Assembly (NCBI GenBank): GCA_001799675.1
Contig: MGTX01000016.1
Coordinates: forward strand, 9,876-73,875
Origin: Elusimicrobia bacterium GWA2_66_18
Lineage (GTDB): Bacteria; Elusimicrobiota; Elusimicrobia; UBA1565; UBA9628
Direction of reading: 5' to 3'
Length of the DNA: 64,000 bases
The translations under genes were made by a program, and so were the position numbers. The number at the start of each line of letters is the position of its first letter. The first letter of the stretch is position 1. Under the pieces are notes generated by a model, which searched no databases, was not told the DNA's origin, and worked only from the letters and a program-made list of their open reading frames with translations. Shown here piece after piece: positions 1 through 64,000 of the stretch.

Positions 1-1835
1 CCGTCCAATATGCGGTCCTCAGTGTGCGTTGAGAAAGTGGAGTCCGCGGGCCAGTATCCGACCGGTGCGCGAGCATGCGTGTGGACGCCGAGTACGGGCG
101 CGAAGGCGCGTGTGAGCGGTTGGGCGTAGGACGATGCGGTGTATTGAGTTCGCGCCGAAGGCGCGAAGCCGCAACCCCAGGTGGCTCCGAGGGCGACGCG
201 GTCGCCAAGCAGGAGGAACCGCAGGAACGCCAGGGCGGCGGCGATGACGATGACGCAGGCGCCGATGAGTCCGATCAGCCGGGCGTTCGCGACAAAGCCG
301 GCTAACGCCAGGTGCGCCGCTTCCGGCGCCGAGCCGCAGACGACGGCGGCCGCCCTCTCGACAAGGCAGAGAGCGGGACCTGGCCAAAGGCCGATGAAGG
401 CGCAGAGCGCGGCCAGTGCCGCCATGGGAACGATCATCACGGGGCCTGGGTCATGGGCGGACCTGGCGGCTTCGGTTCTTGGAACGCCCAGGCAGAGGAT
501 CCCGTAGGCTTTCGTAAAGCAAGCCAGCGCCAGCCCGCCGATAAGCGCCAGCCCGCCGATCGAGGCAGCGGCAAGCCTTGCCTCGCCGACCGTCACGGCG
601 GAGGTTGACGCCATGTACACCAACCACTCGCTGACGAAGCCGTTGAGGGGCGGTATTCCCGAGATCGCCGCGGCCCCGACCAATGAGAGCGCCGAGGTCC
701 AAGGCATCGCTTTCAGCAGCCCTCCGCCCGCCTCGATCTCCCGCGTGCCGAGCGCTTGGTAGAAGGCTCCGCTGCCTAGGAAGAGAAGCGATTTGAACAG
801 GGCGTGGTTGAGCGTGTGCAGTATTGCCCCCGCGAAACCCAACAGCGCCAGCTCGGGCCTATGATGGGAAAGCCCGAGGCAGCCCAGCCCCAGCCCCAGC
901 GTGATGATTCCGATGTTCTCGACGCTGTGATAGGCCAGCAGGCGCTTTAAATCGTGCTGCGCGAGAGCGAAGAGGACGCCTCCGACCCCGGACACCACGC
1001 CGGCCACGATCAAGACGATCGCCCAAAAATCGGGAACGGAGCGCAGCATCCAGATCAACCGGAGAAATCCGTAAATCCCGACCTTGATGACGACGCCGGA
1101 CATGACGGCCGATACGTGGCTCGGAGCGGCTGGGTGCGCCTCCTGAAGCCAGATATGGAACGGCGCGATGCCGGCCTTCATGCCGAATCCGATCATGCCG
1201 AGCAGCAAGAGCACGACCGACCGGCTCTCTCCGGGAGGCATGATCGTTCTGATGCCCTCAAAATCCAGAGTCCCGGCGGCTTTGCCCAGGATCGAGAACA
1301 AGATGAAGAGGGCCAACGTGGCGGTATGGGTACACACGAAATAAAGGAAGCCCGCGCGCCGCACCTCGGCATGCTCGTCTTCGATGATGACGAGGAAGAA
1401 ACTGGCCAAAGCCATTAGTTCCCAGGCAAATAGAAATAGAATGGCATTTTGGGCGCAGACGACCGCGGCCATGGAAACCGTCAACAGAAGGAACAGCGGC
1501 CTTACCGATTTGCTTTGCGACAGACTGTCGGAACGACGAACGTAGGCTTCTCCGTAGATGCCGGCCAATAAGCAGACTCCGAGTACGGTCAGCAGGAAAA
1601 ATGCCGATAGGCCGTCAAGAGACAAGGCAAGGCGGGCTGAAGGCAAGGACCAGCTTCCGACGAATTCCAATGTCCCGGCTTGCATCCATACGCTGGCCAT
1701 GGCCGCCGCAATACCCGTTACGCAGCCGATAACCAGGGACGCCAAGGAGACCACGGCTGCGACCCTGGGCTGCTGGGCCGTCAGAGCGGAGACGGCAGCG
1801 CCGGCAAGAAGGATCGAGATCGAAACGGTCAGCAT
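1..1835 (-). CDS. Proton-translocating antiporter-like membrane subunit (NuoL/MnhD/HyfB family; hydrogenase-4 component B / formate hydrogenlyase subunit 3-like). Partial: the 3' end runs off the window start
   Basis: Manual minus-strand translation from the ATG at 1835..1833 gives MLTVSISILLAGAAVSA... (>600 aa, polytopic membrane protein). It contains the conserved block WLQEAHPAAPSHVSAVMSGVVIKVGIYGFLR typical of complex-I antiporter-like subunits. An in-frame TAA lies just upstream of the ATG. No stop occurs before position 1, so the ORF is absent from the supplied track. Confidence 0.75.
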   Translation of the reverse strand, partial: MLTVSISILLAGAAVSALTAQQPRVAAVVSLASLVIGCVTGIAAAMASVWMQAGTLEFVGSWSLPSARLALSLDGLSAFFLLTVLGVCLLAGIYGEAYVRRSDSLSQSKSVRPLFLLLTVSMAAVVCAQNAILFLFAWELMALASFFLVIIEDEHAEVRRAGFLYFVCTHTATLALFILFSILGKAAGTLDFEGIRTIMPPGESRSVVLLLLGMIGFGMKAGIAPFHIWLQEAHPAAPSHVSAVMSGVVIKVGIYGFLRLIWMLRSVPDFWAIVLIVAGVVSGVGGVLFALAQHDLKRLLAYHSVENIGIITLGLGLGCLGLSHHRPELALLGFAGAILHTLNHALFKSLLFLGSGAFYQALGTREIEAGGGLLKAMPWTSALSLVGAAAISGIPPLNGFVSEWLVYMASTSAVTVGEARLAAASIGGLALIGGLALACFTKAYGILCLGVPRTEAARSAHDPGPVMIVPMAALAALCAFIGLWPGPALCLVERAAAVVCGSAPEAAHLALAGFVANARLIGLIGACVIVIAAALAFLRFLLLGDRVALGATWGCGFAPSARTQYTASSYAQPLTRAFAPVLGVHTHARAPVGYWPADSTFSTHTEDRILD

Positions 1836-1850
1836 GCCGCGCCCGACATA

Positions 1851-2081
1851 TTAAGCTTGGCCCTGCGCTAGACAATCCAAGACGGCCAGTCTCAGGCCAT
1901 GTCCGATCTTTTCTTCGCCGATATGCACTTGCACTTGTTCGGGATAAGTGGCCACTTTGGCCAGAAGTGCATCGAAGAGAACGCTCTGGTGCTTGACCGC
2001 GGGATAACCGGCCGCCGCCTCGCTAACGGCCTCCTCGAAGAGGTCGTCCCCCAAGAATTCCGTCACGCGATAATTTTTCAT
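1851..2081 (-). CDS. Small hypothetical protein (76 aa), first gene of the minus-strand operon with the antiporter-like subunit
   Basis: ORF MKNYRVTEFLGDDLFEE... lies directly downstream of an AT-rich promoter-like stretch and 15 nt upstream of the antiporter gene. No recognisable motif. Confidence 0.4.
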   Translation of the reverse strand: MKNYRVTEFLGDDLFEEAVSEAAAGYPAVKHQSVLFDALLAKVATYPEQVQVHIGEEKIGHGLRLAVLDCLAQGQA

Positions 2082-2084
2082 TGC

Positions 2085-2160
2085 ACGGAACGATAATTAC
2101 AAGGTTAGCATTAATGCGGCTTAGCATCAATAGCTATAGGAGCATATTATCATATATATA
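2085..2160 (-). promoter_or_regulatory. AT-rich putative promoter region for the minus-strand operon 2081->1
   Basis: Sharp local AT-rich island (ttgcacggaacgataattacaaggttagcattaatg...tatcatatatata) in a 66% GC background, immediately 5' of the MKNYRVT ORF. Confidence 0.25.
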
Positions 2161-2455
2161 GCCTGCGCTGGATACTGCCGCGCCCGTGGAAAGCGCCGCC
2201 CCGCGAAGCGGGACTTGGACGGGCTGTTCGGATCAGTTCCTCGTGCTTGCGAGCCTCGCTCTCGATGAGGTCGCGCTCAGCCTGGCTCAGACGGTTACAG
2301 ACGCGCTTGGGCGTGCTGCTCTCGGCGATGAACGCCTTGATTCCTCGCGCTGCCAAGCGCCGCTTCCATCCGTAGTAGGTCGACGATGGTATCTCGAGTT
2401 CCCGTAGCCGTTGGACCAGCTTGGGCTCGCGCGATAGCTCCTCGACGAGCCTCAC
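2150..2455 (-). pseudogene. Transposase N-terminal (helix-turn-helix) fragment, IS3/IS481-like; truncated
   Basis: 101-aa ORF carrying LRELEIPSSTYYGWKRR, the typical HTH motif of IS transposase OrfA-type proteins. No catalytic domain follows. Confidence 0.5.
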
Positions 2456-2472
2456 CTTCTCCTTCGGGATAT

Positions 2473-2829
2473 GGACTTCAGATCGGGACGGTATTGGCTG
2501 ACGCCGGATACGGGACGGACACGTCGTTTCGAGATGAGATCACGAAGCTGGAACAGATGTATTGCGTGGGTATTCAGCCCGGGATCACCGTGTGGAGACC
2601 AGGTATGACGCCGCTACCGGCGAAGCCTCGTCAGCGGAGAGGACGTCCGCCGACGCTGTTGCAACGCGGTCCTGGGCATGAGCCGGTGAACGTCGGTGAG
2701 GGCGGCGCATCGCGACGAGCGCCGGCAGAAGATGCGAGACATTGCGGTACTGGATCTCTCGGAAGATTTTACGCGAGCTGCCTCGCTGCCCCTGCTGCGG
2801 GTTGGACGTGCGCCGTATTTGACACAGTA
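2473..2829 (+). pseudogene. IS701/IS4-like DDE transposase C-terminal fragment
   Basis: VLADAGYGTDTSFRDEITKLEQMYCVGIQ...RRGRPPTL resembles the conserved C-terminal (E-containing) block of IS701-family transposases. It has no N-terminal half and sits at the front of an artefactual 466-aa ORF. Confidence 0.45.
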
Positions 2830-2832
2830 AGA

Positions 2833-3732
2833 CTAGCGCCCCGGACTCTTGGCCGATACGGCCTTCCGGATAGCCGCGATGTGGGCCGGAGTCGTGCCGC
2901 AGCAGCCCCCGATGATGTTCGCCCCGGCCTCCAGGAGCGCTGCGACCTTCGAGGCCATCAGCTCCGGCGTCTCGCCGTAGACGGCCCTGCCGCCGCGCAT
3001 CTCGGGCATGCCCGCATTGGACTGGACGAGCAGGGGGATGCGGGTGGACCGGAGGAACTCCCGCGCGATCTCGACCATATTGTCTATGCCGTTGCCGCAG
3101 TTGGAGCCGACCACGTCGGCTCCGGCCTTGGCCAGGCCCTCGGCCGCCTGCGCGACCGATACCCCCATGATCGTCCTGTAGCCTTTCTTGGTGCGGTCGA
3201 AGGTCATGGTGGCCATGACCGGGACCCCGGGGGCCGCGGACTTCGAAGCCTCCACCGCCAGAACGGCCTCGCCGAGGTCCGTCATGGTCTCGACGCAGAC
3301 CACGTCGGCCCCCGCCGCGGCGGCCGCCTTGAGCTGCCGGCAGAAGGCTCGGCGAACCTCCTCCGGGTCGGCGTCGCCGTAGGGCTTGAGCATCCTGCCC
3401 GTGGGCCCGCAGGAGAACGAGACCAGGGCCTGGCCTCCCACGGCCCTGCGCACGGCCTCCACGGCCGACCGGTTGACCTCCTCGGTCCTGTCGTCGAGCC
3501 CGTACTGGGCGAGCTTCATGGGCGAGCCGCCGAAGGTGTTGGTCTGGACCAGGTCCGCTCCGGCCTCCAGGTAGAGCCGGGCGATCTCCTCGAGCACCAC
3601 GGGCCTCTCCAGGTTCACCGCTTCCGGGCAGTCCCCGGGCTTCAACCCCCGCTCCTGGAGCATGGTGCCCATGGCCCCGTCCGCGACCAGGACCTGCCCC
3701 GCGCGAAGCCTTTCGAGCAGCCCGGCCGTCAT
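2833..3732 (-). CDS. Methylcorrinoid:homocysteine methyltransferase-like protein (homocysteine-binding domain, PF02574-type; MetH N-terminal-module homolog)
   Basis: 299-aa C-terminal part of the 540-aa track ORF, starting at MTAGLLERL. Motifs GADLVQTNTFGGS and GGCCGTTPAHI match the Hcy-binding (zinc) domain of MetH/BHMT/MmuM. The low-complexity 240 aa upstream in the same ORF overlap the corrinoid gene and are not called. 4-nt ATGA overlap with the upstream gene. Confidence 0.75.
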   Translation of the reverse strand: MTAGLLERLRAGQVLVADGAMGTMLQERGLKPGDCPEAVNLERPVVLEEIARLYLEAGADLVQTNTFGGSPMKLAQYGLDDRTEEVNRSAVEAVRRAVGGQALVSFSCGPTGRMLKPYGDADPEEVRRAFCRQLKAAAAAGADVVCVETMTDLGEAVLAVEASKSAAPGVPVMATMTFDRTKKGYRTIMGVSVAQAAEGLAKAGADVVGSNCGNGIDNMVEIAREFLRSTRIPLLVQSNAGMPEMRGGRAVYGETPELMASKVAALLEAGANIIGGCCGTTPAHIAAIRKAVSAKSPGR

Positions 3733-4406
3733 CGCCCCACCGCGGCCTTGAGGCGGTCCACCGCGCTGGCCGCGTCGAAAGCGTAGAGGTCCGCCCCTAT
3801 CTGCCGGGCGTAGTCCTCGGAGACCGGAGCCCCCCCCACGATGACGCGCAGCTTCCCCGACAGCCCGCGCTTCTTGACCAGGTCCACGACGTCCTTCATG
3901 ACCGGCATGGTGGTCGTCAGCAGGGCGGACAGCCCCAGGAAGCCCGCCTCCTCCCGCACCGCGGCGTCCACGAACGCCTCCGGGATGATGTCCTTTCCCA
4001 GGTCCACGACGTCGAAGCCGGCGCCCTTGAGCATGATGCTGACGAGGTTCTTGCCGATGTCGTGAAGGTCGCCGTGCACCGTGCCCAGGACCACCTTGCC
4101 GATGTTCGGGACCCCTTCCTTGGCGAAATGAGGCTTGAGATGCTTCATGCCGGCGTTCATGGCCTTGGCCGAGAGCAGGACGTCGGGGAGGAACACCTCG
4201 TGCTCCCTGAACTTCACCCCCACCGCATTCATCCCGGCGATGAGGCCCTTGTCGAGGATGTCCCTGGCCTTCAGGCCCTGGCCGAGCGCCTCCCGGGTCA
4301 GTTCCGAGACCGTCTCTTCGTCCCCCTCTTCCAGCGACTGCACGATCGATGCGAGGATCTCCATCCTGCCTCCTAGCGGCGCCCCCGGCAGGTCCGGTGC
4401 GAGCAC
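3729..4406 (-). CDS. Corrinoid (cobalamin)-binding protein, MtgC/MtbC-like
   Basis: 225 aa. B12-binding cap followed by a Rossmann domain with the DxHxxG motif (VHGDLHDIGKNLV). Confidence 0.85.
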   Translation of the reverse strand: MLAPDLPGAPLGGRMEILASIVQSLEEGDEETVSELTREALGQGLKARDILDKGLIAGMNAVGVKFREHEVFLPDVLLSAKAMNAGMKHLKPHFAKEGVPNIGKVVLGTVHGDLHDIGKNLVSIMLKGAGFDVVDLGKDIIPEAFVDAAVREEAGFLGLSALLTTTMPVMKDVVDLVKKRGLSGKLRVIVGGAPVSEDYARQIGADLYAFDAASAVDRLKAAVGR

Positions 4407-5089
4407 CGGCCGCAGAAAGGGAACGCGTTCTTGAACTCGTGGATGCCCGGCTCACCGCAGACCAGCACCCCGGATACGGACTTGAGCGGCTCCATCAGGA
4501 GGCTCTTGCCGAGGGTCACGCCGATCACCTCGGGCTTGAGCAGGTCGAAGAGCCCCCGCTGGGCGCTGATGTGCCACCCGCAGTAGCCGGGGCTGTAGCG
4601 CAGGGTCCTGCGGCTCGAGGGGACCCTCCCTGCCGCGACCAAGGCCCCTCCGAAAGCCTCCTGGACCGCCTCGGCGCAGCGGTCGGCCGCGGCCGACGCG
4701 GCGGCGTCGAGCACGTAGCCCAGCACGAAATCGTCGGCCTCGAAGAGCTCTGCGATGCGGCGGCTGACCGGCCCGCCCAGGGTGATCGCGAACAGGGCCA
4801 TGGCCTGCGCATGGGGGTATATCCCGGCCAGGGGCGTCCGCACCTCGTTGAGGCCCGAGCCACGGAACACGCCGTCGAACTCCGGCATGGAGACCATCTG
4901 GTAGACGGCGGACGGCTCGCAGAGCCTGCCGAGGAGGTCCAGGGCCTTGTCCATGTAGGCGTCTAGCCTCGGGTCCGGCTCGATGTCCCCGGACATCCCC
5001 TGCAGAGCCAGGACCGCGGCCCTTTCCGGGCGGACGCTATCGGGCGAGAATCTCAGGATTTGCCGCATCGTCAAGTCTTCCAGCATCAT
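4373..5089 (-). CDS. MetH activation-domain-like protein (putative SAM-dependent reductive reactivation of the corrinoid protein)
   Basis: 238 aa. RYSPGYCGWHI resembles the RxxxGYxxC SAM-binding motif of the MetH reactivation domain. First gene of the minus-strand corrinoid operon. Confidence 0.5.
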   Translation of the reverse strand: MMLEDLTMRQILRFSPDSVRPERAAVLALQGMSGDIEPDPRLDAYMDKALDLLGRLCEPSAVYQMVSMPEFDGVFRGSGLNEVRTPLAGIYPHAQAMALFAITLGGPVSRRIAELFEADDFVLGYVLDAAASAAADRCAEAVQEAFGGALVAAGRVPSSRRTLRYSPGYCGWHISAQRGLFDLLKPEVIGVTLGKSLLMEPLKSVSGVLVCGEPGIHEFKNAFPFCGRCSHRTCRGRR

Positions 5090-5124
5090 TTTAGCTAAAA
5101 TGTCGCGTCATTAAGGAGGACTCA

Positions 5125-6573
5125 ATGGTCCCGGAAGTTCGCATTTTGAGCGACGAGGAAATCCGGACGCTTCACGGCGCCGCCCTGGATGTCCTCGCTA
5201 AGGTCGGCATCCGCTATGGAAGCAGGCGCTGCCTCGAACTCCTCGAGGCCGAAGGGCAGAAGGTCGACTACGGCTCGGGCATTGCCTGGATCCGCCCGGA
5301 CCTCGTCGAGCGCTGCATCAAATCGACCCCGCGCACCATCACCCTGGGGGGGCGCATCCCAAAGCACGACATGGTGCTCGACGGCTCCTGTCTGCGCGTC
5401 GCGACCAACGGGCAGGCCACCTTTGTGCAGGATCACCGCACGGGCAAGCGCCGCCGAGCATGCGTCCAGGATCTGCGCGATTCCACCCGCATGGGCCATC
5501 ACCTAGACGGCATCGATTACATCTGGCCGATGGTCGTGCCGTCCGATGTCCCCGGCGAGAGCCGAGGGCTGCACGAGATGTACCATTCGTTCGCCTGCTC
5601 GAGCAAGCACATCCAGCACGAGATCCAGGTTCCGGCGCACGTTCCGCTCGCGCTGGAAATGCTCGAGGTCCTGATGGGAAGCAAGGCGGAGGTCCGCCGC
5701 CGGCCTCCGTTCTCGGTCGTGTCGTGCACGGTGTCTCCTCTGCAGCACGAGCCGATGATGGCCGAGTTATCCATCGACCTTGCGCGCGCCGGGATCCCGA
5801 TCGCCGTCTGGCCGATGCCGCTGACCGGCGCGACGGCGCCGCTCAGCGTGCCGGCGACCTGCTTGATGAGCATCGTAGAGTTCCTCTCGGGCGTGGTGCT
5901 TTTCCAGTCGGCGGCGCCGGGCTGCCCGCTGATCTTCCCTTTCGGTCCGGAGATACTCGACATGCGGTCGGGGATGGCGGCCTGCGGCGGGCCGGAGATC
6001 CCGCTGTTCAATCTGATCCTAGGCCAGATGGCCAGGTACTACGATGTCCCGTCCATCGGCGTGGGGCTCAATTCGGACGGCAAGATCCCGGGGATCCAGG
6101 CGGCCTACGAATCGATGCAGACAGGATTGGGGGCGGCTCTCTCGGGGGCCGATCTGCTCGTAGGAGTCGGCGTGCTCGACGACAACAACACGATGTCGCT
6201 GACCCAGATGGTCATTGAGGCCGAGATGGCCCGGATGGTCAAGCGCGTGCGCAGCGGCGTGACGGTCAACAGCGCGACCCTGATGACCCACCTGATCGAA
6301 AAGGCGGGACCGGGGCAGGACTACCTCGGATTCAAGGAGACCCGCGATGGGCTGCGGCGAGGCGAGGTCTTCTTCCCGGGATTCGGCTACCGCAACAGCT
6401 ACGACCAGTTCTTCAAGGACGGCCGCGACGAGCTCGACGCGGCCCGAGCCGAGGTCGAGCGCCTGCTCGCCATGCCCGACCCGGACCCGCTCCCACCCGA
6501 GGTCGACAGCGAGCTCAGGCGCATCGTCGCCGCGGCCGACAAGGCATGCTCCGTGCCGGCGTCTCACCAATGA
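5125..6573 (+). CDS. MttB-superfamily substrate:corrinoid methyltransferase (non-pyrrolysine; quaternary amine/glycine-betaine-type MtgB-like)
   Basis: 482 aa. N-terminus RILSDEEIRTLHGAALDVLAKVGI is typical of trimethylamine methyltransferase family proteins. No in-frame amber codon. Divergently transcribed from the corrinoid protein operon. Confidence 0.8.
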   Translation: MVPEVRILSDEEIRTLHGAALDVLAKVGIRYGSRRCLELLEAEGQKVDYGSGIAWIRPDLVERCIKSTPRTITLGGRIPKHDMVLDGSCLRVATNGQATFVQDHRTGKRRRACVQDLRDSTRMGHHLDGIDYIWPMVVPSDVPGESRGLHEMYHSFACSSKHIQHEIQVPAHVPLALEMLEVLMGSKAEVRRRPPFSVVSCTVSPLQHEPMMAELSIDLARAGIPIAVWPMPLTGATAPLSVPATCLMSIVEFLSGVVLFQSAAPGCPLIFPFGPEILDMRSGMAACGGPEIPLFNLILGQMARYYDVPSIGVGLNSDGKIPGIQAAYESMQTGLGAALSGADLLVGVGVLDDNNTMSLTQMVIEAEMARMVKRVRSGVTVNSATLMTHLIEKAGPGQDYLGFKETRDGLRRGEVFFPGFGYRNSYDQFFKDGRDELDAARAEVERLLAMPDPDPLPPEVDSELRRIVAAADKACSVPASHQ

Positions 6574-6577
6574 CCGC

Positions 6578-7948
6578 ATGACCTCCGCGCGCCGGCGGCT
6601 GGGTTTTTTACCGCTCGTCGGGGTGGTCTTCTGTCTCTCCTCCTCGGGGCCGTTCGGCATCGAGGAGATGGTCGCCGCCTCCGGCCCCGGCCTGACCATC
6701 CTCATGCTGCTCGCCATTCCTCTGCTCTACGGCCTTCCGCTCGGCCTGGCTGTCGGAGAGATGAACGGCCGATTCCCGGTGGAGGGCGGCTACTACCGCT
6801 GGATACGCGCCGTGTTCGGCGATGTCTGGGGATTCCAGGCGGGGTGGGGCGCGTGGCTCGGGTCCTTCTTCGATGGAGCCGCTTACGCCGTGCTGGTGGC
6901 GGAGTATTTGCAGCCGCTCCTGCATATGACTCCGATGGCCGGAATCCTCGACGCCCACCCGTTCCTGGCGCGACAAGCGATCTGCCTCGGGGTGATAGGA
7001 TCCTGCACCCTGGCCAACTTGCGCGGCATCAAGCTGGTCGGCTGGTCGACCCTCGTCTTCATGATCTTCGTGATCAGCCCGTTCGTGGTGATGTGCGCCA
7101 TGGGGGCGACGCATTGGGAACATAATCCGATGCTCCCCATCAAACATCCCGACATCGGATGGGGACCGGCGCTCGGGATCGGCGCGATGCTCTGCATGTG
7201 GAACTACAGCGGCTACGAATCGCTGTCGACCGCTGCCGAGGAGATCGAGGATCCGCGGCGCAACTACTTCAAGGCGGTGCTTATCTCCATCTGCCTGTCA
7301 GTGCCGATCTATCTCTTGCCGATGCTGACGATGCTCGCCACGACTCCCGACTGGACCGCGCTCAAGGCGGGCGCCTACCCTGCAGCCGCCGGATTCATCG
7401 GAGGTCCGGCGCTTGGAGTGTGGGTCGGGCTGGCCGGGGCGGTCAGCAACCTGGCTCTCTTCAACGCCTACACGCTGGTCTACTCGCGCATCCCGTTCGC
7501 CATGGCCCAGGACGGCTTCCTGCCGAAAGCCCTGTGCCGCACTCATGCCAGGTTCGGGACCCCCTGGGTGTCGCTGCTGTTCGGGGCCGCCGTCTACTCC
7601 CTCCTGACGTTCCTCTCGTTCGCCGAGCTGATCGTCATGGAAGTGTGGCTCTTCTCAGTCATCTATATCCTGATCTATCTGGCCCTATGGGTCCTGCGCC
7701 GGCGCGAGGGCGGCGGCCCCCCCGCAGCCGCGCCGGGCGGCGAGGTCCGCTTCACTCTGCCCCTCGGCTCGCGCGGCATCTGGCTGGTGATCGGGCCGCC
7801 CATCCTGCTGATCCTGGCCGGCATGTTCGGCAGCGGACCGGAGTACATCCTCTTCGGCGGACTTGCGCTGGCGAGCGGCCCGGCGATCCTCGGGATCAGC
7901 CGCATCATTCGCAGGCTTCGCCGGGCCCGATCGACCGGCGCCGCCTGA
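6578..7948 (+). CDS. APC-superfamily amino acid/organocation permease
   Basis: About 12 predicted TM segments. Start chosen at MTSARRRLG (ATG 6578), 4 nt after the MttB stop. The track ORF beginning at 6347 overlaps mttB and is rejected. Placement suggests uptake of the MttB substrate. Confidence 0.7.
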   Translation: MTSARRRLGFLPLVGVVFCLSSSGPFGIEEMVAASGPGLTILMLLAIPLLYGLPLGLAVGEMNGRFPVEGGYYRWIRAVFGDVWGFQAGWGAWLGSFFDGAAYAVLVAEYLQPLLHMTPMAGILDAHPFLARQAICLGVIGSCTLANLRGIKLVGWSTLVFMIFVISPFVVMCAMGATHWEHNPMLPIKHPDIGWGPALGIGAMLCMWNYSGYESLSTAAEEIEDPRRNYFKAVLISICLSVPIYLLPMLTMLATTPDWTALKAGAYPAAAGFIGGPALGVWVGLAGAVSNLALFNAYTLVYSRIPFAMAQDGFLPKALCRTHARFGTPWVSLLFGAAVYSLLTFLSFAELIVMEVWLFSVIYILIYLALWVLRRREGGGPPAAAPGGEVRFTLPLGSRGIWLVIGPPILLILAGMFGSGPEYILFGGLALASGPAILGISRIIRRLRRARSTGAA

Positions 7949-8152
7949 CTGTTCGTGCTCGATGTCGGAGGCCGGACTTGACATCTTGACTACGCCGCGT
8001 TGGTTACAAACTTCTTGACGGCCTTCTCGCTTAACGGCCGTTTGCGCGGGGCGTCCGGGCGATGTTCCTATTTCAAGCCACCGGGACGGACGCCCGCGCC
8101 CGTAAAGTCCCGGACAAACCCGCCCTCGGCCGGCAGCATTTTCCGGATCATC

Positions 8153-8464
8153 TCACTGAGCCTCGCGTACCGGCGACCAAAAGGCGCTCACGATGATGAT
8201 CGGCACCCGGACGCCGCGCTCGGCAAGCTTGCCGCAGAACTGGTGTCCGTCCATCCGCGGCATCATCAAATCCAGCGCGATGAGATCGGGCTGGAATTGG
8301 TCCAGTATGGTGAGGGCGGTCAATCCGTCCGGGGCGCCCGCGACGTCAAAGCCCGCCGCGCTCATAGTGACTCGAAACAACTCTCGAAGCATCTCGTCAT
8401 CGTCGACGATGAGGATGCGCTGTTTGGGGGGCTCATCCCCGTCGCCGGGAAGAAAGTCGGTCAC
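8153..8464 (-). CDS. Single-domain response regulator (CheY-like receiver)
   Basis: ILIVDDDEMLRE...DLIALDLMMPRMDG receiver signature; 103 aa. Confidence 0.75.
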   Translation of the reverse strand: MTDFLPGDGDEPPKQRILIVDDDEMLRELFRVTMSAAGFDVAGAPDGLTALTILDQFQPDLIALDLMMPRMDGHQFCGKLAERGVRVPIIIVSAFWSPVREAQ

Positions 8465-8612
8465 CTTCCCAGTGTAGCCGTTTCCCGGTAAACATCCAGG
8501 AAATTTCCGGTGAACTTTGGCGGCATCGGGCGACCGGCTTGACCGACGCGACGGGAATTTTCGATACTCCTCACAGGATGAGGCCCGCGCTCGCGTCGGA
8601 CAGGAGGCGCTC

Positions 8613-9467
8613 GTGATCTTAACGCGCGCAGCGCTCGCGATCGTGCTCGGTATTTTTTGCGGCCGTTCTCACGCGGCTGATTGGATTTCCGCGCAGACCG
8701 TGGGAATCCTGGTATCGCAAAGCCGCGAACTCGCGCGTTTGCGCGCCGCCTATGTCCGCAAGCCTGCCGGCGAGGAACTTCTGACGCGCGCCGATGCGGC
8801 CTTTCACGCGGGTCACTATTGGGAGATGCGGCGACTGATCATTAAAGTTGTCGATCTCGATCCGCAGGACGATGCGACCCTGGGCACGCTGGCCTACATG
8901 ATATCCATGTATCGATCCGACGGAGACACGGCCGACGGCAAGGAAAACGTTCGCTACGCCGTGTCGGACTTCGCGGACCTGGGAGGACTCACGCACAAAG
9001 ACCTGCTGCAGGTCGTCATGGATCCGACCGAGGACCGTTTCGCCAAAGCGCGCGCCGTTCTCGATTGGGGAGAGCATTTCAATCGCGCGAATCCGGACTT
9101 CTATCTGGAATACGCAGAATATATCGGTTATGGGGCCGGCTCCTACCACAAAGCGCACGCGAACAACGACCGGGCCTTCGAGGAGTTTCGGGCGGGCGTC
9201 GATGCCTATCAAAAAGCCCTCAACCTGATTGGCGCCCGGCCGTCCCGGCAGGCCCGCAAACCGGAGATGATGCTTGTGCGCGACCAAGCCAACCTCTGTC
9301 TGCGCCTAATCGAGTTGATGCCGGAGCGAGGCGCTCCTTACCGTGCGCTCGCCGCAAGAAACTACCGCCGCATCCTGGCCTCGCCTCTGGCAGGCGACAG
9401 CCTTAAAGAGTCGGCTCGCCGCCATTTGACCGAACTCGGCGAGCCCGCGCCCGCCTTAAGCCGCTGA
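8613..9467 (+). CDS. Hypothetical secreted protein or lipoprotein
   Basis: Track ORF 8517..9467. A probable GTG start gives the signal peptide MILTRAALAIVLGIFCG (lipobox-like LGIFC). No conserved domain recognised. Confidence 0.4.
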   Translation: MILTRAALAIVLGIFCGRSHAADWISAQTVGILVSQSRELARLRAAYVRKPAGEELLTRADAAFHAGHYWEMRRLIIKVVDLDPQDDATLGTLAYMISMYRSDGDTADGKENVRYAVSDFADLGGLTHKDLLQVVMDPTEDRFAKARAVLDWGEHFNRANPDFYLEYAEYIGYGAGSYHKAHANNDRAFEEFRAGVDAYQKALNLIGARPSRQARKPEMMLVRDQANLCLRLIELMPERGAPYRALAARNYRRILASPLAGDSLKESARRHLTELGEPAPALSR

Positions 9468-10008
9468 GCCGACGAAACAGCCCATTTCCAGCGCTCATTT
9501 GCGCCGACAAAGTGTCCCGTTTAAGCTGATCTTGAACATTCCATAAATGGCTTTCATAGCACACTGCTCGCAGGTAAAGTCAGACGCCGATATCCTCTAG
9601 AACCCGATTTTCCTGATCCTCCCTTTCAAGCCGTGCCGGCAGATTCCCTGGACACGGCTGAGACAAAGGGCGCCGCTGATGTCGGTCGACGCGCGCAGTT
9701 TGGTGGCTTGGCAACCTCCCCTCAATACGCTTCGGGAGGCACGGCCCCACGTGTATTGTAATTTTTAATTATACCAGACAACTACTTCGGGCGAATTCAG
9801 CGAGTGTAATTCTTCAGCGCTTTCGGGAGTTTCCAGGGCCTATAATTCTGGCTCTCGGGAATTTACAACCACGCAAGGCTCGAAATCTCTCGAAATAGGT
9901 CTTTTGCCGGCACTCTTGCGACCCAAAGGCCCAGGTTGCCGTTAATAACCGGGCTCATACTGGAATGGACGGCGCTGTATGGGACGTAGACGCGCCTTAG
10001 AGGCCAGG

Positions 10009-10998
10009 ATGAAACAACGTGTTATTTGGCTGGTTCTTCTTTTCGGCGTGTGGAGAGTTCCGGCCTTCGCAAGTGAACAGAGCGCGATCAAGCGCCTCCA
10101 GGTTCTCGCCGCTGAGTACCCAGCGGCGCCGATGGTCGTCGTCAACCCCGCGCTATCCCGGAGAAGAGAGACTCCCGCTCCCAAAAGCGTAACCGTCCCA
10201 TTGCGATTCAACTACGGCTATTTCGGGGGCCCGAAATCCATGAACGTGCCCTGCGCGTTCAACGGCGGAGCCCGCAGGTCCTGTTTCCTCGACACCGGCT
10301 CGATGATTTCCGCCGTGCCCGAAGACGCGGAGTCCCTGGGCTATCCCAAGGTCGGCCGGTCGAGAATGCAGGCGGCATCCGGAACGCCGCTCTTGTTCGA
10401 CCTGGTCGCAACCGAGAAAGTCATGATTGGGGACGCCGCCATCCCCCTCGCGAGCATCGGACGGAGCGCCGCCATCACCCACCAAGAAGGGATGATCGGA
10501 AGCGACGCGCTGGCCGATCAGGTCGTGCTGTTCGATTTCGAGAAGAAGGTTCTGATCTTCTCGCCGGGCGGCGCGATTGGTCAAAAACTCGGCAAGGCCG
10601 GGATGGGCCGCAGCGACCTCGGCGACGCCCTGCTGATCATTCCCCTTTCCATTTCCTTGAACACCCTCAGCACGATGTGGGACACCGGCGTTATGAATCC
10701 GCTGACACTGCGACAGGAATGGATCGATCAACATTCCCAACTCTTCCGCTACAAATGGGACTCGACCGCCGGAATGGACGCGGCGGGACATATGATCCAG
10801 TCCAAATCCTACGAATTATTGGCTCCCCTAGACATCGGGCAGCTTTACGTCGCGCCGGGCCTCCTCGTCTATGGGGTTGATTTCCCGCCGGAATACGACT
10901 TCGATGCCATCCTGGGGTTCGATCTGCTCAAGCAGTGCAACTGGTTTTTCGATCTCCCGAATAGATCCTGGGCGGCATTTCTGCCCGCCCCCGATTAA
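10009..10998 (+). CDS. Secreted putative aspartic peptidase (two D-T-G motifs; pepsin/retropepsin-like clan AA)
   Basis: Signal peptide MKQRVIWLVLLFGVWRVPAFA. FLDTGSMISAV near the N-terminus and MWDTGVMNPL in the second half, each in a hydrophobic-hydrophobic-D-T-G context. Confidence 0.45.
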   Translation: MKQRVIWLVLLFGVWRVPAFASEQSAIKRLQVLAAEYPAAPMVVVNPALSRRRETPAPKSVTVPLRFNYGYFGGPKSMNVPCAFNGGARRSCFLDTGSMISAVPEDAESLGYPKVGRSRMQAASGTPLLFDLVATEKVMIGDAAIPLASIGRSAAITHQEGMIGSDALADQVVLFDFEKKVLIFSPGGAIGQKLGKAGMGRSDLGDALLIIPLSISLNTLSTMWDTGVMNPLTLRQEWIDQHSQLFRYKWDSTAGMDAAGHMIQSKSYELLAPLDIGQLYVAPGLLVYGVDFPPEYDFDAILGFDLLKQCNWFFDLPNRSWAAFLPAPD

Positions 10999-11241
10999 TG
11001 GGTGTCAGGATTCGGCGCAGGGGACTTCGGGTCGCCGACATCGCCTGCGGCGCCGGCCGCCACGCGCTGGCCTTGGCTCGGCGCCTTCAGGTTTCACGAA
11101 ATCCACACTTTCCGCCATTGGACCCATTTTGGGGTAGATCTCCTGTAGCCTTTTGGTCTTCCCCTCAGACCTATTCAGGATCAGGGCGTCCTGCGGTACA
11201 ATGTTCTCGTCTCGGCCATCCGCCGGAATGGAGGCACTCCG

Positions 11242-12996
11242 ATGCAGTCGCGAGCCCTGTTTTGCGTCAGCTTCTTCTCCTTCGTCGTGGCCGGTGTGCA
11301 GGCCTACGCCCAGGTCGTTGAGGCCCACTTCTTGCGCGCCGGCCGGGTCACCATCGTCCCTCAGATGACCGGCGTCGCAGGGATGCCGCCGATCGGCGGC
11401 ATAAACGCGAGCCTCGGCGTCTGCGCGATCTCGCAGACGCCGACTCTGCCGTCTCCGGTCGCGTATCAGGCGGCGGCCCTCGCGCCCGCGGCAGGCGGTC
11501 TGAAGACTCCCGCCGAGCAGTCGTTGCGCCTCAATGCCGTCTTCGAGTCCATCGTGCCCGCGCTGAATGCCCTCAAGGACCCCTCTCTCGACTCTTCCGG
11601 GGCCAAGGCCGCCGGCCAGATGCTAATGAATAAGCTCCTCGACACGAGCGAGCCTGGCGCGTCCGCCGTCCCAGGCGTCTACGCCGCTGCGCCGCCCTCC
11701 GGCAAGGGTTCGCGCTCGCAGTCCATGGTCTCTCAGGTCTCCTACGCCGAAGGCGTTTCGACGCGCCAGCGAGAGTTCTTCGACGAAACGCTGAGCCGCC
11801 GCAAGGCGGGTTGGAACCGCGGTTTCGCCCAGATGGGCGTCAAGCTTCAAGGGCGCGTCAAGCCCGTGCTGAGCGTCAAGGCCGCCGAGGACCGCATCCC
11901 GAAGATGGCCGCCGCCAGCGAGGTCCGATATATCGTCGAGTGGTCCCAGGGCGAGACGCGCCTTGGCGCGTTCAAGGTCACGATCCGCCTCAAGGACATG
12001 AAGCTCGTCTTCTCGCGTCTGTCGGCTCCGCCCGCCGCCGAAGATAAGCAAATCCGCATCCGCTTGCGCGGGACCGTCATCGCCGAGGCCTTCCCTATCG
12101 AAGTCGAAGTGACGCCGGCGATGATCGAGGAGTTCTTCGAGGCGCACGGCCTGCGCGTGCTCGGCAATCCTGAAAAGGCAACCTGGCTCGTCGCCGTCAC
12201 CGGAGAGGCTCGGGCCGACGCCGTCGCGCGAGAGCTCTCCGGCCAGGGACTGGCGCTGTACGCGACCCCCGTGAAGGGCGATATTCCCGAATCAAGCCAA
12301 CTCTGGGCGATGTTCAAGAAGAAGACCGTCGAGGACACGGGAGTCGTCGAGACGTCCGTCAACGAAGGCGCGATCTCCAAGACCCTGCGCGAGGCGGGCC
12401 TGCGCGTCCTCGAAACCGAACGCAACGGAACTTGGAAACTCGGGGCCTACGACGGCGTTCCCGCCGAAGCGGCCGCCGCCAAGCTCGCGTCCTCCGGCCT
12501 CGTACTCTACGCCGTGCCGCTGCGCTTCGAGGCGGCGCAAGACAGGCAGGTCGTCGTCGAGTTCAAGACGAAGGTCTTGGTCGACCTCAGCGGGGTGAAG
12601 GTCGAAGCCTCGGTGAGCGAGGACGACATCGCCCGCGTCTTGGCCGAGGGAGGCTTCACGGTCGTGGGCGACTACGGCGCGAACTCTTACCGCCTGCAGG
12701 CGCCGGCCGGGACGCGCAACCTCGACGCCCTCGCGGCCCTGCTCGCGACGAAACTCGTCAAGAAGGGCGTCGCGGTGGGGACGCTCGGCGACGAGCGCAT
12801 CCGCCGCGCCGCGCAGGACGCGGCCGACAGGAAGGGCCGCCCGTGGTCCGAGAGCGCATATTACGAGAACCTCTCCGCCGCGCGCACGAGCCTTGAACTC
12901 GCCGGAGCGACCCAGGCCCAGCTCGTGCTCTTCGACAAGCTGGCCGACGAGGCGCCGGCGCTCAACGGCGGCTTCAATCCCTGGTCGGGCGACTGA
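11242..12996 (+). CDS. Secreted hypothetical protein with about three internal ~90-aa repeats
   Basis: Signal peptide MQSRALFCVSFFSFVVAGVQAYA. Repeated modules GLRVLGNPEKATWLVAV.../GLRVLETERNGTWKLGAY.../GFTVVGDYGANSYRLQAP... Confidence 0.5.
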   Translation: MQSRALFCVSFFSFVVAGVQAYAQVVEAHFLRAGRVTIVPQMTGVAGMPPIGGINASLGVCAISQTPTLPSPVAYQAAALAPAAGGLKTPAEQSLRLNAVFESIVPALNALKDPSLDSSGAKAAGQMLMNKLLDTSEPGASAVPGVYAAAPPSGKGSRSQSMVSQVSYAEGVSTRQREFFDETLSRRKAGWNRGFAQMGVKLQGRVKPVLSVKAAEDRIPKMAAASEVRYIVEWSQGETRLGAFKVTIRLKDMKLVFSRLSAPPAAEDKQIRIRLRGTVIAEAFPIEVEVTPAMIEEFFEAHGLRVLGNPEKATWLVAVTGEARADAVARELSGQGLALYATPVKGDIPESSQLWAMFKKKTVEDTGVVETSVNEGAISKTLREAGLRVLETERNGTWKLGAYDGVPAEAAAAKLASSGLVLYAVPLRFEAAQDRQVVVEFKTKVLVDLSGVKVEASVSEDDIARVLAEGGFTVVGDYGANSYRLQAPAGTRNLDALAALLATKLVKKGVAVGTLGDERIRRAAQDAADRKGRPWSESAYYENLSAARTSLELAGATQAQLVLFDKLADEAPALNGGFNPWSGD

Positions 12997-13135
12997 AGGG
13001 GCGGCCCCGCGCGGGCAAGAGCATCTCGGCGTTGGCCCCAGCAACGGCGTTTTGGATATCGCCCGAGGACATGTCGAATATGCGCTTCGACGGCGGACGC
13101 ACCGGCCGCCACGAGCCCTCGAAGCTCGCTTATCA

Positions 13136-13223
13136 TGCTATAATGGCATTCAGGATTACGAACCCGTAACGAGAAACAGCGGGACCGCCCCTTGGGCGAG
13201 TCTAGCCCGGGGGTTCGGAGTTT
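13136..13223 (+). promoter_or_regulatory. Extended -10 promoter (TGcTATAAT at 13136..13144) plus conserved ~65-nt leader (copy 1) upstream of a small basic protein gene
   Basis: Core CGAACCCGTAACGAGAAAcagcGGGACCGcCCCTTGGGCGAGTCtAGCCCgGGGGTTcgGaGTTT (13159..13223) is repeated almost exactly 500 bp downstream (copy 2). The helices GAACCC/GGGTTC and GCCC-CTTG-GGC can be drawn. Confidence 0.5.
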
Positions 13224-13255
13224 CTAGAGTATCGTGGTTTGGAAAGGGGAATCAT

Positions 13256-13435
13256 ATGGGAGTAAAGAAAGCCGCCAGAAAGCCGGCCGAAGACGTTCGC
13301 AACCAGGGCGCCGCAGCGAAGGCCGCCCGAGCCCTGCGCGCGGAGAAGACCGCCGCTTACGACGTGAAGTACAAAGCCGACGCCCTCGCGCGCCGCGAGA
13401 AGCTGGCGGCAGACGCCGCCGCGCAACCGGTATAA
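13256..13435 (+). CDS. Small basic Ala/Lys-rich protein (59 aa), hypothetical
   Basis: MGVKKAARKPAEDVRNQGAAAKAARALRAEKTAAYDVKYKADALARREKLAADAAAQPV, with a strong SD (GGAAAGGGGAATCAT-ATG). The 180-aa track ORF that runs through the promoter/leader is rejected. Confidence 0.5.
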   Translation: MGVKKAARKPAEDVRNQGAAAKAARALRAEKTAAYDVKYKADALARREKLAADAAAQPV

Positions 13436-13635
13436 CCTTGAAAACCCACTTATACGAATTCAAATTCGACAAGAAGAATTTGAAGTGCCTCTGCGGTTGG
13501 GAGCGCACGCTGAAAACGGCGGAGATCCCTTTAATGTATAAGATTTTTGAGGAACACCGCGCTCAAGGGACCCTGCCCCCTCGGAAATGACGGCGTTCAG
13601 AGTGAACGATCAGCCGTCATTTGCCCGATTATCCG

Positions 13636-13733
13636 TGCTATAATCACTAAAGCGATTTCGAACCCGTAACGAGAAATGTCGGGACCGGCCCTTGGGCGAG
13701 TCAAGCCCAGGGGTTTCGTGTTTACGGGCGACC
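13636..13733 (+). promoter_or_regulatory. Extended -10 promoter (TGcTATAAT at 13636..13644) plus conserved leader (copy 2) upstream of the ABC-F gene
   Basis: Same element as 13136..13223, offset by exactly 500 nt. It follows a hairpin (TGACGGC...GCCGTCA-TTTG) at about 13588..13626. Confidence 0.5.
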
Positions 13734-13752
13734 GGAGCCGCCGCGAGAAACC

Positions 13753-15294
<1,542 letters not shown>

Positions 15295-15304
15295 GGCGCG
15301 CGCG

Positions 15305-15907
15305 TCAGCCCGCGAGCAGGGCGCAGACGTCCCGGCGCAATTCCTTCACCCCGATGCCGTCGAGCGAACTGACCCAGGCGAGGTCGTCCGCCTGGACCCC
15401 CGCCGCCTGCGCCACGCGCAGCTTCTGGGCGAGGGAACGCGAAGACTTGACCTGGTCGGCCTTCGTTGCGACGACGCGCCAGGGAAGGTTCTCCCCCTGC
15501 AGCCAGCGCAGCATGAGCAAGTCGAGCTTCGTGGGGCCCAGCTTGGCGTCGACTAGGACGAAGACCATGCGCAGGGCGGGCCGTCCGGCCAGGTAGCCCT
15601 CGACCATGGGCCCCCAGCCGGCGCGGGACGCGGCGGGCCCGCAGGCGAAGCCGTAGCCGGGCAAGTCCACCAGCCAGCGGTCCTTGGCGGCGAGGTAGAC
15701 GGTGATCGTGCGCGTGCAGCCCGGCGCGCCCGAGACCCGCGCGAGGTCCTTGCGGCAGAGGGCGTTGAGCAGGGTGCTCTTGCCCGCGTTCGAGCGTCCG
15801 ACGAAGGCGACCTCGGCGCCGCAGGCCGCGAGGCGGCGGGGGTCGCTCTCGCTCAGGAGGAAGCTCGCGCCATCAAGACAGAGGGGCCGCGCCATTGATT
15901 GCGTCAT
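15305..15907 (-). CDS. engB: Ribosome-biogenesis GTPase EngB/YsxC (YihA)
   Basis: GRSNAGKSTLLNAL G1 motif and DLPGYGF G3 motif; 200 aa. Confidence 0.8.
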   Translation of the reverse strand: MTQSMARPLCLDGASFLLSESDPRRLAACGAEVAFVGRSNAGKSTLLNALCRKDLARVSGAPGCTRTITVYLAAKDRWLVDLPGYGFACGPAASRAGWGPMVEGYLAGRPALRMVFVLVDAKLGPTKLDLLMLRWLQGENLPWRVVATKADQVKSSRSLAQKLRVAQAAGVQADDLAWVSSLDGIGVKELRRDVCALLAG

Positions 15908-15944
15908 TCTACCAGCTTTGGCCTCTCCGCGTCCGCGTCCGCAT

Positions 15945-17867
15945 TCATGATCGGTCCAGGATCTCCCTCACCCTCTGGGCGAGGACCTCCGGCGGGATCG
16001 GCTTCTGTAGTATATCGCCCTTCAAGACTTTGAGCGAATCGAGTTCGCGGTCGTCGATATAACCGGTGATGAAGGCCACCTTCAGGTCCGGACGCAGCCG
16101 GACGGCCCTGCGGGCCAGCTCGCCGCCGCCGATGCCGGGCATCACGACGTCCGTCAGAAGCAGATGGACGCGACTGCCCGCTTCCTTTAGGAAGGCAAGC
16201 GCTTCCTCGCCGCCGCAAGCGGACAAGACGCGATAGCCCCGCTCCCGAAGTATCCTCTCGTTGAGACGCAGGATCGCCTCGTCGTCCTCCACGATGAGGA
16301 TGGTCTCCCGGCCCCGAGCGGAGCCGGCGACCTGGCTGCGCGCCTCGAGCCGCGGCGGCGCCGCCTCGGCCATCGGCAGACAGATGGTGAAGGTCGTGCC
16401 TTGGCCGACGGCGCTGCGCGCGGCGACGTCGCCTCCCGCCTGAGAGACGATGCCGTAGACCGTCGATAAGCCCAGGCCCGTCCCCTTGCCCGGCGGCCGG
16501 GTCGTAAAGAACGGCTCGAAGAGGTGGGCGAGGACCTCGGCCGGCATGCCGCAGCCCGTGTCCGCGACCTCCAGGCGCACGCAGTCCGGCGCGGCGCAGG
16601 GACGGCGCCGGGGCAGGCAGTCCGCGCCCCCCTTCCAAATCTCCGTCTTCAAGATCAGCCGCCCCCCCTTCGGCATGGCTTCGCGAGCGTTGACGCACAA
16701 GTTCATGATCACCTGCTCCATCTGGCCGGGGTCCGCCCGGATGACGGCCGGCTCGGGGCAGAGGGAACTCTCCAGCTTAATGTCCTCGCTGATGAGACGG
16801 CGCAGCATCTTCTGGAGGTTTCGGATCAACTCGTTGAGGTCCAGGACCACGGGCTGGACCAACTCCTTGCGGCTGAAGATGAGCAGTTGGCGGGTCAGCG
16901 CCGCGGCGCGCGCGGCCGCGGCCGCGATCTCCGCCACGTCCGCGCGGCGGGGGTCCGTCTGGGTGAGGCCCTCCTGCAGGAAGCTGCAGTTGCCCATGAT
17001 CGTCATCAGGATGTTGTTGAAATCGTGAGCGATCCCGCCGGCGAGAATCCCGATGCTCTCCATCTTCTGCGCCTGCAAGAACTGGGCTTGAAGGCGCTTG
17101 CGCTCGGTGATGTCGCGGATGCTGCATTGAACCACGCCGGCGCCGTCGGCGGTGCAGGCGCCGCCGACGAACTCCACGTCGATGCGCCGGCCGTTCTTCG
17201 CCGTCAGAGGCAGGTCGTCGCGGCGGACGGGGGCAAGCCTCTTGAGATCCTGCAAGTCCGCCTTGGCGGCCTCCCAACCCTTGAACGCGTCGAGTTCCCA
17301 CGGCTTCTTGCCGAGGATCTCGCCGGGCTCATAGCCGAGCAGGGCCAGGAGGGAGGAGTTGGCGTCGAGGATCTCGCCGCTCGCCGCGTCCAGGATGAGG
17401 ATGCCGTCCTGGGACGACTCGAAGAGGCGCCGGTAGCGCCTCTCGGACTTCTTCACTGCCTCCTGCGCCGAGTTGCGCTCGCGGCGCAGCGCCGCCTCCC
17501 CGAGGGCGCGGGAGATCATCGACCCGAGGCTGACCAGCCGCGACTTCATCACGTAGGCGAAGGCTCCTTGGAGCATCGCCGCCACGGCCTGCTCCTCGCC
17601 GATGGCGCCCGAGACGAGGATGAAGGGGATGTCGAGACCCCGGTCCTTCAACAACCGCAGCGCGCTCATCCCGTCGAAGCGCGGGAGCCTGAAGTCGGCG
17701 AGGATCAGGTCCACCTCCGGCTTGAGGGCGGCGACGTAGTCGGCCTCGGACTCCACGATCAGGGGATCGACCGAGAAGCCCGCGCGCTTGAGCTCATGGA
17801 TCTCCAACTCCGCGTCCTGCGGATTGTCCTCAAGAATGACGACCTTCAGCGTGCCTTTCGTCTCCAT
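15945..17867 (-). CDS. Hybrid sensor histidine kinase (REC-PAS-HisKA-HATPase-REC)
   Basis: N-terminal receiver ([10 protein letters not shown]...LILADFRLP), PAS, H-box AHDFNNIL, ATPase G-boxes (DTGCGM, GTGLGLS), C-terminal receiver ([11 protein letters not shown]...[10 protein letters not shown]). Confidence 0.85.
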
Positions 17868-17873
17868 GGCGGG

Positions 17874-18320
17874 CTACGGCAAGGGCGGCTGGTTGATCAG
17901 GAGCCAATAGAGGCCCAACAGCCTGACGGCCTCCGAAAAATCCTCGAATTGGACGGGTTTGACGACATAGCTGTTGACTCCCAGCCGGTAGCTCTCGACG
18001 AGGTCTCTCTCCTCGCGCGAGGAAGTCAGCATCACGACGGGGATATCCCTCGTATTCGGGTCCGACTTGATGCGCCGCAGGACCTCTTTTCCGTCCACCT
18101 TCGGCAGATTGAGGTCGAGAATGACCAGCTTGGGCTTCAGGACGGCTCCCTCGGCCCGGGGGGCGCTCCCGCCGCCGAAGAGGCAATCCAGGGCCTCCTG
18201 ACCGTCGCGGGCGACCTGTATGTCGTTGGCGACGTGGTGTTTGCGCAGGACGCGGAGGGTCAACTCCTCGTCCTGCGCGTTATCCTCGACCAACAGGATA
18301 TCGACTGCATGCTGTTTCAT
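17874..18320 (-). CDS. Single-domain response regulator (receiver only)
   Basis: DILLVEDNAQDEEL...LVILDLNLPKVDG...VVMLTSS. Confidence 0.85.
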   Translation of the reverse strand: MKQHAVDILLVEDNAQDEELTLRVLRKHHVANDIQVARDGQEALDCLFGGGSAPRAEGAVLKPKLVILDLNLPKVDGKEVLRRIKSDPNTRDIPVVMLTSSREERDLVESYRLGVNSYVVKPVQFEDFSEAVRLLGLYWLLINQPPLP

Positions 18321-19669
18321 CTCTTCCTCCCGCCCAAGGTGAATAAGAACTCCGCTCCGCGATCCGGTTCGGCCCGCGCCCAGACCCGCCCCCCGTGACG
18401 CTCGACGACGCGCGCGACGATGGCCAGCCCCACCCCCGTCCCCTCGTACTCCTGCGCGGGATGGAGGCGCGAGAAGACCTTGAAGAGCTTGTCGGCGTGG
18501 CGCATGTCGAAGCCCACGCCGTTGTCCTTGACGCGGTAGACCGTCTCCCCCGCCTCGTCATGGGAGTCGATCTCGATGAGGGCTTGCGGCCGCGCGCGCG
18601 TGAACTTGAGCGCGTTGGACAGGAGATTGACCCAGACCTGCTTCAAGAGGACGAAGTCCCCCGCGCAAGGGGCGAGCTCTCCGACCTGGAAGCGCGCTTG
18701 GCGGCCCTGGCTCGGGAGATCCAGGCTCGCGATGGCCGCGCGCACGACCGCCTCCATGGAGACGGGGGAGTTGTCCATGTCCTGGCGGCTCAGCCGAGTG
18801 AAAGCGAGCAGATCATCGATGAGCCGGCCCATCGTCTGGGCGCTCTTGCGCACCAGGCCCAGGTAGCGCCGGCACTCCGGCTCCAGCTTCGGGGCGTAGT
18901 CCTCCATGAGGATCTGGGAGAAGCCGTCCATCGCGCGCAGGGGGGCGCGAAGATCGTGCGCGACGGAATAGGCGAACGCCTCCAACTCCTTGTTGACGCT
19001 CTCCACCAGGGCCGTCCGCGCCCGGACCCGCTCCTCGAGTTCGCCGTTAAGGCGGAGGACCTCATCCTGCACCCGTTTGCGCTCAGCCTCCAGCCGCCGG
19101 CGGTCCGTCAGGTCCCGGAGCACGATCACGAAGCCGCCGCTCTCCTTCTTCTCGTTGAGCATCGGCGAGAGAGTGAACTCGACGGGGAAGATCTCCCCGT
19201 TTTTCCTTTTGACTTCATACTCGAAGCGCAGGGGCCGCTCCTTCTCGAACGCCTCGCGAACGAACTCGCCGGCATGCAGATAATGTTCATGGTCGACATG
19301 GACTATCTCGGTGGACCGGTTCTTCATCTCCTCGACGGCGCACCCGAACATCGTGCCGGCGGCCGCATTGGCATCGACGATCCTCCGGTCCGGGGAAATG
19401 ATCATCACGCCGTCCATCTGAGCTTCGAAGACCGCCCGGAACCGGCCCTGGGATTGGCGGAGGGCCGCCATGCGGACCAGCAGATCGTCCCGCGCGGGCG
19501 CAACGACCCACGCGGAAATGAGCGGCGAGATGATCACCGTCAACGCAACGACGTCTATTGGAATCGCCCGCGTGCCGTGGATATCGAGAAGAGCGAAGAC
19601 GATCATCACCAGGGCTTCTGCAAGGACCACGATGACCAAGATGCGCAGGAAGGCGGCGCGCGGCTTCAT
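18317..19669 (-). CDS. Membrane-anchored PAS sensor histidine kinase
   Basis: Two N-terminal TM helices, PAS, H-box SVAHDLRAPLR, HATPase (VKDNGVGFD, GTGVGLA). ATGA overlap with the downstream RR. Confidence 0.85.
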   Translation of the reverse strand: MKPRAAFLRILVIVVLAEALVMIVFALLDIHGTRAIPIDVVALTVIISPLISAWVVAPARDDLLVRMAALRQSQGRFRAVFEAQMDGVMIISPDRRIVDANAAAGTMFGCAVEEMKNRSTEIVHVDHEHYLHAGEFVREAFEKERPLRFEYEVKRKNGEIFPVEFTLSPMLNEKKESGGFVIVLRDLTDRRRLEAERKRVQDEVLRLNGELEERVRARTALVESVNKELEAFAYSVAHDLRAPLRAMDGFSQILMEDYAPKLEPECRRYLGLVRKSAQTMGRLIDDLLAFTRLSRQDMDNSPVSMEAVVRAAIASLDLPSQGRQARFQVGELAPCAGDFVLLKQVWVNLLSNALKFTRARPQALIEIDSHDEAGETVYRVKDNGVGFDMRHADKLFKVFSRLHPAQEYEGTGVGLAIVARVVERHGGRVWARAEPDRGAEFLFTLGGRKR

Positions 19670-20781
19670 CGTCCGGCCCCCGTCGGGGAAGGCGACCGGA
19701 CGCCCAGGACCGCGGAGACCGCCACGGGCCGCTCGATCCCATGGAAGGTCATCATCCCGAGGTCTTGGAACTCGAACTCGTCTTGGATCGCGGCGCGGGT
19801 CTCCGGCCCCACCAGGATCTGCCCCGGCAGGGCGATCTTCTCCAGCCGTGCCGCCAGGTTGATCGGCGAGCCGATCACGCTGTATTCGGTCCGCTCCTTG
19901 CTTCCCAGGCAGCCCGCCACGACCTCTCCCGTGTTGATCCCGATGCCCAGGCCCAGGGGCCTGAGGCCTTTGAGCGCCCGCTGGCGACCCAGGATCTCCA
20001 TGGCCTGCTGGGTCTTCACCGCCGTACGGACCGCGGCCGCCTCGTGGCGTTCCAGACGGATCGGAGCGTCGAAGAGGGCCATCACTCCGTCGCCGAGGAA
20101 CTTATTGAGAATCCCCCCCTCCGCGCGGATCGCGTCCTGGAGGATGGTGAAGATCTCGTTCAAGTCGGAGGTCGCCTGCTCGGGGGGGACGGCGGCGGCG
20201 TAGGAGGTGAAGTCGCGCACGTCGGCGAAGAGGACGCTCACGCGGCGGCGCTCGCCCCGCATCCAGAAGTCCTCGGGATGGGTCATCGCCGCGCGCGCGA
20301 CCTCGGGCGTGGCGAACTGGCCGAAGATATCGCGCACGCGAGTCAGCACCGACAGCTCCAGATGCGCCCGGCGCAGCTCCGAGCGTAGCTCCTTCTCCCG
20401 GGCCAGCTCGGCGCAGAGGCGCCGCTTCTCGAGACAGCGATGGATCACCGAGCGCAGGTAGTCCTCGGACACGGGCTTGACCAGATAGTCGTAGGCCTCG
20501 CCCCTCATGCCTTCGATGGCGCTCTCCAGCCGGGGGTAGGCGGTCATGATGATGACGTCGGTGACACCCGAGGCGCGGAAGCGCCGCGTGACCTCGTTGC
20601 CGTCGATGGCGCCGGAGAGCATCAGGTCGGTCACCACGATGTCGAAGCCCTCCTCCAGGCGGGAGACCGCGTCCTCCCCCGAACTGACGGATTCGACCGC
20701 GTGGCCGCCGTTTGTCAGCATCCTGACGACCGCCGAGCGGACCGACTCGTCGTCCTCGACGACCAGTATCTTCGCCTTCAT
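19666..20781 (-). CDS. Response regulator with class III adenylate/guanylate cyclase output domain (REC-CYC)
   Basis: Receiver (ILVVEDDESVR...IVVTDLMLSG) followed by cyclase motifs VSVLFADVRDFTS and KFLGDGVMALF. Confidence 0.8.
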   Translation of the reverse strand: MKAKILVVEDDESVRSAVVRMLTNGGHAVESVSSGEDAVSRLEEGFDIVVTDLMLSGAIDGNEVTRRFRASGVTDVIIMTAYPRLESAIEGMRGEAYDYLVKPVSEDYLRSVIHRCLEKRRLCAELAREKELRSELRRAHLELSVLTRVRDIFGQFATPEVARAAMTHPEDFWMRGERRRVSVLFADVRDFTSYAAAVPPEQATSDLNEIFTILQDAIRAEGGILNKFLGDGVMALFDAPIRLERHEAAAVRTAVKTQQAMEILGRQRALKGLRPLGLGIGINTGEVVAGCLGSKERTEYSVIGSPINLAARLEKIALPGQILVGPETRAAIQDEFEFQDLGMMTFHGIERPVAVSAVLGVRSPSPTGAGR

Positions 20782-20786
20782 GGTCT

Positions 20787-21968
20787 TCAGCGCGACCCCG
20801 GCGCGCGGGAGCGGCGCTCCTTCCAGGCCTGCCGCAGAGGCTCCAGGGCCCGACGGAAGGCCGCGACGACCTTGGGATCGAACTGCCGGCCTCCCTCATT
20901 GAGGATGTAGCGCGCGCTCTCCTCGAAGCCCCAGGCGCGCTTGTAGGCCCTCTCGACGGTCAGCGCGTCGAGCACGTCGGCCACGGCGACGATGCGCGCC
21001 GCCGGCGGGATCTTCCCGCCCTTGAGGCCCCGGGGATAACCCCGGCCGTCGAAGCGCTCGTGGTGGGCCCAGGCGATCTCGGCGGCCAGGCGAAGGAGAG
21101 GGCTCTTCGCCTCGGAGAGAATCTCCCAGCCGAAGGAGGTGTGCCTTCTCATCTCCGAGGTCTCGGCGGCGGTCAAAGGGCCGGTCTTCAGCAGGACCGC
21201 GTCGCGGATGCCGACTTTGCCGATGTCGTGGAGGGGGCTGGCGCACTCGATGCTCTCGACCTCGCCGTCGGACAGGCCGAAGCCGCGCGCGATGAGCCTC
21301 GAGTAGCGGCCGATGGACCGCAGATGCGCCGCGGTGTCCTTCGCGTCGCGGTACTCGGCCGTGCGGGCCAGGCGCTGGATGGTCTCCACGTGGGAGTCGC
21401 GCAGCTCCTCGTAGAGACGCGCGCTCTCCACGGCCGCGGCGGCCAGGCCGGCGAGAATCCGCAAGAGGCCCTCGTCCTCGGCGTCGAAGTCCAGCCCCTG
21501 GCGCTTGTTGAGCGCCTGGAAGACGCCGAAGGTCCTCCCGGAGCGGTCTTTCAAGGGGACCGCCATGACGTTGCGCGTCTTGAAACCCGTGTGCCGATCG
21601 ACGGCCGGGTTGAAACGGGGATCGCGGTAAACGTCGGCGACGCGCACCGCCGCGCCGGCGGCGACGACGTGCCCGATGAGACCCTGCCCGAGGGGCAGGT
21701 GCAGGTCGCGGGCATCGAGACCCTGAGCCACCGGCGTCCAAAGCTCCCGCCTCGCCTCGTCGACGAGGAAGATGCTGCAGCGCGCGGCGCCCACGATGCG
21801 CCGCACCTCGTCGGCCAGCAGGGTCAGCAGGGGCCGAAGGCGCACCACGCCATGCAGCTTCTGACCGAACCTAACCAGCATCTGGTAGCGCTTCTCGACA
21901 CGATCGACGACAGCGGTTCGAGCCATGGCGCGCCCCCGTTGCGTGGATTCCATAATATAGCGACGCAA
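20787..21968 (-). CDS. GAF-domain HD-GYP phosphodiesterase
   Basis: N-terminal GAF domain, then HD...HHERFDGRGYP (HD-GYP signature); 393 aa. First gene of the minus-strand signalling operon. Confidence 0.85.
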   Translation of the reverse strand: MRRYIMESTQRGRAMARTAVVDRVEKRYQMLVRFGQKLHGVVRLRPLLTLLADEVRRIVGAARCSIFLVDEARRELWTPVAQGLDARDLHLPLGQGLIGHVVAAGAAVRVADVYRDPRFNPAVDRHTGFKTRNVMAVPLKDRSGRTFGVFQALNKRQGLDFDAEDEGLLRILAGLAAAAVESARLYEELRDSHVETIQRLARTAEYRDAKDTAAHLRSIGRYSRLIARGFGLSDGEVESIECASPLHDIGKVGIRDAVLLKTGPLTAAETSEMRRHTSFGWEILSEAKSPLLRLAAEIAWAHHERFDGRGYPRGLKGGKIPPAARIVAVADVLDALTVERAYKRAWGFEESARYILNEGGRQFDPKVVAAFRRALEPLRQAWKERRSRAPGSR

Positions 21969-22025
21969 CGATTATTCCGACAATCCGCTCGCCGCGAAGA
22001 TACCCCGCCTTCCGGAGCCGGGGCG

Positions 22026-22034
22026 TGCTATAAT
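22026..22034 (+). promoter_or_regulatory. Extended -10 promoter (TGcTATAAT) of cspA with an ~85-nt 5' UTR
   Basis: cgTGcTATAATt, the same motif as the two promoters at 13.1 and 13.6 kb. A long AT-richer leader precedes cspA, as is usual for cold-shock genes. Confidence 0.5.
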
Positions 22035-22113
22035 TACTTTAGGGGTCATTATTGACCCTCGCCACGCAAGACGTTCGTGAGCAAGACGTACAGACAAGAG
22101 GAATAAGAAACAA

Positions 22114-22317
22114 ATGGCTACGGGCAAAGTGAAGTGGTTCAACGACCAGAAGGGCTTCGGTTTCATCACGCCGGACGACGGGTCCAAGGACCTGTTCGTT
22201 CACCATTCGTCCATACTGGGCGATGGTTTCAAGACTCTGGCCGAGAACCAGGCCGTGGAGTTCGACGTTCAGCAGTCCGACAAGGGACCGCGCGCGGCTA
22301 ACGTCAGGAAACTCTGA
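22114..22317 (+). CDS. cspA: Cold-shock protein, CspA family
   Basis: [34 protein letters not shown] (RNP1/RNP2 motifs); 67 aa. Confidence 0.9.
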
Positions 22318-22333
22318 CCTACCGACGTTGAGA

Positions 22334-22792
22334 ATGGTCGCCCGCATCGCTTCGGCGATGCGGGCGATTCATTTCGGAGAATATCGCGTGCCTCCCACAG
22401 ACAGCTGGTCCGCCGCAAACGCCCGTCTCGCGCGCCTGGGAGTGCGCAAGACTGACCTCGAAGAGCGCTTCCACCGCGCCGGCGGCGCCGGGGGCCAGAA
22501 CGTCAACAAGGTGGAAACGGCCGTCGCCCTCCTCCACCGCCCCACCGGGGTCCGGGTGCGCTGCGCCGACGAGCGTTCCCAGGCCCAGAACCGCCTGCGA
22601 GCGCGCCTGCGTCTGGCCGAGAGGCTGGAGGCCCGCGTCCATGAGGAGCGGGCCCGCAGGCGCTCCGAGGCCGAGAAGGCGCGCCGGACCAAGCGCGGCC
22701 GCTCCCAGGCCTCCAAGACCCGCATGCTTGAAAACAAACGGCATCGCTCCGCCGTGAAAAGCAATCGCGGCCGCTTCCAGGCGGAGCAATGA
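22334..22792 (+). CDS. arfB: Alternative ribosome-rescue factor ArfB (YaeJ), a GGQ-motif peptidyl-tRNA hydrolase
   Basis: [21 protein letters not shown] motif plus a basic C-terminal tail ([31 protein letters not shown]). The start may instead be the second in-frame ATG at 22358. Confidence 0.75.
22339..22366 (+). terminator. Strong hairpin (12-bp perfect stem, UUCG tetraloop) after cspA
   Basis: cgcccgcatcgc-ttcg-gcgatgcgggcg followed by aUUcaUUUc. It overlaps the 5' end (codons 2-11) of the arfB ORF. Confidence 0.5.
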
Positions 22793-23745
22793 CCCTGCAC
22801 ATCTGCCAAACCGGCTACGAGACTTTTCTGGCGAAGGAATTATCCGCCCCCCCCGAGCGTTCCGGCCCCGGATGGGTGCTGGGGCCGGAGGGCAAGGGCG
22901 AGCTCTGCTTTGCTCACTTGTCCTTGCGTGCCCCCCAGGAGGTCCCGGGAAAGTCCGTCAACGCCCTGGCCGGAGCGGTGGCGGACTTTTTCACGACCTC
23001 GACCAAGGACGAACGCTTCGAAGGCCCCTGGCCTTTTTGCCTGGAATCGGCGGGACTTCCCGGGCTGGCGCGAAGGGCCAAGACCGTCGAGGAAGAGGTC
23101 TCGGCGAAGATCAAATCGAAGATGGCGAGGGTCGCCAAGCTGGCGGTCCCGGGCCGCCCCGCCCTCGGCTTGCGCCGCGGTTTGTTCGCTTACCTGCCCG
23201 ACTTCGACCATGTCCTCGTGACCCGGGAGGCCCTCGCCGGCGGACAGCGCCGCATGGCGGACGACCCCCAGGCCCCCTCGCGCTCGTATCTCAAGGTCGA
23301 GGAGGCCTACGGCCTCCTGGGCCGCGAGCCCGCCGCGGGCGAGACGGTGGCCGACCTGGGCGCCGCCCCCGGAGGCTGGAGCTACAGCGCGGCCCGCCGC
23401 GGGGCCCTCGTGACGGCGGTGGACAACGGGCCGCTCAAGGGCGCCGGCCTTCACCCCGGCGTCGCCCACCGCGCCGAGGACGCCTTCAAGTTCCGCCCCG
23501 AGAGCCCGATGGATTGGCTCTTCTGCGACATGCTGTCGGACCCGGAGCGCGTCATCGCCTTGGCCGACCGTTGGCTGGCCGAAGGCTGGTGCCGCCGCCT
23601 CATCGTGAACCTCAAGTTCGGCCGCCGCGACCCCCTGCGCCTGCTGGAGCAGGCGGGCGTCCTGCGGCGCCGCTGCGCCTTCCTCAAGGCCCGCCATCTC
23701 TTCCACGACCGCGAGGAGCTGACCCTGGCGGCGGAGAGGATCTAG
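22789..23745 (+). CDS. FtsJ/RlmM-like SAM-dependent rRNA 2'-O-methyltransferase
   Basis: [10 protein letters not shown]...[13 protein letters not shown] (SAM-binding motif I of the FtsJ/RlmM family). ATGA overlap with arfB. Confidence 0.55.
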
Positions 23746-25020
23746 TCAGGGTTTGCGGGACCGGCGCGGGGAGAAAGTCGGCTGGGGAAGCCCCGACACG
23801 GCGCGAAAGGCGTCCCGCGCGATGAGCAGCTCCTCGTTGGTCGCGATGACGTCGATCTTCACCCGCGAGCCGCTCTTCGATATCCTCCCCAACTGCCCCT
23901 TCTTGAGAGCGGCGTTGCGCGCCTCATCGAGGACGATGCCCAGGGGCTCGAGCCCCCGGCAGACGCGCTGGCGGATGACGGGAGAGTTCTCGCCGATGCC
24001 GCCCGAGAAGACCAGGGCGTCGGCCCCGCCCAGCTCGGCCAAGTAGGCGCCGATGCGGCGCCGCGCGCTCGCGCAGAACACGTCGATGGCCAGGCTCGCG
24101 CGGCGGTCGCCGTTCTCCTTCTCCTCCTCGAGGAGCTCGCGCATGTCGCTCGTCAGCCCCGAGAGGCCGAGCAGGCCCGACTGCTTGTTGAGCAGGGTGA
24201 TCATCTCGGGCAGGCTCAAGCCCTCCTTGTGGGAGAGGTACTCGATGACCGAGACGTCCACGTCCCCGGCCCGCGTGCCCATCACCATGCCCTCCAGCGG
24301 GGTGAATCCCATGCTGGTGTTGACGGATTCGCCGTTCTTGATCGCGCAGGCCGAGCAGCCGTTGCCCAGGTGAAGGGTGATGATGTTCACGTCCTCCTTG
24401 GCGATCTTGTTGAGGACGCGATAACGGTAGGCCAGGTAGCGGTGCGAGGTGCCGTGGAAGCCGTAGCGGCGGATCTTGTAGCGGCGGTAGAGGTGATAGG
24501 GGATGCCGTAAAGATAGGCGGTCTCGGGCATGGTGGCGTGGAAGGAGGTGTCGAAGACCGCCACCTGGGGCACGCCGCGCCCGAAGACCTCCCGAGCCGC
24601 GCGGATGCCCCGGACGTTGGCGGGGTTATGGAGGGGTGCGAGCTCTATGCAGTCCTCGATGCCCGCGAGAACCGCGTCGTCGATGAGCGTCGAGGCGCGG
24701 AACTTCTCGCCCCCGTGGACCACGCGGTGCCCGACGATGTGGATGTCGGCCATCGAGGTCACCCCCTCGATGCCGGACTCCGGGGAGATGACCCAGCGCA
24801 CGATGCGGTCCAGGGCCGAGCGATAGTCGCGCAAGGGCGCGTCTTCCTTGAGCGGCGGGCGGTCGGCCGCCTGGAAGGCGACGAGGGCCAGGCTGCCGAT
24901 GCGCTCGATCTGTCCCTTGGCCAGGCAACGGTCGCCGTCCCGGGCGATGAGCGCCGAGTCCGTCTGCACGACCTGGAACTTGATCGAGGACGAGCCCGAA
25001 TTGAGGACGAGTATGTTCAT
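23746..25020 (-). CDS. ackA: Acetate kinase
   Basis: [16 protein letters not shown]-terminus, [20 protein letters not shown] motifs; 424 aa. Confidence 0.9.
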
Positions 25021-25079
25021 GACAGAGAGAGGATAGTAAATCCCCTCGACGGAATCCCGCGCCGGTCAGGCACGCAGGA

Positions 25080-25087
25080 TGTATAAT
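25080..25087 (+). promoter_or_regulatory. Putative -10 promoter box (TGTATAAT) for the downstream membrane-protein gene
   Basis: ggaTGTATAATgac lies inside the first codons of the track ORF at 25079, so the ATG at 25127 is preferred as the gene start. Confidence 0.3.
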
Positions 25088-25126
25088 GACGGAAATGACC
25101 TGTCTGCCGCATCCGCTGAAAACGCC

Positions 25127-26839
25127 ATGGCCTTGAGCAGCGGTCCTCGTTTGGACGTCTTCGTCGAAGCCGCCCGCATCCTCAGCAGCGTGTGCTGGAT
25201 CGTCTGGATCCCCAGCAGCGCCGTGGTCATCGCCCGTGCCAGCCGCCGTATGTTCAGCCGGCTGTCCCACGCGCAGCGGGTGACGCTGGTCCTAGCGCCG
25301 GTCCCGGTCCTGGCGTTGGCTCGTTGGCTGCCTATGCATGTCTCGATCGACCCCGTCTTCTTATGCCATTGGCTAGAGCCGTGGAAAGGCATGTCCGGAA
25401 GGGTGCTCGTTGATTTGTTGGCCTCCTGGACGGCGAGTCCGGAGTTCACCTCGATCTGGATCGCGCGCGGTTTCTACCTCGCCGTCCCCTTCCTGGCTCT
25501 TGCCGTGTTGGGTTTGGAGGAGGAGCCGTCTCCTGTCGGCCGCGGCGGCGTCTTCATCCTGGCCCTGTTGCTGCTCGGAAACCCGATCATGGTTGTGGGC
25601 AGCATGTCGGTCCGGTACTTCTTCTTCGTGCCGGCGGCCATCGCGGTGATCCTGGTGTCAGGTCGTGAGTGGCTTGCCAAAGGCGGCAACGCGCCTTTCT
25701 GCGCCCTGGCCAGCAGCCTGATCCTCCTCGGCTGGAGCCGTCCGGAGATAGCTCCCGTGGCGGTCCTCTTGACGGGGCTGCTGGCCTGGCAGGCCTGGAG
25801 AGCGCCCCGGCTGATGGACCGCCGCGAGATGGGCGGCCTTCTCGCCACCGGACTGGCGCTGCTGGCCGTGTTCCCCGCGGAGTTGGGATACCTCGTCGCC
25901 CAATCCCGTATTGACTCCATCTCTCTCAAGGGCAACATCCTCGGGCAGCGACCGGTCTGGATGCTGCTGCCGCTCCTGGCCGAGAACGCCTTGCGAAATA
26001 TCCCATCGATTCTGGAGGAGCAGACGCTCATGACCGGCGGGCTCCTGCTCCTGGCTGCGGCTCGCATGGCCCAACTCGCGCGCCGACCCGTCGCAGAGAA
26101 CCCGGAGCAGTGGTGGTCCGCCGCGATTCTAGTCAGCTACCTTATGATCGGCGCGCCGCACTGCGAGGGTCTGGGGGCGGGTGGTGGAGTGGCCAAATAC
26201 GGGCTGGTGATCAACTTGCCCGTCTGGCACCTGGCCGCGGCCTTCCTTAAGGGGCAGGTCGGACGCGGACGCCGTCGGCTCGCCATCTTGACCGCCGCGG
26301 GGAGTCTGGTTCTCTCGACGCAGGGTATCGCGAGTTATTTCGGCGAGGACTCGGAGCGGCGCGAGGAAAACGCGTCCCGGGATCAGCTCTATTGGGAAGC
26401 CATCCCCGCTTTCGCGCGTCATTCCTGCCCGAGGGGCGAACCGCCCGCCTGCGTCGTTGTTGGCGCCGTCGGTGACCCGCGCAGCGAGAGGCCGTTCTCT
26501 CCCTTGATAGAAGACAAGACAGTGGTCGGCATGCTGCTCTCCTCCCACGGTTGCCGGGTCCCGAAGATTGCCGGCGCCGGCCCGGACTCCGAGCCGGCGC
26601 CGTCGGACGACCTTGCCGACCTGCTGTGTGGGCGGAGAGCGGCGTGCGGTCCGACCGGCGCAGTCTTTCCGGCGGATCGGGCGGTCATCGTCCATCACGG
26701 GCCCCAAGACGCCGGATTGCTGGACCGATTCCTGGAGAGGCAAGAGAACTGCGGCTGGCGCCGGAGCGAGAGTTGGGCCTATGCCACGACTTTAGAGCGT
26801 AGGGGCGCGGACAGCGCCTCGCGAAGAGGGAAGCCGTGA
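25127..26839 (+). CDS. Polytopic membrane protein, hypothetical (possibly a glycosyl/lipid-carrier-dependent transferase)
   Basis: More than 10 hydrophobic segments with a large C-terminal soluble part. Followed, with a 4-nt overlap, by sugar-nucleotide and GT2 genes. Confidence 0.5.
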   Translation: MALSSGPRLDVFVEAARILSSVCWIVWIPSSAVVIARASRRMFSRLSHAQRVTLVLAPVPVLALARWLPMHVSIDPVFLCHWLEPWKGMSGRVLVDLLASWTASPEFTSIWIARGFYLAVPFLALAVLGLEEEPSPVGRGGVFILALLLLGNPIMVVGSMSVRYFFFVPAAIAVILVSGREWLAKGGNAPFCALASSLILLGWSRPEIAPVAVLLTGLLAWQAWRAPRLMDRREMGGLLATGLALLAVFPAELGYLVAQSRIDSISLKGNILGQRPVWMLLPLLAENALRNIPSILEEQTLMTGGLLLLAAARMAQLARRPVAENPEQWWSAAILVSYLMIGAPHCEGLGAGGGVAKYGLVINLPVWHLAAAFLKGQVGRGRRRLAILTAAGSLVLSTQGIASYFGEDSERREENASRDQLYWEAIPAFARHSCPRGEPPACVVVGAVGDPRSERPFSPLIEDKTVVGMLLSSHGCRVPKIAGAGPDSEPAPSDDLADLLCGRRAACGPTGAVFPADRAVIVHHGPQDAGLLDRFLERQENCGWRRSESWAYATTLERRGADSASRRGKP

Positions 26840-28092
26840 ACATAGGGTTCTTCGGTCTGGGTAAACTGGGCCTGCCGACCGCTCTCGCCATCGAGTCCCG
26901 CGGCCATCGCGTCATCGGATATGACCCCGCGCCGGCAGTGGGCGAGAGCCTGTCCCGTCGCCGCATCCCCTATCAGGAAGAGGGCGTCGACGCGGCTTTG
27001 GCGCGCACACGCATCGAACTCGCTTTGGAGGACGAGGTCGTGAGTCGATGCGAACTGTTGTTCATCGCCATCCAGACTCCCCATGCTCCCGAGCATGAGG
27101 GGGTGACCCGCATGCTGGAATGCCCCTGCGATTTCGACTACTCGTTCCTCCGCGGCGGGATGACGCGGATCGCTGATGCGATCGAAAGGGCCGGGAGGGT
27201 CCGCATCGTGGTCGTAGTCTCGACGGTCCTGCCCGGGACGATCCGGCGGGAGATGCTGCCGTTGCTCGGGGAGCACGCGCGGCTCTGCTACAATCCGTCC
27301 TTCATCGCCATGGGAACGGTGATGCGGAACTTCCTGAGCCCGGAATTCGTGCTCCTCGGGGCCGACGAGAAGGGCGCGGCGTCCGAGGTCGCAGAGTTCT
27401 ATCGAACGATCCACGATGCTCCGATCCACCGGACCAGCATCGAGAGCGCGGAGCTCATCAAGGTCCTCTATAACACCTTTCTCTCCACCAAGATCGCCTT
27501 CGCCAACACGGCGATGGAGCTCTGCCATAAGATACCGGGCGCGACGGTCGACGACGTGACCGCCGGTCTGTCGCTCGGGACCCAGCGCATCCTTTCGCCC
27601 CGCTACCTCAGCGGCGGAATGGGGGACGGCGGCGGCTGCCATCCGCGCGACAACATCGCGCTGCGGCACCTGGCGCAGCGGCTGAGCCTCTCGTTCGACT
27701 GGTTCGACGCGGTCATGCGGCAGCGGGAGCGTCACACCGAGTGGCTGGCGTCGCTGATCGAGCGGCACGCCGCAGGGCGCGGGGTGTGCATCCTCGGGAA
27801 GGCTTTTAAGGCGGGCTCGAACCTGACCGCGGGCAGCCCGGCGATCCTGTTGCGCAATGTGCTTGTCGAACACGGGCATGAGGTCGTCATGTGGGATCCC
27901 CATGTCGACGCCGGGGAGGCGCCTCCGGCGGGGTCATCCCGCTGCTATTTCGTGGGGACGCGCCATGCCGAGTTCCGGTCCTTTCCGTTCATCAAGGGCT
28001 CGGTGGTCCTCGACCCGTGGCGTTACATCCTGCCGCAGGACGGGGTGGAGGTGATCCCCATAGGCATCGGTCCGTCCGTGGGGACGGCCTAG
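26836..28092 (+). CDS. Nucleotide-sugar 6-dehydrogenase family protein (UDP-glucose/GDP-mannose dehydrogenase-like)
   Basis: N-terminal NAD fold IGFFGLGKLGLPTA and catalytic Cys block GGMGDGGGCHPRD; 418 aa. Confidence 0.7.
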   Translation: MNIGFFGLGKLGLPTALAIESRGHRVIGYDPAPAVGESLSRRRIPYQEEGVDAALARTRIELALEDEVVSRCELLFIAIQTPHAPEHEGVTRMLECPCDFDYSFLRGGMTRIADAIERAGRVRIVVVVSTVLPGTIRREMLPLLGEHARLCYNPSFIAMGTVMRNFLSPEFVLLGADEKGAASEVAEFYRTIHDAPIHRTSIESAELIKVLYNTFLSTKIAFANTAMELCHKIPGATVDDVTAGLSLGTQRILSPRYLSGGMGDGGGCHPRDNIALRHLAQRLSLSFDWFDAVMRQRERHTEWLASLIERHAAGRGVCILGKAFKAGSNLTAGSPAILLRNVLVEHGHEVVMWDPHVDAGEAPPAGSSRCYFVGTRHAEFRSFPFIKGSVVLDPWRYILPQDGVEVIPIGIGPSVGTA

Positions 28093-28109
28093 GCCGTCAG
28101 GCCCCGAAA

Positions 28110-28880
28110 ATGCCCGGGCAACCGAACGGAGTCGCAGTCAACCTGCCGGTCCTCAACGAACGCGCAGCTCTTGAGATCGTGGTGCCCGCGATCATCCGGC
28201 AGCTCTGCGGCCGTCGACACACGCTCTGCGCCGTCGACGGTGGCTCGACGGACGGGACGGTCGAATTCCTGCGCGGCCTGGCTCAGGCCGGGGAGTCGAT
28301 CATCGTGATCGAGCGGCCCCGGCCGGGCCGGGGCTGCCAGCGCGGCGATGCTTCGCGGGCCGGGCTGGCCTGGCTCCTTGACCATACCGACCACGAGATC
28401 TTCGTGGATATCGACGGCGACGATTCTCAGCCTCCGGAGGAACTGGCTTCCGGCATCGCCATCCTCGAGTCGCCGGGCTGCGATGTGGTCATCGCGTCGA
28501 AATATGTTCGGGGTGCGGCCGTAACCGGGAGGCCGGTCGGTCGGCGGCTTGTCAGTCTCTTCTACAACGCGCTGGTCCGCGCGCTGGCAGGGACGGGACT
28601 GCGAGACCACAGCAACACCTACCGCTTCTACACGCGCCGGGCAGCCCGGCTGGCCATGCAGATCGACGCGCAGCACACGGGGCCGCTCTTCATGCTGGAG
28701 ATGCTGTTGCATTGGGTCTGCCAAGGGCTGAGCATCGTGGAGGTCCCGACTCGCTATCGGCCCCGGATCGGGGGGGAATCGAAGGTAGCCCTCGGGGACT
28801 TCGCCCTCGGCCTGTGGGGCGCGTTGCGGCTGGCGCGAAGGGCGCGGCTGCGTGGCTCTTCCATGGCGGGACGCTCCTGA
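28110..28880 (+). CDS. Family 2 glycosyltransferase (dolichyl-phosphate-mannose synthase-like)
   Basis: DGGSTDGT and DIDGDDS motifs. Start taken at ATG 28110 inside track ORF 27891..28880. The 3' end overlaps the convergent radical-SAM gene by ~127 nt. Confidence 0.65.
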   Translation: MPGQPNGVAVNLPVLNERAALEIVVPAIIRQLCGRRHTLCAVDGGSTDGTVEFLRGLAQAGESIIVIERPRPGRGCQRGDASRAGLAWLLDHTDHEIFVDIDGDDSQPPEELASGIAILESPGCDVVIASKYVRGAAVTGRPVGRRLVSLFYNALVRALAGTGLRDHSNTYRFYTRRAARLAMQIDAQHTGPLFMLEMLLHWVCQGLSIVEVPTRYRPRIGGESKVALGDFALGLWGALRLARRARLRGSSMAGRS

Positions 28881-30205
28881 CATTCGGCTGCCCGGCCGGC
28901 AGCGCTCGACCTCCTTCCAGAGTCATCGACCGGCGCCCGCAACGCTCCCAGACCAAAAAGGCGGGCATACGGCGCTGGAACGCCTAGGCAGCGACTGTCA
29001 TAGGGGCAGCGCCTGCAGGCTGGGTGTTTGGCGCGCCCGACCAAGCCGGCCTCCTCAGAGAAGTCCTCGGCGTAGCGCACCCGCTCCTGGGGCAGAGCCC
29101 GCTCCATCGCGTGACGCTGCGGATCATCCAGGAGGCAGGGCGGGAAGCCGCTCTCGCCGCCGAACGACGATACGCGCAGCCCCCACCGCAGGCAACGCTC
29201 GACCCCCCGGCGCAAAAACGGCGCCGCCCGGCCCAAATCAATCGCCCAAGTCGGAACCTTCAGGTGGCCGGCCTCGTTCATCATGGAGAAATAAACCTCC
29301 AGACGTCGATTCTTCGGCAAGCCGGCCCCCAAACCACCCAGGAAATCCGCCAGACCGGGAAGATGGCGGTAATTCCAGGCATTGACGACCACGTTCACCG
29401 TGACATCGAAATCGGCGCCGCCCCCTCGCGCCCTGACCAGTCGAACCAATCCCTCGACGGCGCGCCGATACTGGCCGCTGGTAGCCGTGATCCGATCATA
29501 CACCTGGGGCTTGTGCGAATGAAAAGAGACCAGATAATTGGCGACCCCGAGTTCCGTCAATCCCTTGATAAACCCCGACTTTGAAAGGAGGGCCCCGTTG
29601 GTCTGCAGGCCGATGCGCCGGAACCCCCTCTTGCGCGCAGCCTCTAAAATCCGAGGCAATCTTGGGTCCAGAGTCGGCTCGCCGCCCGAGATCGTCAACT
29701 GGCCGCGGAAATTGGGCTGGCGGGCCAGCGCCTCCAGTTTCCCTTCGATATCGGCCCAATCCGCGCCGCGGCCAGTCAGCGGCACGAAACAAAAAGGGCA
29801 GCGCTGGTTGCACGCCGACGTAACCCTCAACAACGATTGCGGACCTTCCTTGCCGAAATGCTTTTCCGCCAAGGCGGCGTCCGCCATCGCGACGGCGGGT
29901 CGCATGCGAAACGTTTCCACAAACAAAAGGAGCTCGCAAGCAAGCTCCGCCAAGCCCGCTTTCTCCGCGCTCCGCAGACGAGCCCCTGAACGCAACCGCG
30001 TCTGAAACCGGACGGACGGGGTGAGTGATCCGGCGCCATCGACAGAAAATTGCGGACTTAGATAAAAAAGAACTCGGGTCTCCGATGTCCTTCTCACTGA
30101 AAACCGCAGCAATCGCCCCGTCCCTTGTTTGTCGAGAACCCAATCATAACGGCGCAGAACGCCGCGCAGACCGGCAGAAACGATTTTTCTAGAACCCGAC
30201 GACAT
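28754..30205 (-). CDS. Radical SAM enzyme with SPASM/twitch-type Cys-rich C-terminal extension (rSAM-1)
   Basis: CNQRCPFC (CX3CX2C), SGGEPTL GGE motif and C-terminal CRRCPYDSRC. Start placed at the internal Met (MSSGSRK), giving a 17-nt overlap with the upstream gene; the track ORF extends to 30337. Confidence 0.7.
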   Translation of the reverse strand: MSSGSRKIVSAGLRGVLRRYDWVLDKQGTGRLLRFSVRRTSETRVLFYLSPQFSVDGAGSLTPSVRFQTRLRSGARLRSAEKAGLAELACELLLFVETFRMRPAVAMADAALAEKHFGKEGPQSLLRVTSACNQRCPFCFVPLTGRGADWADIEGKLEALARQPNFRGQLTISGGEPTLDPRLPRILEAARKRGFRRIGLQTNGALLSKSGFIKGLTELGVANYLVSFHSHKPQVYDRITATSGQYRRAVEGLVRLVRARGGGADFDVTVNVVVNAWNYRHLPGLADFLGGLGAGLPKNRRLEVYFSMMNEAGHLKVPTWAIDLGRAAPFLRRGVERCLRWGLRVSSFGGESGFPPCLLDDPQRHAMERALPQERVRYAEDFSEEAGLVGRAKHPACRRCPYDSRCLGVPAPYARLFGLGALRAPVDDSGRRSSAAGRAAECQERPAMEEPRSRALRASRNAPHRPRAKSPRATFDSPPIRGR

Positions 30206-32381
30206 TCTGCATATCCTTCCGCCATCTCCACGACGGCGAGGCGGCTTTAAGAGCGGCCACGCGGTCGCGTCGCGCCTCAGCGGTCCTACCGAGGGACTGC
30301 TGGGCATTGGCGCGCGCGGCCAGTACATCAGCCGCAAGATTCGGCCTATCCGGCTTGAACGTAAGCATGCGGTCGTAGCAGGAGATCGCTTCCAAACCGC
30401 GGCCCGATAAGTTCAGTATGGCTCCCAGGCTCAGCCAAGCCGAGATATTATTCCAATCGTACCTGATCGCCTTTCGGAATGCACCTTCCGCCTCGCTTCT
30501 ACGACCGGCGCTATAGAGAGAGATGCCCCAAATCACTGAGAGCTCAGCCTGCTGACGCAGCCACCCAACATGAACGCCGGACGGCTTGCCGGAACGATCT
30601 TCGTAGTAACCCCAGGGAGGCAGCAGATCCGGCGCATGGAGCCTCATATTGAGCGCGGCCCTTTGACTCAGCGGCGGGGGCCAGGAAAGAAGCAGAATCT
30701 CCATTTCGGCGTTCGTTCGGAGCACGGCAGCTCTGTTCAACTCACGCGTGCCGGCACGACCGGGACGCTGGACATCATTTCCTTCGAGACGGCGCCATTT
30801 TTCGAGTTGTTGACGGGCTTGCTTAACCTGATCCTTGGACAAATGGCACAAGATCGCCACGCGAAGCATTTCGTCCGGCCGCACGATCGCGGCCGGCTCC
30901 GGGAAGATGTCGGACTCCCGGCAATCCGCGCTATTGATTGCGTTGGCGGACGCAAGCAGCAAGGCCGCGCCGCGATTCCCGGGATCGAGCGCGACGCAAC
31001 GCCGCAAGGCCGTCGCCGCGTCGCGCGGGTTGTTTTGAGAAAGCAGATTCCGCCCCTGGTAACCCCATAACCACGACTCCGTCGGATGCAGGCGCAGCTC
31101 GCGCGCGAGAGCATCGGGAGCGGATGCGCGCGCCGGAAAAAGAGCGCAAAGCGCCAGGGCGAGAGAAACGACGACAACGACCGGCCCGCCGAACATGACG
31201 AACCATCTTCTCGGCCACAGAGAGCACGCCCCCGCGGGAGAGAATTTAATCAAGCCCGCCGCGGGAAGAACAGCCAGGACGGGCAAGATCGGAAATAGAT
31301 ATCTTCGCTCGATCGGGATGAGGAAATGCATGCCGCAGTAATAGGCCGCCAAACCCAGCAGAGAGCGCACAACCGGATCGCGCCAGCCGAGAGCCGCTCC
31401 GACGATCGTCGACGCAAACAGAATCGGAGACCACAACAGGACATGATGAATTCTCTTAAGAACGGAATGGAGATACCTCAGGGGATGCGCAAGCACCCAT
31501 ACGACGGCCGCCCGCAACGGCGCATCTTCCGAAGTGGCCCCGATGAGAGATCTCGCGTCCTCCAACACGGGCCCCGAGACCACCCCGGCCGCGCCGGCCA
31601 TGATGTTCGCATCCGCGCGTTTATTCTCCAGGAAAAGGAAATGATCTTGAACCCGGGAATTCAGATAGCCCCAAGGGAAGAGAACGATGAAAGGAATCCC
31701 CATGAGCAGCGCCGCCGTTCGAACCGCCTTCCGCCGCTCTTTGGCGCGAAGCATCTCCCATCCGGCGCACAAAGCCGGGTAAAAGAGGAGCGGGGAGAGC
31801 GTCGCCAGACTTATTCCCATCGACAATCCAAGGGCTTGGGTCGCCGTCCGGTTTTCGGTTTTAGCTCTCCAAGCCGCCGCAAATCCCACAAGGGCGATCG
31901 TCGCTTGGTAGAACCATCGATCCCCGAAAAAACCTTCCCAGGAACCCCCGAAAGAACTCGCAAAGAAACAATAGGCGCCCACGGCAAAGACTCCGCCAAG
32001 CCCTCCGGCCACGAAACGTCCCATGCCCGCGACGAGCGCGACCGTCAGGCCCAAAGCCGCCGCGGGAAACGCCAGTCCGCCTCTGCCTCGGTTTGGATGG
32101 CAGACCAACGCGTTGGATACGCTGTACGCGGGCATGCTCCATGAAAGCCGACGGTGCGGCAACCCATGAAGCAGGGCTTCCCCGGCCTCGACGTTTGCGT
32201 CATGGTCCTCCGCGCAATAAGCATCGCGCGAATAGGACGCCGCCGCATCCTTCAACACCATCGACAAACGAACGATGCCGAATGCAGCCGCGGCGATGAA
32301 TACGACCGCGACCCAACGATGGCCGCTCCTCGAATCGGAAACAGCCTGGATGGGCAGCCTCATGATCGACCCGCCATCCAT
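30189..32381 (-). CDS. Polytopic membrane protein with C-terminal TPR repeats
   Basis: About 12 TM helices in the first 420 aa, then TPR-like repeats. Resembles PMT/ArnT-type membrane enzymes fused to TPR. Confidence 0.55.
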   Translation of the reverse strand: MDGGSIMRLPIQAVSDSRSGHRWVAVVFIAAAAFGIVRLSMVLKDAAASYSRDAYCAEDHDANVEAGEALLHGLPHRRLSWSMPAYSVSNALVCHPNRGRGGLAFPAAALGLTVALVAGMGRFVAGGLGGVFAVGAYCFFASSFGGSWEGFFGDRWFYQATIALVGFAAAWRAKTENRTATQALGLSMGISLATLSPLLFYPALCAGWEMLRAKERRKAVRTAALLMGIPFIVLFPWGYLNSRVQDHFLFLENKRADANIMAGAAGVVSGPVLEDARSLIGATSEDAPLRAAVVWVLAHPLRYLHSVLKRIHHVLLWSPILFASTIVGAALGWRDPVVRSLLGLAAYYCGMHFLIPIERRYLFPILPVLAVLPAAGLIKFSPAGACSLWPRRWFVMFGGPVVVVVSLALALCALFPARASAPDALARELRLHPTESWLWGYQGRNLLSQNNPRDAATALRRCVALDPGNRGAALLLASANAINSADCRESDIFPEPAAIVRPDEMLRVAILCHLSKDQVKQARQQLEKWRRLEGNDVQRPGRAGTRELNRAAVLRTNAEMEILLLSWPPPLSQRAALNMRLHAPDLLPPWGYYEDRSGKPSGVHVGWLRQQAELSVIWGISLYSAGRRSEAEGAFRKAIRYDWNNISAWLSLGAILNLSGRGLEAISCYDRMLTFKPDRPNLAADVLAARANAQQSLGRTAEARRDRVAALKAASPSWRWRKDMQNVVGF

Positions 32382-34147
32382 ATCCTCCGCACGTAAGACT
32401 CCGAACGCCTGATGCCCTTGGCCATCTCCAATCCGGCCGTCAGAATTTTCCGCATCTCGGCGGGTCCAAAGGAGGAGCCCCGCGGCAACCCCAACTCGCC
32501 GCCGATAAAGGCAGTCACTTCCCGAGGGATAGCCGAAAAATCGGCCGCCAAGCCCTTCCCGTCGCGAATCAGAGCGCGGTTAAAATACGCCCAGAGGTTG
32601 TCGGGGGCCGACGCGATCACATGGTCAAGGTCCCGTATGCTCTCGTCATGCCGACCCATCACCCGGTAGACCTCGCCCCTCCATGCGCGCGCCTCGAAAT
32701 CCTTCGGGTCCAACTCGACGGCTAGATCGAGGTCCGCGAGCGCCTCATCGCGCCGCCCGAGTTTCCAAAGCGTCGCCCCGCGCCAGCCGTAGATGAAAGT
32801 CTGCGCCCCGAGCGCAACCGCCTCGTCAAGCATCTCCAGGGCCTTCTTGTACTCCCCCAGCCACAGGAATATCTCGCCGTTCCAGGTCAACACCTCCCGT
32901 CGGACGGTCGCGTCGCCGACCTTCCGGGCCCGCTCGAACTCGCGCAAGGCCTGCTCCTTATCGCCCTTGGCCAGGTAGGCCTCGGCCATGCGGCAGCGGA
33001 CCCACCAATGAGAGGGCGCGTGCCTGAGAATCCGCCGGGAGATCGCGATGGCTCCGTCGAAGTCCAGCATGCCGAGCTTGACTAAAATGCAGGACTGGCT
33101 CATCCATGAGTATCGAGGCGAGCCCGAGTCCTCGATGCTCTCATATTCGGCCATCGCCTCCTCGTCGCAGCCGCTGTCTCCAAGGAGGATGGCCCGATAA
33201 TAGGCGAACCAGCGGGAGAATTTTCCACCCTTGCTCGCGGCGCGGATGCGGCGGAGTTCCTCAGCGATGAAGCGATCCTCGACCACGGCCCGGCGGATCT
33301 CCCGCCACCACGGCCACATGAGCTGTCCGGGAGACTGAAAGCCTCCGAGTTGATCGAGCATCGCCTCGCCCAGACGGAAAGCGGCTCGATATTTCCTCGC
33401 GCACATGAGGGCGGAGAATATCTGGGGCCACTCGAGGACGAGCTTATCGGAGTGACCGGCCCGCGCCAGGCAGCCCAACAGCGCCCGTTCTACGGCGGGC
33501 GCGTAGCGCCCGAGCGCGATGAGCTCAAGAAGCGCCTCGATGCGGGAGTTTTCCGCCCCCTCCGCCCCGGCCCCGAACGCCGGGATGAGCGCCTCCTCCG
33601 CCGCCTTGAGCCGGCCCCTTGCGATCAGCACTTCCGTAAGCAGGATGCGAGCGCCCGGCTGCGGGACGACGCTGAGCACGGCGCGCATCGCCGCCTCGAT
33701 GCGATCTAGATTCTCGCCGTTTTGGATCACCCTCTCCACGAAAACGCGCCGGTACATATTAAATTCCATGAGTGCGTACAGACTCTTGCCCGCGTCCTCG
33801 CTGAAACCGCCGCGCAGTATAATGTCGCAGAGGAGATTGAGTTTACCTTCCGCCTGCGCCACCGTTTCCTTCAACACCTCGTAAGCCTCCGCCGAGCGGC
33901 CCGTCTTCTCTAGAAACCGGGAGAGTTCCACTCGCGGCAGCGGCGATGCGGGCTTAACGTCCAGGGCCTTACGGAAAACATTCTCGGCCTGCTCCAAACG
34001 CCCCCGGTTCTCCGCGATGCGCCCCAGCCAGATGAATACCTCCAAGACCGAGGTTCCGGCGGCCGCGGAGCGCCGCAAGGCCAGCGCTGCCTCCTTATGG
34101 CGTCCGGCCAGGACCAGAAGCTCGATCTCCGAAGGATCTCCATTCAT
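32360..34147 (-). CDS. TPR-repeat protein
   Basis: More than 10 tandem TPR units. Start at the second Met (ATG 34147), which gives an ATGA overlap with the upstream rSAM gene. Confidence 0.6.
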   Translation of the reverse strand: MNGDPSEIELLVLAGRHKEAALALRRSAAAGTSVLEVFIWLGRIAENRGRLEQAENVFRKALDVKPASPLPRVELSRFLEKTGRSAEAYEVLKETVAQAEGKLNLLCDIILRGGFSEDAGKSLYALMEFNMYRRVFVERVIQNGENLDRIEAAMRAVLSVVPQPGARILLTEVLIARGRLKAAEEALIPAFGAGAEGAENSRIEALLELIALGRYAPAVERALLGCLARAGHSDKLVLEWPQIFSALMCARKYRAAFRLGEAMLDQLGGFQSPGQLMWPWWREIRRAVVEDRFIAEELRRIRAASKGGKFSRWFAYYRAILLGDSGCDEEAMAEYESIEDSGSPRYSWMSQSCILVKLGMLDFDGAIAISRRILRHAPSHWWVRCRMAEAYLAKGDKEQALREFERARKVGDATVRREVLTWNGEIFLWLGEYKKALEMLDEAVALGAQTFIYGWRGATLWKLGRRDEALADLDLAVELDPKDFEARAWRGEVYRVMGRHDESIRDLDHVIASAPDNLWAYFNRALIRDGKGLAADFSAIPREVTAFIGGELGLPRGSSFGPAEMRKILTAGLEMAKGIRRSESYVRRIWMAGRS

Positions 34148-35208
34148 AATGGCGATAATTCCTCGAGCCCATAGAGATCCGCGTAAGTTTTCCACACCCC
34201 CTCGCAACGGTTACGGAAACGGCAACGAGCGCATTGCGGCGCGGCCGTCTTGAGGACGTTCTTCTTGACCTCCTGCCAGACGAATCGGTCCTGCATCGGC
34301 CCCTTCTTGGTGGCCATGCTCACATCGTTGGCTGGATCGAAGAGAGCTTCGTCGAGGTATTTCGCCGCCAGGAAGTCGCCCAGGCGGCCCGAGACGCCGG
34401 CCAACGTCAAAGCGCATCGCGGTACGCCGCCGAAGGACAGATGCCGGCCAAGCCTCTTCTCATTGAGCAGCATGATCCGAACGATCTCCGGCATGGCCTC
34501 CTTGAAGGAGGGAGTCCATGCCCGTTCGTTGCGAACGGCGCCTTGGGGCCAGATGTAATTAAAACGAATGTCGTCCAAGCCCAAGTCTCCAAAGAAGGCG
34601 ATGTATTTCTCCATCTCCCTCATAGTCGGGCGGCACAGGACCGGATTGAGCGAGATATTGTCCCTCAGACGCCCGTCACGCCTCAGGGCGAGAAGGTTTT
34701 TGACCGCCATGACCTTGCGGGAAAGATTGCCTGGAACACCCGTGATGAGCCCGTCCTCGACCTCGGGGCGGTGACTGTGGATGGAAAGGGTCGCGCGGGT
34801 GAGGCCGGCCTCGACGAGCCTGCGGCAGAAATCGGCGTCCGAGAGGCGCGTTGCGTTCGTGCAGATGGCGATGCGCTCGTAGCCGATGCCGCGAGCGCAA
34901 GCGATGCTTTCGATAATGTGCGGGTAAACGGTCGGTTCCCCCCCTAAAAAACCGGCGGCGCGGCAGCCCTTCTCGTAAAAGTGGCGGAGCTCCTCGCGAA
35001 CCCTCTCCGGGCTCGCCCAATCCTCCTGCTGATCGCGGTTGGCGCCGCTCATGCAGAATACGCAGAGGTTGTTGCAACGAGTGCCCAGGTGGACCTCGAT
35101 CCTTCGCAACTCGCCGAAAACCGCCGCCCGATTCGCTTTGTCGGAAGGAATCACCGCTCGGTCCCCTCCGGATGGATCAAAAGGGCGACGTCGGAGACGG
35201 ACTTCCAA
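34144..35208 (-). CDS. Radical SAM enzyme with SPASM/twitch-like C-terminus (rSAM-2)
   Basis: LGTRCNNLCVFC (CX3CX2C), FLGGEPT, C-terminal CARCRFRNRCEG; 354 aa. Confidence 0.8.
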   Translation of the reverse strand: MEVRLRRRPFDPSGGDRAVIPSDKANRAAVFGELRRIEVHLGTRCNNLCVFCMSGANRDQQEDWASPERVREELRHFYEKGCRAAGFLGGEPTVYPHIIESIACARGIGYERIAICTNATRLSDADFCRRLVEAGLTRATLSIHSHRPEVEDGLITGVPGNLSRKVMAVKNLLALRRDGRLRDNISLNPVLCRPTMREMEKYIAFFGDLGLDDIRFNYIWPQGAVRNERAWTPSFKEAMPEIVRIMLLNEKRLGRHLSFGGVPRCALTLAGVSGRLGDFLAAKYLDEALFDPANDVSMATKKGPMQDRFVWQEVKKNVLKTAAPQCARCRFRNRCEGVWKTYADLYGLEELSPL

Positions 35209-36848
35209 TGGATGCGCCGCAAGGCCTTCATCCAGCTTCCGGCCGGCAATGTACGCACCTCGTTGGCATAGGGAAACTTGGACTTGGGAACCTTGGTCAT
35301 GTCAAAGAAAAGGCTGATGCTCCGATCAGCGTCAAGCTTCGCGACGGACCGCAAGCATTCCTCGATCGAACTCTTGTTGAGAAAAACAACGACCGGCTCA
35401 TCCTTGCGCAGCAGAGCGTCGCGCAGCCGTTCGACGTCAGCGGCCACGAAAAAAATAAACCGAAACGATTTCGTCTTTGGCTCAAGCATCCAGTCGTAGC
35501 CGCTCAAAGACAGCAAGGTCGTCAGGGCCGAAGCGCCGGCCAGCGGCGTGATCTCGACCCCTCGGGACCGAACCTCGCGCACCAGCCAACCGCCGGGATC
35601 GGAAAAGCATGGGGCGCCGCCGGAAGAGATAACCCCCGCATCTTCTCGACGCAGGACTTCGAAAACCCGTTTTAAGAAGCCCTCATCGCGACGGATCGGG
35701 ATCGTCAGGAACTCTTTGTCGGAGCAATCGAGGCGCAATATCTCGCTCATCTGAGAACAAGCCTCGTCCGCGTCTTCCGCGAAAAAGACGCGAAGGCGGC
35801 GCGCCGCGCGCAGGGTATTGAGCGTCACGTCGCCTCGATCTCCTATGTGCCACGGAATCAGAACCAGCGCGCGTGCTTTTGTCGGAAGCTTGGCGCCCGA
35901 CGAGGCTTGGCTGGTCGGCGGCATAAATTCCCTCCATCCTCTTCTTTCGACATAACCTCTAAAGACGCCCTCGCAGCCGTCCGACCAGGGGCAGACGCGG
36001 CAAGGTTCGCCCTTCATTTTCTCACGACGCACATCGCAATAAATATTCCTCTCAGAACCTTCATTGGAGGCCTGGAAAACGTCCTTATTCAAGCGCGGGC
36101 AGACCGCCCGTGCATGCCGCGGCAGGACGCAGGGGGGCACGTCGATCACGGAATGGTTGATTCCCCGCGTCCGGCCGCGGTCGAGTCCCTTCGAAAGAGG
36201 ATCGGCTATGTCGGCAAAATGAGGAACGATCAGATCGAAGGCGTCCGACATGTAGCCTTGTATCCTGGGGAAATAAAGATTGTGCCGCTGCACTCCTTGG
36301 TCGGCGACGAAATCCATGATGTGGTCAAGGCGCGCGGCCGTTAACGGAGTCATGACCGTATTGATGGAAAACTGACAGGCGGCCTTCTTCTCCTCCATGA
36401 GGCGGAGGACGTTCGCTATGGCGGCGACCTTATTCTTGAAGCTGGCGGGATTACGCGTAATGGCCGCTTCCGCCTCGCTCGAATCGCTATGCAGCGAGAT
36501 CGTCAGTTTATTGATGCCGCTGTCAAGAAACAGGGCCGCCTTCCCATCATTCGCGAAGACCTGCCCATTGGTAACGAGATGAATCATGTGAAAACCCAGG
36601 CCGCGGGCATGCTGGAATATCTTGACGGCATCGGCACGCAGCGTGAATTCCTTGGAACTGATTTCCAAACCGTCGTACCCTTGATGCCGAGACTCGTCAA
36701 GTTTCCGCATGATCTGCCGGGTGGTCAAGACGGGGAGATCTCCCAGAACGTCGCCGCAGAATATGCACTGATTACAACAACGGTTGGAGAGGGAGAGATC
36801 TAGGACCTTCACTGCTGCAATGACTGCGAAGGAAGGGATCTGCTTCAT
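35151..36848 (-). CDS. Fusion protein: radical SAM/SPASM domain plus tetrapyrrole-methylase-superfamily (RsmI/CobA-like) domain
   Basis: Starts at MKQIPSF (ATG 36848..36846), after discarding 114 low-complexity codons of the track ORF. N-terminal CCNQCIFC and SPASM-like CRVCPWSDGCEG. C-terminal ~230 aa with LIPWHIGDRGDVTLNTLRAARRLRVFFAEDADE...SSGGAPCFSDPG...ITPLAGASAL, matching the TP_methylase fold. Confidence 0.7.
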   Translation of the reverse strand: MKQIPSFAVIAAVKVLDLSLSNRCCNQCIFCGDVLGDLPVLTTRQIMRKLDESRHQGYDGLEISSKEFTLRADAVKIFQHARGLGFHMIHLVTNGQVFANDGKAALFLDSGINKLTISLHSDSSEAEAAITRNPASFKNKVAAIANVLRLMEEKKAACQFSINTVMTPLTAARLDHIMDFVADQGVQRHNLYFPRIQGYMSDAFDLIVPHFADIADPLSKGLDRGRTRGINHSVIDVPPCVLPRHARAVCPRLNKDVFQASNEGSERNIYCDVRREKMKGEPCRVCPWSDGCEGVFRGYVERRGWREFMPPTSQASSGAKLPTKARALVLIPWHIGDRGDVTLNTLRAARRLRVFFAEDADEACSQMSEILRLDCSDKEFLTIPIRRDEGFLKRVFEVLRREDAGVISSGGAPCFSDPGGWLVREVRSRGVEITPLAGASALTTLLSLSGYDWMLEPKTKSFRFIFFVAADVERLRDALLRKDEPVVVFLNKSSIEECLRSVAKLDADRSISLFFDMTKVPKSKFPYANEVRTLPAGSWMKALRRIHWKSVSDVALLIHPEGTER

Positions 36849-36864
36849 CGTGCCGCCGGCTCGT

Positions 36865-38142
36865 CTATTCAATTGAGCCACGCCACCTTCGGCACGCGGA
36901 CAGTTCGCCGGCCATTCGGTCCACGAAAGCCAGGAATCCGTTGAAGCCCAGGAAGGGCCTCTCATAGAGGGCGTGCTGGCGGTAGCTGGGGAATCCGAAC
37001 TCCAGGGTCGCGGCCGCCGTCGACAGGCCATCCTGCTCGTGCCAGGAGGAGACGAAGAGGTCCAGGGACGATTGAAGCAGCCGGGACACTTCCTCCGACT
37101 GAGTGAACGGCTCGTAAAGGACGACGCCGTCCTCGCGCACCCCGCCGTGAGCCCGTCGACCCCGTACGATTGTGCCGGCAACCGAAACACCGAGGTCCTC
37201 GGCGATGTCGAGAAAACCGTCCGCCAGGTAAGGATCGCCCATGAAGGCCATCCGCCGGTGAAGGAAGAGATGAGGCACGATCTTCTGCAGGCGCGGCATC
37301 AGGCGAGACAGCTCTTGGTCGATGAAGTCCTCCGCCTGCGCCGAGCGTCCCGTCGCCTCGGCCACGGCGCGCAGGAATCCGAGCGTCTTAGGGATGCCGA
37401 AGGGAAGTTCGGCCTCGACGAGCCGCGCGCCGGTCGTCTGAGCCAGACGCCGCGCGGCGGCGCGGCCGTACGGTAAAGAGACGATGACCTCGGCCTGCGA
37501 GGCTTTCTTGAGGTCGGCGGCGTTCCTGCCTTCGAGCCAAATCGAGGCCGTCTTCAGTCCCAGAGCCCCCAACAGCCGTCGGATCTCGACGAGGTTGGCG
37601 GCATGGTCGCCCTCGTTGCGATCCATGAAATAGCCGACGACGGCGGCGCAGCCGGAGCGGCGGCTTCCTTGCGCGACTCCCAGCCCGCGGGCAAGGCTGT
37701 TCAACGTCTGCGCGTAGCCGTCAAGCCAGTCTCCGACCAGCGAGTCCGGCGGGATGTCGATGGCCGGCTTCCTGAGGCGCCCGCCGGAGGGGCGGAGCAG
37801 ACGGCCGTAATCGACTCCGGTGATCGAGCACATCGGCAGGGCCGTCACCAGGACGAGACCTGAGTCGTCGATGCCGTCAAGCGTTTTGAGCTGACGCCGG
37901 ATGACGTCGTCGTGCTCCTTGACGACTCCGCGCGAACAAACATTGGTGAAGGCCACGCGGTGACGTCCATTGGAGCGCAAAAGAGTGGAGTTCAAGTCAT
38001 GACGGCCGTGGATAAAATGGGCCTTATAAAGCGTGCAGTCGGGACCGTCGACCAAGACGTACGCGTCTCGAATGGCGTTGACGGCGAGATAAACTCCGAG
38101 AAGGGTAGGGTAATTCATCGGGCGTCCGGAATTGGCGGCCAT
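36865..38142 (-). CDS. Nitrogenase component-1-like protein, NifK/NifN/BchB-like (set A)
   Basis: 425 aa. N-terminal LLGVYLAVNAIRDAYVLVDGPDC block typical of the Oxidored_nitro family. Paralogous to 42368..43651 and 47171..48394. Confidence 0.6.
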   Translation of the reverse strand: MAANSGRPMNYPTLLGVYLAVNAIRDAYVLVDGPDCTLYKAHFIHGRHDLNSTLLRSNGRHRVAFTNVCSRGVVKEHDDVIRRQLKTLDGIDDSGLVLVTALPMCSITGVDYGRLLRPSGGRLRKPAIDIPPDSLVGDWLDGYAQTLNSLARGLGVAQGSRRSGCAAVVGYFMDRNEGDHAANLVEIRRLLGALGLKTASIWLEGRNAADLKKASQAEVIVSLPYGRAAARRLAQTTGARLVEAELPFGIPKTLGFLRAVAEATGRSAQAEDFIDQELSRLMPRLQKIVPHLFLHRRMAFMGDPYLADGFLDIAEDLGVSVAGTIVRGRRAHGGVREDGVVLYEPFTQSEEVSRLLQSSLDLFVSSWHEQDGLSTAAATLEFGFPSYRQHALYERPFLGFNGFLAFVDRMAGELSACRRWRGSIE

Positions 38143-40443
38143 TTAATCCGCTCCCACGTAACGCGCGTAGCGCCGATGAAACGGCCACCGGCAAATCCGG
38201 TTGAGACTCTCGAGCGTGCGCAGCGCCCCCACGGCGCCCATCTCGAAGAGATCGAGCGAGAATTGGGATTTCCCGGCCCGCGCCAGCCTCGGGTCGGACG
38301 CATACTCCGAATAGACCGCCTCGAAACGGCCGCCCGCCAGCAGCGCCTCGAGATGCTCGGGGGTCTTGAAGAACGACAAGTGGGGAGACTCTCGTCCCGC
38401 TTGGCCGTAACACAGAACGTGGACCGCGAACCCCATCTCCCTGAGCAGGCGCAACAGCGGGATTCCCCACATCTGGGACGCGTCGGTCAGCCGTCCCGCG
38501 TGATGAGAGTCCACGACGAAGGCCAAGGCATGGCCGTTGGCCTCCCGCCGAGCGCGGTCCCAATCGCCGGATATCTCCCCGAAGGACTTCTCGAAAGCCG
38601 CGCGGACTTGGCGTTGGCGTCCGAACTCGCCGGCGACTCCCTTGAGCCAGGTCTTCGTCGCCTCCGGGCCGTAGGGCGCGGCGAGTCTCAGAGAACGGAT
38701 CGGCATCGGCGCGAAGAACTCGCGATAGGTCTCTTCGTAGGCGCCGTTCGGGTAGAGGACCTGGACCGGCGCCGCGAGGTAGCTCCGGGCGGCGTCCAAA
38801 TTCAGGAACGGCATCACGCGCGCTCGGACCTCCACGCCGGCCGCCTCCAGCAGGCGCACGACTTCCAGAAGGCTCCGGTTTTCCGGGAAACCCACCAGAT
38901 TGATTGCGCGCCTGCGCCGCCTGACCTTGGCAAAGGAAGGACTGTCGCGCATCTTCTTGAACAACTCAAGCCCCACGTCGGTGCATCCGCCGTTCTCGGC
39001 CGGATTCGAGTAAACGATGGGGACCTTCGTGCGCTCCTGCCAGCGCGCCGCCACCGCCGTCGCGTCGTCGCCGATCACCGTCGGGATGCAGGTCGAATGG
39101 ACGACGATCGCATCCGCACCGTCATGGCTCACCGCTTGGCCGAGGGCCTCGTCGAGCTTGCGGCCCCCGCCGTGGATGACGTCGATGTCCCTCAGGTCCG
39201 TCATGATCTCGCCGCCCGGCTCCTCGCCCGGCTCTTCGCCCGACTCTCCGCCCGGCGCGCAACCGGCATCCTGGCGCGGCCATGGAAACTTAAAGAAGGA
39301 CGGCAGGCTCGCGTCGTAGTAATCCGGAGTGGAGTAGGCGCATTCCAGATCCTGATGCCGGACGTCGATCGTAGCGGCCCTTATCTCCAAATGCCTCTTG
39401 GCGTGACGGCGAGTCTCGAAATCGCAGAAAAAGCGACGCCACTGATCCTCACTCCCCCAGACCTGGGAATTCTGGCCCGGATTGTTGTCCCAAAGAGACG
39501 CCTGCCAGGATAAATCCGCCTCGACATCCGGCCCCCTCTCCGGTCTTTGTTCCCCTGAGCGCCGCTCAACCGGTTGAGGGAGCGACGAAACGGACGGGCG
39601 CTCCGACGGCGCCTGAGGAACGTCGATGAAAGCTCTCCGGGACGACTCATGGAACTGCTCGTCTGTAATAGGAGAGGGGACCTTCGCGGTGGTACGGTCG
39701 AATTTCCACAGTTCCTGCGCCAGCAAACTTACGCGTCGCGACATCTCAGCGTCGGGGGCGTGTTCGACAAGGGTCCGGCGCCGATACTCCGCCTCACGGA
39801 CGGCGGCCTCTCGAGTAAAAAAAGAGAGGACCTTCGTCCCGATCAGCGCCGCCAGGCGCTCGACGGCCTTGATATCGGCCCCCGGGTCGCGGAGATTGGC
39901 GACCAGACCGCAGAGGGCGACGCCGTTGGCGCTGTAATTGCGGATGGCGCGGGCGATATTGTTTGCCGCATAGAGGGCCATGAGCTCTTCGGACGTCACG
40001 ATGACGACCTTGTCGGCAAATCCTTGCCGCAGCGGGGCCGCGAACCCCCCGCAGACGACGTCTCCCAGGACGTCGAAGAGCGCAACGTCATAGCGGTCCT
40101 CCCGCAGGATTCCCGCCCCCTCCAACAGTTCGATCATGCGCGAGATTCCTCTCCCCGCGCAGCCGATGCCTGGTTCCGGCCCCCCCGCCTCGATGCAGTC
40201 GACGCCCAGCCTGCCTCGCACCAGAATCTGGGAAAGATCTGATCCACGCGAGTCCATGAAGGCCGACTGCTCGACGACGGTGCGGATGGGTTTGCCGTCC
40301 GTCAGAGCGACGGTCGTGTCGTGCTTGGGATCGCACCCGACGAGGAGGACCCGCTTCCCCTGCCGGGCATAAACGGCCGCGAGGTTGGCCGACAGCGTGG
40401 ACTTGCCGATGCCGCCCTTGCCGAAGATCGTTATCCGTTGCAT
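38143..40443 (-). CDS. Fusion of NifH/BchL-like ATPase with a NifD/NifE/BchN-like component-1 domain (set A)
   Basis: N-terminal FGKGGIGKST, CDPKHD, GIGCAGRGI (cluster Cys) and DVLGDVVCGGFAAP (cluster Cys). An acidic/Gly-rich linker follows, then a ~420-aa domain with the IVVHSTCIPTVIGDD block paralogous to the standalone NifD-like genes; 766 aa. Confidence 0.8.
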   Translation of the reverse strand: MQRITIFGKGGIGKSTLSANLAAVYARQGKRVLLVGCDPKHDTTVALTDGKPIRTVVEQSAFMDSRGSDLSQILVRGRLGVDCIEAGGPEPGIGCAGRGISRMIELLEGAGILREDRYDVALFDVLGDVVCGGFAAPLRQGFADKVVIVTSEELMALYAANNIARAIRNYSANGVALCGLVANLRDPGADIKAVERLAALIGTKVLSFFTREAAVREAEYRRRTLVEHAPDAEMSRRVSLLAQELWKFDRTTAKVPSPITDEQFHESSRRAFIDVPQAPSERPSVSSLPQPVERRSGEQRPERGPDVEADLSWQASLWDNNPGQNSQVWGSEDQWRRFFCDFETRRHAKRHLEIRAATIDVRHQDLECAYSTPDYYDASLPSFFKFPWPRQDAGCAPGGESGEEPGEEPGGEIMTDLRDIDVIHGGGRKLDEALGQAVSHDGADAIVVHSTCIPTVIGDDATAVAARWQERTKVPIVYSNPAENGGCTDVGLELFKKMRDSPSFAKVRRRRRAINLVGFPENRSLLEVVRLLEAAGVEVRARVMPFLNLDAARSYLAAPVQVLYPNGAYEETYREFFAPMPIRSLRLAAPYGPEATKTWLKGVAGEFGRQRQVRAAFEKSFGEISGDWDRARREANGHALAFVVDSHHAGRLTDASQMWGIPLLRLLREMGFAVHVLCYGQAGRESPHLSFFKTPEHLEALLAGGRFEAVYSEYASDPRLARAGKSQFSLDLFEMGAVGALRTLESLNRICRWPFHRRYARYVGAD

Positions 40444-40454
40444 GTCTCCCCCTC

Positions 40455-42371
40455 TTAGTGACGACGTGGCGGGACGCGGGAGGCGCGTTCTTTCGCTTCC
40501 GAAATCTGCCGGCCGCTCATCCGGGAACCCAACGTCTCCATGGACCGGCGGGCCTTCTCATGCCCTTGCGCCGAAGCGAGGAGGTACCACTTGTAGGCTT
40601 CCACGTGGTCTTGAGGCACGCCGCCTCCGGACTCGCAGAGAAAACCCAACGCCGCCTGGGCGTCCATGCTGCCTTGCTCGGCGGCTTTTCTGTACCAGAA
40701 AAAGGCGCTGGCTTCGTCCTTCGCGACGCCCTGGCCTCCCGCGTACATGAACCCCAGATTGTTTTGAGCTCGGGCGTCCCCGCGACCTCCGGCCTTGTGG
40801 TACCATCGCGCCGCTTTGGCGTAATCGCGCGTCACGCCGTCGCCGTTGTAATAGATGTTCCCCGCGTTGAACTGGGCCTCGGTCTTCCCCGCCCGGGCGG
40901 CCCCCAGGAACCACTTCAGAGCCTTGCCATAATCCCTCCGGTCGTAATACATGACCCCCAGATTGTTCTGCGCGTCGATATCGCCTTGAGCGGCGGCCTT
41001 GTTGTACCAAACGATGGCCTTGGAGGAATCCTGCCTCACCCCCCGGCCGAAACTGTACATCTCTCCAAGTCGGTATTGAGCGAGGGGGTCGCCCTTCGTG
41101 GCGGCTGAAAAAAACGATTCGAGAACCTGTTCGTATCGACCGTTCTTGTAAGCGGCGTCGGCCTCCCCAAGAGTGGCGGCCCAAGAGGTCCCTGCTGCGC
41201 AGACGACCGCGATCAAAAGGATCGCAATCCTGCGGAATGCGCGGAGCCCCTTTGGGACGGGGATCATCGCCGCGAAGCCCTTCTCGCGGATCTCCCGCAC
41301 GCTCATCCCGCCGCAGCGCGCCTCCAGGGCGCAACCACGGCATTGCGACGCCTTCAGGAAGTAACGGGACTCGATGTAGAACCGGGCGAAGGAGAAGATG
41401 TCGGGCTTCTTGCCGAAACGGAAGGGCTCCGCCTTCCCCTCCGGGCGCAGGCAGAGAGGGCCGACCTTGGCCGGCAGGCGGCCGTCCTTGACGCACAGAG
41501 CGAGGTCGCTGCAGAAATCCCGGAGGAAACAATGCCGGCAGGCGTCTCCGGAGCAGCTGGGATATCTCCCCGCATTGAGGTAGCGCGCGAAGATGCGCCG
41601 GCGGCCGCGGACCTCATCGAGGATCTTCGCCGGCGGCTGGATGAGGGATTCAAAATCCTCCAGATGCTCGGGCCTCAGGCGGTTGGTCCAGATGTGCAGA
41701 TCGGGACGGCGGCTGAGCTCGAGCGCGCGATGGAGGCGCGCCAGGTTCTCCGGCCGGGAGAAGTCGCAATGGAGCTCCGAACGGTTCTTCCAGGCATCGC
41801 CGAAGGGGACCAGGGCCAGCAAGTCGAACTCCCCGACTCCCAGGCCGATGCAGAAGTCGAGATGCTCGCGCAGGACAGGCAGGTTCAGCTTGTTGATGAC
41901 GACATCCACGCTCACGATAAGCCCCGGAGTGGCTACCGCAGCCCGCAGGCCCGAGAGCGCCTGGACGAAAGATCCGGGGACCTGAGTCAACCGGTCATGC
42001 AGGGCGGGCGTGTTGCCGTGCAAGGAGAAGGTGACCTCCTTTAAGCCCGCCGCGACGGCCCTCTTGAGGAAATCGGGATAGCAGAACCTGCGGCCGTTGG
42101 TAATCGTCTGGATATGAGTGTAGCCCAGTTCGCGCGCCAGCTCCACGATCTCGATAAACTCGGGGTGGATGGTGGCTTCGCCGCCGCTGAGCACCACGCG
42201 GCGCAGCCCCTGTTTGAGGCCGGTGAGCAGGGATCTCCTCAGGGACGCGAGCGGGACGACGCCTCCGGTCTGCGCGAAACGGTCCAGGCAGAAGATGCAG
42301 CGCTGGTTGCAGTACCGGGTGAGCCGGACCCAGTGCCGTTTTTCGTAAGCGCCTTCTCCGTTGTCGCTCAT
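40455..42371 (-). CDS. Radical SAM/SPASM enzyme fused to a TM helix and C-terminal Sel1-like repeats
   Basis: Starts at MSDNGEGAY (ATG 42371..42369). RYCNQRCIFC, SGGEAT, and SPASM-like CRHCFLRDFC and CRGCALEARCGG. Then a hydrophobic helix (IAILLIAVVCAAGTSWA) and about seven Sel1 repeats (AQYRLGEMYSFGRGV...). Confidence 0.75.
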   Translation of the reverse strand: MSDNGEGAYEKRHWVRLTRYCNQRCIFCLDRFAQTGGVVPLASLRRSLLTGLKQGLRRVVLSGGEATIHPEFIEIVELARELGYTHIQTITNGRRFCYPDFLKRAVAAGLKEVTFSLHGNTPALHDRLTQVPGSFVQALSGLRAAVATPGLIVSVDVVINKLNLPVLREHLDFCIGLGVGEFDLLALVPFGDAWKNRSELHCDFSRPENLARLHRALELSRRPDLHIWTNRLRPEHLEDFESLIQPPAKILDEVRGRRRIFARYLNAGRYPSCSGDACRHCFLRDFCSDLALCVKDGRLPAKVGPLCLRPEGKAEPFRFGKKPDIFSFARFYIESRYFLKASQCRGCALEARCGGMSVREIREKGFAAMIPVPKGLRAFRRIAILLIAVVCAAGTSWAATLGEADAAYKNGRYEQVLESFFSAATKGDPLAQYRLGEMYSFGRGVRQDSSKAIVWYNKAAAQGDIDAQNNLGVMYYDRRDYGKALKWFLGAARAGKTEAQFNAGNIYYNGDGVTRDYAKAARWYHKAGGRGDARAQNNLGFMYAGGQGVAKDEASAFFWYRKAAEQGSMDAQAALGFLCESGGGVPQDHVEAYKWYLLASAQGHEKARRSMETLGSRMSGRQISEAKERASRVPPRRH

Positions 42372-43651
42372 GCGCCTTCCGCCTGCGCCGCTTGCTCGGC
42401 CACGGAAGGCGGCTGTTCCTGGTTCATGCCCCGCGAGACCTCGTTGGCCACGCGCGACAGGAAGCCCAAGGCGCCCTGAAATCCCAGGAACGGCTCGTCG
42501 CGCAGGAAGTGAGTGTCTTCCGAGGGATATCCGAACTCCAGCCACTTCGGACCGCGGTGGACCTGGGAGAAGGCAAACGCGCTGCCGACGATAAGATCCG
42601 CCCCTCCCTCCCGGCGCGCGAGTTCGCCCCATCGCTCGCGGATCTCGCTGGGAAGCGGTTCGAAGATCGTGCCCGGGCGGCGCTCCAGGGACTGTCTCTG
42701 GGCCTCAGGAAGATGATAGGCCCCTCCGATCACGATCGTGCCCGCGATCCTCCCTCCCAGGTCCTCGATCTGTTCGGCGAAGCAGAGCGCGTAATGAGGG
42801 TCGCCGGAAAAGGCGAAAGTCCGGTTCAAGAAGACGTGGGGCACGCTCCACGCCAGGCGAGGCGCCACTTCGTCGAGCTCGGCGGCGATGAAGGCCTGCG
42901 CCTGATCCTCGCGGCCGAACTCCCGGCCGAGGAGATCGACGAAGCGCCGGGTCGCCTCCAGGCCGAACGGCAGACCCGCCTCGATGAGTCGCGCGCCCAG
43001 GCGTTTCGACAGGATCTTCGCGGCCTTGCGGCCGTAGGGCATCGAGACGACGGCTGCGGCCCGGCGCACGTCGCGCAGACGTTCGTAGGGCCGGCCGGAC
43101 AGCCAAATCGAGACGGGCTCCAGGCCCAACGCCCGGACGATCCGCTCGAGTTCCTTGAGGTTGCCCAGATGGTCGCCTTCATTGCGGTCCATCAAATAGC
43201 CCACGAGGGCGACGTTCCGGGACTTCGGCTTGGCGCCCGAAAGGTCCATGCCGGCCGCCATCGCCTCCATGATCGAAGCGTAGCCGTCCAGCCAATCGCC
43301 CGACACGGCGGAACGCCGCGGCATGGTGAAGGAGGGCTTGTCGGACCCGGCCAGGGCCTCGCGTAGGATGCGGTCGTAATCCGTGCCGACGATGGAGCAC
43401 ATCGGCATCGAGCCCATGAAGACCACGCCGCAGTCGGGAAAGGCCGCCATGCGCCGCAAGGAGGCGGCGATGTCGCCTTCGCAGTCCCCGGCGATGTTGA
43501 AGACGTTGACCCCCGTGTGCTGAATCCGGTGGCGGCTGTCGCAGGACAAGAGCGTCGAGAAGAGATCGTGACGGCCGTGGATGTGCGCGGCCTTGTCGAA
43601 AATGCAGCTGGGACCGTCGCCCAAAAAGAATGCGTCCGGAACGGCGTTCAA
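42368..43651 (-). CDS. Nitrogenase component-1-like protein, NifK/NifN-like (set B)
   Basis: 427 aa, paralog of 36865..38142 (shared blocks WLDGYA, MDRNEGDH, ERPFLGF). Confidence 0.6.
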   Translation of the reverse strand: MNAVPDAFFLGDGPSCIFDKAAHIHGRHDLFSTLLSCDSRHRIQHTGVNVFNIAGDCEGDIAASLRRMAAFPDCGVVFMGSMPMCSIVGTDYDRILREALAGSDKPSFTMPRRSAVSGDWLDGYASIMEAMAAGMDLSGAKPKSRNVALVGYLMDRNEGDHLGNLKELERIVRALGLEPVSIWLSGRPYERLRDVRRAAAVVSMPYGRKAAKILSKRLGARLIEAGLPFGLEATRRFVDLLGREFGREDQAQAFIAAELDEVAPRLAWSVPHVFLNRTFAFSGDPHYALCFAEQIEDLGGRIAGTIVIGGAYHLPEAQRQSLERRPGTIFEPLPSEIRERWGELARREGGADLIVGSAFAFSQVHRGPKWLEFGYPSEDTHFLRDEPFLGFQGALGFLSRVANEVSRGMNQEQPPSVAEQAAQAEGA

Positions 43652-43700
43652 GGCGAGATACGCTCCCTGGAGATAGGGGATGTTGATGCGGACTCCGATC

Positions 43701-45392
43701 CTATGCGATATAGCTGACTCCGCGCGGCCCGGCCAGATGGGAGGCGTAGCGACGGAAGAACGGCAGACGGCAGATGGAGAGGAGTTTCTGGAAAGTCCGC
43801 ATCGCGCCGCCTAGGCCCATCTCGAAATCCTTGCTGGCGAAGCGCGCCTTGCCGGCCCTCATGACGCGCCAGTCGAAGACGACGTCCGAGTAGACGGCGC
43901 GAAAGCCCCCCTCGCGCAGGGCCCGCTCCAGCTCCCAAGGAGTTCTGAAGATCGTCACGCGCGCGTCCTCGAGTCCGGCCGGGAGCTTGGGTCCGGCGCC
44001 GTGGAGGTCGTAGAAAAGGATGTCGACGGCGAACCCCATCTCCCGCGCCATCTTCGCCAGAGGCGCGCCGTGCCCGTAACGCAAGGTCATCAGGCGCGGC
44101 AAGGTCGCCTCCGAGGCGACGAAGGCGAGGCTGTAGCCCGACGCCTCCTTTTTCATCGCTTCCCAGGCGGGCAGAAAATTCACGGTCGCCTCGGCCCAGG
44201 CCGCGGCGAACTCAGGCTCCCTGCCGGCGGCGACGGCGATGCCCCTCAGGCACTCGCGCGTCCCCTCGACGCCGTAGGGAGCGCGCACGGAGATGACCGG
44301 GCGGGAGGTCTGAGCCAGGATCTCATGGACCTTGGTCGGGTAAGAACTCCGCTCGCAGAAGATCTGCCAGACCGCCTTGGGCAGGTCGTCGAGGACGGAG
44401 AGGCTGACGTCGGGCAGAACGCAGATGTTGGTCTTGAGGCCGAGCTTCTTCAAGAAGGGGAGAAGCTCGGAGTCGCGATAGCTGGGCGGGAAATGGAAGA
44501 GGTTGACGGCCAGGGCGTCGGCCGGCGCGTCGAAGAAGCCGGGACGTCCCAACAAGGCGCGGAAATGCTCCCCGAAGTTGTCGTTCTCGTCGCGGTCCTT
44601 CTGGCTCCAGCGCACCGAGGTTCCTCCGACCTCAGCCTCGCAGCGCCGCGCCAATCCCTGGAAGTCCTCTCCCATGATGATGGGCGTGCACAGATGGGTG
44701 AAGAGGAGGTAGTTCCCGGTCTTGGCTCGCTTGCGGACCTCGGCCACCAGGGCGTCGGCCCTCTCGCCGGTGCCCATGATCATGTCGCGTTCGGCGAGTT
44801 CGGTCACGATGGAGGAATCACGGCCGTCGCCGCTCGACCCGCTCTCGCTCTCCTGGGGCCAATCCAGGAAGGTCCACTTTTTGAAGCTGCGATGAGGCCG
44901 AGCATAATAGCACTCGAGATCGGCATACTCGATGTTCACCGTATGCGGGTCGGAACACGAGGGCACTCCCAACAGAACCTCGAAGTCCTGGTCCGCGTAG
45001 AAGTTGCGCCAGCCAGCCTCCAGAAGTCCGATGGGCTGGCCGATGCAGGGGACCTTGACGCGGTCGCCGTCCTGGCCGGGCACGACGTCTTCGACGAAGG
45101 ACCGGGGATCCTCCTCGAGCATGCGGGCGACGCTCTCGAAACGGCGGGATCCGAGCCGCGCGGCCGCGACTTCGAGGAACTTCATGACGGCCGTTCCGGC
45201 GTCGCCTTCCGCTCTCAACGAAAGACCGGGTGCCGAAAGCTGCGCCCCGGGCGCGTTGCGGGGCAGGAGATGGAAGACCAGGCGATGATCGCCGTGGCGC
45301 AGACGCAGGCAGATGTTCTCCTTGCCCAGCCCGCAAAGCCCTTCCAGCCGCCATCCCTTCCGCGGGGCCTTGAGGCCCAGCAGGGCCCCCAT
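43701..45392 (-). CDS. Nitrogenase component-1-like protein, NifD/NifE-like (set B)
   Basis: Paralogous to the C-terminal domain of the 38143..40443 fusion (LFTHLCTPIIMGED vs IVVHSTCIPTVIGDD; C-terminal FEMG...ICRLPFFRRYA). Start uncertain: the track ORF runs to 45887, but that region overlaps the upstream nifH-like gene. Confidence 0.6.
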   Translation of the reverse strand: MGALLGLKAPRKGWRLEGLCGLGKENICLRLRHGDHRLVFHLLPRNAPGAQLSAPGLSLRAEGDAGTAVMKFLEVAAARLGSRRFESVARMLEEDPRSFVEDVVPGQDGDRVKVPCIGQPIGLLEAGWRNFYADQDFEVLLGVPSCSDPHTVNIEYADLECYYARPHRSFKKWTFLDWPQESESGSSGDGRDSSIVTELAERDMIMGTGERADALVAEVRKRAKTGNYLLFTHLCTPIIMGEDFQGLARRCEAEVGGTSVRWSQKDRDENDNFGEHFRALLGRPGFFDAPADALAVNLFHFPPSYRDSELLPFLKKLGLKTNICVLPDVSLSVLDDLPKAVWQIFCERSSYPTKVHEILAQTSRPVISVRAPYGVEGTRECLRGIAVAAGREPEFAAAWAEATVNFLPAWEAMKKEASGYSLAFVASEATLPRLMTLRYGHGAPLAKMAREMGFAVDILFYDLHGAGPKLPAGLEDARVTIFRTPWELERALREGGFRAVYSDVVFDWRVMRAGKARFASKDFEMGLGGAMRTFQKLLSICRLPFFRRYASHLAGPRGVSYIA

Positions 45393-45466
45393 CGACGCCA
45401 GCGCCCGCGGACCCGCCGAGATGTGCCGAACCGTCGGCGGGACCTTCGCTTCTCGTCCAGGGATCT

Positions 45467-46297
45467 TCACCACGGCTGGTAGAACCGGCGGTCGTCCATC
45501 GGCGTCGGAACGGGGCAATCCTGCTTGCGAATGGCGAGGATCTTCGCGGCGAGCGCTTTGATGCTCTTGGCGAACGGCGACTTGGGAGCGCGCTCTACGA
45601 CGGTGTTCTTGCGGGCGAACTCCGCCTCGCGCACGGCCGGGTCGCGCGGCACGAACTCCAGGATGCGCGTGCCGAGGATCTTGGCGAAACGCTCGATGCG
45701 CCCGCGTTCCACCTTGCCGTCCTTGAGGTTGGCCACCAGGCCCGCGAGATAAACCCCGTTCGAAGCGTAGGTCTTGACCGACTTGGCGATGTTGTTGGCG
45801 GCGTAGAGCGCCATCAGCTCCTCTGAGACCACGATCACGATCTTCTCCGCGAAGCCCTTGCGCAGAGGCGCGGCGAAGCCTCCGCACACCACGTCTCCGA
45901 GGACGTCGAAGACCCGGGCGTCATAGCCCCCCTCCTTCAGGACTCCCAGGTCCTGGAGCGCTTCGAGCATCAGGGAGATCCCGCGCCCCGCGCAGCCCAC
46001 CCCCGGCTCCGGCCCGCCGGCCTCGACGCAGTCGATGCCGAGGCGGCCCTTGACCATGAGGTCGGAAGTCTTGAGTTCTCCATGATCGCGCACGCCGAAG
46101 ATGCGGGCGTACTTCTCCATGAAGGTCTCTATGAGCTCGCCATCAACGAGTCCCAGCGTGGAATCATGCTTGGGGTCGCAGCCGACATGGAGCACCTTGA
46201 GGCCCTGGAGGGCGTAGATCGAGCTCAGGTTCGAGGAGATGGTCGACTTGCCGATTCCGCCCTTGCCGAAGACGACGATGTTGTTCTGCATGCTCAC
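45467..46297 (-). CDS. NifH/BchL-family Fe-protein-like ATPase (copy 2)
   Basis: FGKGGIGKST, CDPKHDST, GVGCAGRGI, DVLGDVVCGGFAAP; 276 aa. Confidence 0.85.
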   Translation of the reverse strand: MSMQNNIVVFGKGGIGKSTISSNLSSIYALQGLKVLHVGCDPKHDSTLGLVDGELIETFMEKYARIFGVRDHGELKTSDLMVKGRLGIDCVEAGGPEPGVGCAGRGISLMLEALQDLGVLKEGGYDARVFDVLGDVVCGGFAAPLRKGFAEKIVIVVSEELMALYAANNIAKSVKTYASNGVYLAGLVANLKDGKVERGRIERFAKILGTRILEFVPRDPAVREAEFARKNTVVERAPKSPFAKSIKALAAKILAIRKQDCPVPTPMDDRRFYQPW

Positions 46298-47166
46298 GCG
46301 CGATTCCTTTTCTTGCCGGCGCAGACCGGGCCCGGCCGAGAGACCCGGTTCTCGCGCACGAACGACTGGAACTCCTCGCTCGACATCGGGCGAACCTTCG
46401 CACCGGGGACCGCGCCGCGACGCGCGGCGATGGACGCCGCCAGCGCGGCGAAACGCCCCGCGGCCCGCTTGCCCGGCTTATGATCGAAGACCGTCACGCC
46501 GTCTTCTTCCGCGTCGAGGATGGCCGGATCGCGCAGCATGACGGCCGCGATGGGCACGCCCAGGCGCGCGGCGAAGGCCTCGAGGACCTCCCGCCTCGCG
46601 TCGTTCTGACGCAGGTTGAAGATGATGCCCCCCACCGAGACGCCCTGGAGGTACGGCTCGGCCGCCACGCGCACGATGTTGTTGGCCGCGAACAGGGACG
46701 CCGTCTCTTCAGAGGAGACGATGTAGACGTCGCGGCCGAAGCCGAAGCGCAGAGGCGCGACGAACCCGCCGCAGACGAGATCTCCTAGGACGTCGAAGAT
46801 GAGGGTGTCGTAGCCGCTGAGCTCGCGCGCGTGCTCCTCGAGGTACTGGCACAGCGTGGCCACGCTGCGCCCTCCGCAGCCCTGACCCGGCTGAGGACCT
46901 CCGGTCTCGAGGATGTCAAGTCCGGGACGGCTGCGCACCGCCAGTTCCTGGAAGCGATATCCTTTGAGTCCGGTCACCATATCCACGATGGTCGGCGGGC
47001 GCTTGCCGCCGAGCAGGCGCAGGGAGGTGTCGGCCTTGGGATCGCAGCCCAGCAGGAGGACTTTGCGCCCCTCTCGGGCGAAACACATCGCCAAGTGGGC
47101 GCACATGGTGGACTTGCCTACCCCGCCCTTGCCGTAGACGACGAGCGTCATTGGACCAGTCCTCAT
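46294..47166 (-). CDS. NifH/BchL-family Fe-protein-like ATPase (copy 3, more divergent)
   Basis: YGKGGVGKST, CDPKADTS, GQGCGGRSV, DVLGDLVCGGFVAP; 290 aa; 4-nt overlap with copy 2. Confidence 0.85.
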   Translation of the reverse strand: MRTGPMTLVVYGKGGVGKSTMCAHLAMCFAREGRKVLLLGCDPKADTSLRLLGGKRPPTIVDMVTGLKGYRFQELAVRSRPGLDILETGGPQPGQGCGGRSVATLCQYLEEHARELSGYDTLIFDVLGDLVCGGFVAPLRFGFGRDVYIVSSEETASLFAANNIVRVAAEPYLQGVSVGGIIFNLRQNDARREVLEAFAARLGVPIAAVMLRDPAILDAEEDGVTVFDHKPGKRAAGRFAALAASIAARRGAVPGAKVRPMSSEEFQSFVRENRVSRPGPVCAGKKRNRA

Positions 47167-47170
47167 GGCC

Positions 47171-48394
47171 TCACCGTCCTGCGCCCGCCGCTTCGCCGTG
47201 GAGCACCGCGGCGCAAAGCCGGTCCACGAGATGACGCAAGCCCGCGTACCCCAGGAACGGCCGCTCGTAGACCGGATGCTCCAGATAGTTTGGATAGCCC
47301 ATCGGCACGTGGAGCAAGTCGCTCTGGAAAAAACGGGCCGTGGGCGCCAGGCACAGCACGCGCTCGGATCCGGACGCCGACTGCGCGCCGCTCGCAGAGA
47401 GATCGCGCAGTCCCAGATCGACGCTGAGTTCGCGCAGGCGAGCCTCCATTTGCGAGTCCTCCTGAAGGATCAGGACGCCGCGGCCTGCAAGGAGGCGCAA
47501 GACGTGGGCCTCGGTATCGCGCACAGCGGCGGCGCTCTCCGCCTTGATGAAGGCCTTCGCGCGCGCCCGCCGCCCGACGCGGGCGGCGATCTTGAGCAGG
47601 AAGTCCTCGGTAGCCGACAGGCCCAAAGGAAGGTCGACCTCGCAGAGGGATACTCCCAGCCTGCGCGCCACGATGCGGGCCGCCTCGCGCGCGTAAGGCA
47701 TCGAGACCACCAGACCGGCGCGCTCCGCCGCCTCCAGTTCCGCGCGGCCGCCGCCGGAAAGCCAGACGGAAGTCACGCGCAGGCCGATAGCGCCCAGCAG
47801 GCGCTTGAGCTCCCGCAGGTTGCCGGCCGCGTCGGGTTCATCGCGGTCCTGAAGGTGCCCCACGATTGCCACCGCGTCCTGCCTGCCTCGTCCGGGACGC
47901 AGAGTCACCGCCTCGGCCAGGGCCGCGCAGGTCAGCGCGTAGCCGTCGAGCCAGGTTCCGCCCAGCGAGCGCGACGGGACATGACAGACCAGCGCGGAGG
48001 TCGCCCCGGCATGGCGCCGCGAGATCTCCTTCAGCGGGAAGCCCACCAGTTCGTGGAAGTCGAAGGCGGTCGAGAGCACGATGCCCGCGTCGGGCTGGGC
48101 GCAGACGTCGGCGAAGATCCTCTCGACGAGGCCGGACCGGTCCGCGGAAAGGCTCTGGACCTCCTCGCGCTGGATCTGGCCGGTATGCACGACGCGCCGG
48201 TATCCGATTGGAGGCAGAAGGCGGCAGCGGAGGTTGTGGCAATACTGCATCTCCGCCTTGGTGAAGACGCAGTAGGGACCGTCCACGATGAGATAGGAGT
48301 CGGAGATCGCGTCGACGGCGACATAGACGCCGTTGAGGAAAGGCAGCCGCAGGATGTCGTCCTTGGGTGCGACGGGAGCGATCATGCCTGCCAT
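47171..48394 (-). CDS. Nitrogenase component-1-like protein, NifK/NifN-like (set C)
   Basis: LPFLNGVYVAVDAISDSYLIVDGPYC N-terminal block. Start ambiguous (48394 or 48439). Confidence 0.6.
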   Translation of the reverse strand: MAGMIAPVAPKDDILRLPFLNGVYVAVDAISDSYLIVDGPYCVFTKAEMQYCHNLRCRLLPPIGYRRVVHTGQIQREEVQSLSADRSGLVERIFADVCAQPDAGIVLSTAFDFHELVGFPLKEISRRHAGATSALVCHVPSRSLGGTWLDGYALTCAALAEAVTLRPGRGRQDAVAIVGHLQDRDEPDAAGNLRELKRLLGAIGLRVTSVWLSGGGRAELEAAERAGLVVSMPYAREAARIVARRLGVSLCEVDLPLGLSATEDFLLKIAARVGRRARAKAFIKAESAAAVRDTEAHVLRLLAGRGVLILQEDSQMEARLRELSVDLGLRDLSASGAQSASGSERVLCLAPTARFFQSDLLHVPMGYPNYLEHPVYERPFLGYAGLRHLVDRLCAAVLHGEAAGAGR

Positions 48395-50112
48395 GGCTTC
48401 AGATACGCACGATGACGCGGGAAAGGACGCGCCTCGCACTTCGTCAGAAGACGTCTGCCGGTCCGGAGCAGGCCATCAAGACCGGGCTCGAAAACCTGCT
48501 CGGTGAAGCCCGGAAGAGCATGAGCCTCCAGGCGCGGATCATGATTGAAGTGGGAGAAAACCAGATCGATGCCCCGGCCCAGAGCGCGGTCGAGTTCGTC
48601 GCGCGAGGAGAAGGAGTCGAACTCGATGGTCCCCTGCCCGCTGGCCGTTTTGGGACGGCGCAACGACCGTGCGCGCCCCCCATCCTCGGCGCTCCAGACC
48701 AGGCAGCGGACGTTGAACCCCAGGTCGCAGAGCAGTCCCGCCACGGAGAACCCGAAAATACTCCCCACGGAGGCGAAGAGCCCGATGTCGATCCGGTCGC
48801 CGATGAGAGCGACGGTGCGGCGGCGACATTCGCGCCCCAAGGCGGCGAAAGCGTCCGCGCGCTCCTCCTGGGCGCTCTCGAACACGCGCGCGTCCCCCTC
48901 CAGGCCGAGGACGGAACTCACGCGCTCGAGCCAGCCCCGGGTCCCGCAATGACCGTAGGGCGGGTGGTAGCGCACCACGCGCAGGCCGCGGCGCAGAAAG
49001 ACCCCGTCTTCGATCTTCTCCCAACCGACCGGGTTGAGCCAGACGACGGCGCCGGCCGCGCCCATCGCGGGAGCCTTGTCGAAGTCGAGATTGGGGAAGA
49101 GCGTGCCGACCACGCGCAGGCCAAGCGCCTCGCAGAGCGCTCCCGCCTCGCGGCCCGCCGCCGCCGTGGGCACGCCCGCCAGCAGAACCGCCCGCGGATC
49201 GACCTTGGCGGAGGACCGTGTGCCGGCGATCATCTTCTCAATCATGTCCTCGTAGGCCGGACCGGGAGCGTGGGTCTTTGAGGTCCATAACACCGGCACG
49301 CCCAGTTCACCCTCGATGCGGTCGATAAACGGCTTCGGATTGTCGCCGATGAGTTCCGGCAGGCAGGTGGTTTTCAGATGGATGAAGGCCGGCTTCTCGT
49401 CGCGCGCCACCCGCTCGAGGGTCCGCCCCAGGATCTCCTGGGTGCGCCCGCCCACGACGTCCGCCTCGGTGATGGAGGTGTCCACGTAACCGTAGTCCCC
49501 GTCGGATCGCACGCGATTGTCGTCGGCGAACAGCCTCAGGAGGCCGATGGCGAGGAGCGGATTATTGAGGCGGCACTCGAGCGTGGCATGACTGACCTGG
49601 AAATAGCGGGCGCCGAAACTGACTTCCTGTTCCAGGAACCGCGCCTGGGGATAGACGAACTTCCAGAAATCCGGAGAGTGGTCGACTCGGCGGTAGTAGG
49701 TCTCGAAGCGCGACGCAACGCAGCTGCCCTGAGGATCGCTGTAGAGCAGACTGTCGCGTTTGAGCCGGGCGAGGAGGTCGGCGAATCGCGTCGCGGACGC
49801 TCCCTCGGCCATCGTCCGAACCAAGAGGAGCTCCTCTTGCGAGAGTTCTTCGCTCGGCGCCCGGGACGAGAACAGAAGCCCTCCCGTCCGATCCAGCTTG
49901 ATGCTCCACTCCAGACGCCGCGGCCCCTTGACCAGGGAGAACTCGACTTCCAGGCCCTTCAGCGCGGCCTTCTCCAGTTCCCAATCGAAGGGAGGCCCTC
50001 CGATGAGGCCCGAAAAATATTCCAGACCATCCTTGCCGAGACGGTGACGCGGCGAACGAGGTTCGTCGTCGCGCTTGCGCCGTCCTTCTGCGACCGCGGA
50101 ACCCTGCATCAT
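48382..50112 (-). CDS. Nitrogenase component-1-like protein, NifD/NifE-like (set C)
   Basis: 576 aa. IHLKTTCLPELIGDN block; paralog of the NifD-like domains above. Confidence 0.6.
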   Translation of the reverse strand: MMQGSAVAEGRRKRDDEPRSPRHRLGKDGLEYFSGLIGGPPFDWELEKAALKGLEVEFSLVKGPRRLEWSIKLDRTGGLLFSSRAPSEELSQEELLLVRTMAEGASATRFADLLARLKRDSLLYSDPQGSCVASRFETYYRRVDHSPDFWKFVYPQARFLEQEVSFGARYFQVSHATLECRLNNPLLAIGLLRLFADDNRVRSDGDYGYVDTSITEADVVGGRTQEILGRTLERVARDEKPAFIHLKTTCLPELIGDNPKPFIDRIEGELGVPVLWTSKTHAPGPAYEDMIEKMIAGTRSSAKVDPRAVLLAGVPTAAAGREAGALCEALGLRVVGTLFPNLDFDKAPAMGAAGAVVWLNPVGWEKIEDGVFLRRGLRVVRYHPPYGHCGTRGWLERVSSVLGLEGDARVFESAQEERADAFAALGRECRRRTVALIGDRIDIGLFASVGSIFGFSVAGLLCDLGFNVRCLVWSAEDGGRARSLRRPKTASGQGTIEFDSFSSRDELDRALGRGIDLVFSHFNHDPRLEAHALPGFTEQVFEPGLDGLLRTGRRLLTKCEARPFPRHRAYLKPWQA

Positions 50113-50189
50113 CCCAATAACGCCGGACGCCTATCCGAAACGTCCGCTCGCGAGGTCCCGTAATGGACTCGGAAAACCATAATTGTCGA

Positions 50190-50215
50190 ATGATAGCATT
50201 ATAAAGACTGCGGGA
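50190..50215 (-). promoter_or_regulatory. Putative -10 element (TATAAT on the minus strand at 50203..50198) upstream of the nitrogenase-like gene block
   Basis: Only AT-rich patch in the 148-nt gap between the methyltransferase gene and the NifD-like gene. Reverse complement reads TCTTTATAATG. Confidence 0.3.
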
Positions 50216-50260
50216 TGCCGGCTCAGAGAGCACGGAGTGCGCATCGACCGCCTGGCCCGC

Positions 50261-50887
50261 CTAGGCCGCCGGCTCTTTCCTGAAGACCAGGAAGAATCCG
50301 GGAACAGGATATTCGGAGGTTGCGCTCCCGCCTGAAGGGATGGCGAGGTCTTGATAGCGCCCGGAAAACCCGGCGTCAAGAAGCAGCTCGATCGTTTCCT
50401 TCTTGCCGCAGCTGCCGCTTATCAGCCGGTCCTGGTAATAGATGAGACGGCCCCCTGTTCCCAACATCCGCAGTATCTCCCGCGCATAGCGCGATGCGAC
50501 GCCCATGTCCCCTTTAGATTCGAACCTGAGCGAATTGATCATGATGATCAGATCCAGATCGCCGAAGGAATCCATGCCCGTCGCATAATCGCTTCTGGCC
50601 CTTTTCACTCTGATGTTATCGATGTGATTATTCCGGGCATATCTTCTCAGATGCTCCACCCAACGCACACGGCTATCCGTTGCGTGAACAAAACCTTTTT
50701 TTCCAACCAAGCCCGCGATCTTGACCGCGAAATATCCGGCTCCCGCTCCGATATCCGCCACTTTCATGCCCGGCTTCACAGCCATTGTTTTCAATTGGAG
50801 CCTGGCATCGGCAGAGCGATCCCTCACGCGATCCTCAGTCAACTGCCAGCCGGCATAATGGGGTCGGCGCTTAAGCGATTTGAGCAC
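50261..50887 (-). CDS. Class I SAM-dependent methyltransferase
   Basis: Motif I VADIGAGAGYFA; 208 aa; GTG start overlapping the upstream stop by 1 nt. Confidence 0.7.
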   Translation of the reverse strand: MLKSLKRRPHYAGWQLTEDRVRDRSADARLQLKTMAVKPGMKVADIGAGAGYFAVKIAGLVGKKGFVHATDSRVRWVEHLRRYARNNHIDNIRVKRARSDYATGMDSFGDLDLIIMINSLRFESKGDMGVASRYAREILRMLGTGGRLIYYQDRLISGSCGKKETIELLLDAGFSGRYQDLAIPSGGSATSEYPVPGFFLVFRKEPAA

Positions 50888-52935
50888 TATTGATCACCTA
50901 ACTCTGCGTGCCTGGGCTGGCTCGGTTTGCCCAGACACGCCATCAAGGCCGCCAACGCAGCGGCCTGCGCCCGGGTGCGAAGGGGTGTCTCGCTCGAGTA
51001 GCCGAAAGCGAGGTCGCCGACGGCCTTGTAGTACCGTGCGGCGCCTTGCAGCGGCTCGATGTTCACGATGAGAGCATCTTCTCCATCGTGAAGCGGCAAT
51101 CGTCGTGCGAGAGTCACGACCACCAAACGGCCCGGGCTCGGCTCGATGGAAGTGACGACAAAATCGGCGAGTCCTATATGAGAACCCGCTTGAGACAGCT
51201 GCGTTCGCACGCGTTCGGCGAGATCTGCGCTGGGAGAAGCGAGCGCTGCGCGACGCCTGCCCGCATCCGCGCAGCGCCGTTCCAGGCGATCGAAGGTTTC
51301 CCGGATGAGTTCCTTTTTTTTCCATGGCGGGAGCGTGGTCTTCATCAGATGGACGAGTTCGGCGGCGAACAGATCAGGACGCTTCGTGTCCAGCCCATGG
51401 CCGTCCACGAATTCCTTGAGCCAAGCATAGAGCGCGTCTCCCGAAAACACAGCATCCGGCATGACGCCGCGCAACGAGACGGCGCATACACGCACGATGA
51501 TGCCGCACGCGACGGCCGCATGACAATCCTTAAAGCGCCACGGCAGAAGCCCTGGGCGCGAGCGGAAGTCGGCCATCATGCCGTACGTCATCGCGACATC
51601 GTCGTAGCGCCTGCATACGATGCCGCCCTCATGCAGCGCCAATGCGGTGATCGGGGCTTCCTTGTGCAACTCGAGCGCCGAATAGAGCCAAGGCGCATTA
51701 GGACTGAATCCTCTGCTGATTCCTTCGTTGATCGTGATCTCGATGTCTTCCAGGGTCGTCCAAGGCGTGAAGGCGATGTAGCCCAGGGGCTGCGCGTAGT
51801 CGAAGCAAGCGGGATAGGCCGCCTTGAGACGGTCCGCCAGTTCCAAGCCCTGATCGATCTGTTGTGCGGTGACGCCCTTATTAAAACGAGCGTTCTCTCG
51901 CGGCGAGAAATGCTCGATGCCCATGCGGAAGAGGTTCAGCCGATGGCCGTATTTCTCGAGCTGGGGGAGCAATCTTTCAATATCGGCGCCGGCCCTCAAA
52001 AAGTCGTCTATTCGGGGCGCGAAAAAAAAATTCGAGGCGGGCAGGTCCAGTCCCATGATCATCTCGAAGAATTCGGCGATGCGCCTGAAGATACGGATGT
52101 CGCGCATGTTGAAACGGCCGCAATTGCGGCCTTGGGCGGCGGCGGTGCGGATGACCGCCGCGAACTGGGTGCGCGCGAGTTCGATGGGATCGGTCTGCAT
52201 CGAGCTCATGGCCGGATGGGTCGACGAGCAAAACGCGCAGCCTTTCCGGCGATCGCAGGCTGAAAGGTCGACGCCGCGATAAAGCGGGTTGCGGCTAAGG
52301 TCGGCGCGGTAATCGCAGGAGACGCCGCCGAGGATGGCCAGGAAAGGGCCGCACTCCCGAGCCTGCGGGTTCATCATGACCGCGTCGTAAATCGGCTCGA
52401 CCGCGCCTACGAAATAGCGGTCTTCGCGCCGCGGCAGACCCAGCCATTGCGACAGCCAGTCGGTCTGAAAGAAACGGAGAATGGGGATGTCCCGTTGGGA
52501 GATCGATTTTCCCCCAGACGCCTCCTTGCTCCAGCCTTCATGCTCCGCGATGAGATCGCACGCGGTCCGCTTCCCGGCTCGGGATTGGCGGTCATCCTCA
52601 GCGGACACGAGAAACTCGCCGCGCGGAACGGCCGTCTTCAAGAGTCGAAGCAGCTCCGGGCTCAGCGCCTCATTGATGAGGATATGCGTCGGAGCCCACT
52701 CGGCGAGGCGCCTCGCCAATTCGTCTTTGTCGCTTCGTCCGAGGACGGGCTTGTTCCAGACCTCGGTCGGGCTTTTCTTGAGCCCTTCGAAGCGGGCCCC
52801 CACGCACAACCAACGGGCTGCGATGCCGCCGCTTTCGGCAAAGCCTTTGTAGAAAGGGAAAAAGTCCGCCCACTCATTCCTCAAAGGCGAAGCGGCTACG
52901 AACTCGAGCAACAAAAGGCGCCTAGTGCCTATCAT
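50887..52935 (-). CDS. Large radical-SAM-like protein with non-canonical C-x23-C-x2-C motif (paralog 1 of 4)
   Basis: Conserved blocks GGVSCDYRADLSRNPLYRGVDL...GCAFC, GIEHFSPRENARFNKGVT (resembles the rSAM G-x-E-S/F-S...N-K-G motif), FTPWTTLED, PWRFKD. N-terminal Rossmann-like (possibly B12-binding-like) region. Start at the second Met. Confidence 0.55.
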   Translation of the reverse strand: MIGTRRLLLLEFVAASPLRNEWADFFPFYKGFAESGGIAARWLCVGARFEGLKKSPTEVWNKPVLGRSDKDELARRLAEWAPTHILINEALSPELLRLLKTAVPRGEFLVSAEDDRQSRAGKRTACDLIAEHEGWSKEASGGKSISQRDIPILRFFQTDWLSQWLGLPRREDRYFVGAVEPIYDAVMMNPQARECGPFLAILGGVSCDYRADLSRNPLYRGVDLSACDRRKGCAFCSSTHPAMSSMQTDPIELARTQFAAVIRTAAAQGRNCGRFNMRDIRIFRRIAEFFEMIMGLDLPASNFFFAPRIDDFLRAGADIERLLPQLEKYGHRLNLFRMGIEHFSPRENARFNKGVTAQQIDQGLELADRLKAAYPACFDYAQPLGYIAFTPWTTLEDIEITINEGISRGFSPNAPWLYSALELHKEAPITALALHEGGIVCRRYDDVAMTYGMMADFRSRPGLLPWRFKDCHAAVACGIIVRVCAVSLRGVMPDAVFSGDALYAWLKEFVDGHGLDTKRPDLFAAELVHLMKTTLPPWKKKELIRETFDRLERRCADAGRRRAALASPSADLAERVRTQLSQAGSHIGLADFVVTSIEPSPGRLVVVTLARRLPLHDGEDALIVNIEPLQGAARYYKAVGDLAFGYSSETPLRTRAQAAALAALMACLGKPSQPRHAELGDQ

Positions 52936-53025
52936 CCCATCTCCGCGGTGTCGCATCCGCCTTCCTGAAAAACGTCCGATCAACGGTCCCCTGCGCCCGT
53001 GAATATTTCTCAGCGCTGCACATGA

Positions 53026-54543
53026 TTATTTCCGTCGGGCGCTGCGAAGGAGATCGAGCAATTCGAGCGCCGAGCTGGTTGTGGGATGGCGCTTGATGGT
53101 CTCGATGGCTTCTCGGAAGAGTGGCAGCGGGTCGAATGGCCCCGGCGGCGACTCCTTGATGAAGGCATCTGCCGCCAGTTTCTCAGGGTCATCTGCCGGG
53201 ATGTTGAATCGGTCGGATGACAGTCTGCGCGCGAGACGCCACAGGATCGCGACTTCCGAGTGAGCGAAGCGCCAGGGGATTTCGTTGCGGTCTGCGTCGT
53301 TATTGCAGCCGGCGTTGTAGAAAATGCTCTCGCTCTCCTTGACCAAGAGGCCGTCTTGCTCGGCAAGGAGCGTAATGGGGACATCCCGGAAGAGCATCAA
53401 TCGCCGGCTGAGCGCGAAGGCGCGGTCGATCAAGCGGCAGCGCTCGATATTGTCGAGGTTGATGCGCAGGTCCTCCGGCGTTGTCCAGGGGGTGAAGAGA
53501 ATCATGCCCAATCCTCCAAACGGCAAGCGGAACTGCGCGGGCCAGCGCGCGTTGGTATCGATCAGGAAGGCGGTTGCTTCATGGACCTGCTCCGCCGTGA
53601 TTCCTTTGTGCAAGCGCCTATTTTCATCCGGTGAAAAATTCTCCACGCTCAGACCGTTGATGCGTAATGCCGCGCCATTTTCGGCCAGCAACGGCAGGCA
53701 GCGCTCAATGACTCTACGCGCATTGAGCAATTCATCCAACCGCAGCATGAAATTAAGCTCGACTCCGCAGACTCCGCGCTGGACCAGAGCGCGGACGAGT
53801 TCCTCAAAGCGTCTCCAGAGTTCGAAGCCGCACAAATTGATGCGTTTTTCGACGCCCGGCGTTGGCCGCTGACGGCAGACCGACTCAATCTGCTTCACCG
53901 CAAAGGCCACCGAGTTCTCAATGTTCCAATGGGAGCTCCTTAAATCGGGCATCGCGCAAAAGGAGCAGCCCATGCTCACCGACGGAAGCTGGAGGCGTCG
54001 GTAGAAAGGATTGCGGGCGACGGGCGCGCGGTAAGAGCAGCGAGAGCCGCCCACAACCTCGATCACCGGGTTGATCGCCCATAAGGCTTGGTTGAGGATC
54101 TTGCGGCGGTAGATCGGCTGGATCCTGTCGAGCAGGCGGGCATCATCGAGCACGGAGCCCCGAGCCTCCGGGATGCGATGCCGGACGTAGTCGGCGATAT
54201 CTGGAAGGTCCTCGGTCAGGGCCCAGTAGACGAGACGTGCGCCAGGGACGACCGCCGAGATGTCGGATAGCTGTTTTTTGGGCAGGCGTGCGTTGAGCAC
54301 GACAACCTGAGGCTTGCGGCGGGCCGCCTCGGCGAGCAAGAGCCTGAGATCTCGTGGCGTCAAGGTATATCGGAGGGTAGGGGCATAGCGCACTCCAAGC
54401 ACGCACCAGTAAGCTCGCCGCCCCAGCAGACGACTCAGTCCCATCAAGAATGGATAGGCGCTAGTCCGGGCATTTTGCATGACGGCATCGGTCAGCAAAT
54501 CAACGAGCATCCAGCAGGAAGAATCAATGGTGTTCGAACTCAT
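53026..54543 (-). CDS. Radical-SAM-like protein with non-canonical Cys motif (paralog 2)
   Basis: GGSRCSYRAPVARNPFYRRL...GCSFC, GLSVENFSPDENRRLHKGIT, FTPWTTPED, PWRFAHSE; 505 aa. Confidence 0.55.
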   Translation of the reverse strand: MSSNTIDSSCWMLVDLLTDAVMQNARTSAYPFLMGLSRLLGRRAYWCVLGVRYAPTLRYTLTPRDLRLLLAEAARRKPQVVVLNARLPKKQLSDISAVVPGARLVYWALTEDLPDIADYVRHRIPEARGSVLDDARLLDRIQPIYRRKILNQALWAINPVIEVVGGSRCSYRAPVARNPFYRRLQLPSVSMGCSFCAMPDLRSSHWNIENSVAFAVKQIESVCRQRPTPGVEKRINLCGFELWRRFEELVRALVQRGVCGVELNFMLRLDELLNARRVIERCLPLLAENGAALRINGLSVENFSPDENRRLHKGITAEQVHEATAFLIDTNARWPAQFRLPFGGLGMILFTPWTTPEDLRINLDNIERCRLIDRAFALSRRLMLFRDVPITLLAEQDGLLVKESESIFYNAGCNNDADRNEIPWRFAHSEVAILWRLARRLSSDRFNIPADDPEKLAADAFIKESPPGPFDPLPLFREAIETIKRHPTTSSALELLDLLRSARRK

Positions 54544-54644
54544 AAGAGCATGAGAAAAAAAGCATATCCGCGTCGATCTTTCAAAAGAAATTATAGATCA
54601 TATGAAAGCGTTCGTCGGGGAAAAGGGACCCGGCTGAGTTATGG

Positions 54645-55535
54645 TTGTCGGGAGAACCCTGGAGTGATAATATGTCCGACAGGGATCGGATCGGAGGGCT
54701 GGTGCCCAAAGTTACTGTTGTTTTTAAGGAGCTCGGGTGCGGTTTTAAATGTCCCTTCTGTGATGTTTGGGCCAATGATGCCAGTGACGCTCCGCCTGAT
54801 TTAACCGAACTCTCTGATGCGGTGCAGACACTCCTAGAGGGACAGAAGCAGCAAGATGTTCTTGAGTGTGTCCTGAGCGGTCCGGAGCCGCTGGCTTCAC
54901 CGGTATTTTTTAAGGTGCTGGCGGCGGCGCGAAGGTTGGGGTATGCGAATATCCGTCTTAATACGAATGGGATACGACTAGCCGATAGAGCGTTAACCCA
55001 GCAGTTGGCTCGCTGCGGGATCCGGGGTGTCGACATCCCTGTCTATGGAAGCAATGCCAAGCTGCATGACCGAATGACTGGAATGGCGGGAAGTTTTATC
55101 CTGCTCATGAAGGCAATAGATAATTTGAGGAACTGCCCAGGGATTCGAATTGAGGTTGTGCATACCGTCATCCTAAAACAGAATCTCCGTGATCTTTCGA
55201 AGTTGTGCGCTCGGACCAAGGATCTTGGGCTGCCGAAGTTGGAGATTTGGATGCCTTTTGCTCGCCCGTCGGCCAACGAGCTGAGTAGGCTGCGAGACAT
55301 TTGTCCATCTTTGACAGATGTCGGGAAGGCCTTGCGACGAATTCCATCGGAATTCTATCGATTTCTCGGGATGCCTCTCTGTCTATGTCCACCACAGGTC
55401 CCACTGGGAGTCTCTCTCCGCGGGTTCCAATATGCGCGGAAATGCCAAGGTTGCACGATGCGTGCCGCATGCGTTGGTGTTCGTGAGAGTTACTTACTGC
55501 TTTATGGAGACAAAGAGCTCCGTCCCTTTCGCTAG
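54645..55535 (+). CDS. Small radical SAM enzyme (rSAM-5), paralogous to the SPASM/twitch rSAMs. Locally low GC, with a degenerate GGE motif
   Basis: CGFKCPFC (CX3CX2C). SGPEP replaces the SGGEP SAM-binding motif. C-terminal CQGCTMRAAC. The gene sits in a ~1-kb GC trough (about 52% vs 66%). Confidence 0.65.
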   Translation: MSGEPWSDNMSDRDRIGGLVPKVTVVFKELGCGFKCPFCDVWANDASDAPPDLTELSDAVQTLLEGQKQQDVLECVLSGPEPLASPVFFKVLAAARRLGYANIRLNTNGIRLADRALTQQLARCGIRGVDIPVYGSNAKLHDRMTGMAGSFILLMKAIDNLRNCPGIRIEVVHTVILKQNLRDLSKLCARTKDLGLPKLEIWMPFARPSANELSRLRDICPSLTDVGKALRRIPSEFYRFLGMPLCLCPPQVPLGVSLRGFQYARKCQGCTMRAACVGVRESYLLLYGDKELRPFR

Positions 55536-55612
55536 AGGCGCGGTAGAGTCCGACGATCGGGCGCTGCCGGCTCAGAGGCCGCGCCGTCGTCTCGATTGAG
55601 GGGGCTTGGCCC

Positions 55613-55912
55613 TTGCGCGTGAGTGCGCCGATAACCTTGAATGAGATGCGCTCGCTGTTGATCGAGCGGCCGACGGGGTCCCGGTCGCCGAATAGATTCG
55701 CGACGACGGCCGGCCCCAACAACGAAGCAGGAGAAATTGCGCGCAGAAACTCGGGTCTTGAATTATTCCGGGAGCTGGAGCTCGCCGGGAAAATGGGCGC
55801 GCGCTGCGTCGACGGCCTGTCCGAGAGCGACGTCACGCCGCTGAAGGCTTGGCCGGCGAGCCGGGGCGCGGCGGAGCACATCCACGCGCAGGAGGTCCTG
55901 TGCGGAAGATGA
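55613..55912 (+). CDS. Hypothetical 99-aa protein, translationally coupled (ATGA) to the downstream SGNH hydrolase gene
   Basis: ORF MRVSAPITLNEMRSLLIERPTGS...; its stop overlaps the ATG at 55909. No domain recognised. Confidence 0.3.
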   Translation: MRVSAPITLNEMRSLLIERPTGSRSPNRFATTAGPNNEAGEIARRNSGLELFRELELAGKMGARCVDGLSESDVTPLKAWPASRGAAEHIHAQEVLCGR

Positions 55913-57000
55913 CGCCGCTCGCCAGACTCGTCGCGGCGGGCGACCTCGCGCTCTCGGCCCTGGCCGCCTTTTTCGGGCTTCGCTTCCTCGTGATCGCGGT
56001 CTTTTTGGGCTCGATGACTGAGGGCCGCCTCCCGGCGGCGGGCTTCGTCCTCCTCACGGCGACGCCCTTCGCCTTGGCGGCGGCCTCCGTCGTTCTGCTC
56101 ATGGCCCAAGGCGTGTCGAGGACCAAGATTCTGGGGACCTGCGGGTCGTTCGGGGCGATCGGTCTTGCGCTCGCCCTATGGCCGGCCATGATTATGACCA
56201 ACCCGAATGATTTGGGGCTGGCCTCGCAAGGCGCAAATATCAGCTATGAGTTTGACTTTTCGCGCGACGCCAACAAGGATAACTACCCGCTGTGTCGCTA
56301 CCGGAACAACAGCCTCGGCTACCGTGATGAGGAACCGCCCGTCGCGCTCAAGAAGGGGGAGCGGCGAATACTGCTTGTCGGCGACTCGTACATCTGGGGC
56401 GACGGCATCCCCGTCAATGAGGAAACCCTTGCCTACCTTCTGCGTGCTGAGCTGGCACGGCTGGCGCCCGGGCGCTTCAGCGTGATGAGCGCGGCCTATC
56501 CCGGACTAGGGTTTTACGGCTACGGCCGGTTGATCGACGTGCTCTGCGCGCGCTACGACCCGGAGGTCGTCGTGGTGGGCTCTCTGGGCGAAAGCGACTG
56601 CGATCCCTTCGATGCCCAGTATCTGCTGGACCATCTTCCGCGTCTCTGGCTCGTCCGCAACCTGGTGCTGAACCTCGGGGCGGCTCAATATCTGCATGAG
56701 GCGTCGGTAAGCCGCTTCTCGCCGATATGGACCAGCGCCGAAAACCGGGAATACTTCGCGGCGTTGACGCGCGACTTTTCGCTGAAGGCGCTCGAGCGGG
56801 GTTATCGCCTGATGTTCCTGTCCTACTTCCCTCACCCGTCGCTGCCGGAAGGCATCGAGACGCTGGATCTGCCCGAGGACCTGCGCTACCCGTGGCATGC
56901 CAGCGACCTTTGGTACGCCAAGGACTTCCATCCCAAGACGAAGCTCAATCGCATCCTGGCAAAAATGATCGCCGAGAAGATCATCCAGAAGGGGCTCTAA
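55909..57000 (+). CDS. Membrane-anchored SGNH/GDSL-family hydrolase
   Basis: Three N-terminal TM helices, then LLVGDSYIWGDG (GDS-x block I). Confidence 0.6.
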   Translation: MTPLARLVAAGDLALSALAAFFGLRFLVIAVFLGSMTEGRLPAAGFVLLTATPFALAAASVVLLMAQGVSRTKILGTCGSFGAIGLALALWPAMIMTNPNDLGLASQGANISYEFDFSRDANKDNYPLCRYRNNSLGYRDEEPPVALKKGERRILLVGDSYIWGDGIPVNEETLAYLLRAELARLAPGRFSVMSAAYPGLGFYGYGRLIDVLCARYDPEVVVVGSLGESDCDPFDAQYLLDHLPRLWLVRNLVLNLGAAQYLHEASVSRFSPIWTSAENREYFAALTRDFSLKALERGYRLMFLSYFPHPSLPEGIETLDLPEDLRYPWHASDLWYAKDFHPKTKLNRILAKMIAEKIIQKGL

Positions 57001-57036
57001 TGCAAAAGATTTTAGTATATTACCTATACTTTACCA

Positions 57037-59982
57037 ATGAACCGGGACGAAGGCATCGTGCTCATCGAGTTCGTCGCCCTGGGACGATTTAATGTCGCCG
57101 GCGAATTCCCGTTCATCCACGCCTGGCTGAAACACAGCTTGCATATTCCCGTCTTGTGGGTGCGTTTCGCGCTCAATCCTGATGTGCGTTTCGGCAGCCG
57201 CGAAAGCGGAATCAGCTTAAAAACCGCCGATATGGGAGCCCTCCTCAAACTGGTCCGCAATTGCGCAGCAAGACGAGCGCTTTTTAACTTTCAGCCGTCG
57301 GCGTCTCTATGGCGGAAGTTCCAGTCGGAGCATCCGCGGGTCGATGGCCGTTTTTTCTCAAGTGGGAATGCGGCGCAAGACGGGAGAGGATCGAAACGTC
57401 TGCGGCCTCTGCGGCAGGACGGCCAAACGTTGGTGCGCTGGCTGGGTCTTAAAACCGAAGAAGTGAAATCCTCCTATATGGCGGAAAAGCCCGATTTTGG
57501 CTTCATCGCGGGAAACCGTGAAGCTCGGATGATGCAGCCACTGGCGTTCGTCCACGGCGGACAGGAGTGCGTCTATCGCAAGAGTGTCGTTGGCAACCCG
57601 GCCTACGCGGGCGTCGACCTCACGGGCGCTAGGACCGAGGGATGCGCTTTCTGCGTCAGCGGGGCCGGCGTCGGCGCCGACCAACCTCGCCGCGCTCCAA
57701 CCGTCGAGGACGCGTTGCGTCAGATCGATGCATTCTTCCGCACGTATCCACTGCACGACGTCCGTTCGCGCCCTAGGCTGAGGATGTCGGGGCAACAGCT
57801 GCTCCTTGAGGTCGAAACGCTGACCGCACGCATGTCTCAACTCGATTTTCCCCCCTGCGACCTGCTGTTTGACGCGCGCATAGACTACCTGCTGAAGTTA
57901 AAGGACCGATTAGCGGGGTCGGCCAAGCGCCTGAAGGGCACCGGCCACAAAGTCCATATCTGTCTTGTCGGATTGGAGAATTTTTCGTTCTCCGAGCTTC
58001 AACGGATGAACAAGGGAATCACCCCGGCCCAGAGCCTTGCCGCGATCCGCATTCTGCGAGACATTGAACGAGCCTACCCGGAAGAATTCGGCTTTGAGGA
58101 ACACGGCGGTCTTTCGACTATTTTTTTTACGCCCTGGACCACGCTCGATGACCTGGCTCTGAACTTCTCCATCGTAAGCCATTTCCGACTCGAGAGCCTA
58201 TGCGGAAAGAGACTGACGTCACGGGTCCGGCTCTACGATGGGTTGCCTCTGACGGCTCTCGCCCGGCACGACGGGCTCATCGTCAACCGCTATGACGACG
58301 CAACGTTCGACACGGCACGGCTTAATTTCTACCCCGATGAGATCAAATGGAGATTCAAACATCCGGAGGTGTCGCAGATCAATCGGATCACGCTGCGCAT
58401 GGACGTCAATCCGGCCCTTGAGTCAGACCCCTTGTATGCGCGCGTGCAATCATGGCTCAAGACGACGATCGCCGCCGGCGCCTCTCAGGCGCAGTGCATC
58501 GTGGACCTCGTCGGCCGCGCGCTGTCGCACCGCGGCCCCGTCACAGCCGAGGCGCTGCTGGAGCCGCCGGCAGAGAAACCGCCATTGGAATTGTCGAATC
58601 TTTCGATGCCGGATATAGAACCCACGAAAAGCCTTCTCCTGAAGCTGAAGTTACAGCGCGCCGGCTTCGCCAGCGTCAGTCGTCTGGAGCACCTGGATCC
58701 CGAGTCGGCCGAACGGCTTGGCCGGCAACTGAGAGAGAAAGGCGGCGAGGTCATCGTCGTGCCGCGGCGCCAAGGAGACGCCTCCAAAAAAACGTGGGAT
58801 GTTTTTTTCGGCCCGCGCTCCGGCGATGTGGCGGAGGCGGCCCGTTTAACGAACGTGCAATACGCCTCAGCGAGTAATACTAAGACGAGCGCCGCCAAGC
58901 GGCGCATTGGGGAGTTGTACGGCTATCCTAAGTGTTGCGCCCGAGCCTTCGCCTCGTTTCGTTGTTCCTCGCCTTACTTGAACGAGTGGATGATCCTGCT
59001 TCGTCGCTGCGAACATCCGGGGCCGATCGACCCGCTCCTCAATCCATTTTCCGGTCACGTCATCTATGTCCCCTGTTCGGTGCGCTGCCAAACGAGCATC
59101 CGGCGCTCCCGAGAGCTCCTCAAACTGTCCTCCCGCGCGTCTCATGACCCCGTGAAGGCCTCGCTTAAACATCCCTTTTTATTTCTCCTCGACCGGATCG
59201 GGGAATATGTCGAGTTGATCCCGCAGGGAGCGGTGAGCGGGAGTTTTGATTTTATAGCCGGGGTCATTAAAGGGCATGATCCAGAGCTTCTCGCCCTGGC
59301 CGGGGGCGGGACAATCACCATCGCCGAAGGGATCATCGTTGTCCACCGCGATGGCGTGCGGGTGGCAAGCTTTATAATGCGGGCGGCGGTCTGGTGGCAT
59401 CAGCAGGCCTTCGACTTTGAGTTCTGGCGCGAGTGTTCCGCGGAAATTCTTGAGCGTCTTCCCGAGACGACGCGCCCCTCGGAAACCGTTGAGCCGGTTT
59501 CCAGGCCTCCCGCAAAGCCTCCCCCCCAAGCCGCTGAAGCGAAAAAAGAGAAGCCTCCCGCGCCGCAGAAGACGACGGCCGCAGTCGACACAGCTTGGCG
59601 CCTATTTCTGGCCGACTTGGATGCCCAGTTTCACCGCAGCCAGCACAGCCCCTGCCGAAGCCGTTATGACGGAGAGATTCTGTCCGTGTCTTTGGGGAAC
59701 AAGAGTTTGCCCCTGTTCCCGGTCTCGAAGGATTCGCCCTGCAGCGCCTACTATGCGCAGACCCCCAACTTTTACATCTGCATCCGCGGCAAGAGCAAGA
59801 TGTCGGATTCAGAGCAGCGCCATCTGCGGATCTATCTGGAGATGCTGTCTCAACGTGATGAGCTGCTCAAAGTCCTCCTCCGTTCCGCAAAAATTTCGGG
59901 CGCACATTCCGCCAAAATCCGCCTCACCCGAGCGGCGCAACCCGGCCCTCCCCGAACGCGGATGCCTCCAGAGCGTTCCTGA
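57037..59982 (+). CDS. Radical-SAM-like protein with non-canonical Cys motif (paralog 3; 981 aa with a Cys-rich C-terminal extension)
   Basis: GGQECVYRKSVVGNPAYAGVDL...GCAFC, GLENFSFSELQRMNKGIT, FTPWTTLDD, KWRFKHPE. Extra C-terminal ~450 aa including YGYPKCCARAF...CSVRC. Confidence 0.55.
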   Translation: MNRDEGIVLIEFVALGRFNVAGEFPFIHAWLKHSLHIPVLWVRFALNPDVRFGSRESGISLKTADMGALLKLVRNCAARRALFNFQPSASLWRKFQSEHPRVDGRFFSSGNAAQDGRGSKRLRPLRQDGQTLVRWLGLKTEEVKSSYMAEKPDFGFIAGNREARMMQPLAFVHGGQECVYRKSVVGNPAYAGVDLTGARTEGCAFCVSGAGVGADQPRRAPTVEDALRQIDAFFRTYPLHDVRSRPRLRMSGQQLLLEVETLTARMSQLDFPPCDLLFDARIDYLLKLKDRLAGSAKRLKGTGHKVHICLVGLENFSFSELQRMNKGITPAQSLAAIRILRDIERAYPEEFGFEEHGGLSTIFFTPWTTLDDLALNFSIVSHFRLESLCGKRLTSRVRLYDGLPLTALARHDGLIVNRYDDATFDTARLNFYPDEIKWRFKHPEVSQINRITLRMDVNPALESDPLYARVQSWLKTTIAAGASQAQCIVDLVGRALSHRGPVTAEALLEPPAEKPPLELSNLSMPDIEPTKSLLLKLKLQRAGFASVSRLEHLDPESAERLGRQLREKGGEVIVVPRRQGDASKKTWDVFFGPRSGDVAEAARLTNVQYASASNTKTSAAKRRIGELYGYPKCCARAFASFRCSSPYLNEWMILLRRCEHPGPIDPLLNPFSGHVIYVPCSVRCQTSIRRSRELLKLSSRASHDPVKASLKHPFLFLLDRIGEYVELIPQGAVSGSFDFIAGVIKGHDPELLALAGGGTITIAEGIIVVHRDGVRVASFIMRAAVWWHQQAFDFEFWRECSAEILERLPETTRPSETVEPVSRPPAKPPPQAAEAKKEKPPAPQKTTAAVDTAWRLFLADLDAQFHRSQHSPCRSRYDGEILSVSLGNKSLPLFPVSKDSPCSAYYAQTPNFYICIRGKSKMSDSEQRHLRIYLEMLSQRDELLKVLLRSAKISGAHSAKIRLTRAAQPGPPRTRMPPERS

Positions 59983-60004
59983 GTCGCCGGGAGAAAACAA
60001 CGAC

Positions 60005-61993
60005 ATGCGCCTGATGCTGATCGAATTCTTTCGAGGAGCTCTCCGCCGCAACGAGCGGAGCATGATCTTCCCGTTCCTCAAGGGACTGGCGCGGGAGCGC
60101 GGCTTCAAGACGCTCTGGCTCTGCTACGGGGGAGACATGGCGCATCAGGACGGCGCCGCCGTGGGACGCACGCTCTTCGCCGCGCTGCCGGACGAGGACC
60201 TTCGTTCGCTCGCCCGGCGCCTGGAGCGATTTCGCCCCAGCCACGTGGTGACCAGCGACCGCATGAGCCGCGGGGCGACGGAAATCCTAGCGTCGCGCAC
60301 GCCGCCGCCTAAGCATCTCGTCATGCCGCTGACAGACGAACTGCCGGGAGGCTACGATCAGCGCGGCGACTTCGCCCATTGCGGCTGGTTTCTCGACTGG
60401 CTGGGCTGCGGTGATCCTGCGGCCTCTCGGCGCTACATCGCCGAGCATCCCGCCCCCGATTACTCCGCCGTGCTGGCCAACAAGGCTGCGCGCCGCGCTA
60501 AGCCGCAGATCACTATCGTCAGCGGGACGCTGTGCGCGTATCGGCGCACTTTGGCGGGCAACCCGTATTTCGAAGACGTAAACCTCGGCGGGGAGGCTCA
60601 TCGAGGATGTTCATTCTGCTTGTGCTCGACCATCCCCCCCGTCACGGCGCCGCAAACGCCGATTCTACCCCTCATAGAGACCCAGTTCCGAAGGATATTG
60701 CAGACCGCCGGCAAGGCCGGCCGGAACAAGGGTCGCTACGAGTTCTTCGACATCCGCGCGTTCTGGAAGTTCGACGAGCTCTTTCAGCTCCTCCTGCGCC
60801 TGAAGGTGCCTCCGTCGATATTCCTCTTCAATCCCCGCATCGACGACGTCCTTCGCCAGCGCGTCCGCATCGAGCGCGTCCTGCCGGCGCTGGCGAAAGC
60901 CGGCCATCAGGTCCGGATGCTGAGCATGGGCGTGGAAAACTTTTCCGAGAACGAAAACGCGCGCTTCAACAAGAGGATCGTCCTGGAGCAGGTGGATGAG
61001 TTCCTCGCCATGACGAAGGAATGGGAGAGCGCCTATCCCGGCGTCTTCCGGCCCTTCAAAGCGGGAAACGCCGCCGCCGAACTCGGGTTCATCCTGTTCA
61101 CCCCTTGGACGACTCTCGCCGACGTCCGCGTCAACCTGGACGCCGCGACCTCCCGAGGCTTCCCCAACTGCGGCTACTGGCTGTATTCGATCCTGCTCCT
61201 CGATTCCGCGACTCCCATATTCCACTTGGCGGAGAAGGAAGGGGACGTGCTGACAGACCGGTTCCCGGACCCCGGTCAGTTTTACGGATTGTTCAAGAAC
61301 GAAGGGCAACTCGAGGATGTGCGCCCCTGGCGCTTCAAGGACGCGAAAGTCGCGGATTATTTCGCCCTGCTTGTGCGCGTCTGCGCCGCCGAGCGTGAGG
61401 GGAAAGACTGCGCCCATTTCCGCGACGACCCTGTTTTCTCCCTGGCCGAGCGCCTCTACCGTGAGGCGAACGAACCCCCTGCCGCCGCGACCAAACCGCT
61501 GCAGATCGCATTCTCCCTGCTCGAACTGATGGAAACGGCGCGCCCGCCTTTCTGCCGCGAGACGCTTCTCCAGGAGGCCGTCGCCCGCGCGGCGGCGCTC
61601 ACGGCGGCGCGGCGCGCGGCGTCCGCGCCTCCGCCCCCGCTCTCCGTCAGGGGCAAAGCCATCGAGCGCGTCGTGGACCTGCTGCGCGCCGCCCGCCCCG
61701 GGATGTTCGCCGGCATGGAGTTCGAGTCAGTCCGGGAAGTCGTCCTGCGGGGCTCGCGCAGCATTCTTCTCACCTTATCGATGTCCGGCCGGAAGCTGGT
61801 CGTGGCTCTACGGGACGCGCGTTCCCATAAGCCGTGTTTTCTCCGGTCGCGCCGATTCCGGGCCTCTTATCTTAAGGATTCGCCCACCCCCTCGCCACGC
61901 GAGCGCCAGCAACTAGCGCAGCTCCTCCGTCTCCTCGACGCCGGCGTCAGTCGCCGAGAATCTCCTCGGGCAGGCGGCCGAACTTCGTCTTGA
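60005..61993 (+). CDS. Radical-SAM-like protein with non-canonical Cys motif (paralog 4)
   Basis: Start at MRLMLIEFF (ATG 60005), which aligns with the N-termini of the other paralogs. SGTLCAYRRTLAGNPYFEDVNL...GCSFC, GVENFSENENARFNKRIV, FTPWTTLAD, PWRFKD. The track ORF from 59417 is an upstream artefactual extension. Confidence 0.55.
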   Translation: MRLMLIEFFRGALRRNERSMIFPFLKGLARERGFKTLWLCYGGDMAHQDGAAVGRTLFAALPDEDLRSLARRLERFRPSHVVTSDRMSRGATEILASRTPPPKHLVMPLTDELPGGYDQRGDFAHCGWFLDWLGCGDPAASRRYIAEHPAPDYSAVLANKAARRAKPQITIVSGTLCAYRRTLAGNPYFEDVNLGGEAHRGCSFCLCSTIPPVTAPQTPILPLIETQFRRILQTAGKAGRNKGRYEFFDIRAFWKFDELFQLLLRLKVPPSIFLFNPRIDDVLRQRVRIERVLPALAKAGHQVRMLSMGVENFSENENARFNKRIVLEQVDEFLAMTKEWESAYPGVFRPFKAGNAAAELGFILFTPWTTLADVRVNLDAATSRGFPNCGYWLYSILLLDSATPIFHLAEKEGDVLTDRFPDPGQFYGLFKNEGQLEDVRPWRFKDAKVADYFALLVRVCAAEREGKDCAHFRDDPVFSLAERLYREANEPPAAATKPLQIAFSLLELMETARPPFCRETLLQEAVARAAALTAARRAASAPPPPLSVRGKAIERVVDLLRAARPGMFAGMEFESVREVVLRGSRSILLTLSMSGRKLVVALRDARSHKPCFLRSRRFRASYLKDSPTPSPRERQQLAQLLRLLDAGVSRRESPRAGGRTSS

Positions 61994-62085
61994 ACCAGCG
62001 CAGGCAACATTCACGAACGCATATGTTACCATGAACTCCCAATGGACATCGCCCACGGCCGATGATCGCTCGCACGCCGGAAAAG

Positions 62086-64000
62086 TTTGTTTTTTTTCGG
62101 TAAGGGTGGGAGCGGCAAGTCGACCCTTTCGTCGAACCTGAGCGCGATTTACGCCCGCTCCGGCTTGAGCGTCTTGCATGTCGGCTGCGACCCCAAGCGC
62201 GACTCGACCGTCCTGCTCGTCGAGCGCCCCAAAGCCAGGACGATCCTGACCCCGCGGGGAGAATATCTCGGGATCGCTCCGGCATCGGAGTTCCTGATGC
62301 GCAGCCGTCTCGGGCTGGACTGCATCGAGGCCGGCGGACCTGAGCCGGGAGTCGGGTGCGCGGGCCGGGGAATCAGCAAGATGATCGAGGTCCTCCAGCG
62401 GGATCGAATCATCGAACGCGGGGGCTATGAGATCGTCGTCTTTGACGTGCTGGGAGACGTGGTCTGCGGCGGCTTCGCCGCGCCCCTGCGCCTCGGGTTC
62501 GGCGAAAAAGTCGTGATCGTCGTAAGCGAGGAGGCGATGTCGCTTTACGCCGCCAACAACATCGCGCATGCGGTCCGCAACTACGCGTCCAACGGCGTCG
62601 GACTCTGCGGTCTCCTCGCCAATCTCCGCGACCCCGCCGCCGACATCGGACTCATCGAGCGCTTCGCGCGCCGCATCGGCACCACGCTTGTTGGAGTCGT
62701 GAGCCGTGATCTCGCCTTCCGCGAAGCGGAATACCGCGAGCGCTGCCTGACGGAGATCGCGCCGCGCTCGAAAGCCCTGCGAAATCTAGAGAGGATCGCC
62801 AAGCGACTGCGGACCTCGGATCGACGCAAGCTCACGGCACCGACGCCCTTAACTGAATCCGAATTCTACGAAGCAAGCCGCCGCCGCTTCACCTTCAATG
62901 GGCGACGGCGTCCGGTCCCCGCGGTGTCCGTTGCGGCTCCGACCCCCGGCGGGACGGCCGGCCCGCCCGCAGAGCCTGCGCCTACGCGACCCGAGCGCCC
63001 GGCCGGGCCTCCAGGCACGCCAACGCCGGCGGCAGAGGAAGGCGCGGCGTCGGGCCGGCCCCCTCCCTATAGCCGCTGGATGATGTGGACGTGGGGCGTG
63101 GACGAGCAGTGGCGCCAATTCTTCGCGAACCCGGAGCTTGAACTCCTTTCGGCAAAACCGCTCTTGCGCAATGTCGCCTACGTCGTGCAGAAGGAGTTGG
63201 AGTGTTTCTTCGTCGAGGCGCGAACCGACGATGGAAGCGCGAATTTTTTCAACCACCCCTGGCCCGATCATTGCTCGGCCGGCCTGCCCCTTGCCTCCGA
63301 ACTCAGGCAGCTCGGCTGCCGCCAGATCGTATCCGACATCAAGGACGGTGAGATCATCCTCGGCGGCGCCCGAAAGCTGGAAACGGTCATGTCCGGCCTC
63401 GTCCGGGAACCGGGCGCGACCGAGTTGACGGTATTCCTCACCTCGTGCCCCGCGGTCGTCATTGGCGACGATAATGCCTCGGTCATCGAGCGCTTCCGTC
63501 TCCGGTCGGGCCTCCCCACCCTCTTCCCCGATCGCGATGCGGACCAGCACACGGACCTGCTGGGGGACCTCTTCACGCTCGCGTGCAAAAGAGGCCGACC
63601 GGCCTCTAAACCGGAGGGCCCCCGCCTCAACCTCGTCGGCTTCCCCCGGGACCGCACCCTCGTCGAGCTGACCCGGCTGCTCGGCGACCTGGGAATTACG
63701 GTCAACAGCTGCCTGCTTCCCGAGTTCGACCTCGAGAGCATCTCCCGCTATCGGGACGCCGATCTCCAGGTCGTGAGGCCTCACCGCGCCTACGAGGGGG
63801 TCCAGGCGGAGATCCTCGATAAACTCGCGATCCCGACGCTCCTCATCGAGCCCCCCTACGGGATGGGAGGCGCCCGCCGTTGGTTGAGCGAGATCGCGAA
63901 GTTTTTCGATCTCCAAAACCGCTGCGAGGAACTCTGGGCCGAGCGATGGTCGGGATCTCGGCAAAGGTGGGAGGCGCTGAGGCGTCGAGCGTGCGACCAC
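62086..64000 (+). CDS. Fourth NifH-like ATPase fused to a NifD-like domain (second HD fusion). Partial: continues beyond the window end
   Basis: Manual translation: (TTG)FFFGKGGSGKSTLSSNL...CDPKRDST...GVGCAGRGI...DVLGDVVCGGFAAP, then a Pro/Ala-rich linker and a WMMWTWGVDEQWRQFF block paralogous to the 38143..40443 linker/NifD domain. No ATG in frame; the start is either TTG 62086 or the ATG at 62061 after a shift within the T8 homopolymer. Confidence 0.7.

Follow-up and report, generated by a model that had tools for sequence, protein, structure and literature searches.

A putative folate-independent methionine synthase built from separate proteins, with an apparently exchanged donor enzyme, in a groundwater Elusimicrobium

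We present here a five-gene cluster from a groundwater Elusimicrobium (positions 2833..7948 of the window, that is, of the whole 64 kb stretch of DNA that was analysed) which, with a probability that we put at roughly 0.55, encodes a folate-independent, corrinoid-dependent methionine synthase made up of separate proteins, in which a clade-B MttB homologue and a permease have taken the place of the usual donor gene. The core genes lie on the reverse strand, and the MttB homologue and the APC permease diverge from them on the forward strand:

2150..2832 (no strand assigned): IS remnants just downstream of the Hcy-MT gene, consisting of two transposase gene fragments that overlap
2833..3732 (-): stand-alone homocysteine S-methyltransferase (Hcy-MT, MT2), homologue of the MetH Hcy module, 299 aa, PF02574
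3729..4364 (-): corrinoid (B12-binding) protein, 211 aa, ATG at 4364, PF02607 and PF02310
4373..5089 (-): predicted stand-alone MetH-type AdoMet-dependent reactivation (activation-domain) protein, 238 aa, PF02965
5090..5124 (no strand): divergent intergenic region of 35 bp, the module junction, defined by sequence
5125..6573 (+): MttB-superfamily non-pyrrolysine substrate:corrinoid methyltransferase (MT1), clade B, PF06253 (MTTB)
6578..7948 (+): APC-family permease, 456 aa, AA_permease_2

Pfam profile matches upheld the domains that the initial annotation had assigned to all five proteins, together with their coordinates. The same cluster occurs on contigs of at least five independent assemblies and is therefore not an assembly artefact, and none of the five genes is disrupted, their dN/dS values being 0.15-0.53. 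It had also been claimed that these proteins rebuild every MetH module except the one that binds methyl-THF. Indeed, the Hcy, B12 and AdoMet reactivation modules were all found, as three separate ORFs and not as one polypeptide, and profile searches gave no PF00809 match in any cluster protein. A pterin-binding domain was absent from the whole 64 kb window (E. coli MetH 354-649 gave a best tblastn E of 0.17). Neither MtgD-like pterin-binding proteins nor RamA/DUF1638 reactivation proteins, whose genes are dispersed in Ruegeria, were found among the window proteins scanned, and the window holds no second MT1 besides the clade-B gene.

The three core proteins

Hcy-MT matched PF02574 (S-methyl_trans) across the full profile (E 3.9e-70); the product is thus Hcy-binding and not pterin-binding, the distinction on which the initial annotation had staked its reading of the system. 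Its zinc ligands C212, C277 and C278 align with C247, C310 and C311 of E. coli MetH, and it is 60-74% identical to homologues of ~300 aa from many phyla. The best NCBIfam matches, to the N-terminal half of YitJ (2e-77) and to BHMT (PRK07534; 1.3e-63, 215 bits for a cutoff of 338), were both under cutoff. We propose from its sequence that it is a methylcorrinoid:homocysteine methyltransferase.

The stop of the corrinoid gene, whose ORF extends to 4406, overlaps the Hcy-MT start by 4 nt. The His-on features are present in its product, namely the DxHxxG motif (D113/H115/G118), S160 and G191-G192. MtgC_2 (1.4e-62) was the best NCBIfam match, followed by pyl_corrinoid and MtbC, and all of them outscored MetH (1e-39). 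By sequence the protein appears nearer to the MtgC/MttC-type partners of MttB enzymes than to the B12 domain of MetH, which would favour the methionine synthase reading.

The reactivation protein, whose true start may be M8 at 5068, gave a partial match to PF02965 (E 1.2e-9). Its AlphaFold (AF2) model had a pLDDT of 93.3, and a Foldseek search with this model returned the stand-alone activation domain TM0269 of T. maritima at the top (1j6r, E 2.8e-12, TM 0.82), followed by the activation domains of E. coli (1msk), human and Thermus MetH. The RxxxGY motif is present (R164..G168-Y169) and, together with the modelled fold, suggests an AdoMet reactivation domain. The Arg of this motif varies across the reactivation-protein family, which would count against the methionine synthase reading; C170, C226, C229 and C234 are invariant in the family.

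The donor module and its junction with the core

MT1 matched PF06253 with an E value of 2.2e-77, and its top PDB matches were MtgB (9yce, 3.9e-61) and MttB (7xcl, 3.9e-56). The trimethylamine methyltransferase MttB itself was rejected as an identity: the gene has no in-frame TAG, Asn and Val align with Pyl334 and Tyr364 of MttB, and the score on TIGR02369 was 375 bits, below the cutoff of 525. MtgB binds betaine through Y97, R312, H348 and F356 (PMC13080624). In MT1, and throughout clade B, these positions hold G, I, V (or a gap) and N, while Y/R/H/Y is retained by the true MtgB-like homologues of that alignment. R312, which has no counterpart in MT1, is kept by the other characterised quaternary-amine enzymes, where it holds the acid group. 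Since none of the four betaine-binding residues is kept, glycine betaine is an unlikely substrate, and the suggestion of "glycine betaine or related" in the initial annotation does not agree with the alignment.

The permease, which starts at 6578 and not at 6347, matched AA_permease_2 (E 1.2e-39), and its NCBIfam matches were generic (amino-acid, polyamine and ethanolamine transporters) and all far under the cutoffs. It is presumed to import the MT1 substrate. Homologues of MT1 with 69-84% identity were found, and the MttB-permease pair is syntenic in four other loci, the permease lying downstream of the clade-B MttB gene in L009, L010, L096 and probably L095.

A canonical operon of clade-A MttB, reactivation, corrinoid and Hcy-MT genes recurs in Planctomycetota, Ignavibacteria, Acidobacteriota and others. 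Among metagenomic loci anchored on the reactivation protein, the clade-A MttB lay immediately upstream of the reactivation gene in 47 of the 50 that had room upstream, and the corrinoid and Hcy-MT genes lay downstream of it in 35/41. The neighbourhoods of the operon are highly variable, with no recurrent extra gene and no conserved transporter, and a pterin-binding gene lay near the operon in a single locus (L170) out of 80. Some cores, in Bacteroidales and others, pair with an MT1 of the URO-D family, so partner exchange is normal for the core platform.

In the window, the clade-B gene stands where an MT1 gene is usually found, next to the reactivation gene on its upstream side, but in divergent and not co-directional orientation. 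Its product is only 23-28% identical to the clade-A enzyme, whereas the core proteins are 41-74% identical between loci. The closest relative of the core, L093 (74% identity for Hcy-MT, 70% for the corrinoid protein and 57% for the reactivation protein), carries a clade-A MttB; the corrinoid protein is 58% identical to its counterpart in L006. Clade-B MttB adjoins the core in this species only, being next to it in none of the 50 core loci and in none of the four other clade-B loci; its usual setting is another module, of six genes, and neither corrinoid nor Hcy genes lie within ~9 kb of it. The atypical MT1 thus points to a conserved methylcorrinoid:homocysteine platform whose donor module has been swapped, and the sequence evidence favours a mosaic in which the MttB-permease segment replaced the usual donor gene. 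Clade B lies next to the core in this one species, and we infer the functional coupling of its MT1 to the core from this adjacency, which counts against the methionine synthase reading.

The intergenic region, whose length would rise to 56 bp with a reactivation gene start at 5068, contains the MT1 Shine-Dalgarno sequence AAGGAGG; a consensus scan of 5090..5124 gave no promoter-like site, and no Rfam riboswitch was found in the whole window. Positions 5119-7881 of the window are 83% identical in nucleotides to L095, the homology beginning 6 nt ahead of the MT1 ATG. At the other end of the core, 2386..2832(+) encodes a C-terminal DDE_5 fragment (profile positions 160-252 of 272, E 3.3e-14) and 2150..2455(-) a weak IS481-like N-terminal fragment (E 3.5e-5). 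The IS remnants that the initial annotation took as a hint of a mobile module are therefore real, if fragmentary, and mobility is borne out only in part, by the apparent replacement of the donor gene by the MttB-permease segment; transposition of the entire cluster found no such backing.

Proposed function and alternative explanations

In the route that we propose, the APC permease would import a methylated compound, most likely a permanently cationic N-methyl compound without the carboxylate or phosphate anchor of known MttB-family substrates. As in its family, MT1 would transfer a single methyl group from this compound to the corrinoid protein in its Co(I) state, and the zinc-dependent Hcy-MT, judging by its family and synteny, would pass it from methyl-Co(III) to homocysteine to give methionine. 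After oxidation to Co(II), the cofactor would be recovered through reductive methylation with S-adenosylmethionine by the activation protein, as its fold and motif suggest; the four invariant cysteines of this protein might, speculatively, bind a metal or an Fe-S centre through which electrons enter. Because the pairing of an MttB-family enzyme with reactivation, corrinoid and Hcy-MT proteins is strongly conserved across phyla, a folate-independent route to homocysteine is the most economical reading. The folate-free transfer from MttB to homocysteine that had been predicted initially thus gains from this synteny, and is weakened by the window's own MttB homologue not being the usual partner of the core. 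It also counts against the methionine synthase reading that the two gene sets are divergent and not co-transcribed, 35-56 bp apart.

Other explanations draw on the same observations. A shared-corrinoid organisation of the MtgBCDE type, in which the core is an ordinary split MetH with an MtgD-like methyl-THF-binding subunit encoded elsewhere, the MttB homologue uses the same corrinoid protein chiefly to pass methyl groups to THF for catabolism and methionine synthesis is mainly folate-dependent, seems unlikely. In its favour, genetic work on R. pomeroyi and P. inhibens established this organisation, with dispersed genes (PMC12478193), the genome is seen here through a 64 kb window, and L170 does have a pterin-binding gene nearby. 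However, that gene is the exception among the 80 loci, the window has no pterin-binding domain, a tight, self-contained four-gene operon recurs without any constant addition from its neighbours, and reactivation here involves a MetH-type AdoMet domain in place of the RamA/DUF1638 of roseobacters. Moreover, Williams et al. (PMC9324843) report that their MAGs encode a complete canonical MetH in addition to the cluster, which leaves the cluster under no necessity of being the folate-dependent enzyme.

We regard as somewhat less probable again that an IS-mediated rearrangement placed the clade-B MttB-permease pair by accident beside a core that had lost its own MT1. The clade-B MttB would then use a corrinoid protein and MT2 encoded elsewhere, as it must in the other clade-B genomes, and the core would be left without a partner or depend on another MT1. 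The core is flanked by transposase fragments, which could make the arrangement a by-product of rearrangement, and both the divergent orientation and the habitual separation of clade B from corrinoid and Hcy genes fit this view. Yet the position of the clade-B gene, at 35 bp from the reactivation gene, is precisely that of an MT1; purifying selection acts on the five undamaged genes; at least five assemblies sample populations in which the arrangement is fixed; a core lacking any MT1 would be useless but is well conserved; and the URO-D pairings make an exchanged partner unremarkable. It is more doubtful still that Hcy-MT acts alone as a cofactor-independent enzyme of the BHMT/MmuM/Bmt type, taking its methyl group from betaine, a sulfonium compound or S-methylmethionine, with the corrinoid protein and MttB homologue in a separate pathway. 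The stand-alone Hcy module of P. inhibens (Bmt) needs no cobalamin to form methionine in vitro, with DMSP or betaine as the methyl donor (PMC12366255), Hcy-MT has its sub-cutoff scores on the BHMT and YitJ models, and orphan Hcy-MT copies without neighbouring corrinoid genes occur in L008, L023, L024 and L026. Against this, the Hcy-MT gene overlaps the corrinoid gene, the two share an operon with the reactivation gene in 35 of 41 loci, and a direct-transfer enzyme would have no use for a B12 reactivation protein.

Returning to the folate-independent methionine synthase, a broader claim to which we give somewhat less than even odds is that the three core proteins together form a methylcorrinoid:homocysteine platform indifferent to its donor enzyme, on which two MttB clades only ~25% identical and a URO-D family have been seen. 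A recent swap would then let an imported amine of an undescribed class (no acid anchor; choline-like or otherwise cationic) become methionine without folate, and the canonical operon would draw on an endogenous or ubiquitous donor. If this is true, that transporter-less and very widespread operon would constitute a fourth major type of methionine synthase.

Relation to known systems

The core idea is not new, and the system is widespread: Williams et al. 2022 (Environ Microbiol, PMC9324843) described the four-gene cluster in Electryoneota and diverse bacteria and proposed, as a prediction only, that it makes methionine from an unknown donor. The window likewise has all four protein types side by side, with a similar core, but its MT1 belongs to a clade other than the usual clade A (a label of the present comparison), is divergently oriented and is accompanied by an APC permease. 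What appears to be new, on the sequence comparison, is the exchange of the donor-specific enzyme for a distant MttB relative that brings its own transporter.

Separate MttB-family, corrinoid and Hcy-binding proteins are shared with R. pomeroyi MtgBCDE and with the split MetH of Phaeobacter inhibens, reportedly described by Price et al. in 2018. In Ruegeria, Mausz et al. 2025 (PMC12478193) connected methionine synthesis with MtgB, MtgC and MtgE, the Hcy module, and showed genetically that the corrinoid protein is shared, so that in R. pomeroyi one such protein joins methylated-amine demethylation to methionine synthesis. Given this study and the four-gene cluster of PMC9324843, the statement in the initial annotation that known systems end in THF or CoM has been overtaken. 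The R. pomeroyi genes are scattered, neither function works without the pterin-binding MtgD, MtgB acts specifically on betaine, the corrinoid protein resembles CmuA and reactivation has been attributed to RamA and DUF1638 (PMC12478193). The window, in contrast, has clustered genes, no pterin module in sight, no betaine residues, an MtgC/MttC-like corrinoid protein and a predicted MetH-type AdoMet reactivation.

The MttB-family systems of E. limosum (MtpB, MtcB, MtyB and MthB) share a corrinoid protein and a THF methyltransferase among interchangeable MT1s; in these systems a pterin-binding methylcorrinoid:THF methyltransferase serves as MT2, and the ATP-dependent RamA carries out reactivation. 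D. hafniense uses the same kinds of MT2 and reactivation (PMC12478193). Its MtgB-MtgC-MtgA system resembles the window in having an MttB-superfamily MT1 (9yce/2qne is the best solved match, 3.9e-61) and a corrinoid protein of the same type. Compared with both organisms, the window has an Hcy-binding MT2, a predicted AdoMet-dependent reactivation and other substrate-binding residues.

The Hcy, B12 and activation modules are homologous to those of MetH, with conserved catalytic residues; unlike MetH, the window has no methyl-THF (pterin) module, all its modules are separate and its B12 protein is nearer to methylamine-type corrinoid proteins. A separate activation protein is also found in the Thermotoga/Clostridia form of MetH (TM0268/TM0269), and stand-alone TM0269 is the closest structural match to the modelled activation protein of the window. 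As described by Price et al. 2021 (PMC7857596) and Deobald et al. 2020 (PMC7005905), the core-MetE and MesA-D synthases also make methionine from methyl-corrinoid without a folate-binding domain, but with a MetE C-terminal barrel, a fold unrelated to the MetH Hcy barrel of the window.

Composition of the five-gene cluster

Five intact genes make up the cluster, three on the minus strand and two on the plus strand, and the homocysteine methyltransferase (Hcy-MT) gene overlaps the corrinoid gene by 4 nt.

Genes of the window cluster, 2833..7948
2833..3732, minus, Hcy-MT, 299 aa; PF02574 over the whole profile, E 3.9e-70
3729..4364, minus, corrinoid protein; B12-binding cap and Rossmann domain
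4373..5089, minus, activation protein, 238 aa; partial PF02965 match, 1.2e-9
5125..6573, plus, MttB-superfamily protein, the donor-specific methyltransferase (MT1), 482 aa; PF06253, 2.2e-77
6578..7948, plus, APC permease, 456 aa

The initial annotation had described a split MetH-like module joined to an MttB-family enzyme and a permease, an observation borne out here as domains, motifs and fold all fit. The profile search found no pterin-binding signal in the 2833..3732 product, which is homocysteine-binding as proposed. The permease start had been placed at 6347 from an over-long open reading frame; the gene begins at 6578. Key residues of E. coli MetH are retained in the window proteins: the zinc ligands C247/C310/C311 as C212/C277/C278, the His-on cobalamin motif D757-x-H759-x-x-G762, S804 and G833-G834 as D113/H115/G118, S160 and G191-G192, and the AdoMet motif R1134..G1138-Y1139 as R164..G168-Y169. 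An AlphaFold model of the 238-aa activation protein, computed with 47 homologues as input (pLDDT 93.3), best matched the stand-alone Thermotoga protein TM0269 (1j6r; E 2.8e-12, TM 0.82), followed by the activation domains of E. coli, Thermus and human MetH.

Four cysteines are invariant in the activation-protein family, namely C170 in YSPGYCGW and C226/C229/C234 in a C-terminal CxxCxxxxC. The latter motif is invariant in stand-alone MetH-type activation proteins (alignment A2; loci L039, L044, L052, L060, L064 and others) and is also present in those adjoining short MetH genes of Firmicutes, whereas E. coli MetH lacks it; the cysteine in YSPGYCGW belongs to the subfamily associated with the core, that is, the activation, corrinoid and Hcy-MT genes. 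We found no earlier description of CxxCxxxxC in activation proteins in the literature. Speculatively, the invariant cysteines may bind a metal or Fe-S centre through which electrons enter during reactivation. In Firmicutes, a separate gene for the activation protein regularly stands ahead of the short MetH gene (~800 aa).

The cluster recurs on contigs of at least five assemblies from groundwater and related samples, and dN/dS against the nearest relatives is 0.15-0.53 with all genes intact. Its GC content of 0.672 lies about 1 SD over the window mean of 0.642 (sd 0.026, 5-kb windows), so that it is not anomalous as a compositional island. No SAM or cobalamin riboswitch matched Rfam in the window at gathering thresholds, and promoter and terminator consensus scans gave nothing exceeding shuffles. 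An orphan response-regulator gene (8153..8464) lies directly downstream of the permease.

The canonical operon and its probably exchangeable donor enzymes

Homologues of the Hcy-MT (~300 aa, 60-74% identical) occur in Zixibacteria, Acidobacteriota, Planctomycetota, Elusimicrobiota, Wallbacteria and others. The canonical arrangement is a co-directional operon of an MttB homologue (clade A), activation, corrinoid and Hcy-MT genes, seen in a MAG (L006), in Phycisphaerales (L007, where the corrinoid gene is displaced and adjoins a URO-D gene) and in L093, whose core is the nearest to that of the window. When one genome per GTDB species was scanned, the operon was recovered in Phycisphaerae, Ignavibacteria, two Acidobacteriota and one unclassified bacterium, with a truncated copy in Stahlbacteria. 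Using the activation protein as anchor, we then matched more than 590 JGI metagenome stretches, spanning Planctomycetota, Acidobacteriota, Bacteroidota, Elusimicrobiota and others, and examined the neighbours in the 80 best. Among these, an MttB homologue lay directly upstream in 47 of the 50 loci with enough upstream sequence, corrinoid and Hcy-MT genes were both found where downstream sequence sufficed in 35/41, and a pterin-binding gene was nearby in 1/80. Neighbour enrichment over 70 canonical operons, undertaken to guess the donor, returned no recurrent family (at most 4 of the 78 nearest outside neighbours) and no conserved transporter among the same 78. Since the outside neighbours share neither a family nor a transporter, the four genes behave as a self-contained unit, and an abundant one.

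The window departs from this arrangement in its MT1. Its core proteins resemble those of canonical operons (identity 64-74% for Hcy-MT, 48-70% for the corrinoid protein and 41-57% for the activation protein), but its MttB is only 23-28% identical to the 486-aa clade-A protein. It falls instead in a close-knit clade B, whose members are 69-84% identical and in several cases labelled Ca. Polarisedimenticolia; the usual home of this clade is a conserved six-gene module found in four other loci.

Loci of the clade-B six-gene module
L009, 3378..11842
L010, 4377..12842
L095, 245..7048
L096, 3339..11776

This module holds an MttB paralogue (41-45% identical, with Cys in place of pyrrolysine), a protein of 98-103 aa, two divergent CrtI/CrtO-like flavoproteins (531 and 534 aa), the clade-B MttB and an APC permease, with no corrinoid or Hcy genes within ~9 kb in any of the four loci. 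The flavoproteins match only distant CrtI/CrtO-family oxidoreductases and were uninformative as a substrate clue. The window retains the last two genes alone, the clade-B MttB and the permease. Nucleotide identity to L095 is 83% over window 5119-7881, the homology beginning 6 nt before the MttB start codon, and identity to the L093 core is 72% over 2870-4945. Clade B lay beside the core in none of the 50 core loci among the 80 best of the more than 590 metagenome stretches. The window thus looks, by sequence comparison, like a mosaic in which the MT1 slot, once that of a clade-A gene, has been taken by the clade-B gene and its permease in inverted orientation. At its other end the core is directly bordered by transposase fragments (DDE_5, IS481-like). 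The initial annotation had suggested that the module was mobile; the fragments fit rearrangement, but do not show transposition of the entire cluster.

A further donor-enzyme family appears to feed the same platform in a Bacteroidales-type variant (Bacteroidales/Prolixibacteraceae/Odoribacter), in which the MttB gene is absent.

Loci of the Bacteroidales-type core variant
L019, 7328..12500
L021, 7014..11827
L022, 7411..12545

The gene order in all three is AraC regulator, corrinoid protein, URO-D-family protein (540 aa, fused to a Thioredoxin_3 domain), Hcy-MT, CobW GTPase and activation protein. URO-D genes also adjoin the Hcy-MT gene in loci of Planctomycetota, Brocadiaceae and Nitrospinota and in L007. 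Together with the two MttB clades, these URO-D partners suggest that the enzymes donating methyl groups to the trio can be exchanged for one another. Many MttB paralogues are likewise used interchangeably in the corrinoid/THF system of Eubacterium limosum. The window is a natural experiment, the same core with another donor enzyme and its transporter; it speaks for a modular system and offers a second MT1 for substrate screening.

Two side observations concern related loci. In L007 (1..10729, Phycisphaerales CP070772.1), an mtnA gene (S-methyl-5-thioribose-1-phosphate isomerase, scoring over the curated cutoff) shares 4 nt with the start of the clade-A MttB gene, and a class II aldolase, an aldehyde:ferredoxin oxidoreductase (AFOR) and an FGGY kinase are encoded immediately upstream, which recalls the DHAP-shunt route of methionine salvage. 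None of mtnA, the aldolase and DUF819 was seen again near the other operons, an AFOR relative was found once (L119), and the link to methionine salvage, with a methylthio donor, is an unconfirmed lead. Hcy-domain proteins of ~630 aa, YitJ-like by length, often adjoin a full-length MetH gene in Gemmatimonadota, Anaerolineae and Armatimonadota (for example L032, L043, L046, L053, L057, L061, L069 and L071, within the GTDB scan L013..L092).

Methyl donor and predicted pathway

The glycine betaine methyltransferase MtgB binds its substrate via Y97, R312, H348 and F356; R312 holds the acid group and is conserved in the carnitine, proline betaine, gamma-butyrobetaine and phosphocholine enzymes (PMC13080624).

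Residues aligned with MtgB Y97, R312, H348 and F356
MtgB-like homologues: Y; R; H; Y
Window protein and all clade B: G; I/L/M; V/E/Q/N; N
Clade A: S; Q; S/A; E (Q or V in two)

On these active-site residues we reject glycine betaine, which the initial annotation had suggested along with related amines, as an unlikely donor. Because R312 is absent from the window protein, the alignment argues for a substrate without an acid-group anchor. Where MttB has pyrrolysine, clade B has Asn and clade A has Leu, and the Tyr364 of MttB aligns with Val or Ser; with these positions replaced, trimethylamine activation as in MttB would not be expected either. The permease matches only generic amino-acid, polyamine and ethanolamine transporters, and its constant association with clade B suggests that the substrate is imported. 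To name choline-like or other cationic amines would be no more than a guess. The canonical operon, which lacks a transporter, may use an endogenous or ubiquitous donor.

From what is known of these families, MT1 would methylate Co(I), the Hcy-MT (as MT2) would demethylate methyl-Co(III) to yield methionine, and the activation protein would repair Co(II) with AdoMet and an electron donor. We consider it likely that this pathway operates in the canonical operon as a class, and give the full folate-independent pathway in the window organism a probability of roughly 0.55.

A Ruegeria-style system, with a shared corrinoid protein and a pterin-binding subunit encoded elsewhere, is an unlikely alternative; the host gene content covered here is the window and its ±10 kb flanks. 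Somewhat less probable is that rearrangement brought the genes together by accident, as the clade-B gene sits exactly in the MT1 slot and the core is intact though otherwise without any donor enzyme. We doubt still more that the Hcy-MT has a cofactor-independent, Bmt/BHMT-like role: the Phaeobacter protein has such activity in vitro (PMC12366255), but the window gene overlaps the corrinoid gene and is accompanied by a conserved B12 reactivation protein.

Corrinoid-dependent methionine synthesis, with the methyl donor unnamed, was hypothesised by Williams et al. 2022 for a cluster in Ca. Electryoneota and 'diverse bacteria' containing a non-pyrrolysine MttB/MtgB homologue, a homocysteine S-methyltransferase, a corrinoid protein and an activation protein, in MAGs that also encode canonical MetH (PMC9324843). 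The window cluster has the same four protein types. A related dispersed system has genetic support (Mausz et al. 2025, PMC12478193). These two studies overtake the view of a homocysteine acceptor for an MttB-type system as untouched ground, and the earlier interpretation is overall partly supported. Full-text literature searches found no biochemistry of the clustered, pterin-free system, which is mentioned once, as a prediction; the window is a variant of it and no new category. What we add is a measure of the conservation and self-containment of the canonical operon and evidence for an exchangeable donor enzyme, of which the window, with its transporter, is a clear natural example.

The usual assumption is that methionine synthesis requires methyl-folate (MetH, MetE) or, in a few lineages, the corrinoid protein of the acetyl-CoA pathway (core-MetE). 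If true, the pathway would add another way of making methionine and would consume methylated compounds of the environment directly, and more cobalamin would be needed in sediments and groundwater. Methionine auxotrophy and 'trimethylamine methyltransferase' genes, as called from genomes, would then have to be reassessed.

Other gene clusters of the window

Long open reading frames of 316, 339, 584, 698, 505, 383 and 981 aa, at 8517..12996 and 50887..59982, had no Pfam match; their GC3 is of coding type. A dense signalling block (15945..21968, minus) encodes a hybrid PAS histidine kinase/response regulator, a single-domain response regulator, a PAS histidine kinase, a response-regulator-adenylate/guanylate cyclase fusion and a GAF-HD protein. 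A nitrogenase-like gene cluster occupies 36865..50112 on the minus strand.

Genes of the nitrogenase-like cluster
36865..38142, 43701..45887, 47171..48439 and 48382..50112, minus, NifD/K-like
38143..40443, minus, NifH-Oxidored_nitro fusion, 766 aa
40455..42632, minus, radical-SAM/Sel1 protein
46294..47166, minus, second NifH-like gene
50261..50887, small methyltransferase, listed with the cluster

This cluster agrees with the 'group VI' nitrogenase paralog loci as described for lineages IV and V of groundwater Elusimicrobia (Meheust et al., bioRxiv 10.1101/765248).

Follow-up and report, generated by a model that had tools for sequence, protein, structure and literature searches.

Every characterized nitrogenase-like enzyme with a simple cluster (DPOR, COR, and CfbCD) uses a tetrapyrrole. 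The Group VI nitrogenase paralogs are likewise viewed as being of the simple-cluster type in a 2026 review, which still lists their function as unknown. The earlier note on the DNA studied here (64,000 nucleotides, hereafter the window) had described a supercluster unlike any characterized system and mentioned nitrogenase paralogs with radical-SAM neighbors in Elusimicrobia. The first statement agrees with the 2026 review, and the second is borne out, for this very genome, by Méheust et al. (2020). At 100% identity, the window matches the Rifle groundwater genome Elusimicrobia bacterium GWC2_65_9/GWA2_66_18, and its proteins match both OGR47819.1/OGR76925.1 and contig MGUH01000008.1 of GCA_001799875.1; the genome table of Méheust et al. 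gives GWC2_65_9 (GCA_001799875) a score of 1 for group VI and 0 for groups I to V. Since this genome had already been scored, the system is not undiscovered: the supercluster is the Group VI locus published in 2020 and hence a rediscovery.

Combining Pfam, NCBIfam, and self-tblastn searches with public gene calls from identical contigs, we found four NifH-like, four NifD-like, and three NifK-like genes between positions 28754 and 64000, together with five twitch/SPASM radical-SAM genes and four large radical-SAM paralogs carrying a C-x24-C-x2-C motif. Two TPR proteins and a class-I methyltransferase are encoded in the same span, as are domains of the TP_methylase and Sel1 types, and the counts and gene types of the earlier note were thus confirmed. 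According to public gene calls on an identical contig, the cluster reaches at least window-equivalent position 71993. When the genes just outside the window are included, the number of twitch/SPASM radical-SAM genes rises to seven; a fourth NifK-like gene (nflK4) also lies there but is disrupted, so that of the three to four complete reductase sets previously claimed, only three are demonstrable. Many gene junctions are 4-bp overlaps or gaps of less than 20 bp. Two operons diverge from a 332-bp intergenic region (54340–54671), in which no sigma-70 consensus match, Rfam hit, or convincing small ORF was found, and genes for a GT2 and a UDP-glucose dehydrogenase (26836–28880) lie on the opposite strand, convergent to the operons. 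No nifB, nifE, nifN, bch/chl, chelatase, or hem genes were found among the window ORFs scanned, a few of which were without a Pfam hit.

Although there are indeed four NifH-like units, two of them are not separate genes but are fused in one ORF to a NifD-like domain. The single ORF of NflHD1 (38143–40443, reverse strand, 766 amino acids) matches Fer4_NifH at residues 2 to 265 (1.1e-79) and Oxidored_nitro at residues 414 to 682 (Pfam), the two domains being joined by some 100 residues rich in Pro, Ser, and Glu. An identical protein is present on 12 contigs, fused H-D homologs number more than 100, and residues C95, C131, C368, and C452 do not vary among 39 fusions whose identity goes down to 36%. 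The second fusion, NflHD4 (62087–64000, forward strand), is 40% identical to NflHD1 over both domains (tblastn) and runs off the window; its complete gene, found in locus L008, encodes 768 amino acids. Such a fusion provides one H per D/K half, which is not an obvious fit to the docking of the H2 dimer in nitrogenase and speaks against the explanation given below.

The two remaining ATPases are free-standing and encoded on the reverse strand. NflH2 (45467–46297; Fer4_NifH, 1.9e-81) scored 276.6 bits against CfbC (cut-off, 402) and 276 bits against nifH (cut-off, 394), while the divergent NflH3 (46294–47151; Fer4_NifH, 4.6e-62) is 38 to 41% identical to the other NflH copies, has all motifs, and has no counterpart in the syntenic locus L002. 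All four NflH retain Cys97 and Cys132 along with the P-loop and switch I/II, and these residues, together with the equivalents of NifD Cys88/Cys154, are invariant across the 39 H-D fusions. No Nif-like protein of the window reached the curated NCBIfam cut-offs for NifH, BchL, BchX, or CfbC, which speaks against the membership in bona fide Nif or Bch clades considered in the earlier note.

Besides the C termini of the two fusions, NifD-like proteins are encoded by nflD2 (43701–45392, reverse strand; Oxidored_nitro, public gene call) and nflD3 (48382–50112, reverse strand; Oxidored_nitro, 1e-24), which belong to sets 2 and 3, respectively. Both have an N-terminal extension, that of NflD2 comprising about 130 residues without a recognized fold, and both keep the Cys88/Cys154 equivalents; those of Cys62, Cys275, and His442 are absent from NflD2. 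NflD3 matches DPOR_bchN with 49 bits, far below the cut-off, and its ortholog in another MAG (P0131) is fused in one ORF to a big4-like protein (see below). The NifK-like genes also lie on the reverse strand. NflK1 (set 1, 36865–38142; Oxidored_nitro, 4.4e-39) and NflK2 (set 2, 42368–43651; Oxidored_nitro, 1.3e-33) keep the equivalents of Cys95 and Cys153, and that of Cys70 is absent from NflK1. Homology between NflK2 and NflK1 runs to position 43687 (tblastn), and the true start of NflK2 is probably slightly upstream of the called one. In NflK3 (set 3, 47171–48385; Oxidored_nitro) the Cys153 equivalent is lost, DFHELVG replacing PMCSITG, as it is in the L002 ortholog. Overall, the Cys95 equivalent is retained in 15 of 15 NflK sequences, and that of Cys153 in NflK1, NflK2, NflK4, and their orthologs.

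The D/K proteins align to NifD/K at 14 to 20% identity, so ligand equivalences rest on short motifs; read in this way, the cysteines of NflD and NflK would hold only one inter-subunit [4Fe-4S] cluster, in a 2+2 arrangement (2+1 in set 3), and the equivalents of the FeMo-co ligands Cys62, Cys275, and His442 are missing. A total loss of cluster-binding cysteines, which the earlier note had considered, has therefore not occurred. The retention of these cysteines alone and the lack of FeMo-co ligands indicate a DPOR/CfbCD-type mechanism, and the failure to detect nifB, nifE, or nifN likewise points to a simple cluster. Most probably, the Nfl sets therefore operate in the manner of DPOR, COR, and CfbCD, unlike nitrogenase. 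Because the paralogs are only 21 to 55% identical, compared to 60 to 97% for the orthologs of sets 1 to 3 in other genomes, different sets probably serve different steps.

All five canonical radical-SAM genes encode a CX3CX2C motif at the N terminus and a CX2CX5C motif at the C terminus; all but rSAM-E are on the reverse strand. In rSAM-A (28754–29905, 383 amino acids, twitch/SPASM type; Radical_SAM, 1.3e-17 in Pfam; public gene call), these motifs occupy residues 32 to 39 and 297 to 306. A terminator-like hairpin (29948–29929) lies upstream of this gene, which may be on a separate transcript. The twitch-type rSAM-B (34144–35154), with the Cys motifs, shows a distant full-length alignment to HxsC4 (NF038332, 120.7 bits with a cut-off of 500; residues 15 to 335 on model positions 12 to 334 of 335), and its orthologs in loci L001 and L002 are 71 to 73% identical. 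In rSAM-C (35151–36848; Pfam Radical_SAM and TP_methylase), the radical-SAM domain is fused to a TP_methylase-superfamily domain that is found as a stand-alone protein in L001 and L002. The best matches of this C-terminal half are RsmI in both NCBIfam (TIGR00096, 64.6 bits) and the PDB (5hw4, 1e-7). We thus rejected its assignment as a CobA/CysG-like tetrapyrrole C-methylase, RsmI being a ribose 2'-O-methyltransferase. The SPASM-type rSAM-D (40455–42371; Radical_SAM; Sel1, 1.3e-44) has two CX2CX5C motifs, a transmembrane segment (residues 375 to 402), and Sel1 repeats. Finally, the twitch-type rSAM-E (54672–55535, forward strand, 287 amino acids; Radical_SAM in the gene call; Cys motifs) gave HxsC/HxsC4/AhbD-type NCBIfam matches, all far below the cut-offs.

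The four large proteins share an invariant C-x24/25-C-x2-C motif. Two are encoded on the reverse strand, big1 (50887–52914), which is 35% identical to big4 and matches Radical_SAM weakly (3e-4), and the shorter big2 (53026–54339), identified by paralogy (tblastn), gene call, and Cys motif. On the forward strand, big3 (57037–59982) has a C-terminal extension of about 400 residues with a weak DUF483-like stretch, and big4 (60005–61993) was used for structure modeling. These proteins belong to a rare unnamed family for which the model predicts a class-B/methylthiotransferase-like radical-SAM fold. Big-family genes are also found elsewhere without Nfl genes nearby; this observation, like the disruption of nflK4, is at odds with our explanation.

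Among the remaining proteins, TPR1 (30189–32363, reverse strand) combines a polytopic membrane domain (about seven hydrophobic segments in residues 1 to 420, by hydropathy) with C-terminal TPR repeats (Pfam matches at residues 424 to 705); it has only 5 homologs among 5.8 billion proteins, and its predicted structure has a pLDDT of 48. TPR2 (32360–34147, reverse strand, 595 amino acids) consists of TPR repeats throughout (TPR_19, 4.6e-25, and 20 other TPR models). The class-I SAM methyltransferase (50261–50785, reverse strand, 174 amino acids; Methyltransf_31/MTS/PCMT) shows weak PCMT, FxLD, and CbiT matches, far below the cut-offs. An 88-residue ORF (gene call, 55646–55912, forward strand) without a Pfam hit overlaps by 4 bp the gene of a 363-residue protein (55909–57000, forward strand). 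The latter had been called an SGNH hydrolase, a designation that we do not retain: it has a GDS motif and two N-terminal transmembrane helices, and Pfam and PDB searches returned no hit. TPR1, rSAM-D, and the 363-residue protein are predicted to be membrane anchored. Just beyond the window, a TobZ/NodU-type O-carbamoyltransferase forms a fusion with a ferredoxin and a radical-SAM domain, and in a deltaproteobacterial MAG a big-family gene adjoins a carbamoyltransferase, with Peptidase_U32.

We propose, with a probability of roughly 60%, that the Group VI Nfl supercluster combines ATP-dependent reductases and radical-SAM tailoring in a pathway that leads to one metabolite or cofactor. The genes present, their motifs, the fold, the identity of the genome, and the synteny are the observed part of this explanation; the electron path, the division of labor, and the unity of the pathway are what we infer. 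The cluster encodes four anciently diverged, two-component, ATP-dependent reductases, whose NifH-like ATPases would be expected to dimerize around a bridging [4Fe-4S] cluster, NflH2 and NflH3 acting as free-standing proteins and NflHD1 and NflHD4 being tethered by a flexible linker to a NifD-like subunit. Single electrons, gated by ATP, would travel from the H cluster to the single inter-subunit [4Fe-4S] cluster of a NifD/NifK-like catalytic pair devoid of FeMo-co ligands, and from there directly onto an organic substrate at the D/K interface, where conjugated bonds that are difficult to reduce would undergo 2e-/2H+ reductions step by step. The reductases are translationally coupled to the twitch/SPASM and big-family radical-SAM enzymes and to the RsmI-like and class-I methyltransferases; together, these proteins would carry out one pathway of several reductive and radical tailoring steps that would be partly membrane organized. 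The tight gene junctions and the big4-like/NflD3-like fusion point to one pathway. However, Pseudenhygromyxa and a second Elusimicrobia MAG have H-D and K pairs that lack radical-SAM neighbors, indicating that the link between the reductase and the radical-SAM set is not a strict one.

As for the substrate, a tetrapyrrole-derived macrocycle, as suggested in the earlier note, matches the published guess and would, by analogy, be the single most likely class, but this assignment is tentative. In the table of Méheust et al., uroporphyrinogen III synthesis is missing from 12 of the 22 Group-VI genomes and cobalamin synthesis from all of them. The RsmI-like nature of the methylase and the lack of chelatase and hem genes in the window also disfavor a tetrapyrrole. 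Only slightly less plausible is another small molecule (a membrane lipid, an aromatic compound or quinone, or a cofactor or antibiotic derived from a nucleoside or sugar), which the radical-SAM enzymes would remodel and the Nfl proteins reduce, the product being handled at the membrane. The ribose 2'-O-methylation expected of an RsmI-like domain, the carbamoyltransferases beyond the window and beside a big-family gene elsewhere, radical-SAM matches that include MoaA, viperin, BlsE, DesII, and Tes, the three membrane-anchored proteins, and the absence of tetrapyrrole precursor synthesis from most Group-VI genomes are consistent with it. However, these family matches are all weak and generic, sugar-nucleotide, polyprenyl, and quinone biosynthesis genes are absent inside the operons, and the characterized simple-cluster enzymes all use tetrapyrroles.

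A RiPP-type pathway, also put forward in the earlier note, appears unlikely. Here, the substrate would be a ribosomal peptide or a protein, into which the radical-SAM enzymes would introduce cross-links or methyl groups and in which the Nfl proteins would reduce a modified residue. Peptide maturases are indeed the best NCBIfam radical-SAM matches (HxsC4/HxsC for five, and PapB, with 129 bits, for the enzyme just beyond the window), the small methyltransferase matches PCMT and an FxLD-system methyltransferase, and peptide-binding repeats are fused to radical-SAM domains (Sel1 here, HEAT in GWA2_69_24). Elsewhere, proteases are found near H-D/K pairs (in L015, a Peptidase_S13 gene overlaps nflK, and in L010, a trypsin-like gene is located upstream), and the neighbors of a big-family gene in L019 are a trypsin-like protease and two ABC exporters. 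Nevertheless, the family scores are 3- to 5-fold under the curated cut-offs, with similar scores for MoaA, viperin, AhbD/NirJ, and Tes. Moreover, the radical-SAM motifs begin at residues 13 to 39 while the alignments begin at maturase model positions 77 to 101, leaving no room for an N-terminal peptide-recognition domain. None of the intergenic gaps harbors a plausible precursor ORF, no RRE domain was found, the cluster itself has no protease or exporter, and our literature search found no nitrogenase-like enzyme acting on a peptide.

NifEN is a paralog of NifDK, and NifH has maturation roles, a precedent for NflDK serving as a NifEN-like scaffold on which NifB-like radical-SAM enzymes and NflH would build a new kind of metallocluster, destined for a different enzyme. 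This is very improbable: the NflHD1 D domain has NifE as its top match (54.5 bits) and, according to PMC11423573, a NifB-like radical-SAM enzyme accompanies other NFL systems, but the complex-cluster ligands (Cys275 and His442 equivalents) are missing, Pfam detected no NifX or NifB-type domain, NifB homologs are absent in Group-VI-only genomes (2026 review), and the cluster has no candidate recipient metalloenzyme.

Five points had no mention that we could find in the Group VI literature. The cluster extends at least 8 kb beyond the window, where nflK4 is disrupted; its "TP_methylase" domain is RsmI-like, not CobA/CysG-like; NifH and NifD form single-polypeptide fusions in two sets; NflD and NflK have a putative 2+2 cysteine arrangement (2+1 in set 3) without FeMo-co ligands; and the four large proteins represent a rare, unnamed radical-SAM family that is predicted to be class-B/methylthiotransferase-like. 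Overall, the cluster is genuine and highly unusual, with four nitrogenase-like reductase sets standing among a dozen radical-SAM enzymes.

The gene map of the supercluster (window 28754-64000), drawn from Pfam and NCBIfam scans of long ORFs, self-tblastn, and public gene calls on identical contigs, confirmed the gene content described in the earlier note: four NifH-like (NflH), four NifD-like (NflD), and three NifK-like (NflK) proteins, five canonical radical-SAM enzymes (rSAM-A to rSAM-E), and four non-canonical ones, the large paralogs big1 to big4. As a correction to that note, two of the H units are joined to D units in single ORFs (NflHD1 and NflHD4). On the minus strand, big2 (53026-54339) is followed by big1 (50887-52914), a class-I methyltransferase (50261-50785), NflD3 (48382-50112), NflK3 (47171-48385), NflH3 (46294-47151), NflH2 (45467-46297), NflD2 (43701-45392), NflK2 (42368-43651), rSAM-D with Sel1 repeats (40455-42371), NflHD1 (38143-40443), NflK1 (36865-38142), rSAM-C with a TP_methylase domain (35151-36848), rSAM-B (34144-35154), the TPR proteins TPR2 (32360-34147) and TPR1 (30189-32363), and rSAM-A (28754-29905). 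A 332-bp gap separates these genes from those diverging on the plus strand, namely, rSAM-E (54672-55535), an 88-aa ORF, a 363-aa two-TM protein (55909-57000), big3 (57037-59982), big4 (60005-61993), and NflHD4 (from 62087 past the window end). Many gene junctions are 4-bp overlaps or gaps of less than 20 bp, and the genes therefore form operons. The supercluster runs past the window end, where three more radical-SAM-type genes add to the nine in the window and where the fourth K gene lies, broken. Three cluster proteins are membrane anchored. The 363-aa protein had been taken for an SGNH hydrolase, a label we could not uphold, as it has a GDS motif only and finds no support in Pfam or the PDB.

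The homology of NflK2 to NflK1 continues past the called start (43651) to approximately position 43687 (window 43652-43700), and the true start probably lies farther upstream than annotated. Between TPR1 and rSAM-A, the minus strand carries a terminator-like hairpin (8-bp stem and T-run) at 29948-29929, within a gap of 283 bp. rSAM-A may have a transcript of its own, and terminator-like sites in the region are not more numerous than expected by chance. A promoter and terminator scan of the divergent region returned nothing, and Rfam gave no match in the whole window, nor any in the divergent promoter region at E<=1. The membrane domain of TPR1, for which a GT-C-like fold is a candidate, has no Pfam match even at E<=5 and only five homologs, and the AlphaFold2 model of the protein (pLDDT 48) is unusable. 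Elsewhere in the window, an ORF with a DDE_5 transposase domain (2386-3786) lies close to the window start, and a minus-strand signalling block (15945-21968) with no evident link to the supercluster encodes a hybrid histidine kinase, a response regulator, a PAS histidine kinase, a response-regulator/cyclase, and a GAF/HD-GYP protein. Two long ORFs (11242-12996, 584 aa; 25079-26839, 586 aa) show a strong coding-type GC3 bias and no Pfam match.

NflHD1 is 100% identical to OGR47819.1 and OGR76925.1 (Elusimicrobia bacterium GWA2_66_18) and to HAZ08198.1, and it is carried on MGUH01000008.1 (GCA_001799875.1) and on a 191.6-kb Rifle scaffold. Méheust et al. 2020 (10.1101/765248) list GCA_001799875 in their genome table under the name "Elusimicrobia bacterium GWC2_65_9", and their Table S3 scores this genome 0 for nitrogenase groups I-V, 1 for the new paralog group VI, 1 for uroporphyrinogen III synthesis, and 0 for cobalamin synthesis. 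The same study reported several nifH/D/K copies beside many radical-SAM genes in lineage IV genomes and predicted that a tetrapyrrole is reduced to a novel cofactor. Because the window proteins are identical to those of a genome scored group VI by Méheust et al. 2020, the supercluster is a rediscovery, in the same genome, of an uncharacterised system published in 2020 and reviewed in 2026. The review (Chem Rev 2026, PMC13474568, section 7) gives the reaction and cofactors of Group VI as unknown, and our literature search found no later functional work on the group. The interpretation in the earlier note thus stands in part: the system is indeed uncharacterised, but it had already been published, and its TP_methylase domain is not of the tetrapyrrole type. 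Both papers, as consulted, mention neither the H-D fusion nor the large radical-SAM family, and they are equally silent on the RsmI-like nature of the TP_methylase, the membrane-anchored members, and the disrupted nflK4.

Membership in Group VI follows the authors' own tree-based score of GCA_001799875, a look-up at the level of the genome and not of each copy. The supercluster shows no difference in kind from the group as described (10.1101/765248; PMC13474568): the genome is the same, it belongs to lineage IV, multiple nifH/D/K-like copies adjoin radical-SAM genes, the NifH motifs are kept, the NifD/K-like proteins are highly divergent, lack FeMo-co ligands, and have P-cluster cysteines at no more than four positions out of six, and NifB is absent, no NifB/NifX-type domain appearing in the Pfam results for the window. 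None of the four NflH reached the NifH, CfbC, BchL, or BchX cut-offs. Their scores with the nifH model TIGR01287 (207-279 bits; cut-off, 394) were on a par with those for CfbC (219-277 bits; cut-off, 402) and higher than those for BchL (158-195 bits vs 345) and BchX (132-178 vs 331), and the BchN/B/Z models gave at most 49 bits against cut-offs of 420-529. NflH3 is about equidistant from the other NflH (38-41% identity) and from NifH (35%).

The cluster-ligand cysteines, which the earlier note had singled out for a check, are kept. All four NflH retain the P-loop, switch I, switch II, and the equivalents of Cys97 and Cys132, and the two H-cluster cysteines and two D cysteines are invariant in 39 H-D fusions, down to 36% identity. 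For the D/K alignments, the references were NifD/E/K/N and BchY/Z from annotated plasmids (the overall set being NifHDKEN and BchXYZ, with no BchLNB). NflD and NflK share 14-20% identity with NifD/K. Aligned to NifD, every NflD has the equivalents of Cys88 and Cys154 and lacks Cys62, Cys275, and His442. The NflK have a Cys95 equivalent throughout and lack that of Cys70; a cysteine near position 153 is kept in NflK1, NflK2, and NflK4 and missing from NflK3 and its ortholog. This pattern is the predicted signature of one inter-subunit [4Fe-4S] cluster, not of a P-cluster plus FeMo-co, and from it we infer a mechanism of the DPOR/COR/CfbCD type, in agreement with the mechanism inferred for Group VI as a group in Chem Rev 2026 (PMC13474568).

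The known classes were each rejected. Nitrogenase proper (Groups I-III) does not fit nifH scores below the cut-off, the absence of Cys275 and His442, and the lack of nifB/E/N. Pfam and NCBIfam scans of the window ORFs found no nifB, nifE, nifN, bch, or chl gene, as the earlier note had observed, and together with scores below all cut-offs this disposes of the objection, raised in that note itself, that these could be bona fide nif or bch proteins. DPOR (BchLNB/ChlLNB) and COR (BchXYZ), of Group V, likewise combine an ATP-dependent NifH-like reductase with a NifD/K-like heterotetramer and contain one inter-subunit [4Fe-4S] cluster without FeMo-co, as appears to be the case here, where direct reduction of an organic substrate would also apply. 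However, all scores with their models are far below the cut-offs, the ligands are 2+2 Cys instead of 3 Cys plus Asp, four sets are present rather than one per step, two of the H units are fused to D, and bch/chl context is lacking in the window. CfbCD (Group IV-B) is also a simple-cluster reductase in a cofactor pathway, and the NflH score as well on CfbC as on NifH, but 219-277 bits fall short of 402, CfbD works without a K subunit whereas each Nfl D adjoins a K and every set has one, no cfbA/B/E-like genes are found here, and the host is not a methanogen.

The paralogs within the supercluster share 38-55% (H), 21-34% (D), and 33-44% (K) identity, while orthologs of sets 1 to 3 in other Elusimicrobia MAGs are 60-97% identical. 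The duplications are therefore old and have been retained, which suggests a separate pathway step for each set. The unfused NflD2 and NflD3 carry N-terminal extensions of approximately 130-150 aa (window 44883-45392 and 49543-50112), whose strand-strand-strand-helix pattern is similar to that at the C-terminal end of big1 and big4, with no BLAST match and an hhalign probability of 14.7%. The ~120-aa genes of GWA2_69_24, considered as relatives of these extensions, are unrelated.

In NflHD1 and NflHD4, a complete NifH-like domain is joined to D by a Pro/Ser/Glu-rich linker of ~100 residues. An assembly artefact is implausible, since the identical NflHD1 protein is found on 12 contigs, H and D domains occur together in more than 100 homologs from independent metagenomes, and another MAG encodes the D4 ortholog without the fusion. 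NflHD1 and NflHD4 pose a stoichiometry puzzle, since they supply one H per D/K half while the Fe protein works as a dimer. A locus elsewhere (L017, 10001-14674) encodes a NifH-NifH-NifD triple fusion, with two P-loops and two Cys97/Cys132 sets, and a K-like gene; there, the second H solves the puzzle. Its K is nearer BchZ/NifE than NflK, and L017 thus probably belongs to a different clade. The triple fusion sits within a Peripla_BP_2/FecCD/ABC importer operon, a kind of transporter used for the uptake of iron chelates, heme, and B12.

The stretch of the identical genome that overlaps the window end (L008, window-equivalent 50005-71993) showed that full-length NflHD4 has 768 aa and that nflK4 (L008 14382-15703; window-equivalent 64386-65707) has an in-frame stop where its ortholog has Leu, as well as a frameshift. 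The disruption is identical in two independent assemblies, and set 4 may be decaying or may use another K subunit. Beyond the window, the same stretch also encodes a 266-aa protein, a PapB-like radical-SAM enzyme, another twitch radical-SAM enzyme, and, on the minus strand (L008 18623-21989), an 1181-aa protein that unites a ferredoxin-like domain with a TobZ/NodU-type carbamoyltransferase and a radical-SAM domain. H-D plus K pairs were found without radical-SAM neighbours, and big-family genes were found without Nfl; the modules are therefore separable. One such pair, in the myxobacterium Pseudenhygromyxa sp. WMMC2535 (GCA_011083025.2; positions 6785644-6789965 of JABJWV010000001.1; L010 10001-14322), consists of a 970-aa H-D fusion and a K 37% identical to NflK1, on a 9.5-Mb contig of what is apparently an isolate, with no radical-SAM gene within 10 kb. 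Across genomes, homologs of NflHD or NflK amount to about 2,700 proteins at E<=1e-10.

The five canonical radical-SAM enzymes have CX3CX2C in their first 40 residues and a twitch/SPASM-like CX2CX5C at the C terminus, of which rSAM-D has two. Their best NCBIfam matches (HxsC4/HxsC, MoaA, TrsS, viperin, Tes, AhbD, and NirJ) all lie 3- to 5-fold below the cut-offs, and hence we assign them to no family. The big paralogs share 29-36% identity and an invariant C-x24/25-C-x2-C motif; no Pfam domain is above threshold, the Radical_SAM match being sub-threshold. Like class B radical-SAM enzymes and methylthiotransferases, they have an N-terminal Rossmann-type domain and a radical-SAM barrel (the big4 model, from a 38-sequence alignment, has a pLDDT of 90.7). 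However, they are only 10-15% identical to RimO, MiaB, MgmA, TsrM, CysS, and OxsB, have C-x24-C-x2-C in place of CX3CX2C, match neither the Pfam B12-binding (PF02310) nor the UPF0004 (PF00919) family, and lack conserved N-terminal cysteines for an auxiliary cluster of the methylthiotransferase type. A profile search of 1.84 billion representatives found 608 members at E<=1e-30, a count that rises to no more than 989 when the threshold is relaxed to E<=1e-3, indicating that the family is small, sharply bounded, and without an existing name. In an Elusimicrobia MAG, one 1114-aa ORF (HYV14_14300) joins a big4-like radical-SAM protein to an NflD3 ortholog; the fusion may be genuine or may stem from faulty gene calling, and it gives a Rosetta-stone hint of physical coupling between the big family and NflD.

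A corrinoid-dependent methyltransferase module (window 3729-7948) comprises a corrinoid protein (3729-4406) and a Met_synt_B12 activation-domain protein (4373-5089) on the minus strand and an MttB-family methyltransferase (5125-6573) and an amino-acid permease (6347-7948) on the plus strand. As the genome is scored without cobalamin synthesis, it presumably imports corrinoids, which is relevant if the class-B-like radical-SAM enzymes need cobalamin.

The TP_methylase domain of rSAM-C (35151-35900; PF00590, 43.5 bits) had been cited in the earlier note as support for a tetrapyrrole. Within its superfamily it matches RsmI only (TIGR00096, 64.6 bits; NF011570 of NCBIfam), and its PDB matches are RsmI (5hw4/9pzg) and RsmI-like structural-genomics proteins. 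We therefore rejected a tetrapyrrole C-methyltransferase of the CobA/CysG/CbiL type.

On one possible reading, to which we give a rough probability of 0.35, the Group VI sets may not act on a tetrapyrrole, and tethered NifH-NifD proteins and the big family (about 600 clusters) would together build a new non-tetrapyrrole cofactor or metabolite. The product could possibly be nucleoside, sugar, lipid, or peptide derived and be handled at the membrane. A tetrapyrrole, the first proposal of the earlier note, is the single most likely class of substrate, although still less likely than not. All characterised simple-cluster relatives act on tetrapyrroles, and there are precedents for class B and SPASM radical-SAM enzymes on such substrates. 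The genome itself can make uroporphyrinogen III (Méheust et al. 2020, Table S3), but 12 of the 22 Group VI genomes lack this synthesis, another 5 have it in part, and 5 have all of it (Méheust et al. 2020), cobalamin synthesis is scored in 0 of 22 (authors' table), the window contains no chelatase, hem, or cob gene, and the methylase domain is closest to RsmI and RsmI-like proteins. The tetrapyrrole argument is weaker than commonly stated.

Some other small molecule is only slightly less likely as substrate than a tetrapyrrole. In its favour, the methylase resembles RsmI, a ribose 2'-O enzyme, the fusion of ferredoxin, carbamoyltransferase, and radical-SAM domains lies just past the window, and a deltaproteobacterial MAG (L018) again has a carbamoyltransferase beside a member of the big family. 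That the substrate is a peptide or protein is considerably less likely. The nearest radical-SAM families are peptide maturases, with CX2CX5C twitch/SPASM-like motifs present, a PCMT/FxLD-like methyltransferase is encoded, Sel1 and HEAT repeats are joined to radical-SAM enzymes, and proteases adjoin minimal H-D/K pairs elsewhere; yet the enzymes leave no space for an N-terminal recognition (RRE) domain, no intergenic gap holds a convincing precursor ORF on the operon strands (a precursor may be encoded elsewhere), and the cluster is without protease or exporter. A literature search for nitrogenase-like enzymes in RiPP pathways returned no papers. Metallocluster assembly is very improbable.

Experimentally, set 1 lends itself to heterologous expression, as it is compact and comprises just two genes (NflHD1 and NflK1), and the H-D plus K pair of the cultured Pseudenhygromyxa sp. 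WMMC2535 is possibly tractable for genetics; with the weaker tetrapyrrole case, these details sharpen what can be asked. Of the major branches of the nitrogenase superfamily, Group VI alone has no assigned reaction. To our knowledge, every solved branch gave distinctive chemistry, be it N2 fixation, chlorophyll and F430 ring reduction, or C-S bond cleavage. The product of a locus that combines four reductase sets with about twelve radical-SAM enzymes is probably an undescribed molecule, heavily reduced and alkylated. If the non-tetrapyrrole reading is true, nitrogenase-like chemistry would extend to a new substrate class, and the H-D fusion would represent a new mode of the Fe-protein cycle, in which each D/K half carries a single H by covalent linkage.

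Follow-up and report, generated by a model that had tools for sequence, protein, structure and literature searches.

We find that the 565-aa protein encoded on the minus strand at positions 35151 to 36848 of the window (the whole 64-kb stretch of DNA analysed here) joins an HxsC-like radical-SAM domain, through a linker, to an RsmI-like class III SAM methyltransferase domain. Comparison with related loci indicates that this fusion is recent and confined to one lineage, and that two neighbouring genes were joined. We see a roughly even chance that these are two genes of a Group VI cluster whose products act one after the other in a single pathway, with a peptide or protein as the likeliest substrate. 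The surrounding cluster, assigned by organism and gene context, is the "Group VI" nitrogenase-like (NFL) cluster of groundwater Elusimicrobia (Meheust et al. 2020; reviewed in Chem Rev 2026, PMC13474568); it is already published, while the methylase family and the fusion are new to description.

Both domains that the initial annotation had placed in this ORF score above their Pfam thresholds. Radical_SAM (PF04055) covers residues 19 to 180 with 48.9 bits against a gathering score of 29.5 (E = 1e-12) and TP_methylase (PF00590) covers residues 329 to 518 with 44.0 bits against 27.8 (E = 3e-11), and the protein belongs to the TP_methylase superfamily both by the Pfam threshold and by its two-subdomain alpha/beta fold with SAM loops. 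The ORF starts at an ATG at 36848, 16 nt past the stop codon of the NifK-like gene that precedes it on the minus strand, and ends with a TGA at 35151-35153; a longer version from a GTG at 37190 was rejected, since every public gene call takes the ATG and the GTG version would overlap the NifK-like gene. The exact protein is present as A2X40_04015 in the public MAG Elusimicrobia bacterium GWC2_65_9, and 11 contigs that were assembled independently of one another (in ENA, JGI and Logan, from several samples) carry the same ORF unchanged, because of which we reject an assembly or frameshift artefact.

With respect to the methyltransferase half (residues 327 to 565; 35154 to 35870, minus strand), the sequence places it in the branch of RsmI, the 16S rRNA 2'-O-methylase, and not in the CobA/CbiF branch. 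The glycine-rich SAM loops that had been noted are all intact (PWHIG, residues 332-336; GGAPCFSDPGG, 410-420; AGASA, 437-441). Its best NCBIfam and PDB matches are RsmI, and RsmI (PDB 5HW4 and 9PZG) is its best match in sequence as well as in fold, sharing the two-subdomain TP_methylase fold and the motifs IG...D.T, AED, G.P...DPG, G-x-S-A and TK. Asp100 and Ala124 of RsmI (E. coli numbering), which are important for its AdoMet binding (PMC5053481), align with D417 and A441 of the fusion. The tetrapyrrole C-methyltransferases (CobA/SUMT, CysG, CbiF, CbiL and NirE) have the same superfamily fold and pattern of SAM-binding loops, but their fold and sequence scores lie below those of RsmI; none of the NCBIfam precorrin/uroporphyrinogen methyltransferase models matches at E ≤ 0.1, and no characterised tetrapyrrole methylase is found among the PDB sequence matches at E ≤ 0.01. 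In the superposition of the AF2 model on crystal structures, RsmI scores above CobA/CbiF-type enzymes, with one methylase subdomain at a time superposing. The "CobA/RsmI-type" fold first proposed is therefore kept in its RsmI part and dropped in its CobA part. This placement also means that the methylase offers nothing specific in favour of tetrapyrrole chemistry, of which the fusion gene, together with the nitrogenase-like reductases, had been taken as the strongest hint. The name that Pfam gives to the family, "tetrapyrrole methylase", is accordingly no evidence of such chemistry here.

We observe that RsmI-like class III SAM methyltransferases of this kind, of about 245 aa, group by sequence into a previously undescribed family, with about 25 cluster representatives at E ≤ 1e-28 separated by a gap from generic RsmI proteins at ≤ 79 bits. 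Members come mostly from Elusimicrobia, with a few from Deltaproteobacteria/Myxococcales MAGs, and are basic (median pI 9.2), a property that does not discriminate among RNA, acidic tetrapyrrole and peptide substrates. Unlike RsmI, they have invariant residues of their own (PWHIG, PCF, GGW and several Trp) and two short insertions, and they are set in radical-SAM/nitrogenase-like operons, at times fused to radical-SAM enzymes. It is extremely improbable that the C-terminal half is simply the housekeeping 16S rRNA methyltransferase RsmI, in this cluster by coincidence, or that the ORF is a chimeric misassembly. RsmI does top the NCBIfam and PDB matches, and RsmI is the name given to family members in some sources; however, the score for RsmI TIGR00096 is 64.6 against a cut-off of 167.9 (PRK14994, 30.8 against 502), and identity to RsmI is about 20-24% in the alignment and about 30% over the best local alignments. 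Furthermore, the rRNA-associated RsmI_C HTH domain (PF23016), which is present in several true RsmI matches (P0049, P0050, P0055, P0057 and P0173), is missing in the window protein as in every family member, the methylase lies inside radical-SAM/nitrogenase-like operons in nearly all of the roughly 30 loci with enough flanking sequence, where stop/start overlaps are common, and the identity of the ORF across the 11 assemblies argues against misassembly. More distant than RsmI are the borosin alpha-N-methyltransferases (OphMA, MroM and SonM), which have the TP_methylase fold and methylate RiPP peptides; OphMA and SonM are among the fold matches of the methylase half, and no core peptide, fused or adjacent, was found with the methylase.

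The radical-SAM half, rSAM1 (residues 1-308; 35925 to 36848, minus strand; Pfam core at nt 36309-36794), carries the CxxxCxxC motif for the SAM-cleaving [4Fe-4S] cluster (C24/C28/C31; 36756 to 36779, minus strand), which is present in the sequence of all paralogs. The degenerate GGE motif described at the outset (ISSKEF) is confirmed: SSKEF (residues 64-68; 36645 to 36659, minus strand) replaces the GGE(P) SAM-binding motif and retains its Glu. S(S/A)KEF is kept in all eight rSAM1 orthologs, while the paralogs rSAM2 and rSAM3 retain GGEP, and because of this conservation the replacement is probably functional. A SPASM domain, which had also been assigned, is not supported, as PF13186 has no match in the fusion protein at E ≤ 0.1. 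SPASM is a seven-Cys motif, CX9-15GX4C...CX2CX5CX3C...C, that binds two auxiliary clusters, and here only C240 and C283-x2-C286-x5-C292 (35973 to 36137, minus strand) are conserved. These four Cys, common to all HxsC-like paralogs of these clusters, are enough for one cluster and therefore probably form a single, twitch-like auxiliary Fe-S site rather than a full SPASM. AF2 confidence is low over this C-terminal Cys stretch, which would be expected if it folds around a metal cluster absent from the model.

The best NCBIfam match of rSAM1 is HxsC4 (NF038332; 94.9 bits over residues 18-310, cut-off 500); HxsC (TIGR03977) gives 48.9 against a cut-off of 267.9. HxsC/HxsC4 is the best family for all four other radical-SAM paralogs of the cluster as well, with scores far below the cut-offs. 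In size and C-terminal Cys pattern rSAM1 is similar to the HxsC/HxsC4 maturases of the His-Xaa-Ser system, from which it differs in having SSKEF for GGE and in its fusion to a methyltransferase. Stand-alone rSAM1 orthologs are 311-319 aa long (P0003-P0007) or 416 aa (P0008) and 52-70% identical, and the barrel is modelled confidently by AF2, with BlsE, viperin, MoaA and SkfB as its nearest PDB folds. A comparison with known anti-phage systems (PADLOC) gave nothing beyond a generic radical-SAM resemblance at the level of viperin. In Pfam and NCBIfam, the fusion protein has no match to a B12-binding or HemN family. Among radical-SAM methylases, class B is B12-dependent, with an N-terminal B12-binding domain, and class C has a HemN-like core with a HemN_C domain. 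Since rSAM1 is HxsC/MoaA-like and carries neither a B12-binding nor a HemN-like domain, it does not fall in a known radical methylase class, and the "coupled radical and polar methylation" suggested for the protein is not borne out.

At the junction (35871 to 35935, minus strand), a GGAGGG (35930-35935) and a 5-nt spacer precede the ATG of M309 (35922-35924), which opens the linker (residues 309-326). M309 is the methylase's own start Met, with its GGAGG ribosome-binding site retained. The related locus L003 is 92% identical to the window in DNA up to the ATG and 88% after a gap; it has 36 nt in place of the 936-nt rSAM1 segment, and a methylase standing alone. The difference may be either an insertion or a deletion of this segment, since the 36-39 nt that stand in its place in L003 show no clear homology. 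The stand-alone methylase of L013 starts at the Met homologous to M309, with in-frame stops upstream, and in L005 a separate, unrelated 421-aa radical-SAM gene lies upstream of the methylase. The same fusion is found in none of the 23 species-level loci, nor among 49 word-index matches and the 150 best representatives, and a junction-spanning query against a 5.8-billion-sequence collection returned no other protein that spans it, the window's own protein being unlisted in these protein searches and their completeness therefore uncertain. Literature searches on fusions of tetrapyrrole methylases with radical-SAM enzymes found no paper describing this architecture. The combination is rare. A designed bifunctional enzyme is unsupported, the fusion being recent and restricted to a single lineage whose closest relatives have a stand-alone methylase.

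Two further fusions arose independently, one of the methylase with rSAM3 (P0062, in another lineage and on two contigs) and one of rSAM1 with rSAM2 (P0002). With the fusion in the window there are three independent joinings, which link the methylase and the HxsC-like radical-SAM paralogs within a single pathway or complex. A fusion that is limited to one lineage and keeps an internal start might make no functional difference. We regard it as quite unlikely that loss of a stop codon merely joined adjacent genes, with the methylase made mainly from the internal start, coupling no greater than with separate genes and no particular mechanistic significance in the architecture. Such an origin is consistent with the occurrence in one lineage only, with a junction exactly at the native Met behind an intact GGAGG and 5-nt spacer, with a linker predicted to be disordered (AF2 pLDDT < 50 for residues 310-322; whole-protein pTM 0.56), and with rSAM1 orthologs that normally follow the NifDK-like pair at a distance from the methylase. 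On the other side, 11 assemblies from several samples all hold the fused ORF intact and unchanged, and the other independent fusions suggest joint working.

Directly upstream of the fusion gene lie a NifK-like protein (36865-38142, minus strand; Oxidored_nitro, 135 bits) and a NifH-NifD-like fusion (38143-40443, minus strand; Fer4_NifH, 268 bits, and Oxidored_nitro, 96 bits). Downstream, the HxsC-like radical-SAM gene rSAM2 (34144 to 35154, minus strand) has a GTG start that overlaps the stop of the fusion (GTGA), and the HxsC-like rSAM3 (28754 to 30337, minus strand) is the conserved third member of the module, with a methylase-fused ortholog in P0062. Two large TPR-repeat proteins (Pfam TPR families; 30189 to 34207, minus strand) lie between rSAM2 and rSAM3, an arrangement repeated in L003. 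The usual order in 23 species-level genomes is NifH-NifD fusion, NifK-like protein, methyltransferase, rSAM2 and rSAM3, and most related loci have the NifH-NifD/NifK-like unit ahead of the methylase. Orthologs of rSAM2 (60-73% identical) are downstream of the methylase in 16/23 species-level loci, mostly directly (one intervening gene in four loci, L016, L017, L019 and L020), and rSAM3 is downstream in 14/23. Wherever neighbouring genes were listed, the methylase had a radical-SAM gene immediately beside it or was fused to one.

From 28754 to 55535, the window encodes three NifH-type, six Oxidored_nitro and six radical-SAM domains, in line with the hallmark of Group VI clusters, namely several NifH/NifD/NifK paralogs amid many radical-SAM genes. 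These clusters come from the same phylum, and GWC2_65_9 is within the data set of Meheust et al. (2020), whose text and supplements, in the parts available to us, mention no TP_methylase/RsmI-like gene, no such fusion and no Hxs genes. Meheust et al. (2020) favour a tetrapyrrole substrate, and the 2026 review (PMC13474568) lists none as established and makes a tetrapyrrole guess from gene context. Extended to the fusion gene, in line with the initial annotation, the methylase would C-methylate a porphyrinoid, the radical-SAM enzyme would rearrange or decarboxylate it and the nitrogenase-like reductases would reduce it to a new cofactor. The idea finds support in neighbouring nitrogenase-like proteins that resemble DPOR/CfbCD-type reductases, in HemN-like and B12-binding radical-SAM genes in related clusters, in weak matches of rSAM1 to NirJ, AhbD and AhbC, and in the action of nitrogenase-like groups IV-B and V on tetrapyrroles (Meheust et al. 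2020; PMC13474568). On the other hand, every test places the methylase nearer to RsmI than to the tetrapyrrole methylases, the NirJ/AhbD matches (E 1e-8 to 1e-9) are weaker than those to MoaA and HxsC, Group IV nitrogenase-like enzymes also use non-tetrapyrroles such as methylthio-alkanes and isethionate (PMC13474568), and uroporphyrinogen III synthesis is possible in only five genomes with these nifH genes (Meheust et al. 2020). For the cluster as a whole, the tetrapyrrole idea of the initial annotation is thus a possible, published hypothesis which the fusion gene does not strengthen, and we consider it unlikely.

Because several related loci carry genuine HxsA, HxsB or HxsD genes, the tetrapyrrole idea has a serious competitor in a peptide or protein substrate. 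The E. coli protein HxsA is matured by HxsB, HxsC and HxsD (PMC13128918). None of HxsA, HxsB and HxsD is found in the 64-kb window, and Hxs genes occur only in the related loci L001, L002, L012, L026 and L032. In L012, HxsB (above cut-off) and HxsD-like genes share one operon with the methylase; L026 and L032 have HxsB upstream of it, and L032 has an HxsD-like stretch as well. HxsD, HxsB and an HxsA4 protein of about 30 repeats lie beside nitrogenase-like genes in L001, and L002 holds the tail of that repeat protein; these two HxsA carriers are without the methylase. A precursor peptide was sought with regular expressions for HxS repeats, with scans for His-rich windows and with Tandem Repeats Finder, and none turned up in the 64-kb window or in methylase-containing loci; a literature search combining nitrogenase-like proteins, radical SAM and RiPPs found nothing relevant. 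Neither the nitrogenase-like association nor the methyltransferase fusion seen here is known for HXS systems. One radical-SAM enzyme of the cluster is fused to a Sel1-repeat domain. This fusion, the large TPR proteins, the HxsC/HxsC4 best matches of all the radical-SAM paralogs and the existence of borosin enzymes that methylate peptides with a TP_methylase fold also lean toward a peptide. As a tentative proposal, possible though doubtful, the module of NifH-NifD, NifK-like protein, methylase and HxsC-like radical-SAM enzymes may be a peptide/protein maturation machine akin to the His-Xaa-Ser system. If so, Group VI would provide the first case of nitrogenase homologs whose reduction target is a ribosomal peptide, or a product made from one, instead of a tetrapyrrole, and the RsmI-like enzyme, complexed with its radical-SAM partners, would be a peptide methyltransferase of a new class.

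Counter to this lean toward peptides, RNA ribose is what the closest characterised relative of the methylase modifies. Because of this, and of the basic character of the family, a nucleotide-type substrate is possible: the RsmI-like domain could O-methylate a ribose or sugar hydroxyl of a nucleotide- or sugar-linked small molecule, and rSAM1 could act on the same nucleoside or NDP-sugar (compare BlsE, DesII, viperin and MoaA). Besides the closest methylase relative being a ribose 2'-O-methyltransferase, the best PDB folds of the radical-SAM half (BlsE, viperin, MoaA and DesII) all use nucleotide-linked substrates, and sugar-nucleotide and glycosyltransferase genes flank some loci (L010, L014 and, at 26836-28880 of the window, the present one). 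We nevertheless judge this distinctly improbable, as the fold matches reflect the generic small radical-SAM barrel core, on which the peptide maturases SkfB and SuiB score alike, the sugar genes lie on the other strand or lack conservation across loci, and the TPR/Sel1 proteins and Hxs genes would be left unexplained.

In our preferred reading, of two neighbouring genes fused within one pathway, an rSAM1 gene upstream of the methylase lost its stop codon and now reads through into the methyltransferase's own start at M309, from which the methyltransferase may also be produced alone. Hydrogen-atom abstraction by the radical-SAM domain would modify the substrate, and the methyltransferase would then carry out an ordinary polar SAM methylation at O or N, rather than a C-methylation as on tetrapyrroles, so that both halves act in turn on the same pathway intermediate. 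The weakest step concerns the substrate, which would most likely be a peptide or protein handled by Hxs-type maturation machinery, with ATP-driven nitrogenase-like reductases supplying a difficult reduction. The co-location of genuine HxsA, HxsB and HxsD genes suggests a testable peptide or protein substrate for Group VI clusters, which the RsmI-like methyltransferase family marks.

The gene at 35151-36848 (minus strand) encodes a protein of 565 amino acids from an ATG located 16 nt beyond the upstream gene's stop codon. Both halves of the protein exceed their Pfam gathering scores: Radical_SAM (PF04055) covers residues 19-180 at 48.9 bits (gathering score, 29.5) and TP_methylase (PF00590) covers residues 329-518 at 44.0 bits (gathering score, 27.8). 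The protein matches the public MAG protein A2X40_04015 (Elusimicrobia bacterium GWC2_65_9) exactly and is found unaltered on 11 contigs of independent assemblies, so the fused frame is genuine. The domain pairing proposed in the initial annotation is therefore confirmed, as is its degenerate GGE motif, with SSKEF occupying that position in a radical-SAM half that carries the canonical cluster motif C24-x3-C28-x2-C31. The SPASM domain (PF13186) assigned to the same half found no Pfam match in the fusion protein. The C-terminal motif there reads C240...C283-x2-C286-x5-C292, and these four cysteines, common to all HxsC-like paralogs of these clusters, should suffice for one auxiliary cluster. The methylase half retains the loops PWHIG, AEDAD, GGAPCFSDPGG, and AGASA. 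GC and GC3 of the fusion gene are below those of neighboring genes (0.558 and 0.68 for the radical-SAM part, 0.596 and 0.72 for the methylase part, and 0.64 to 0.65 and 0.78 to 0.80 for the adjoining nitrogenase-like genes).

Each of three close relatives of the methylase has its own gene arrangement. In L003 (methylase 85% identical to that of the window), DNA identity is 92% across NifH-NifD and NifK-like and as far as the ATG, after which 36 nt replace the 936-nt radical-SAM segment of the window and identity resumes at 88%. L005 (79% identical) has an unrelated, separate 421-aa radical-SAM gene upstream, while L013 (86% identical) encodes a stand-alone methylase that starts at the counterpart of M309 of the fusion, with in-frame stops and a different gene upstream. 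In the window, M309 lies at the domain junction, where a GGAGGG Shine-Dalgarno sequence, a 5-nt spacer, and the ATG occupy 35922-35935 (minus strand), and the methylase may also be made separately from this start as a product of ~257 aa. Given this internal start and the arrangements in the relatives, the fusion arose when the stop codon of the radical-SAM gene was lost, leading to reading into the native start of the methylase. The fusion is recent, rare, and restricted to a single lineage, with none of the 23 species-level loci containing it and a junction-spanning query returning no second protein that covers both sides.

The fusion gene sits in a nitrogenase-like and radical-SAM cluster (~28.7-55.5 kb, minus strand) with six Oxidored_nitro domains, three domains of NifH type, and six radical-SAM domains, of which one is attached to Sel1 repeats and another is encoded on the plus strand (54645-55535). 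One NifH-type domain is joined to a NifD-like domain, and the cluster also encodes two large TPR proteins. It is one of the "Group VI" nitrogenase paralog clusters that Meheust et al. (2020) described from groundwater Elusimicrobia; their data set includes the source genome, and they predicted tetrapyrrole reduction. A July 2026 review still gives the function of these clusters as unknown. TP_methylase, RsmI, and His-Xaa-Ser (Hxs) genes go unmentioned in the text and supplements of Meheust et al. (2020), and the fusion represents a new arrangement inside an already published cluster.

Among families, the radical-SAM half scores highest with HxsC4 (residues 18-310, 94.9 bits; cut-off, 500); MoaA, HxsC, and PqqE come next, and NirJ and AhbD are weaker. 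Its stand-alone orthologs measure 311 to 319 aa (one has 416 aa), are 52 to 70% identical, and all contain S(S/A)KEF. Because this half has no B12-binding or HemN-like domain, the radical methylation suggested in the initial annotation is unsupported.

Within the TP_methylase (class III) superfamily, all tests assign the methylase half to the RsmI branch and none to the tetrapyrrole branch. The sole NCBIfam methyltransferase models matched are the RsmI models TIGR00096 (64.6 bits; cut-off, 167.9) and PRK14994 (30.8 bits), and a PDB sequence search returned RsmI (5HW4 and 9PZG), two RsmI-like putative methyltransferases, and 3hh1, a domain whose entry says no more than "tetrapyrrole methylase family protein." AF2 models the methylase domain on its own with confidence (pLDDT 92.4, pTM 0.88), and Foldseek refines the "CobA/RsmI-type" fold first proposed, with RsmI on top (E = 6e-16) and CysG (~5e-9) and the borosin peptide N-methyltransferases (~2e-8) weaker. 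Asp100 and Ala124, vital for AdoMet binding in Escherichia coli RsmI (PMC5053481), align with D417 and A441 of the fusion protein. Nevertheless, the methylase half is not RsmI itself, since it scores under the curated cut-off, lacks the RsmI_C helix-turn-helix domain that several true RsmI matches carry, is only ~20 to 24% identical in alignment (~30% over the best local alignments), and its family has invariant residues of its own. Exhaustive HMMER searching of 1.84 billion representatives recovered ~25 members of this small, separate family at E <= 1e-28, below which there is a gap before generic RsmI proteins, none of them above 79 bits. We describe an RsmI-like methyltransferase family, hitherto undescribed and dedicated to these nitrogenase-like clusters.

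The RsmI ancestry of the methylase, together with BlsE, viperin, and MoaA fold matches of the radical-SAM half, makes a nucleotide or sugar substrate conceivable. A tetrapyrrole substrate, the published hypothesis for the cluster, fits the HemN-like and B12-dependent radical-SAM genes of related clusters. Although the real and rare architecture had been taken as a hint of such chemistry, the methylase half provides no evidence for it, as no precorrin or uroporphyrinogen methyltransferase model in NCBIfam matched.

Across 23 species-level genomes (20 Elusimicrobia and 3 Deltaproteobacteria/Myxococcales MAGs), the usual gene order is NifH-NifD fusion, NifK-like, methylase, rSAM2, and rSAM3, the latter two being HxsC-like radical-SAM genes found in the window at 34144-35154 and 28754-30337 (both minus strand). 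An rSAM2 ortholog (60 to 73% identical) lies 3' of the methylase in 16/23, mostly directly and in four with one gene between, and an rSAM3 ortholog follows farther downstream in 14/23. Of the 15 loci whose upstream flank reaches 5 kb or more, 13 have NifH or NifDK-like genes in the 10 kb preceding the methylase. Wherever neighboring genes are listed, the methylase has a radical-SAM gene as its immediate neighbor or fusion partner, and stop/start codon overlaps are frequent.

Further fusions join these components differently. P0062 (560 aa, on two contigs) has the methylase N-terminal to an rSAM3-type domain, the reverse of the domain order in the window protein, and P0002 (635 aa, from a Logan contig) joins an ortholog of the window's radical-SAM half directly to an rSAM2 ortholog, with no methylase between; the "PF00702 HAD" label precomputed for P0002 is probably spurious. 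One nitrogenase-like cluster (L014/L015) contains two copies of the methylase family, a stand-alone one after NifHD/NifK (4718-5458) and the P0062 fusion (10001-11683), and this locus also encodes a 662-aa double radical-SAM protein. As Rosetta-stone links, these independent fusions speak for a shared pathway, or a complex, of the methylase and the HxsC-like radical-SAM enzymes. L025 (CAYHNV010000008.1, 1-11700) is a mosaic, with nitrogenase-like and Sel1-radical-SAM genes 82 to 96% identical to the window and a much more divergent methylase (47%) and rSAM2 (71%), which suggests that the methylase-rSAM2 module has been swapped between clusters.

Group VI clusters are also connected to the His-Xaa-Ser system, for which we found no mention in papers on these clusters. 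In Elusimicrobia RBG_16_66_12 (L001, MGUL01000186.1), a complete system at 1463-6165 lies directly upstream of nitrogenase-like genes: HxsD (54.1 bits; cut-off, 50), HxsB (522.5 bits; cut-off, 370), and HxsA4, with ~30 tandem H-G/A-S repeats ending in HGSHGQW (115.6 bits; cut-off, 55), are followed immediately by HxsC-like radical-SAM genes and NifH. L002 opens with the tail of an L001-type HxsA4 repeat protein (5-49). At L012 (5443-10819), HxsD-like (40.8 bits, below the cut-off of 50), HxsB (496 bits), and a B12/HxsC-like radical-SAM fusion precede the methylase, which overlaps the latter by stop/start codons, and the pattern recurs at L026 (6163-10708) and L032 (5440-10708). In these three Deltaproteobacteria/Myxococcales-type loci the methylase is the final gene of an Hxs-type operon with NifDK-like genes nearby; none of the three has an HxsA repeat gene within 10 kb.

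These Hxs genes, the maturation of HxsA by HxsB, HxsC, and HxsD in E. coli (PMC13128918), the TPR and Sel1 proteins, and the borosins, TP_methylase-fold enzymes that methylate peptides, make a peptide or protein our leading guess for the substrate. The case is a weak one: HxsC scores fall far under the cut-offs, and neither the 64-kb window nor any methylase-containing locus has an HxsA-like gene. The new methylase family, its links by multiple fusions to HxsC-like paralogs, and the Group VI-Hxs connection are the more durable results.

At the far cluster edge, a 296-aa HxsC-like radical-SAM ORF (54645-55535, plus strand; CxxxCxxC and Cx2Cx5C) lies in a lower-GC stretch (54-56 kb, ~58% GC). 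Two large proteins of 698 and 505 aa (50887-52983 and 53026-54543, both minus strand) matched nothing in Pfam, NCBIfam, or PADLOC. They share the cluster's upstream end with a class I methyltransferase (50261-50887, minus strand) that weakly resembles protein-isoaspartate and FxLD-system (lanthipeptide-associated) methyltransferases. In the 766-aa NifH-NifD fusion protein, an acidic linker of the GEEPGEEPGGE type between the two halves is encoded by a 12-nt tandem repeat (3.7 copies, 39213-39256).
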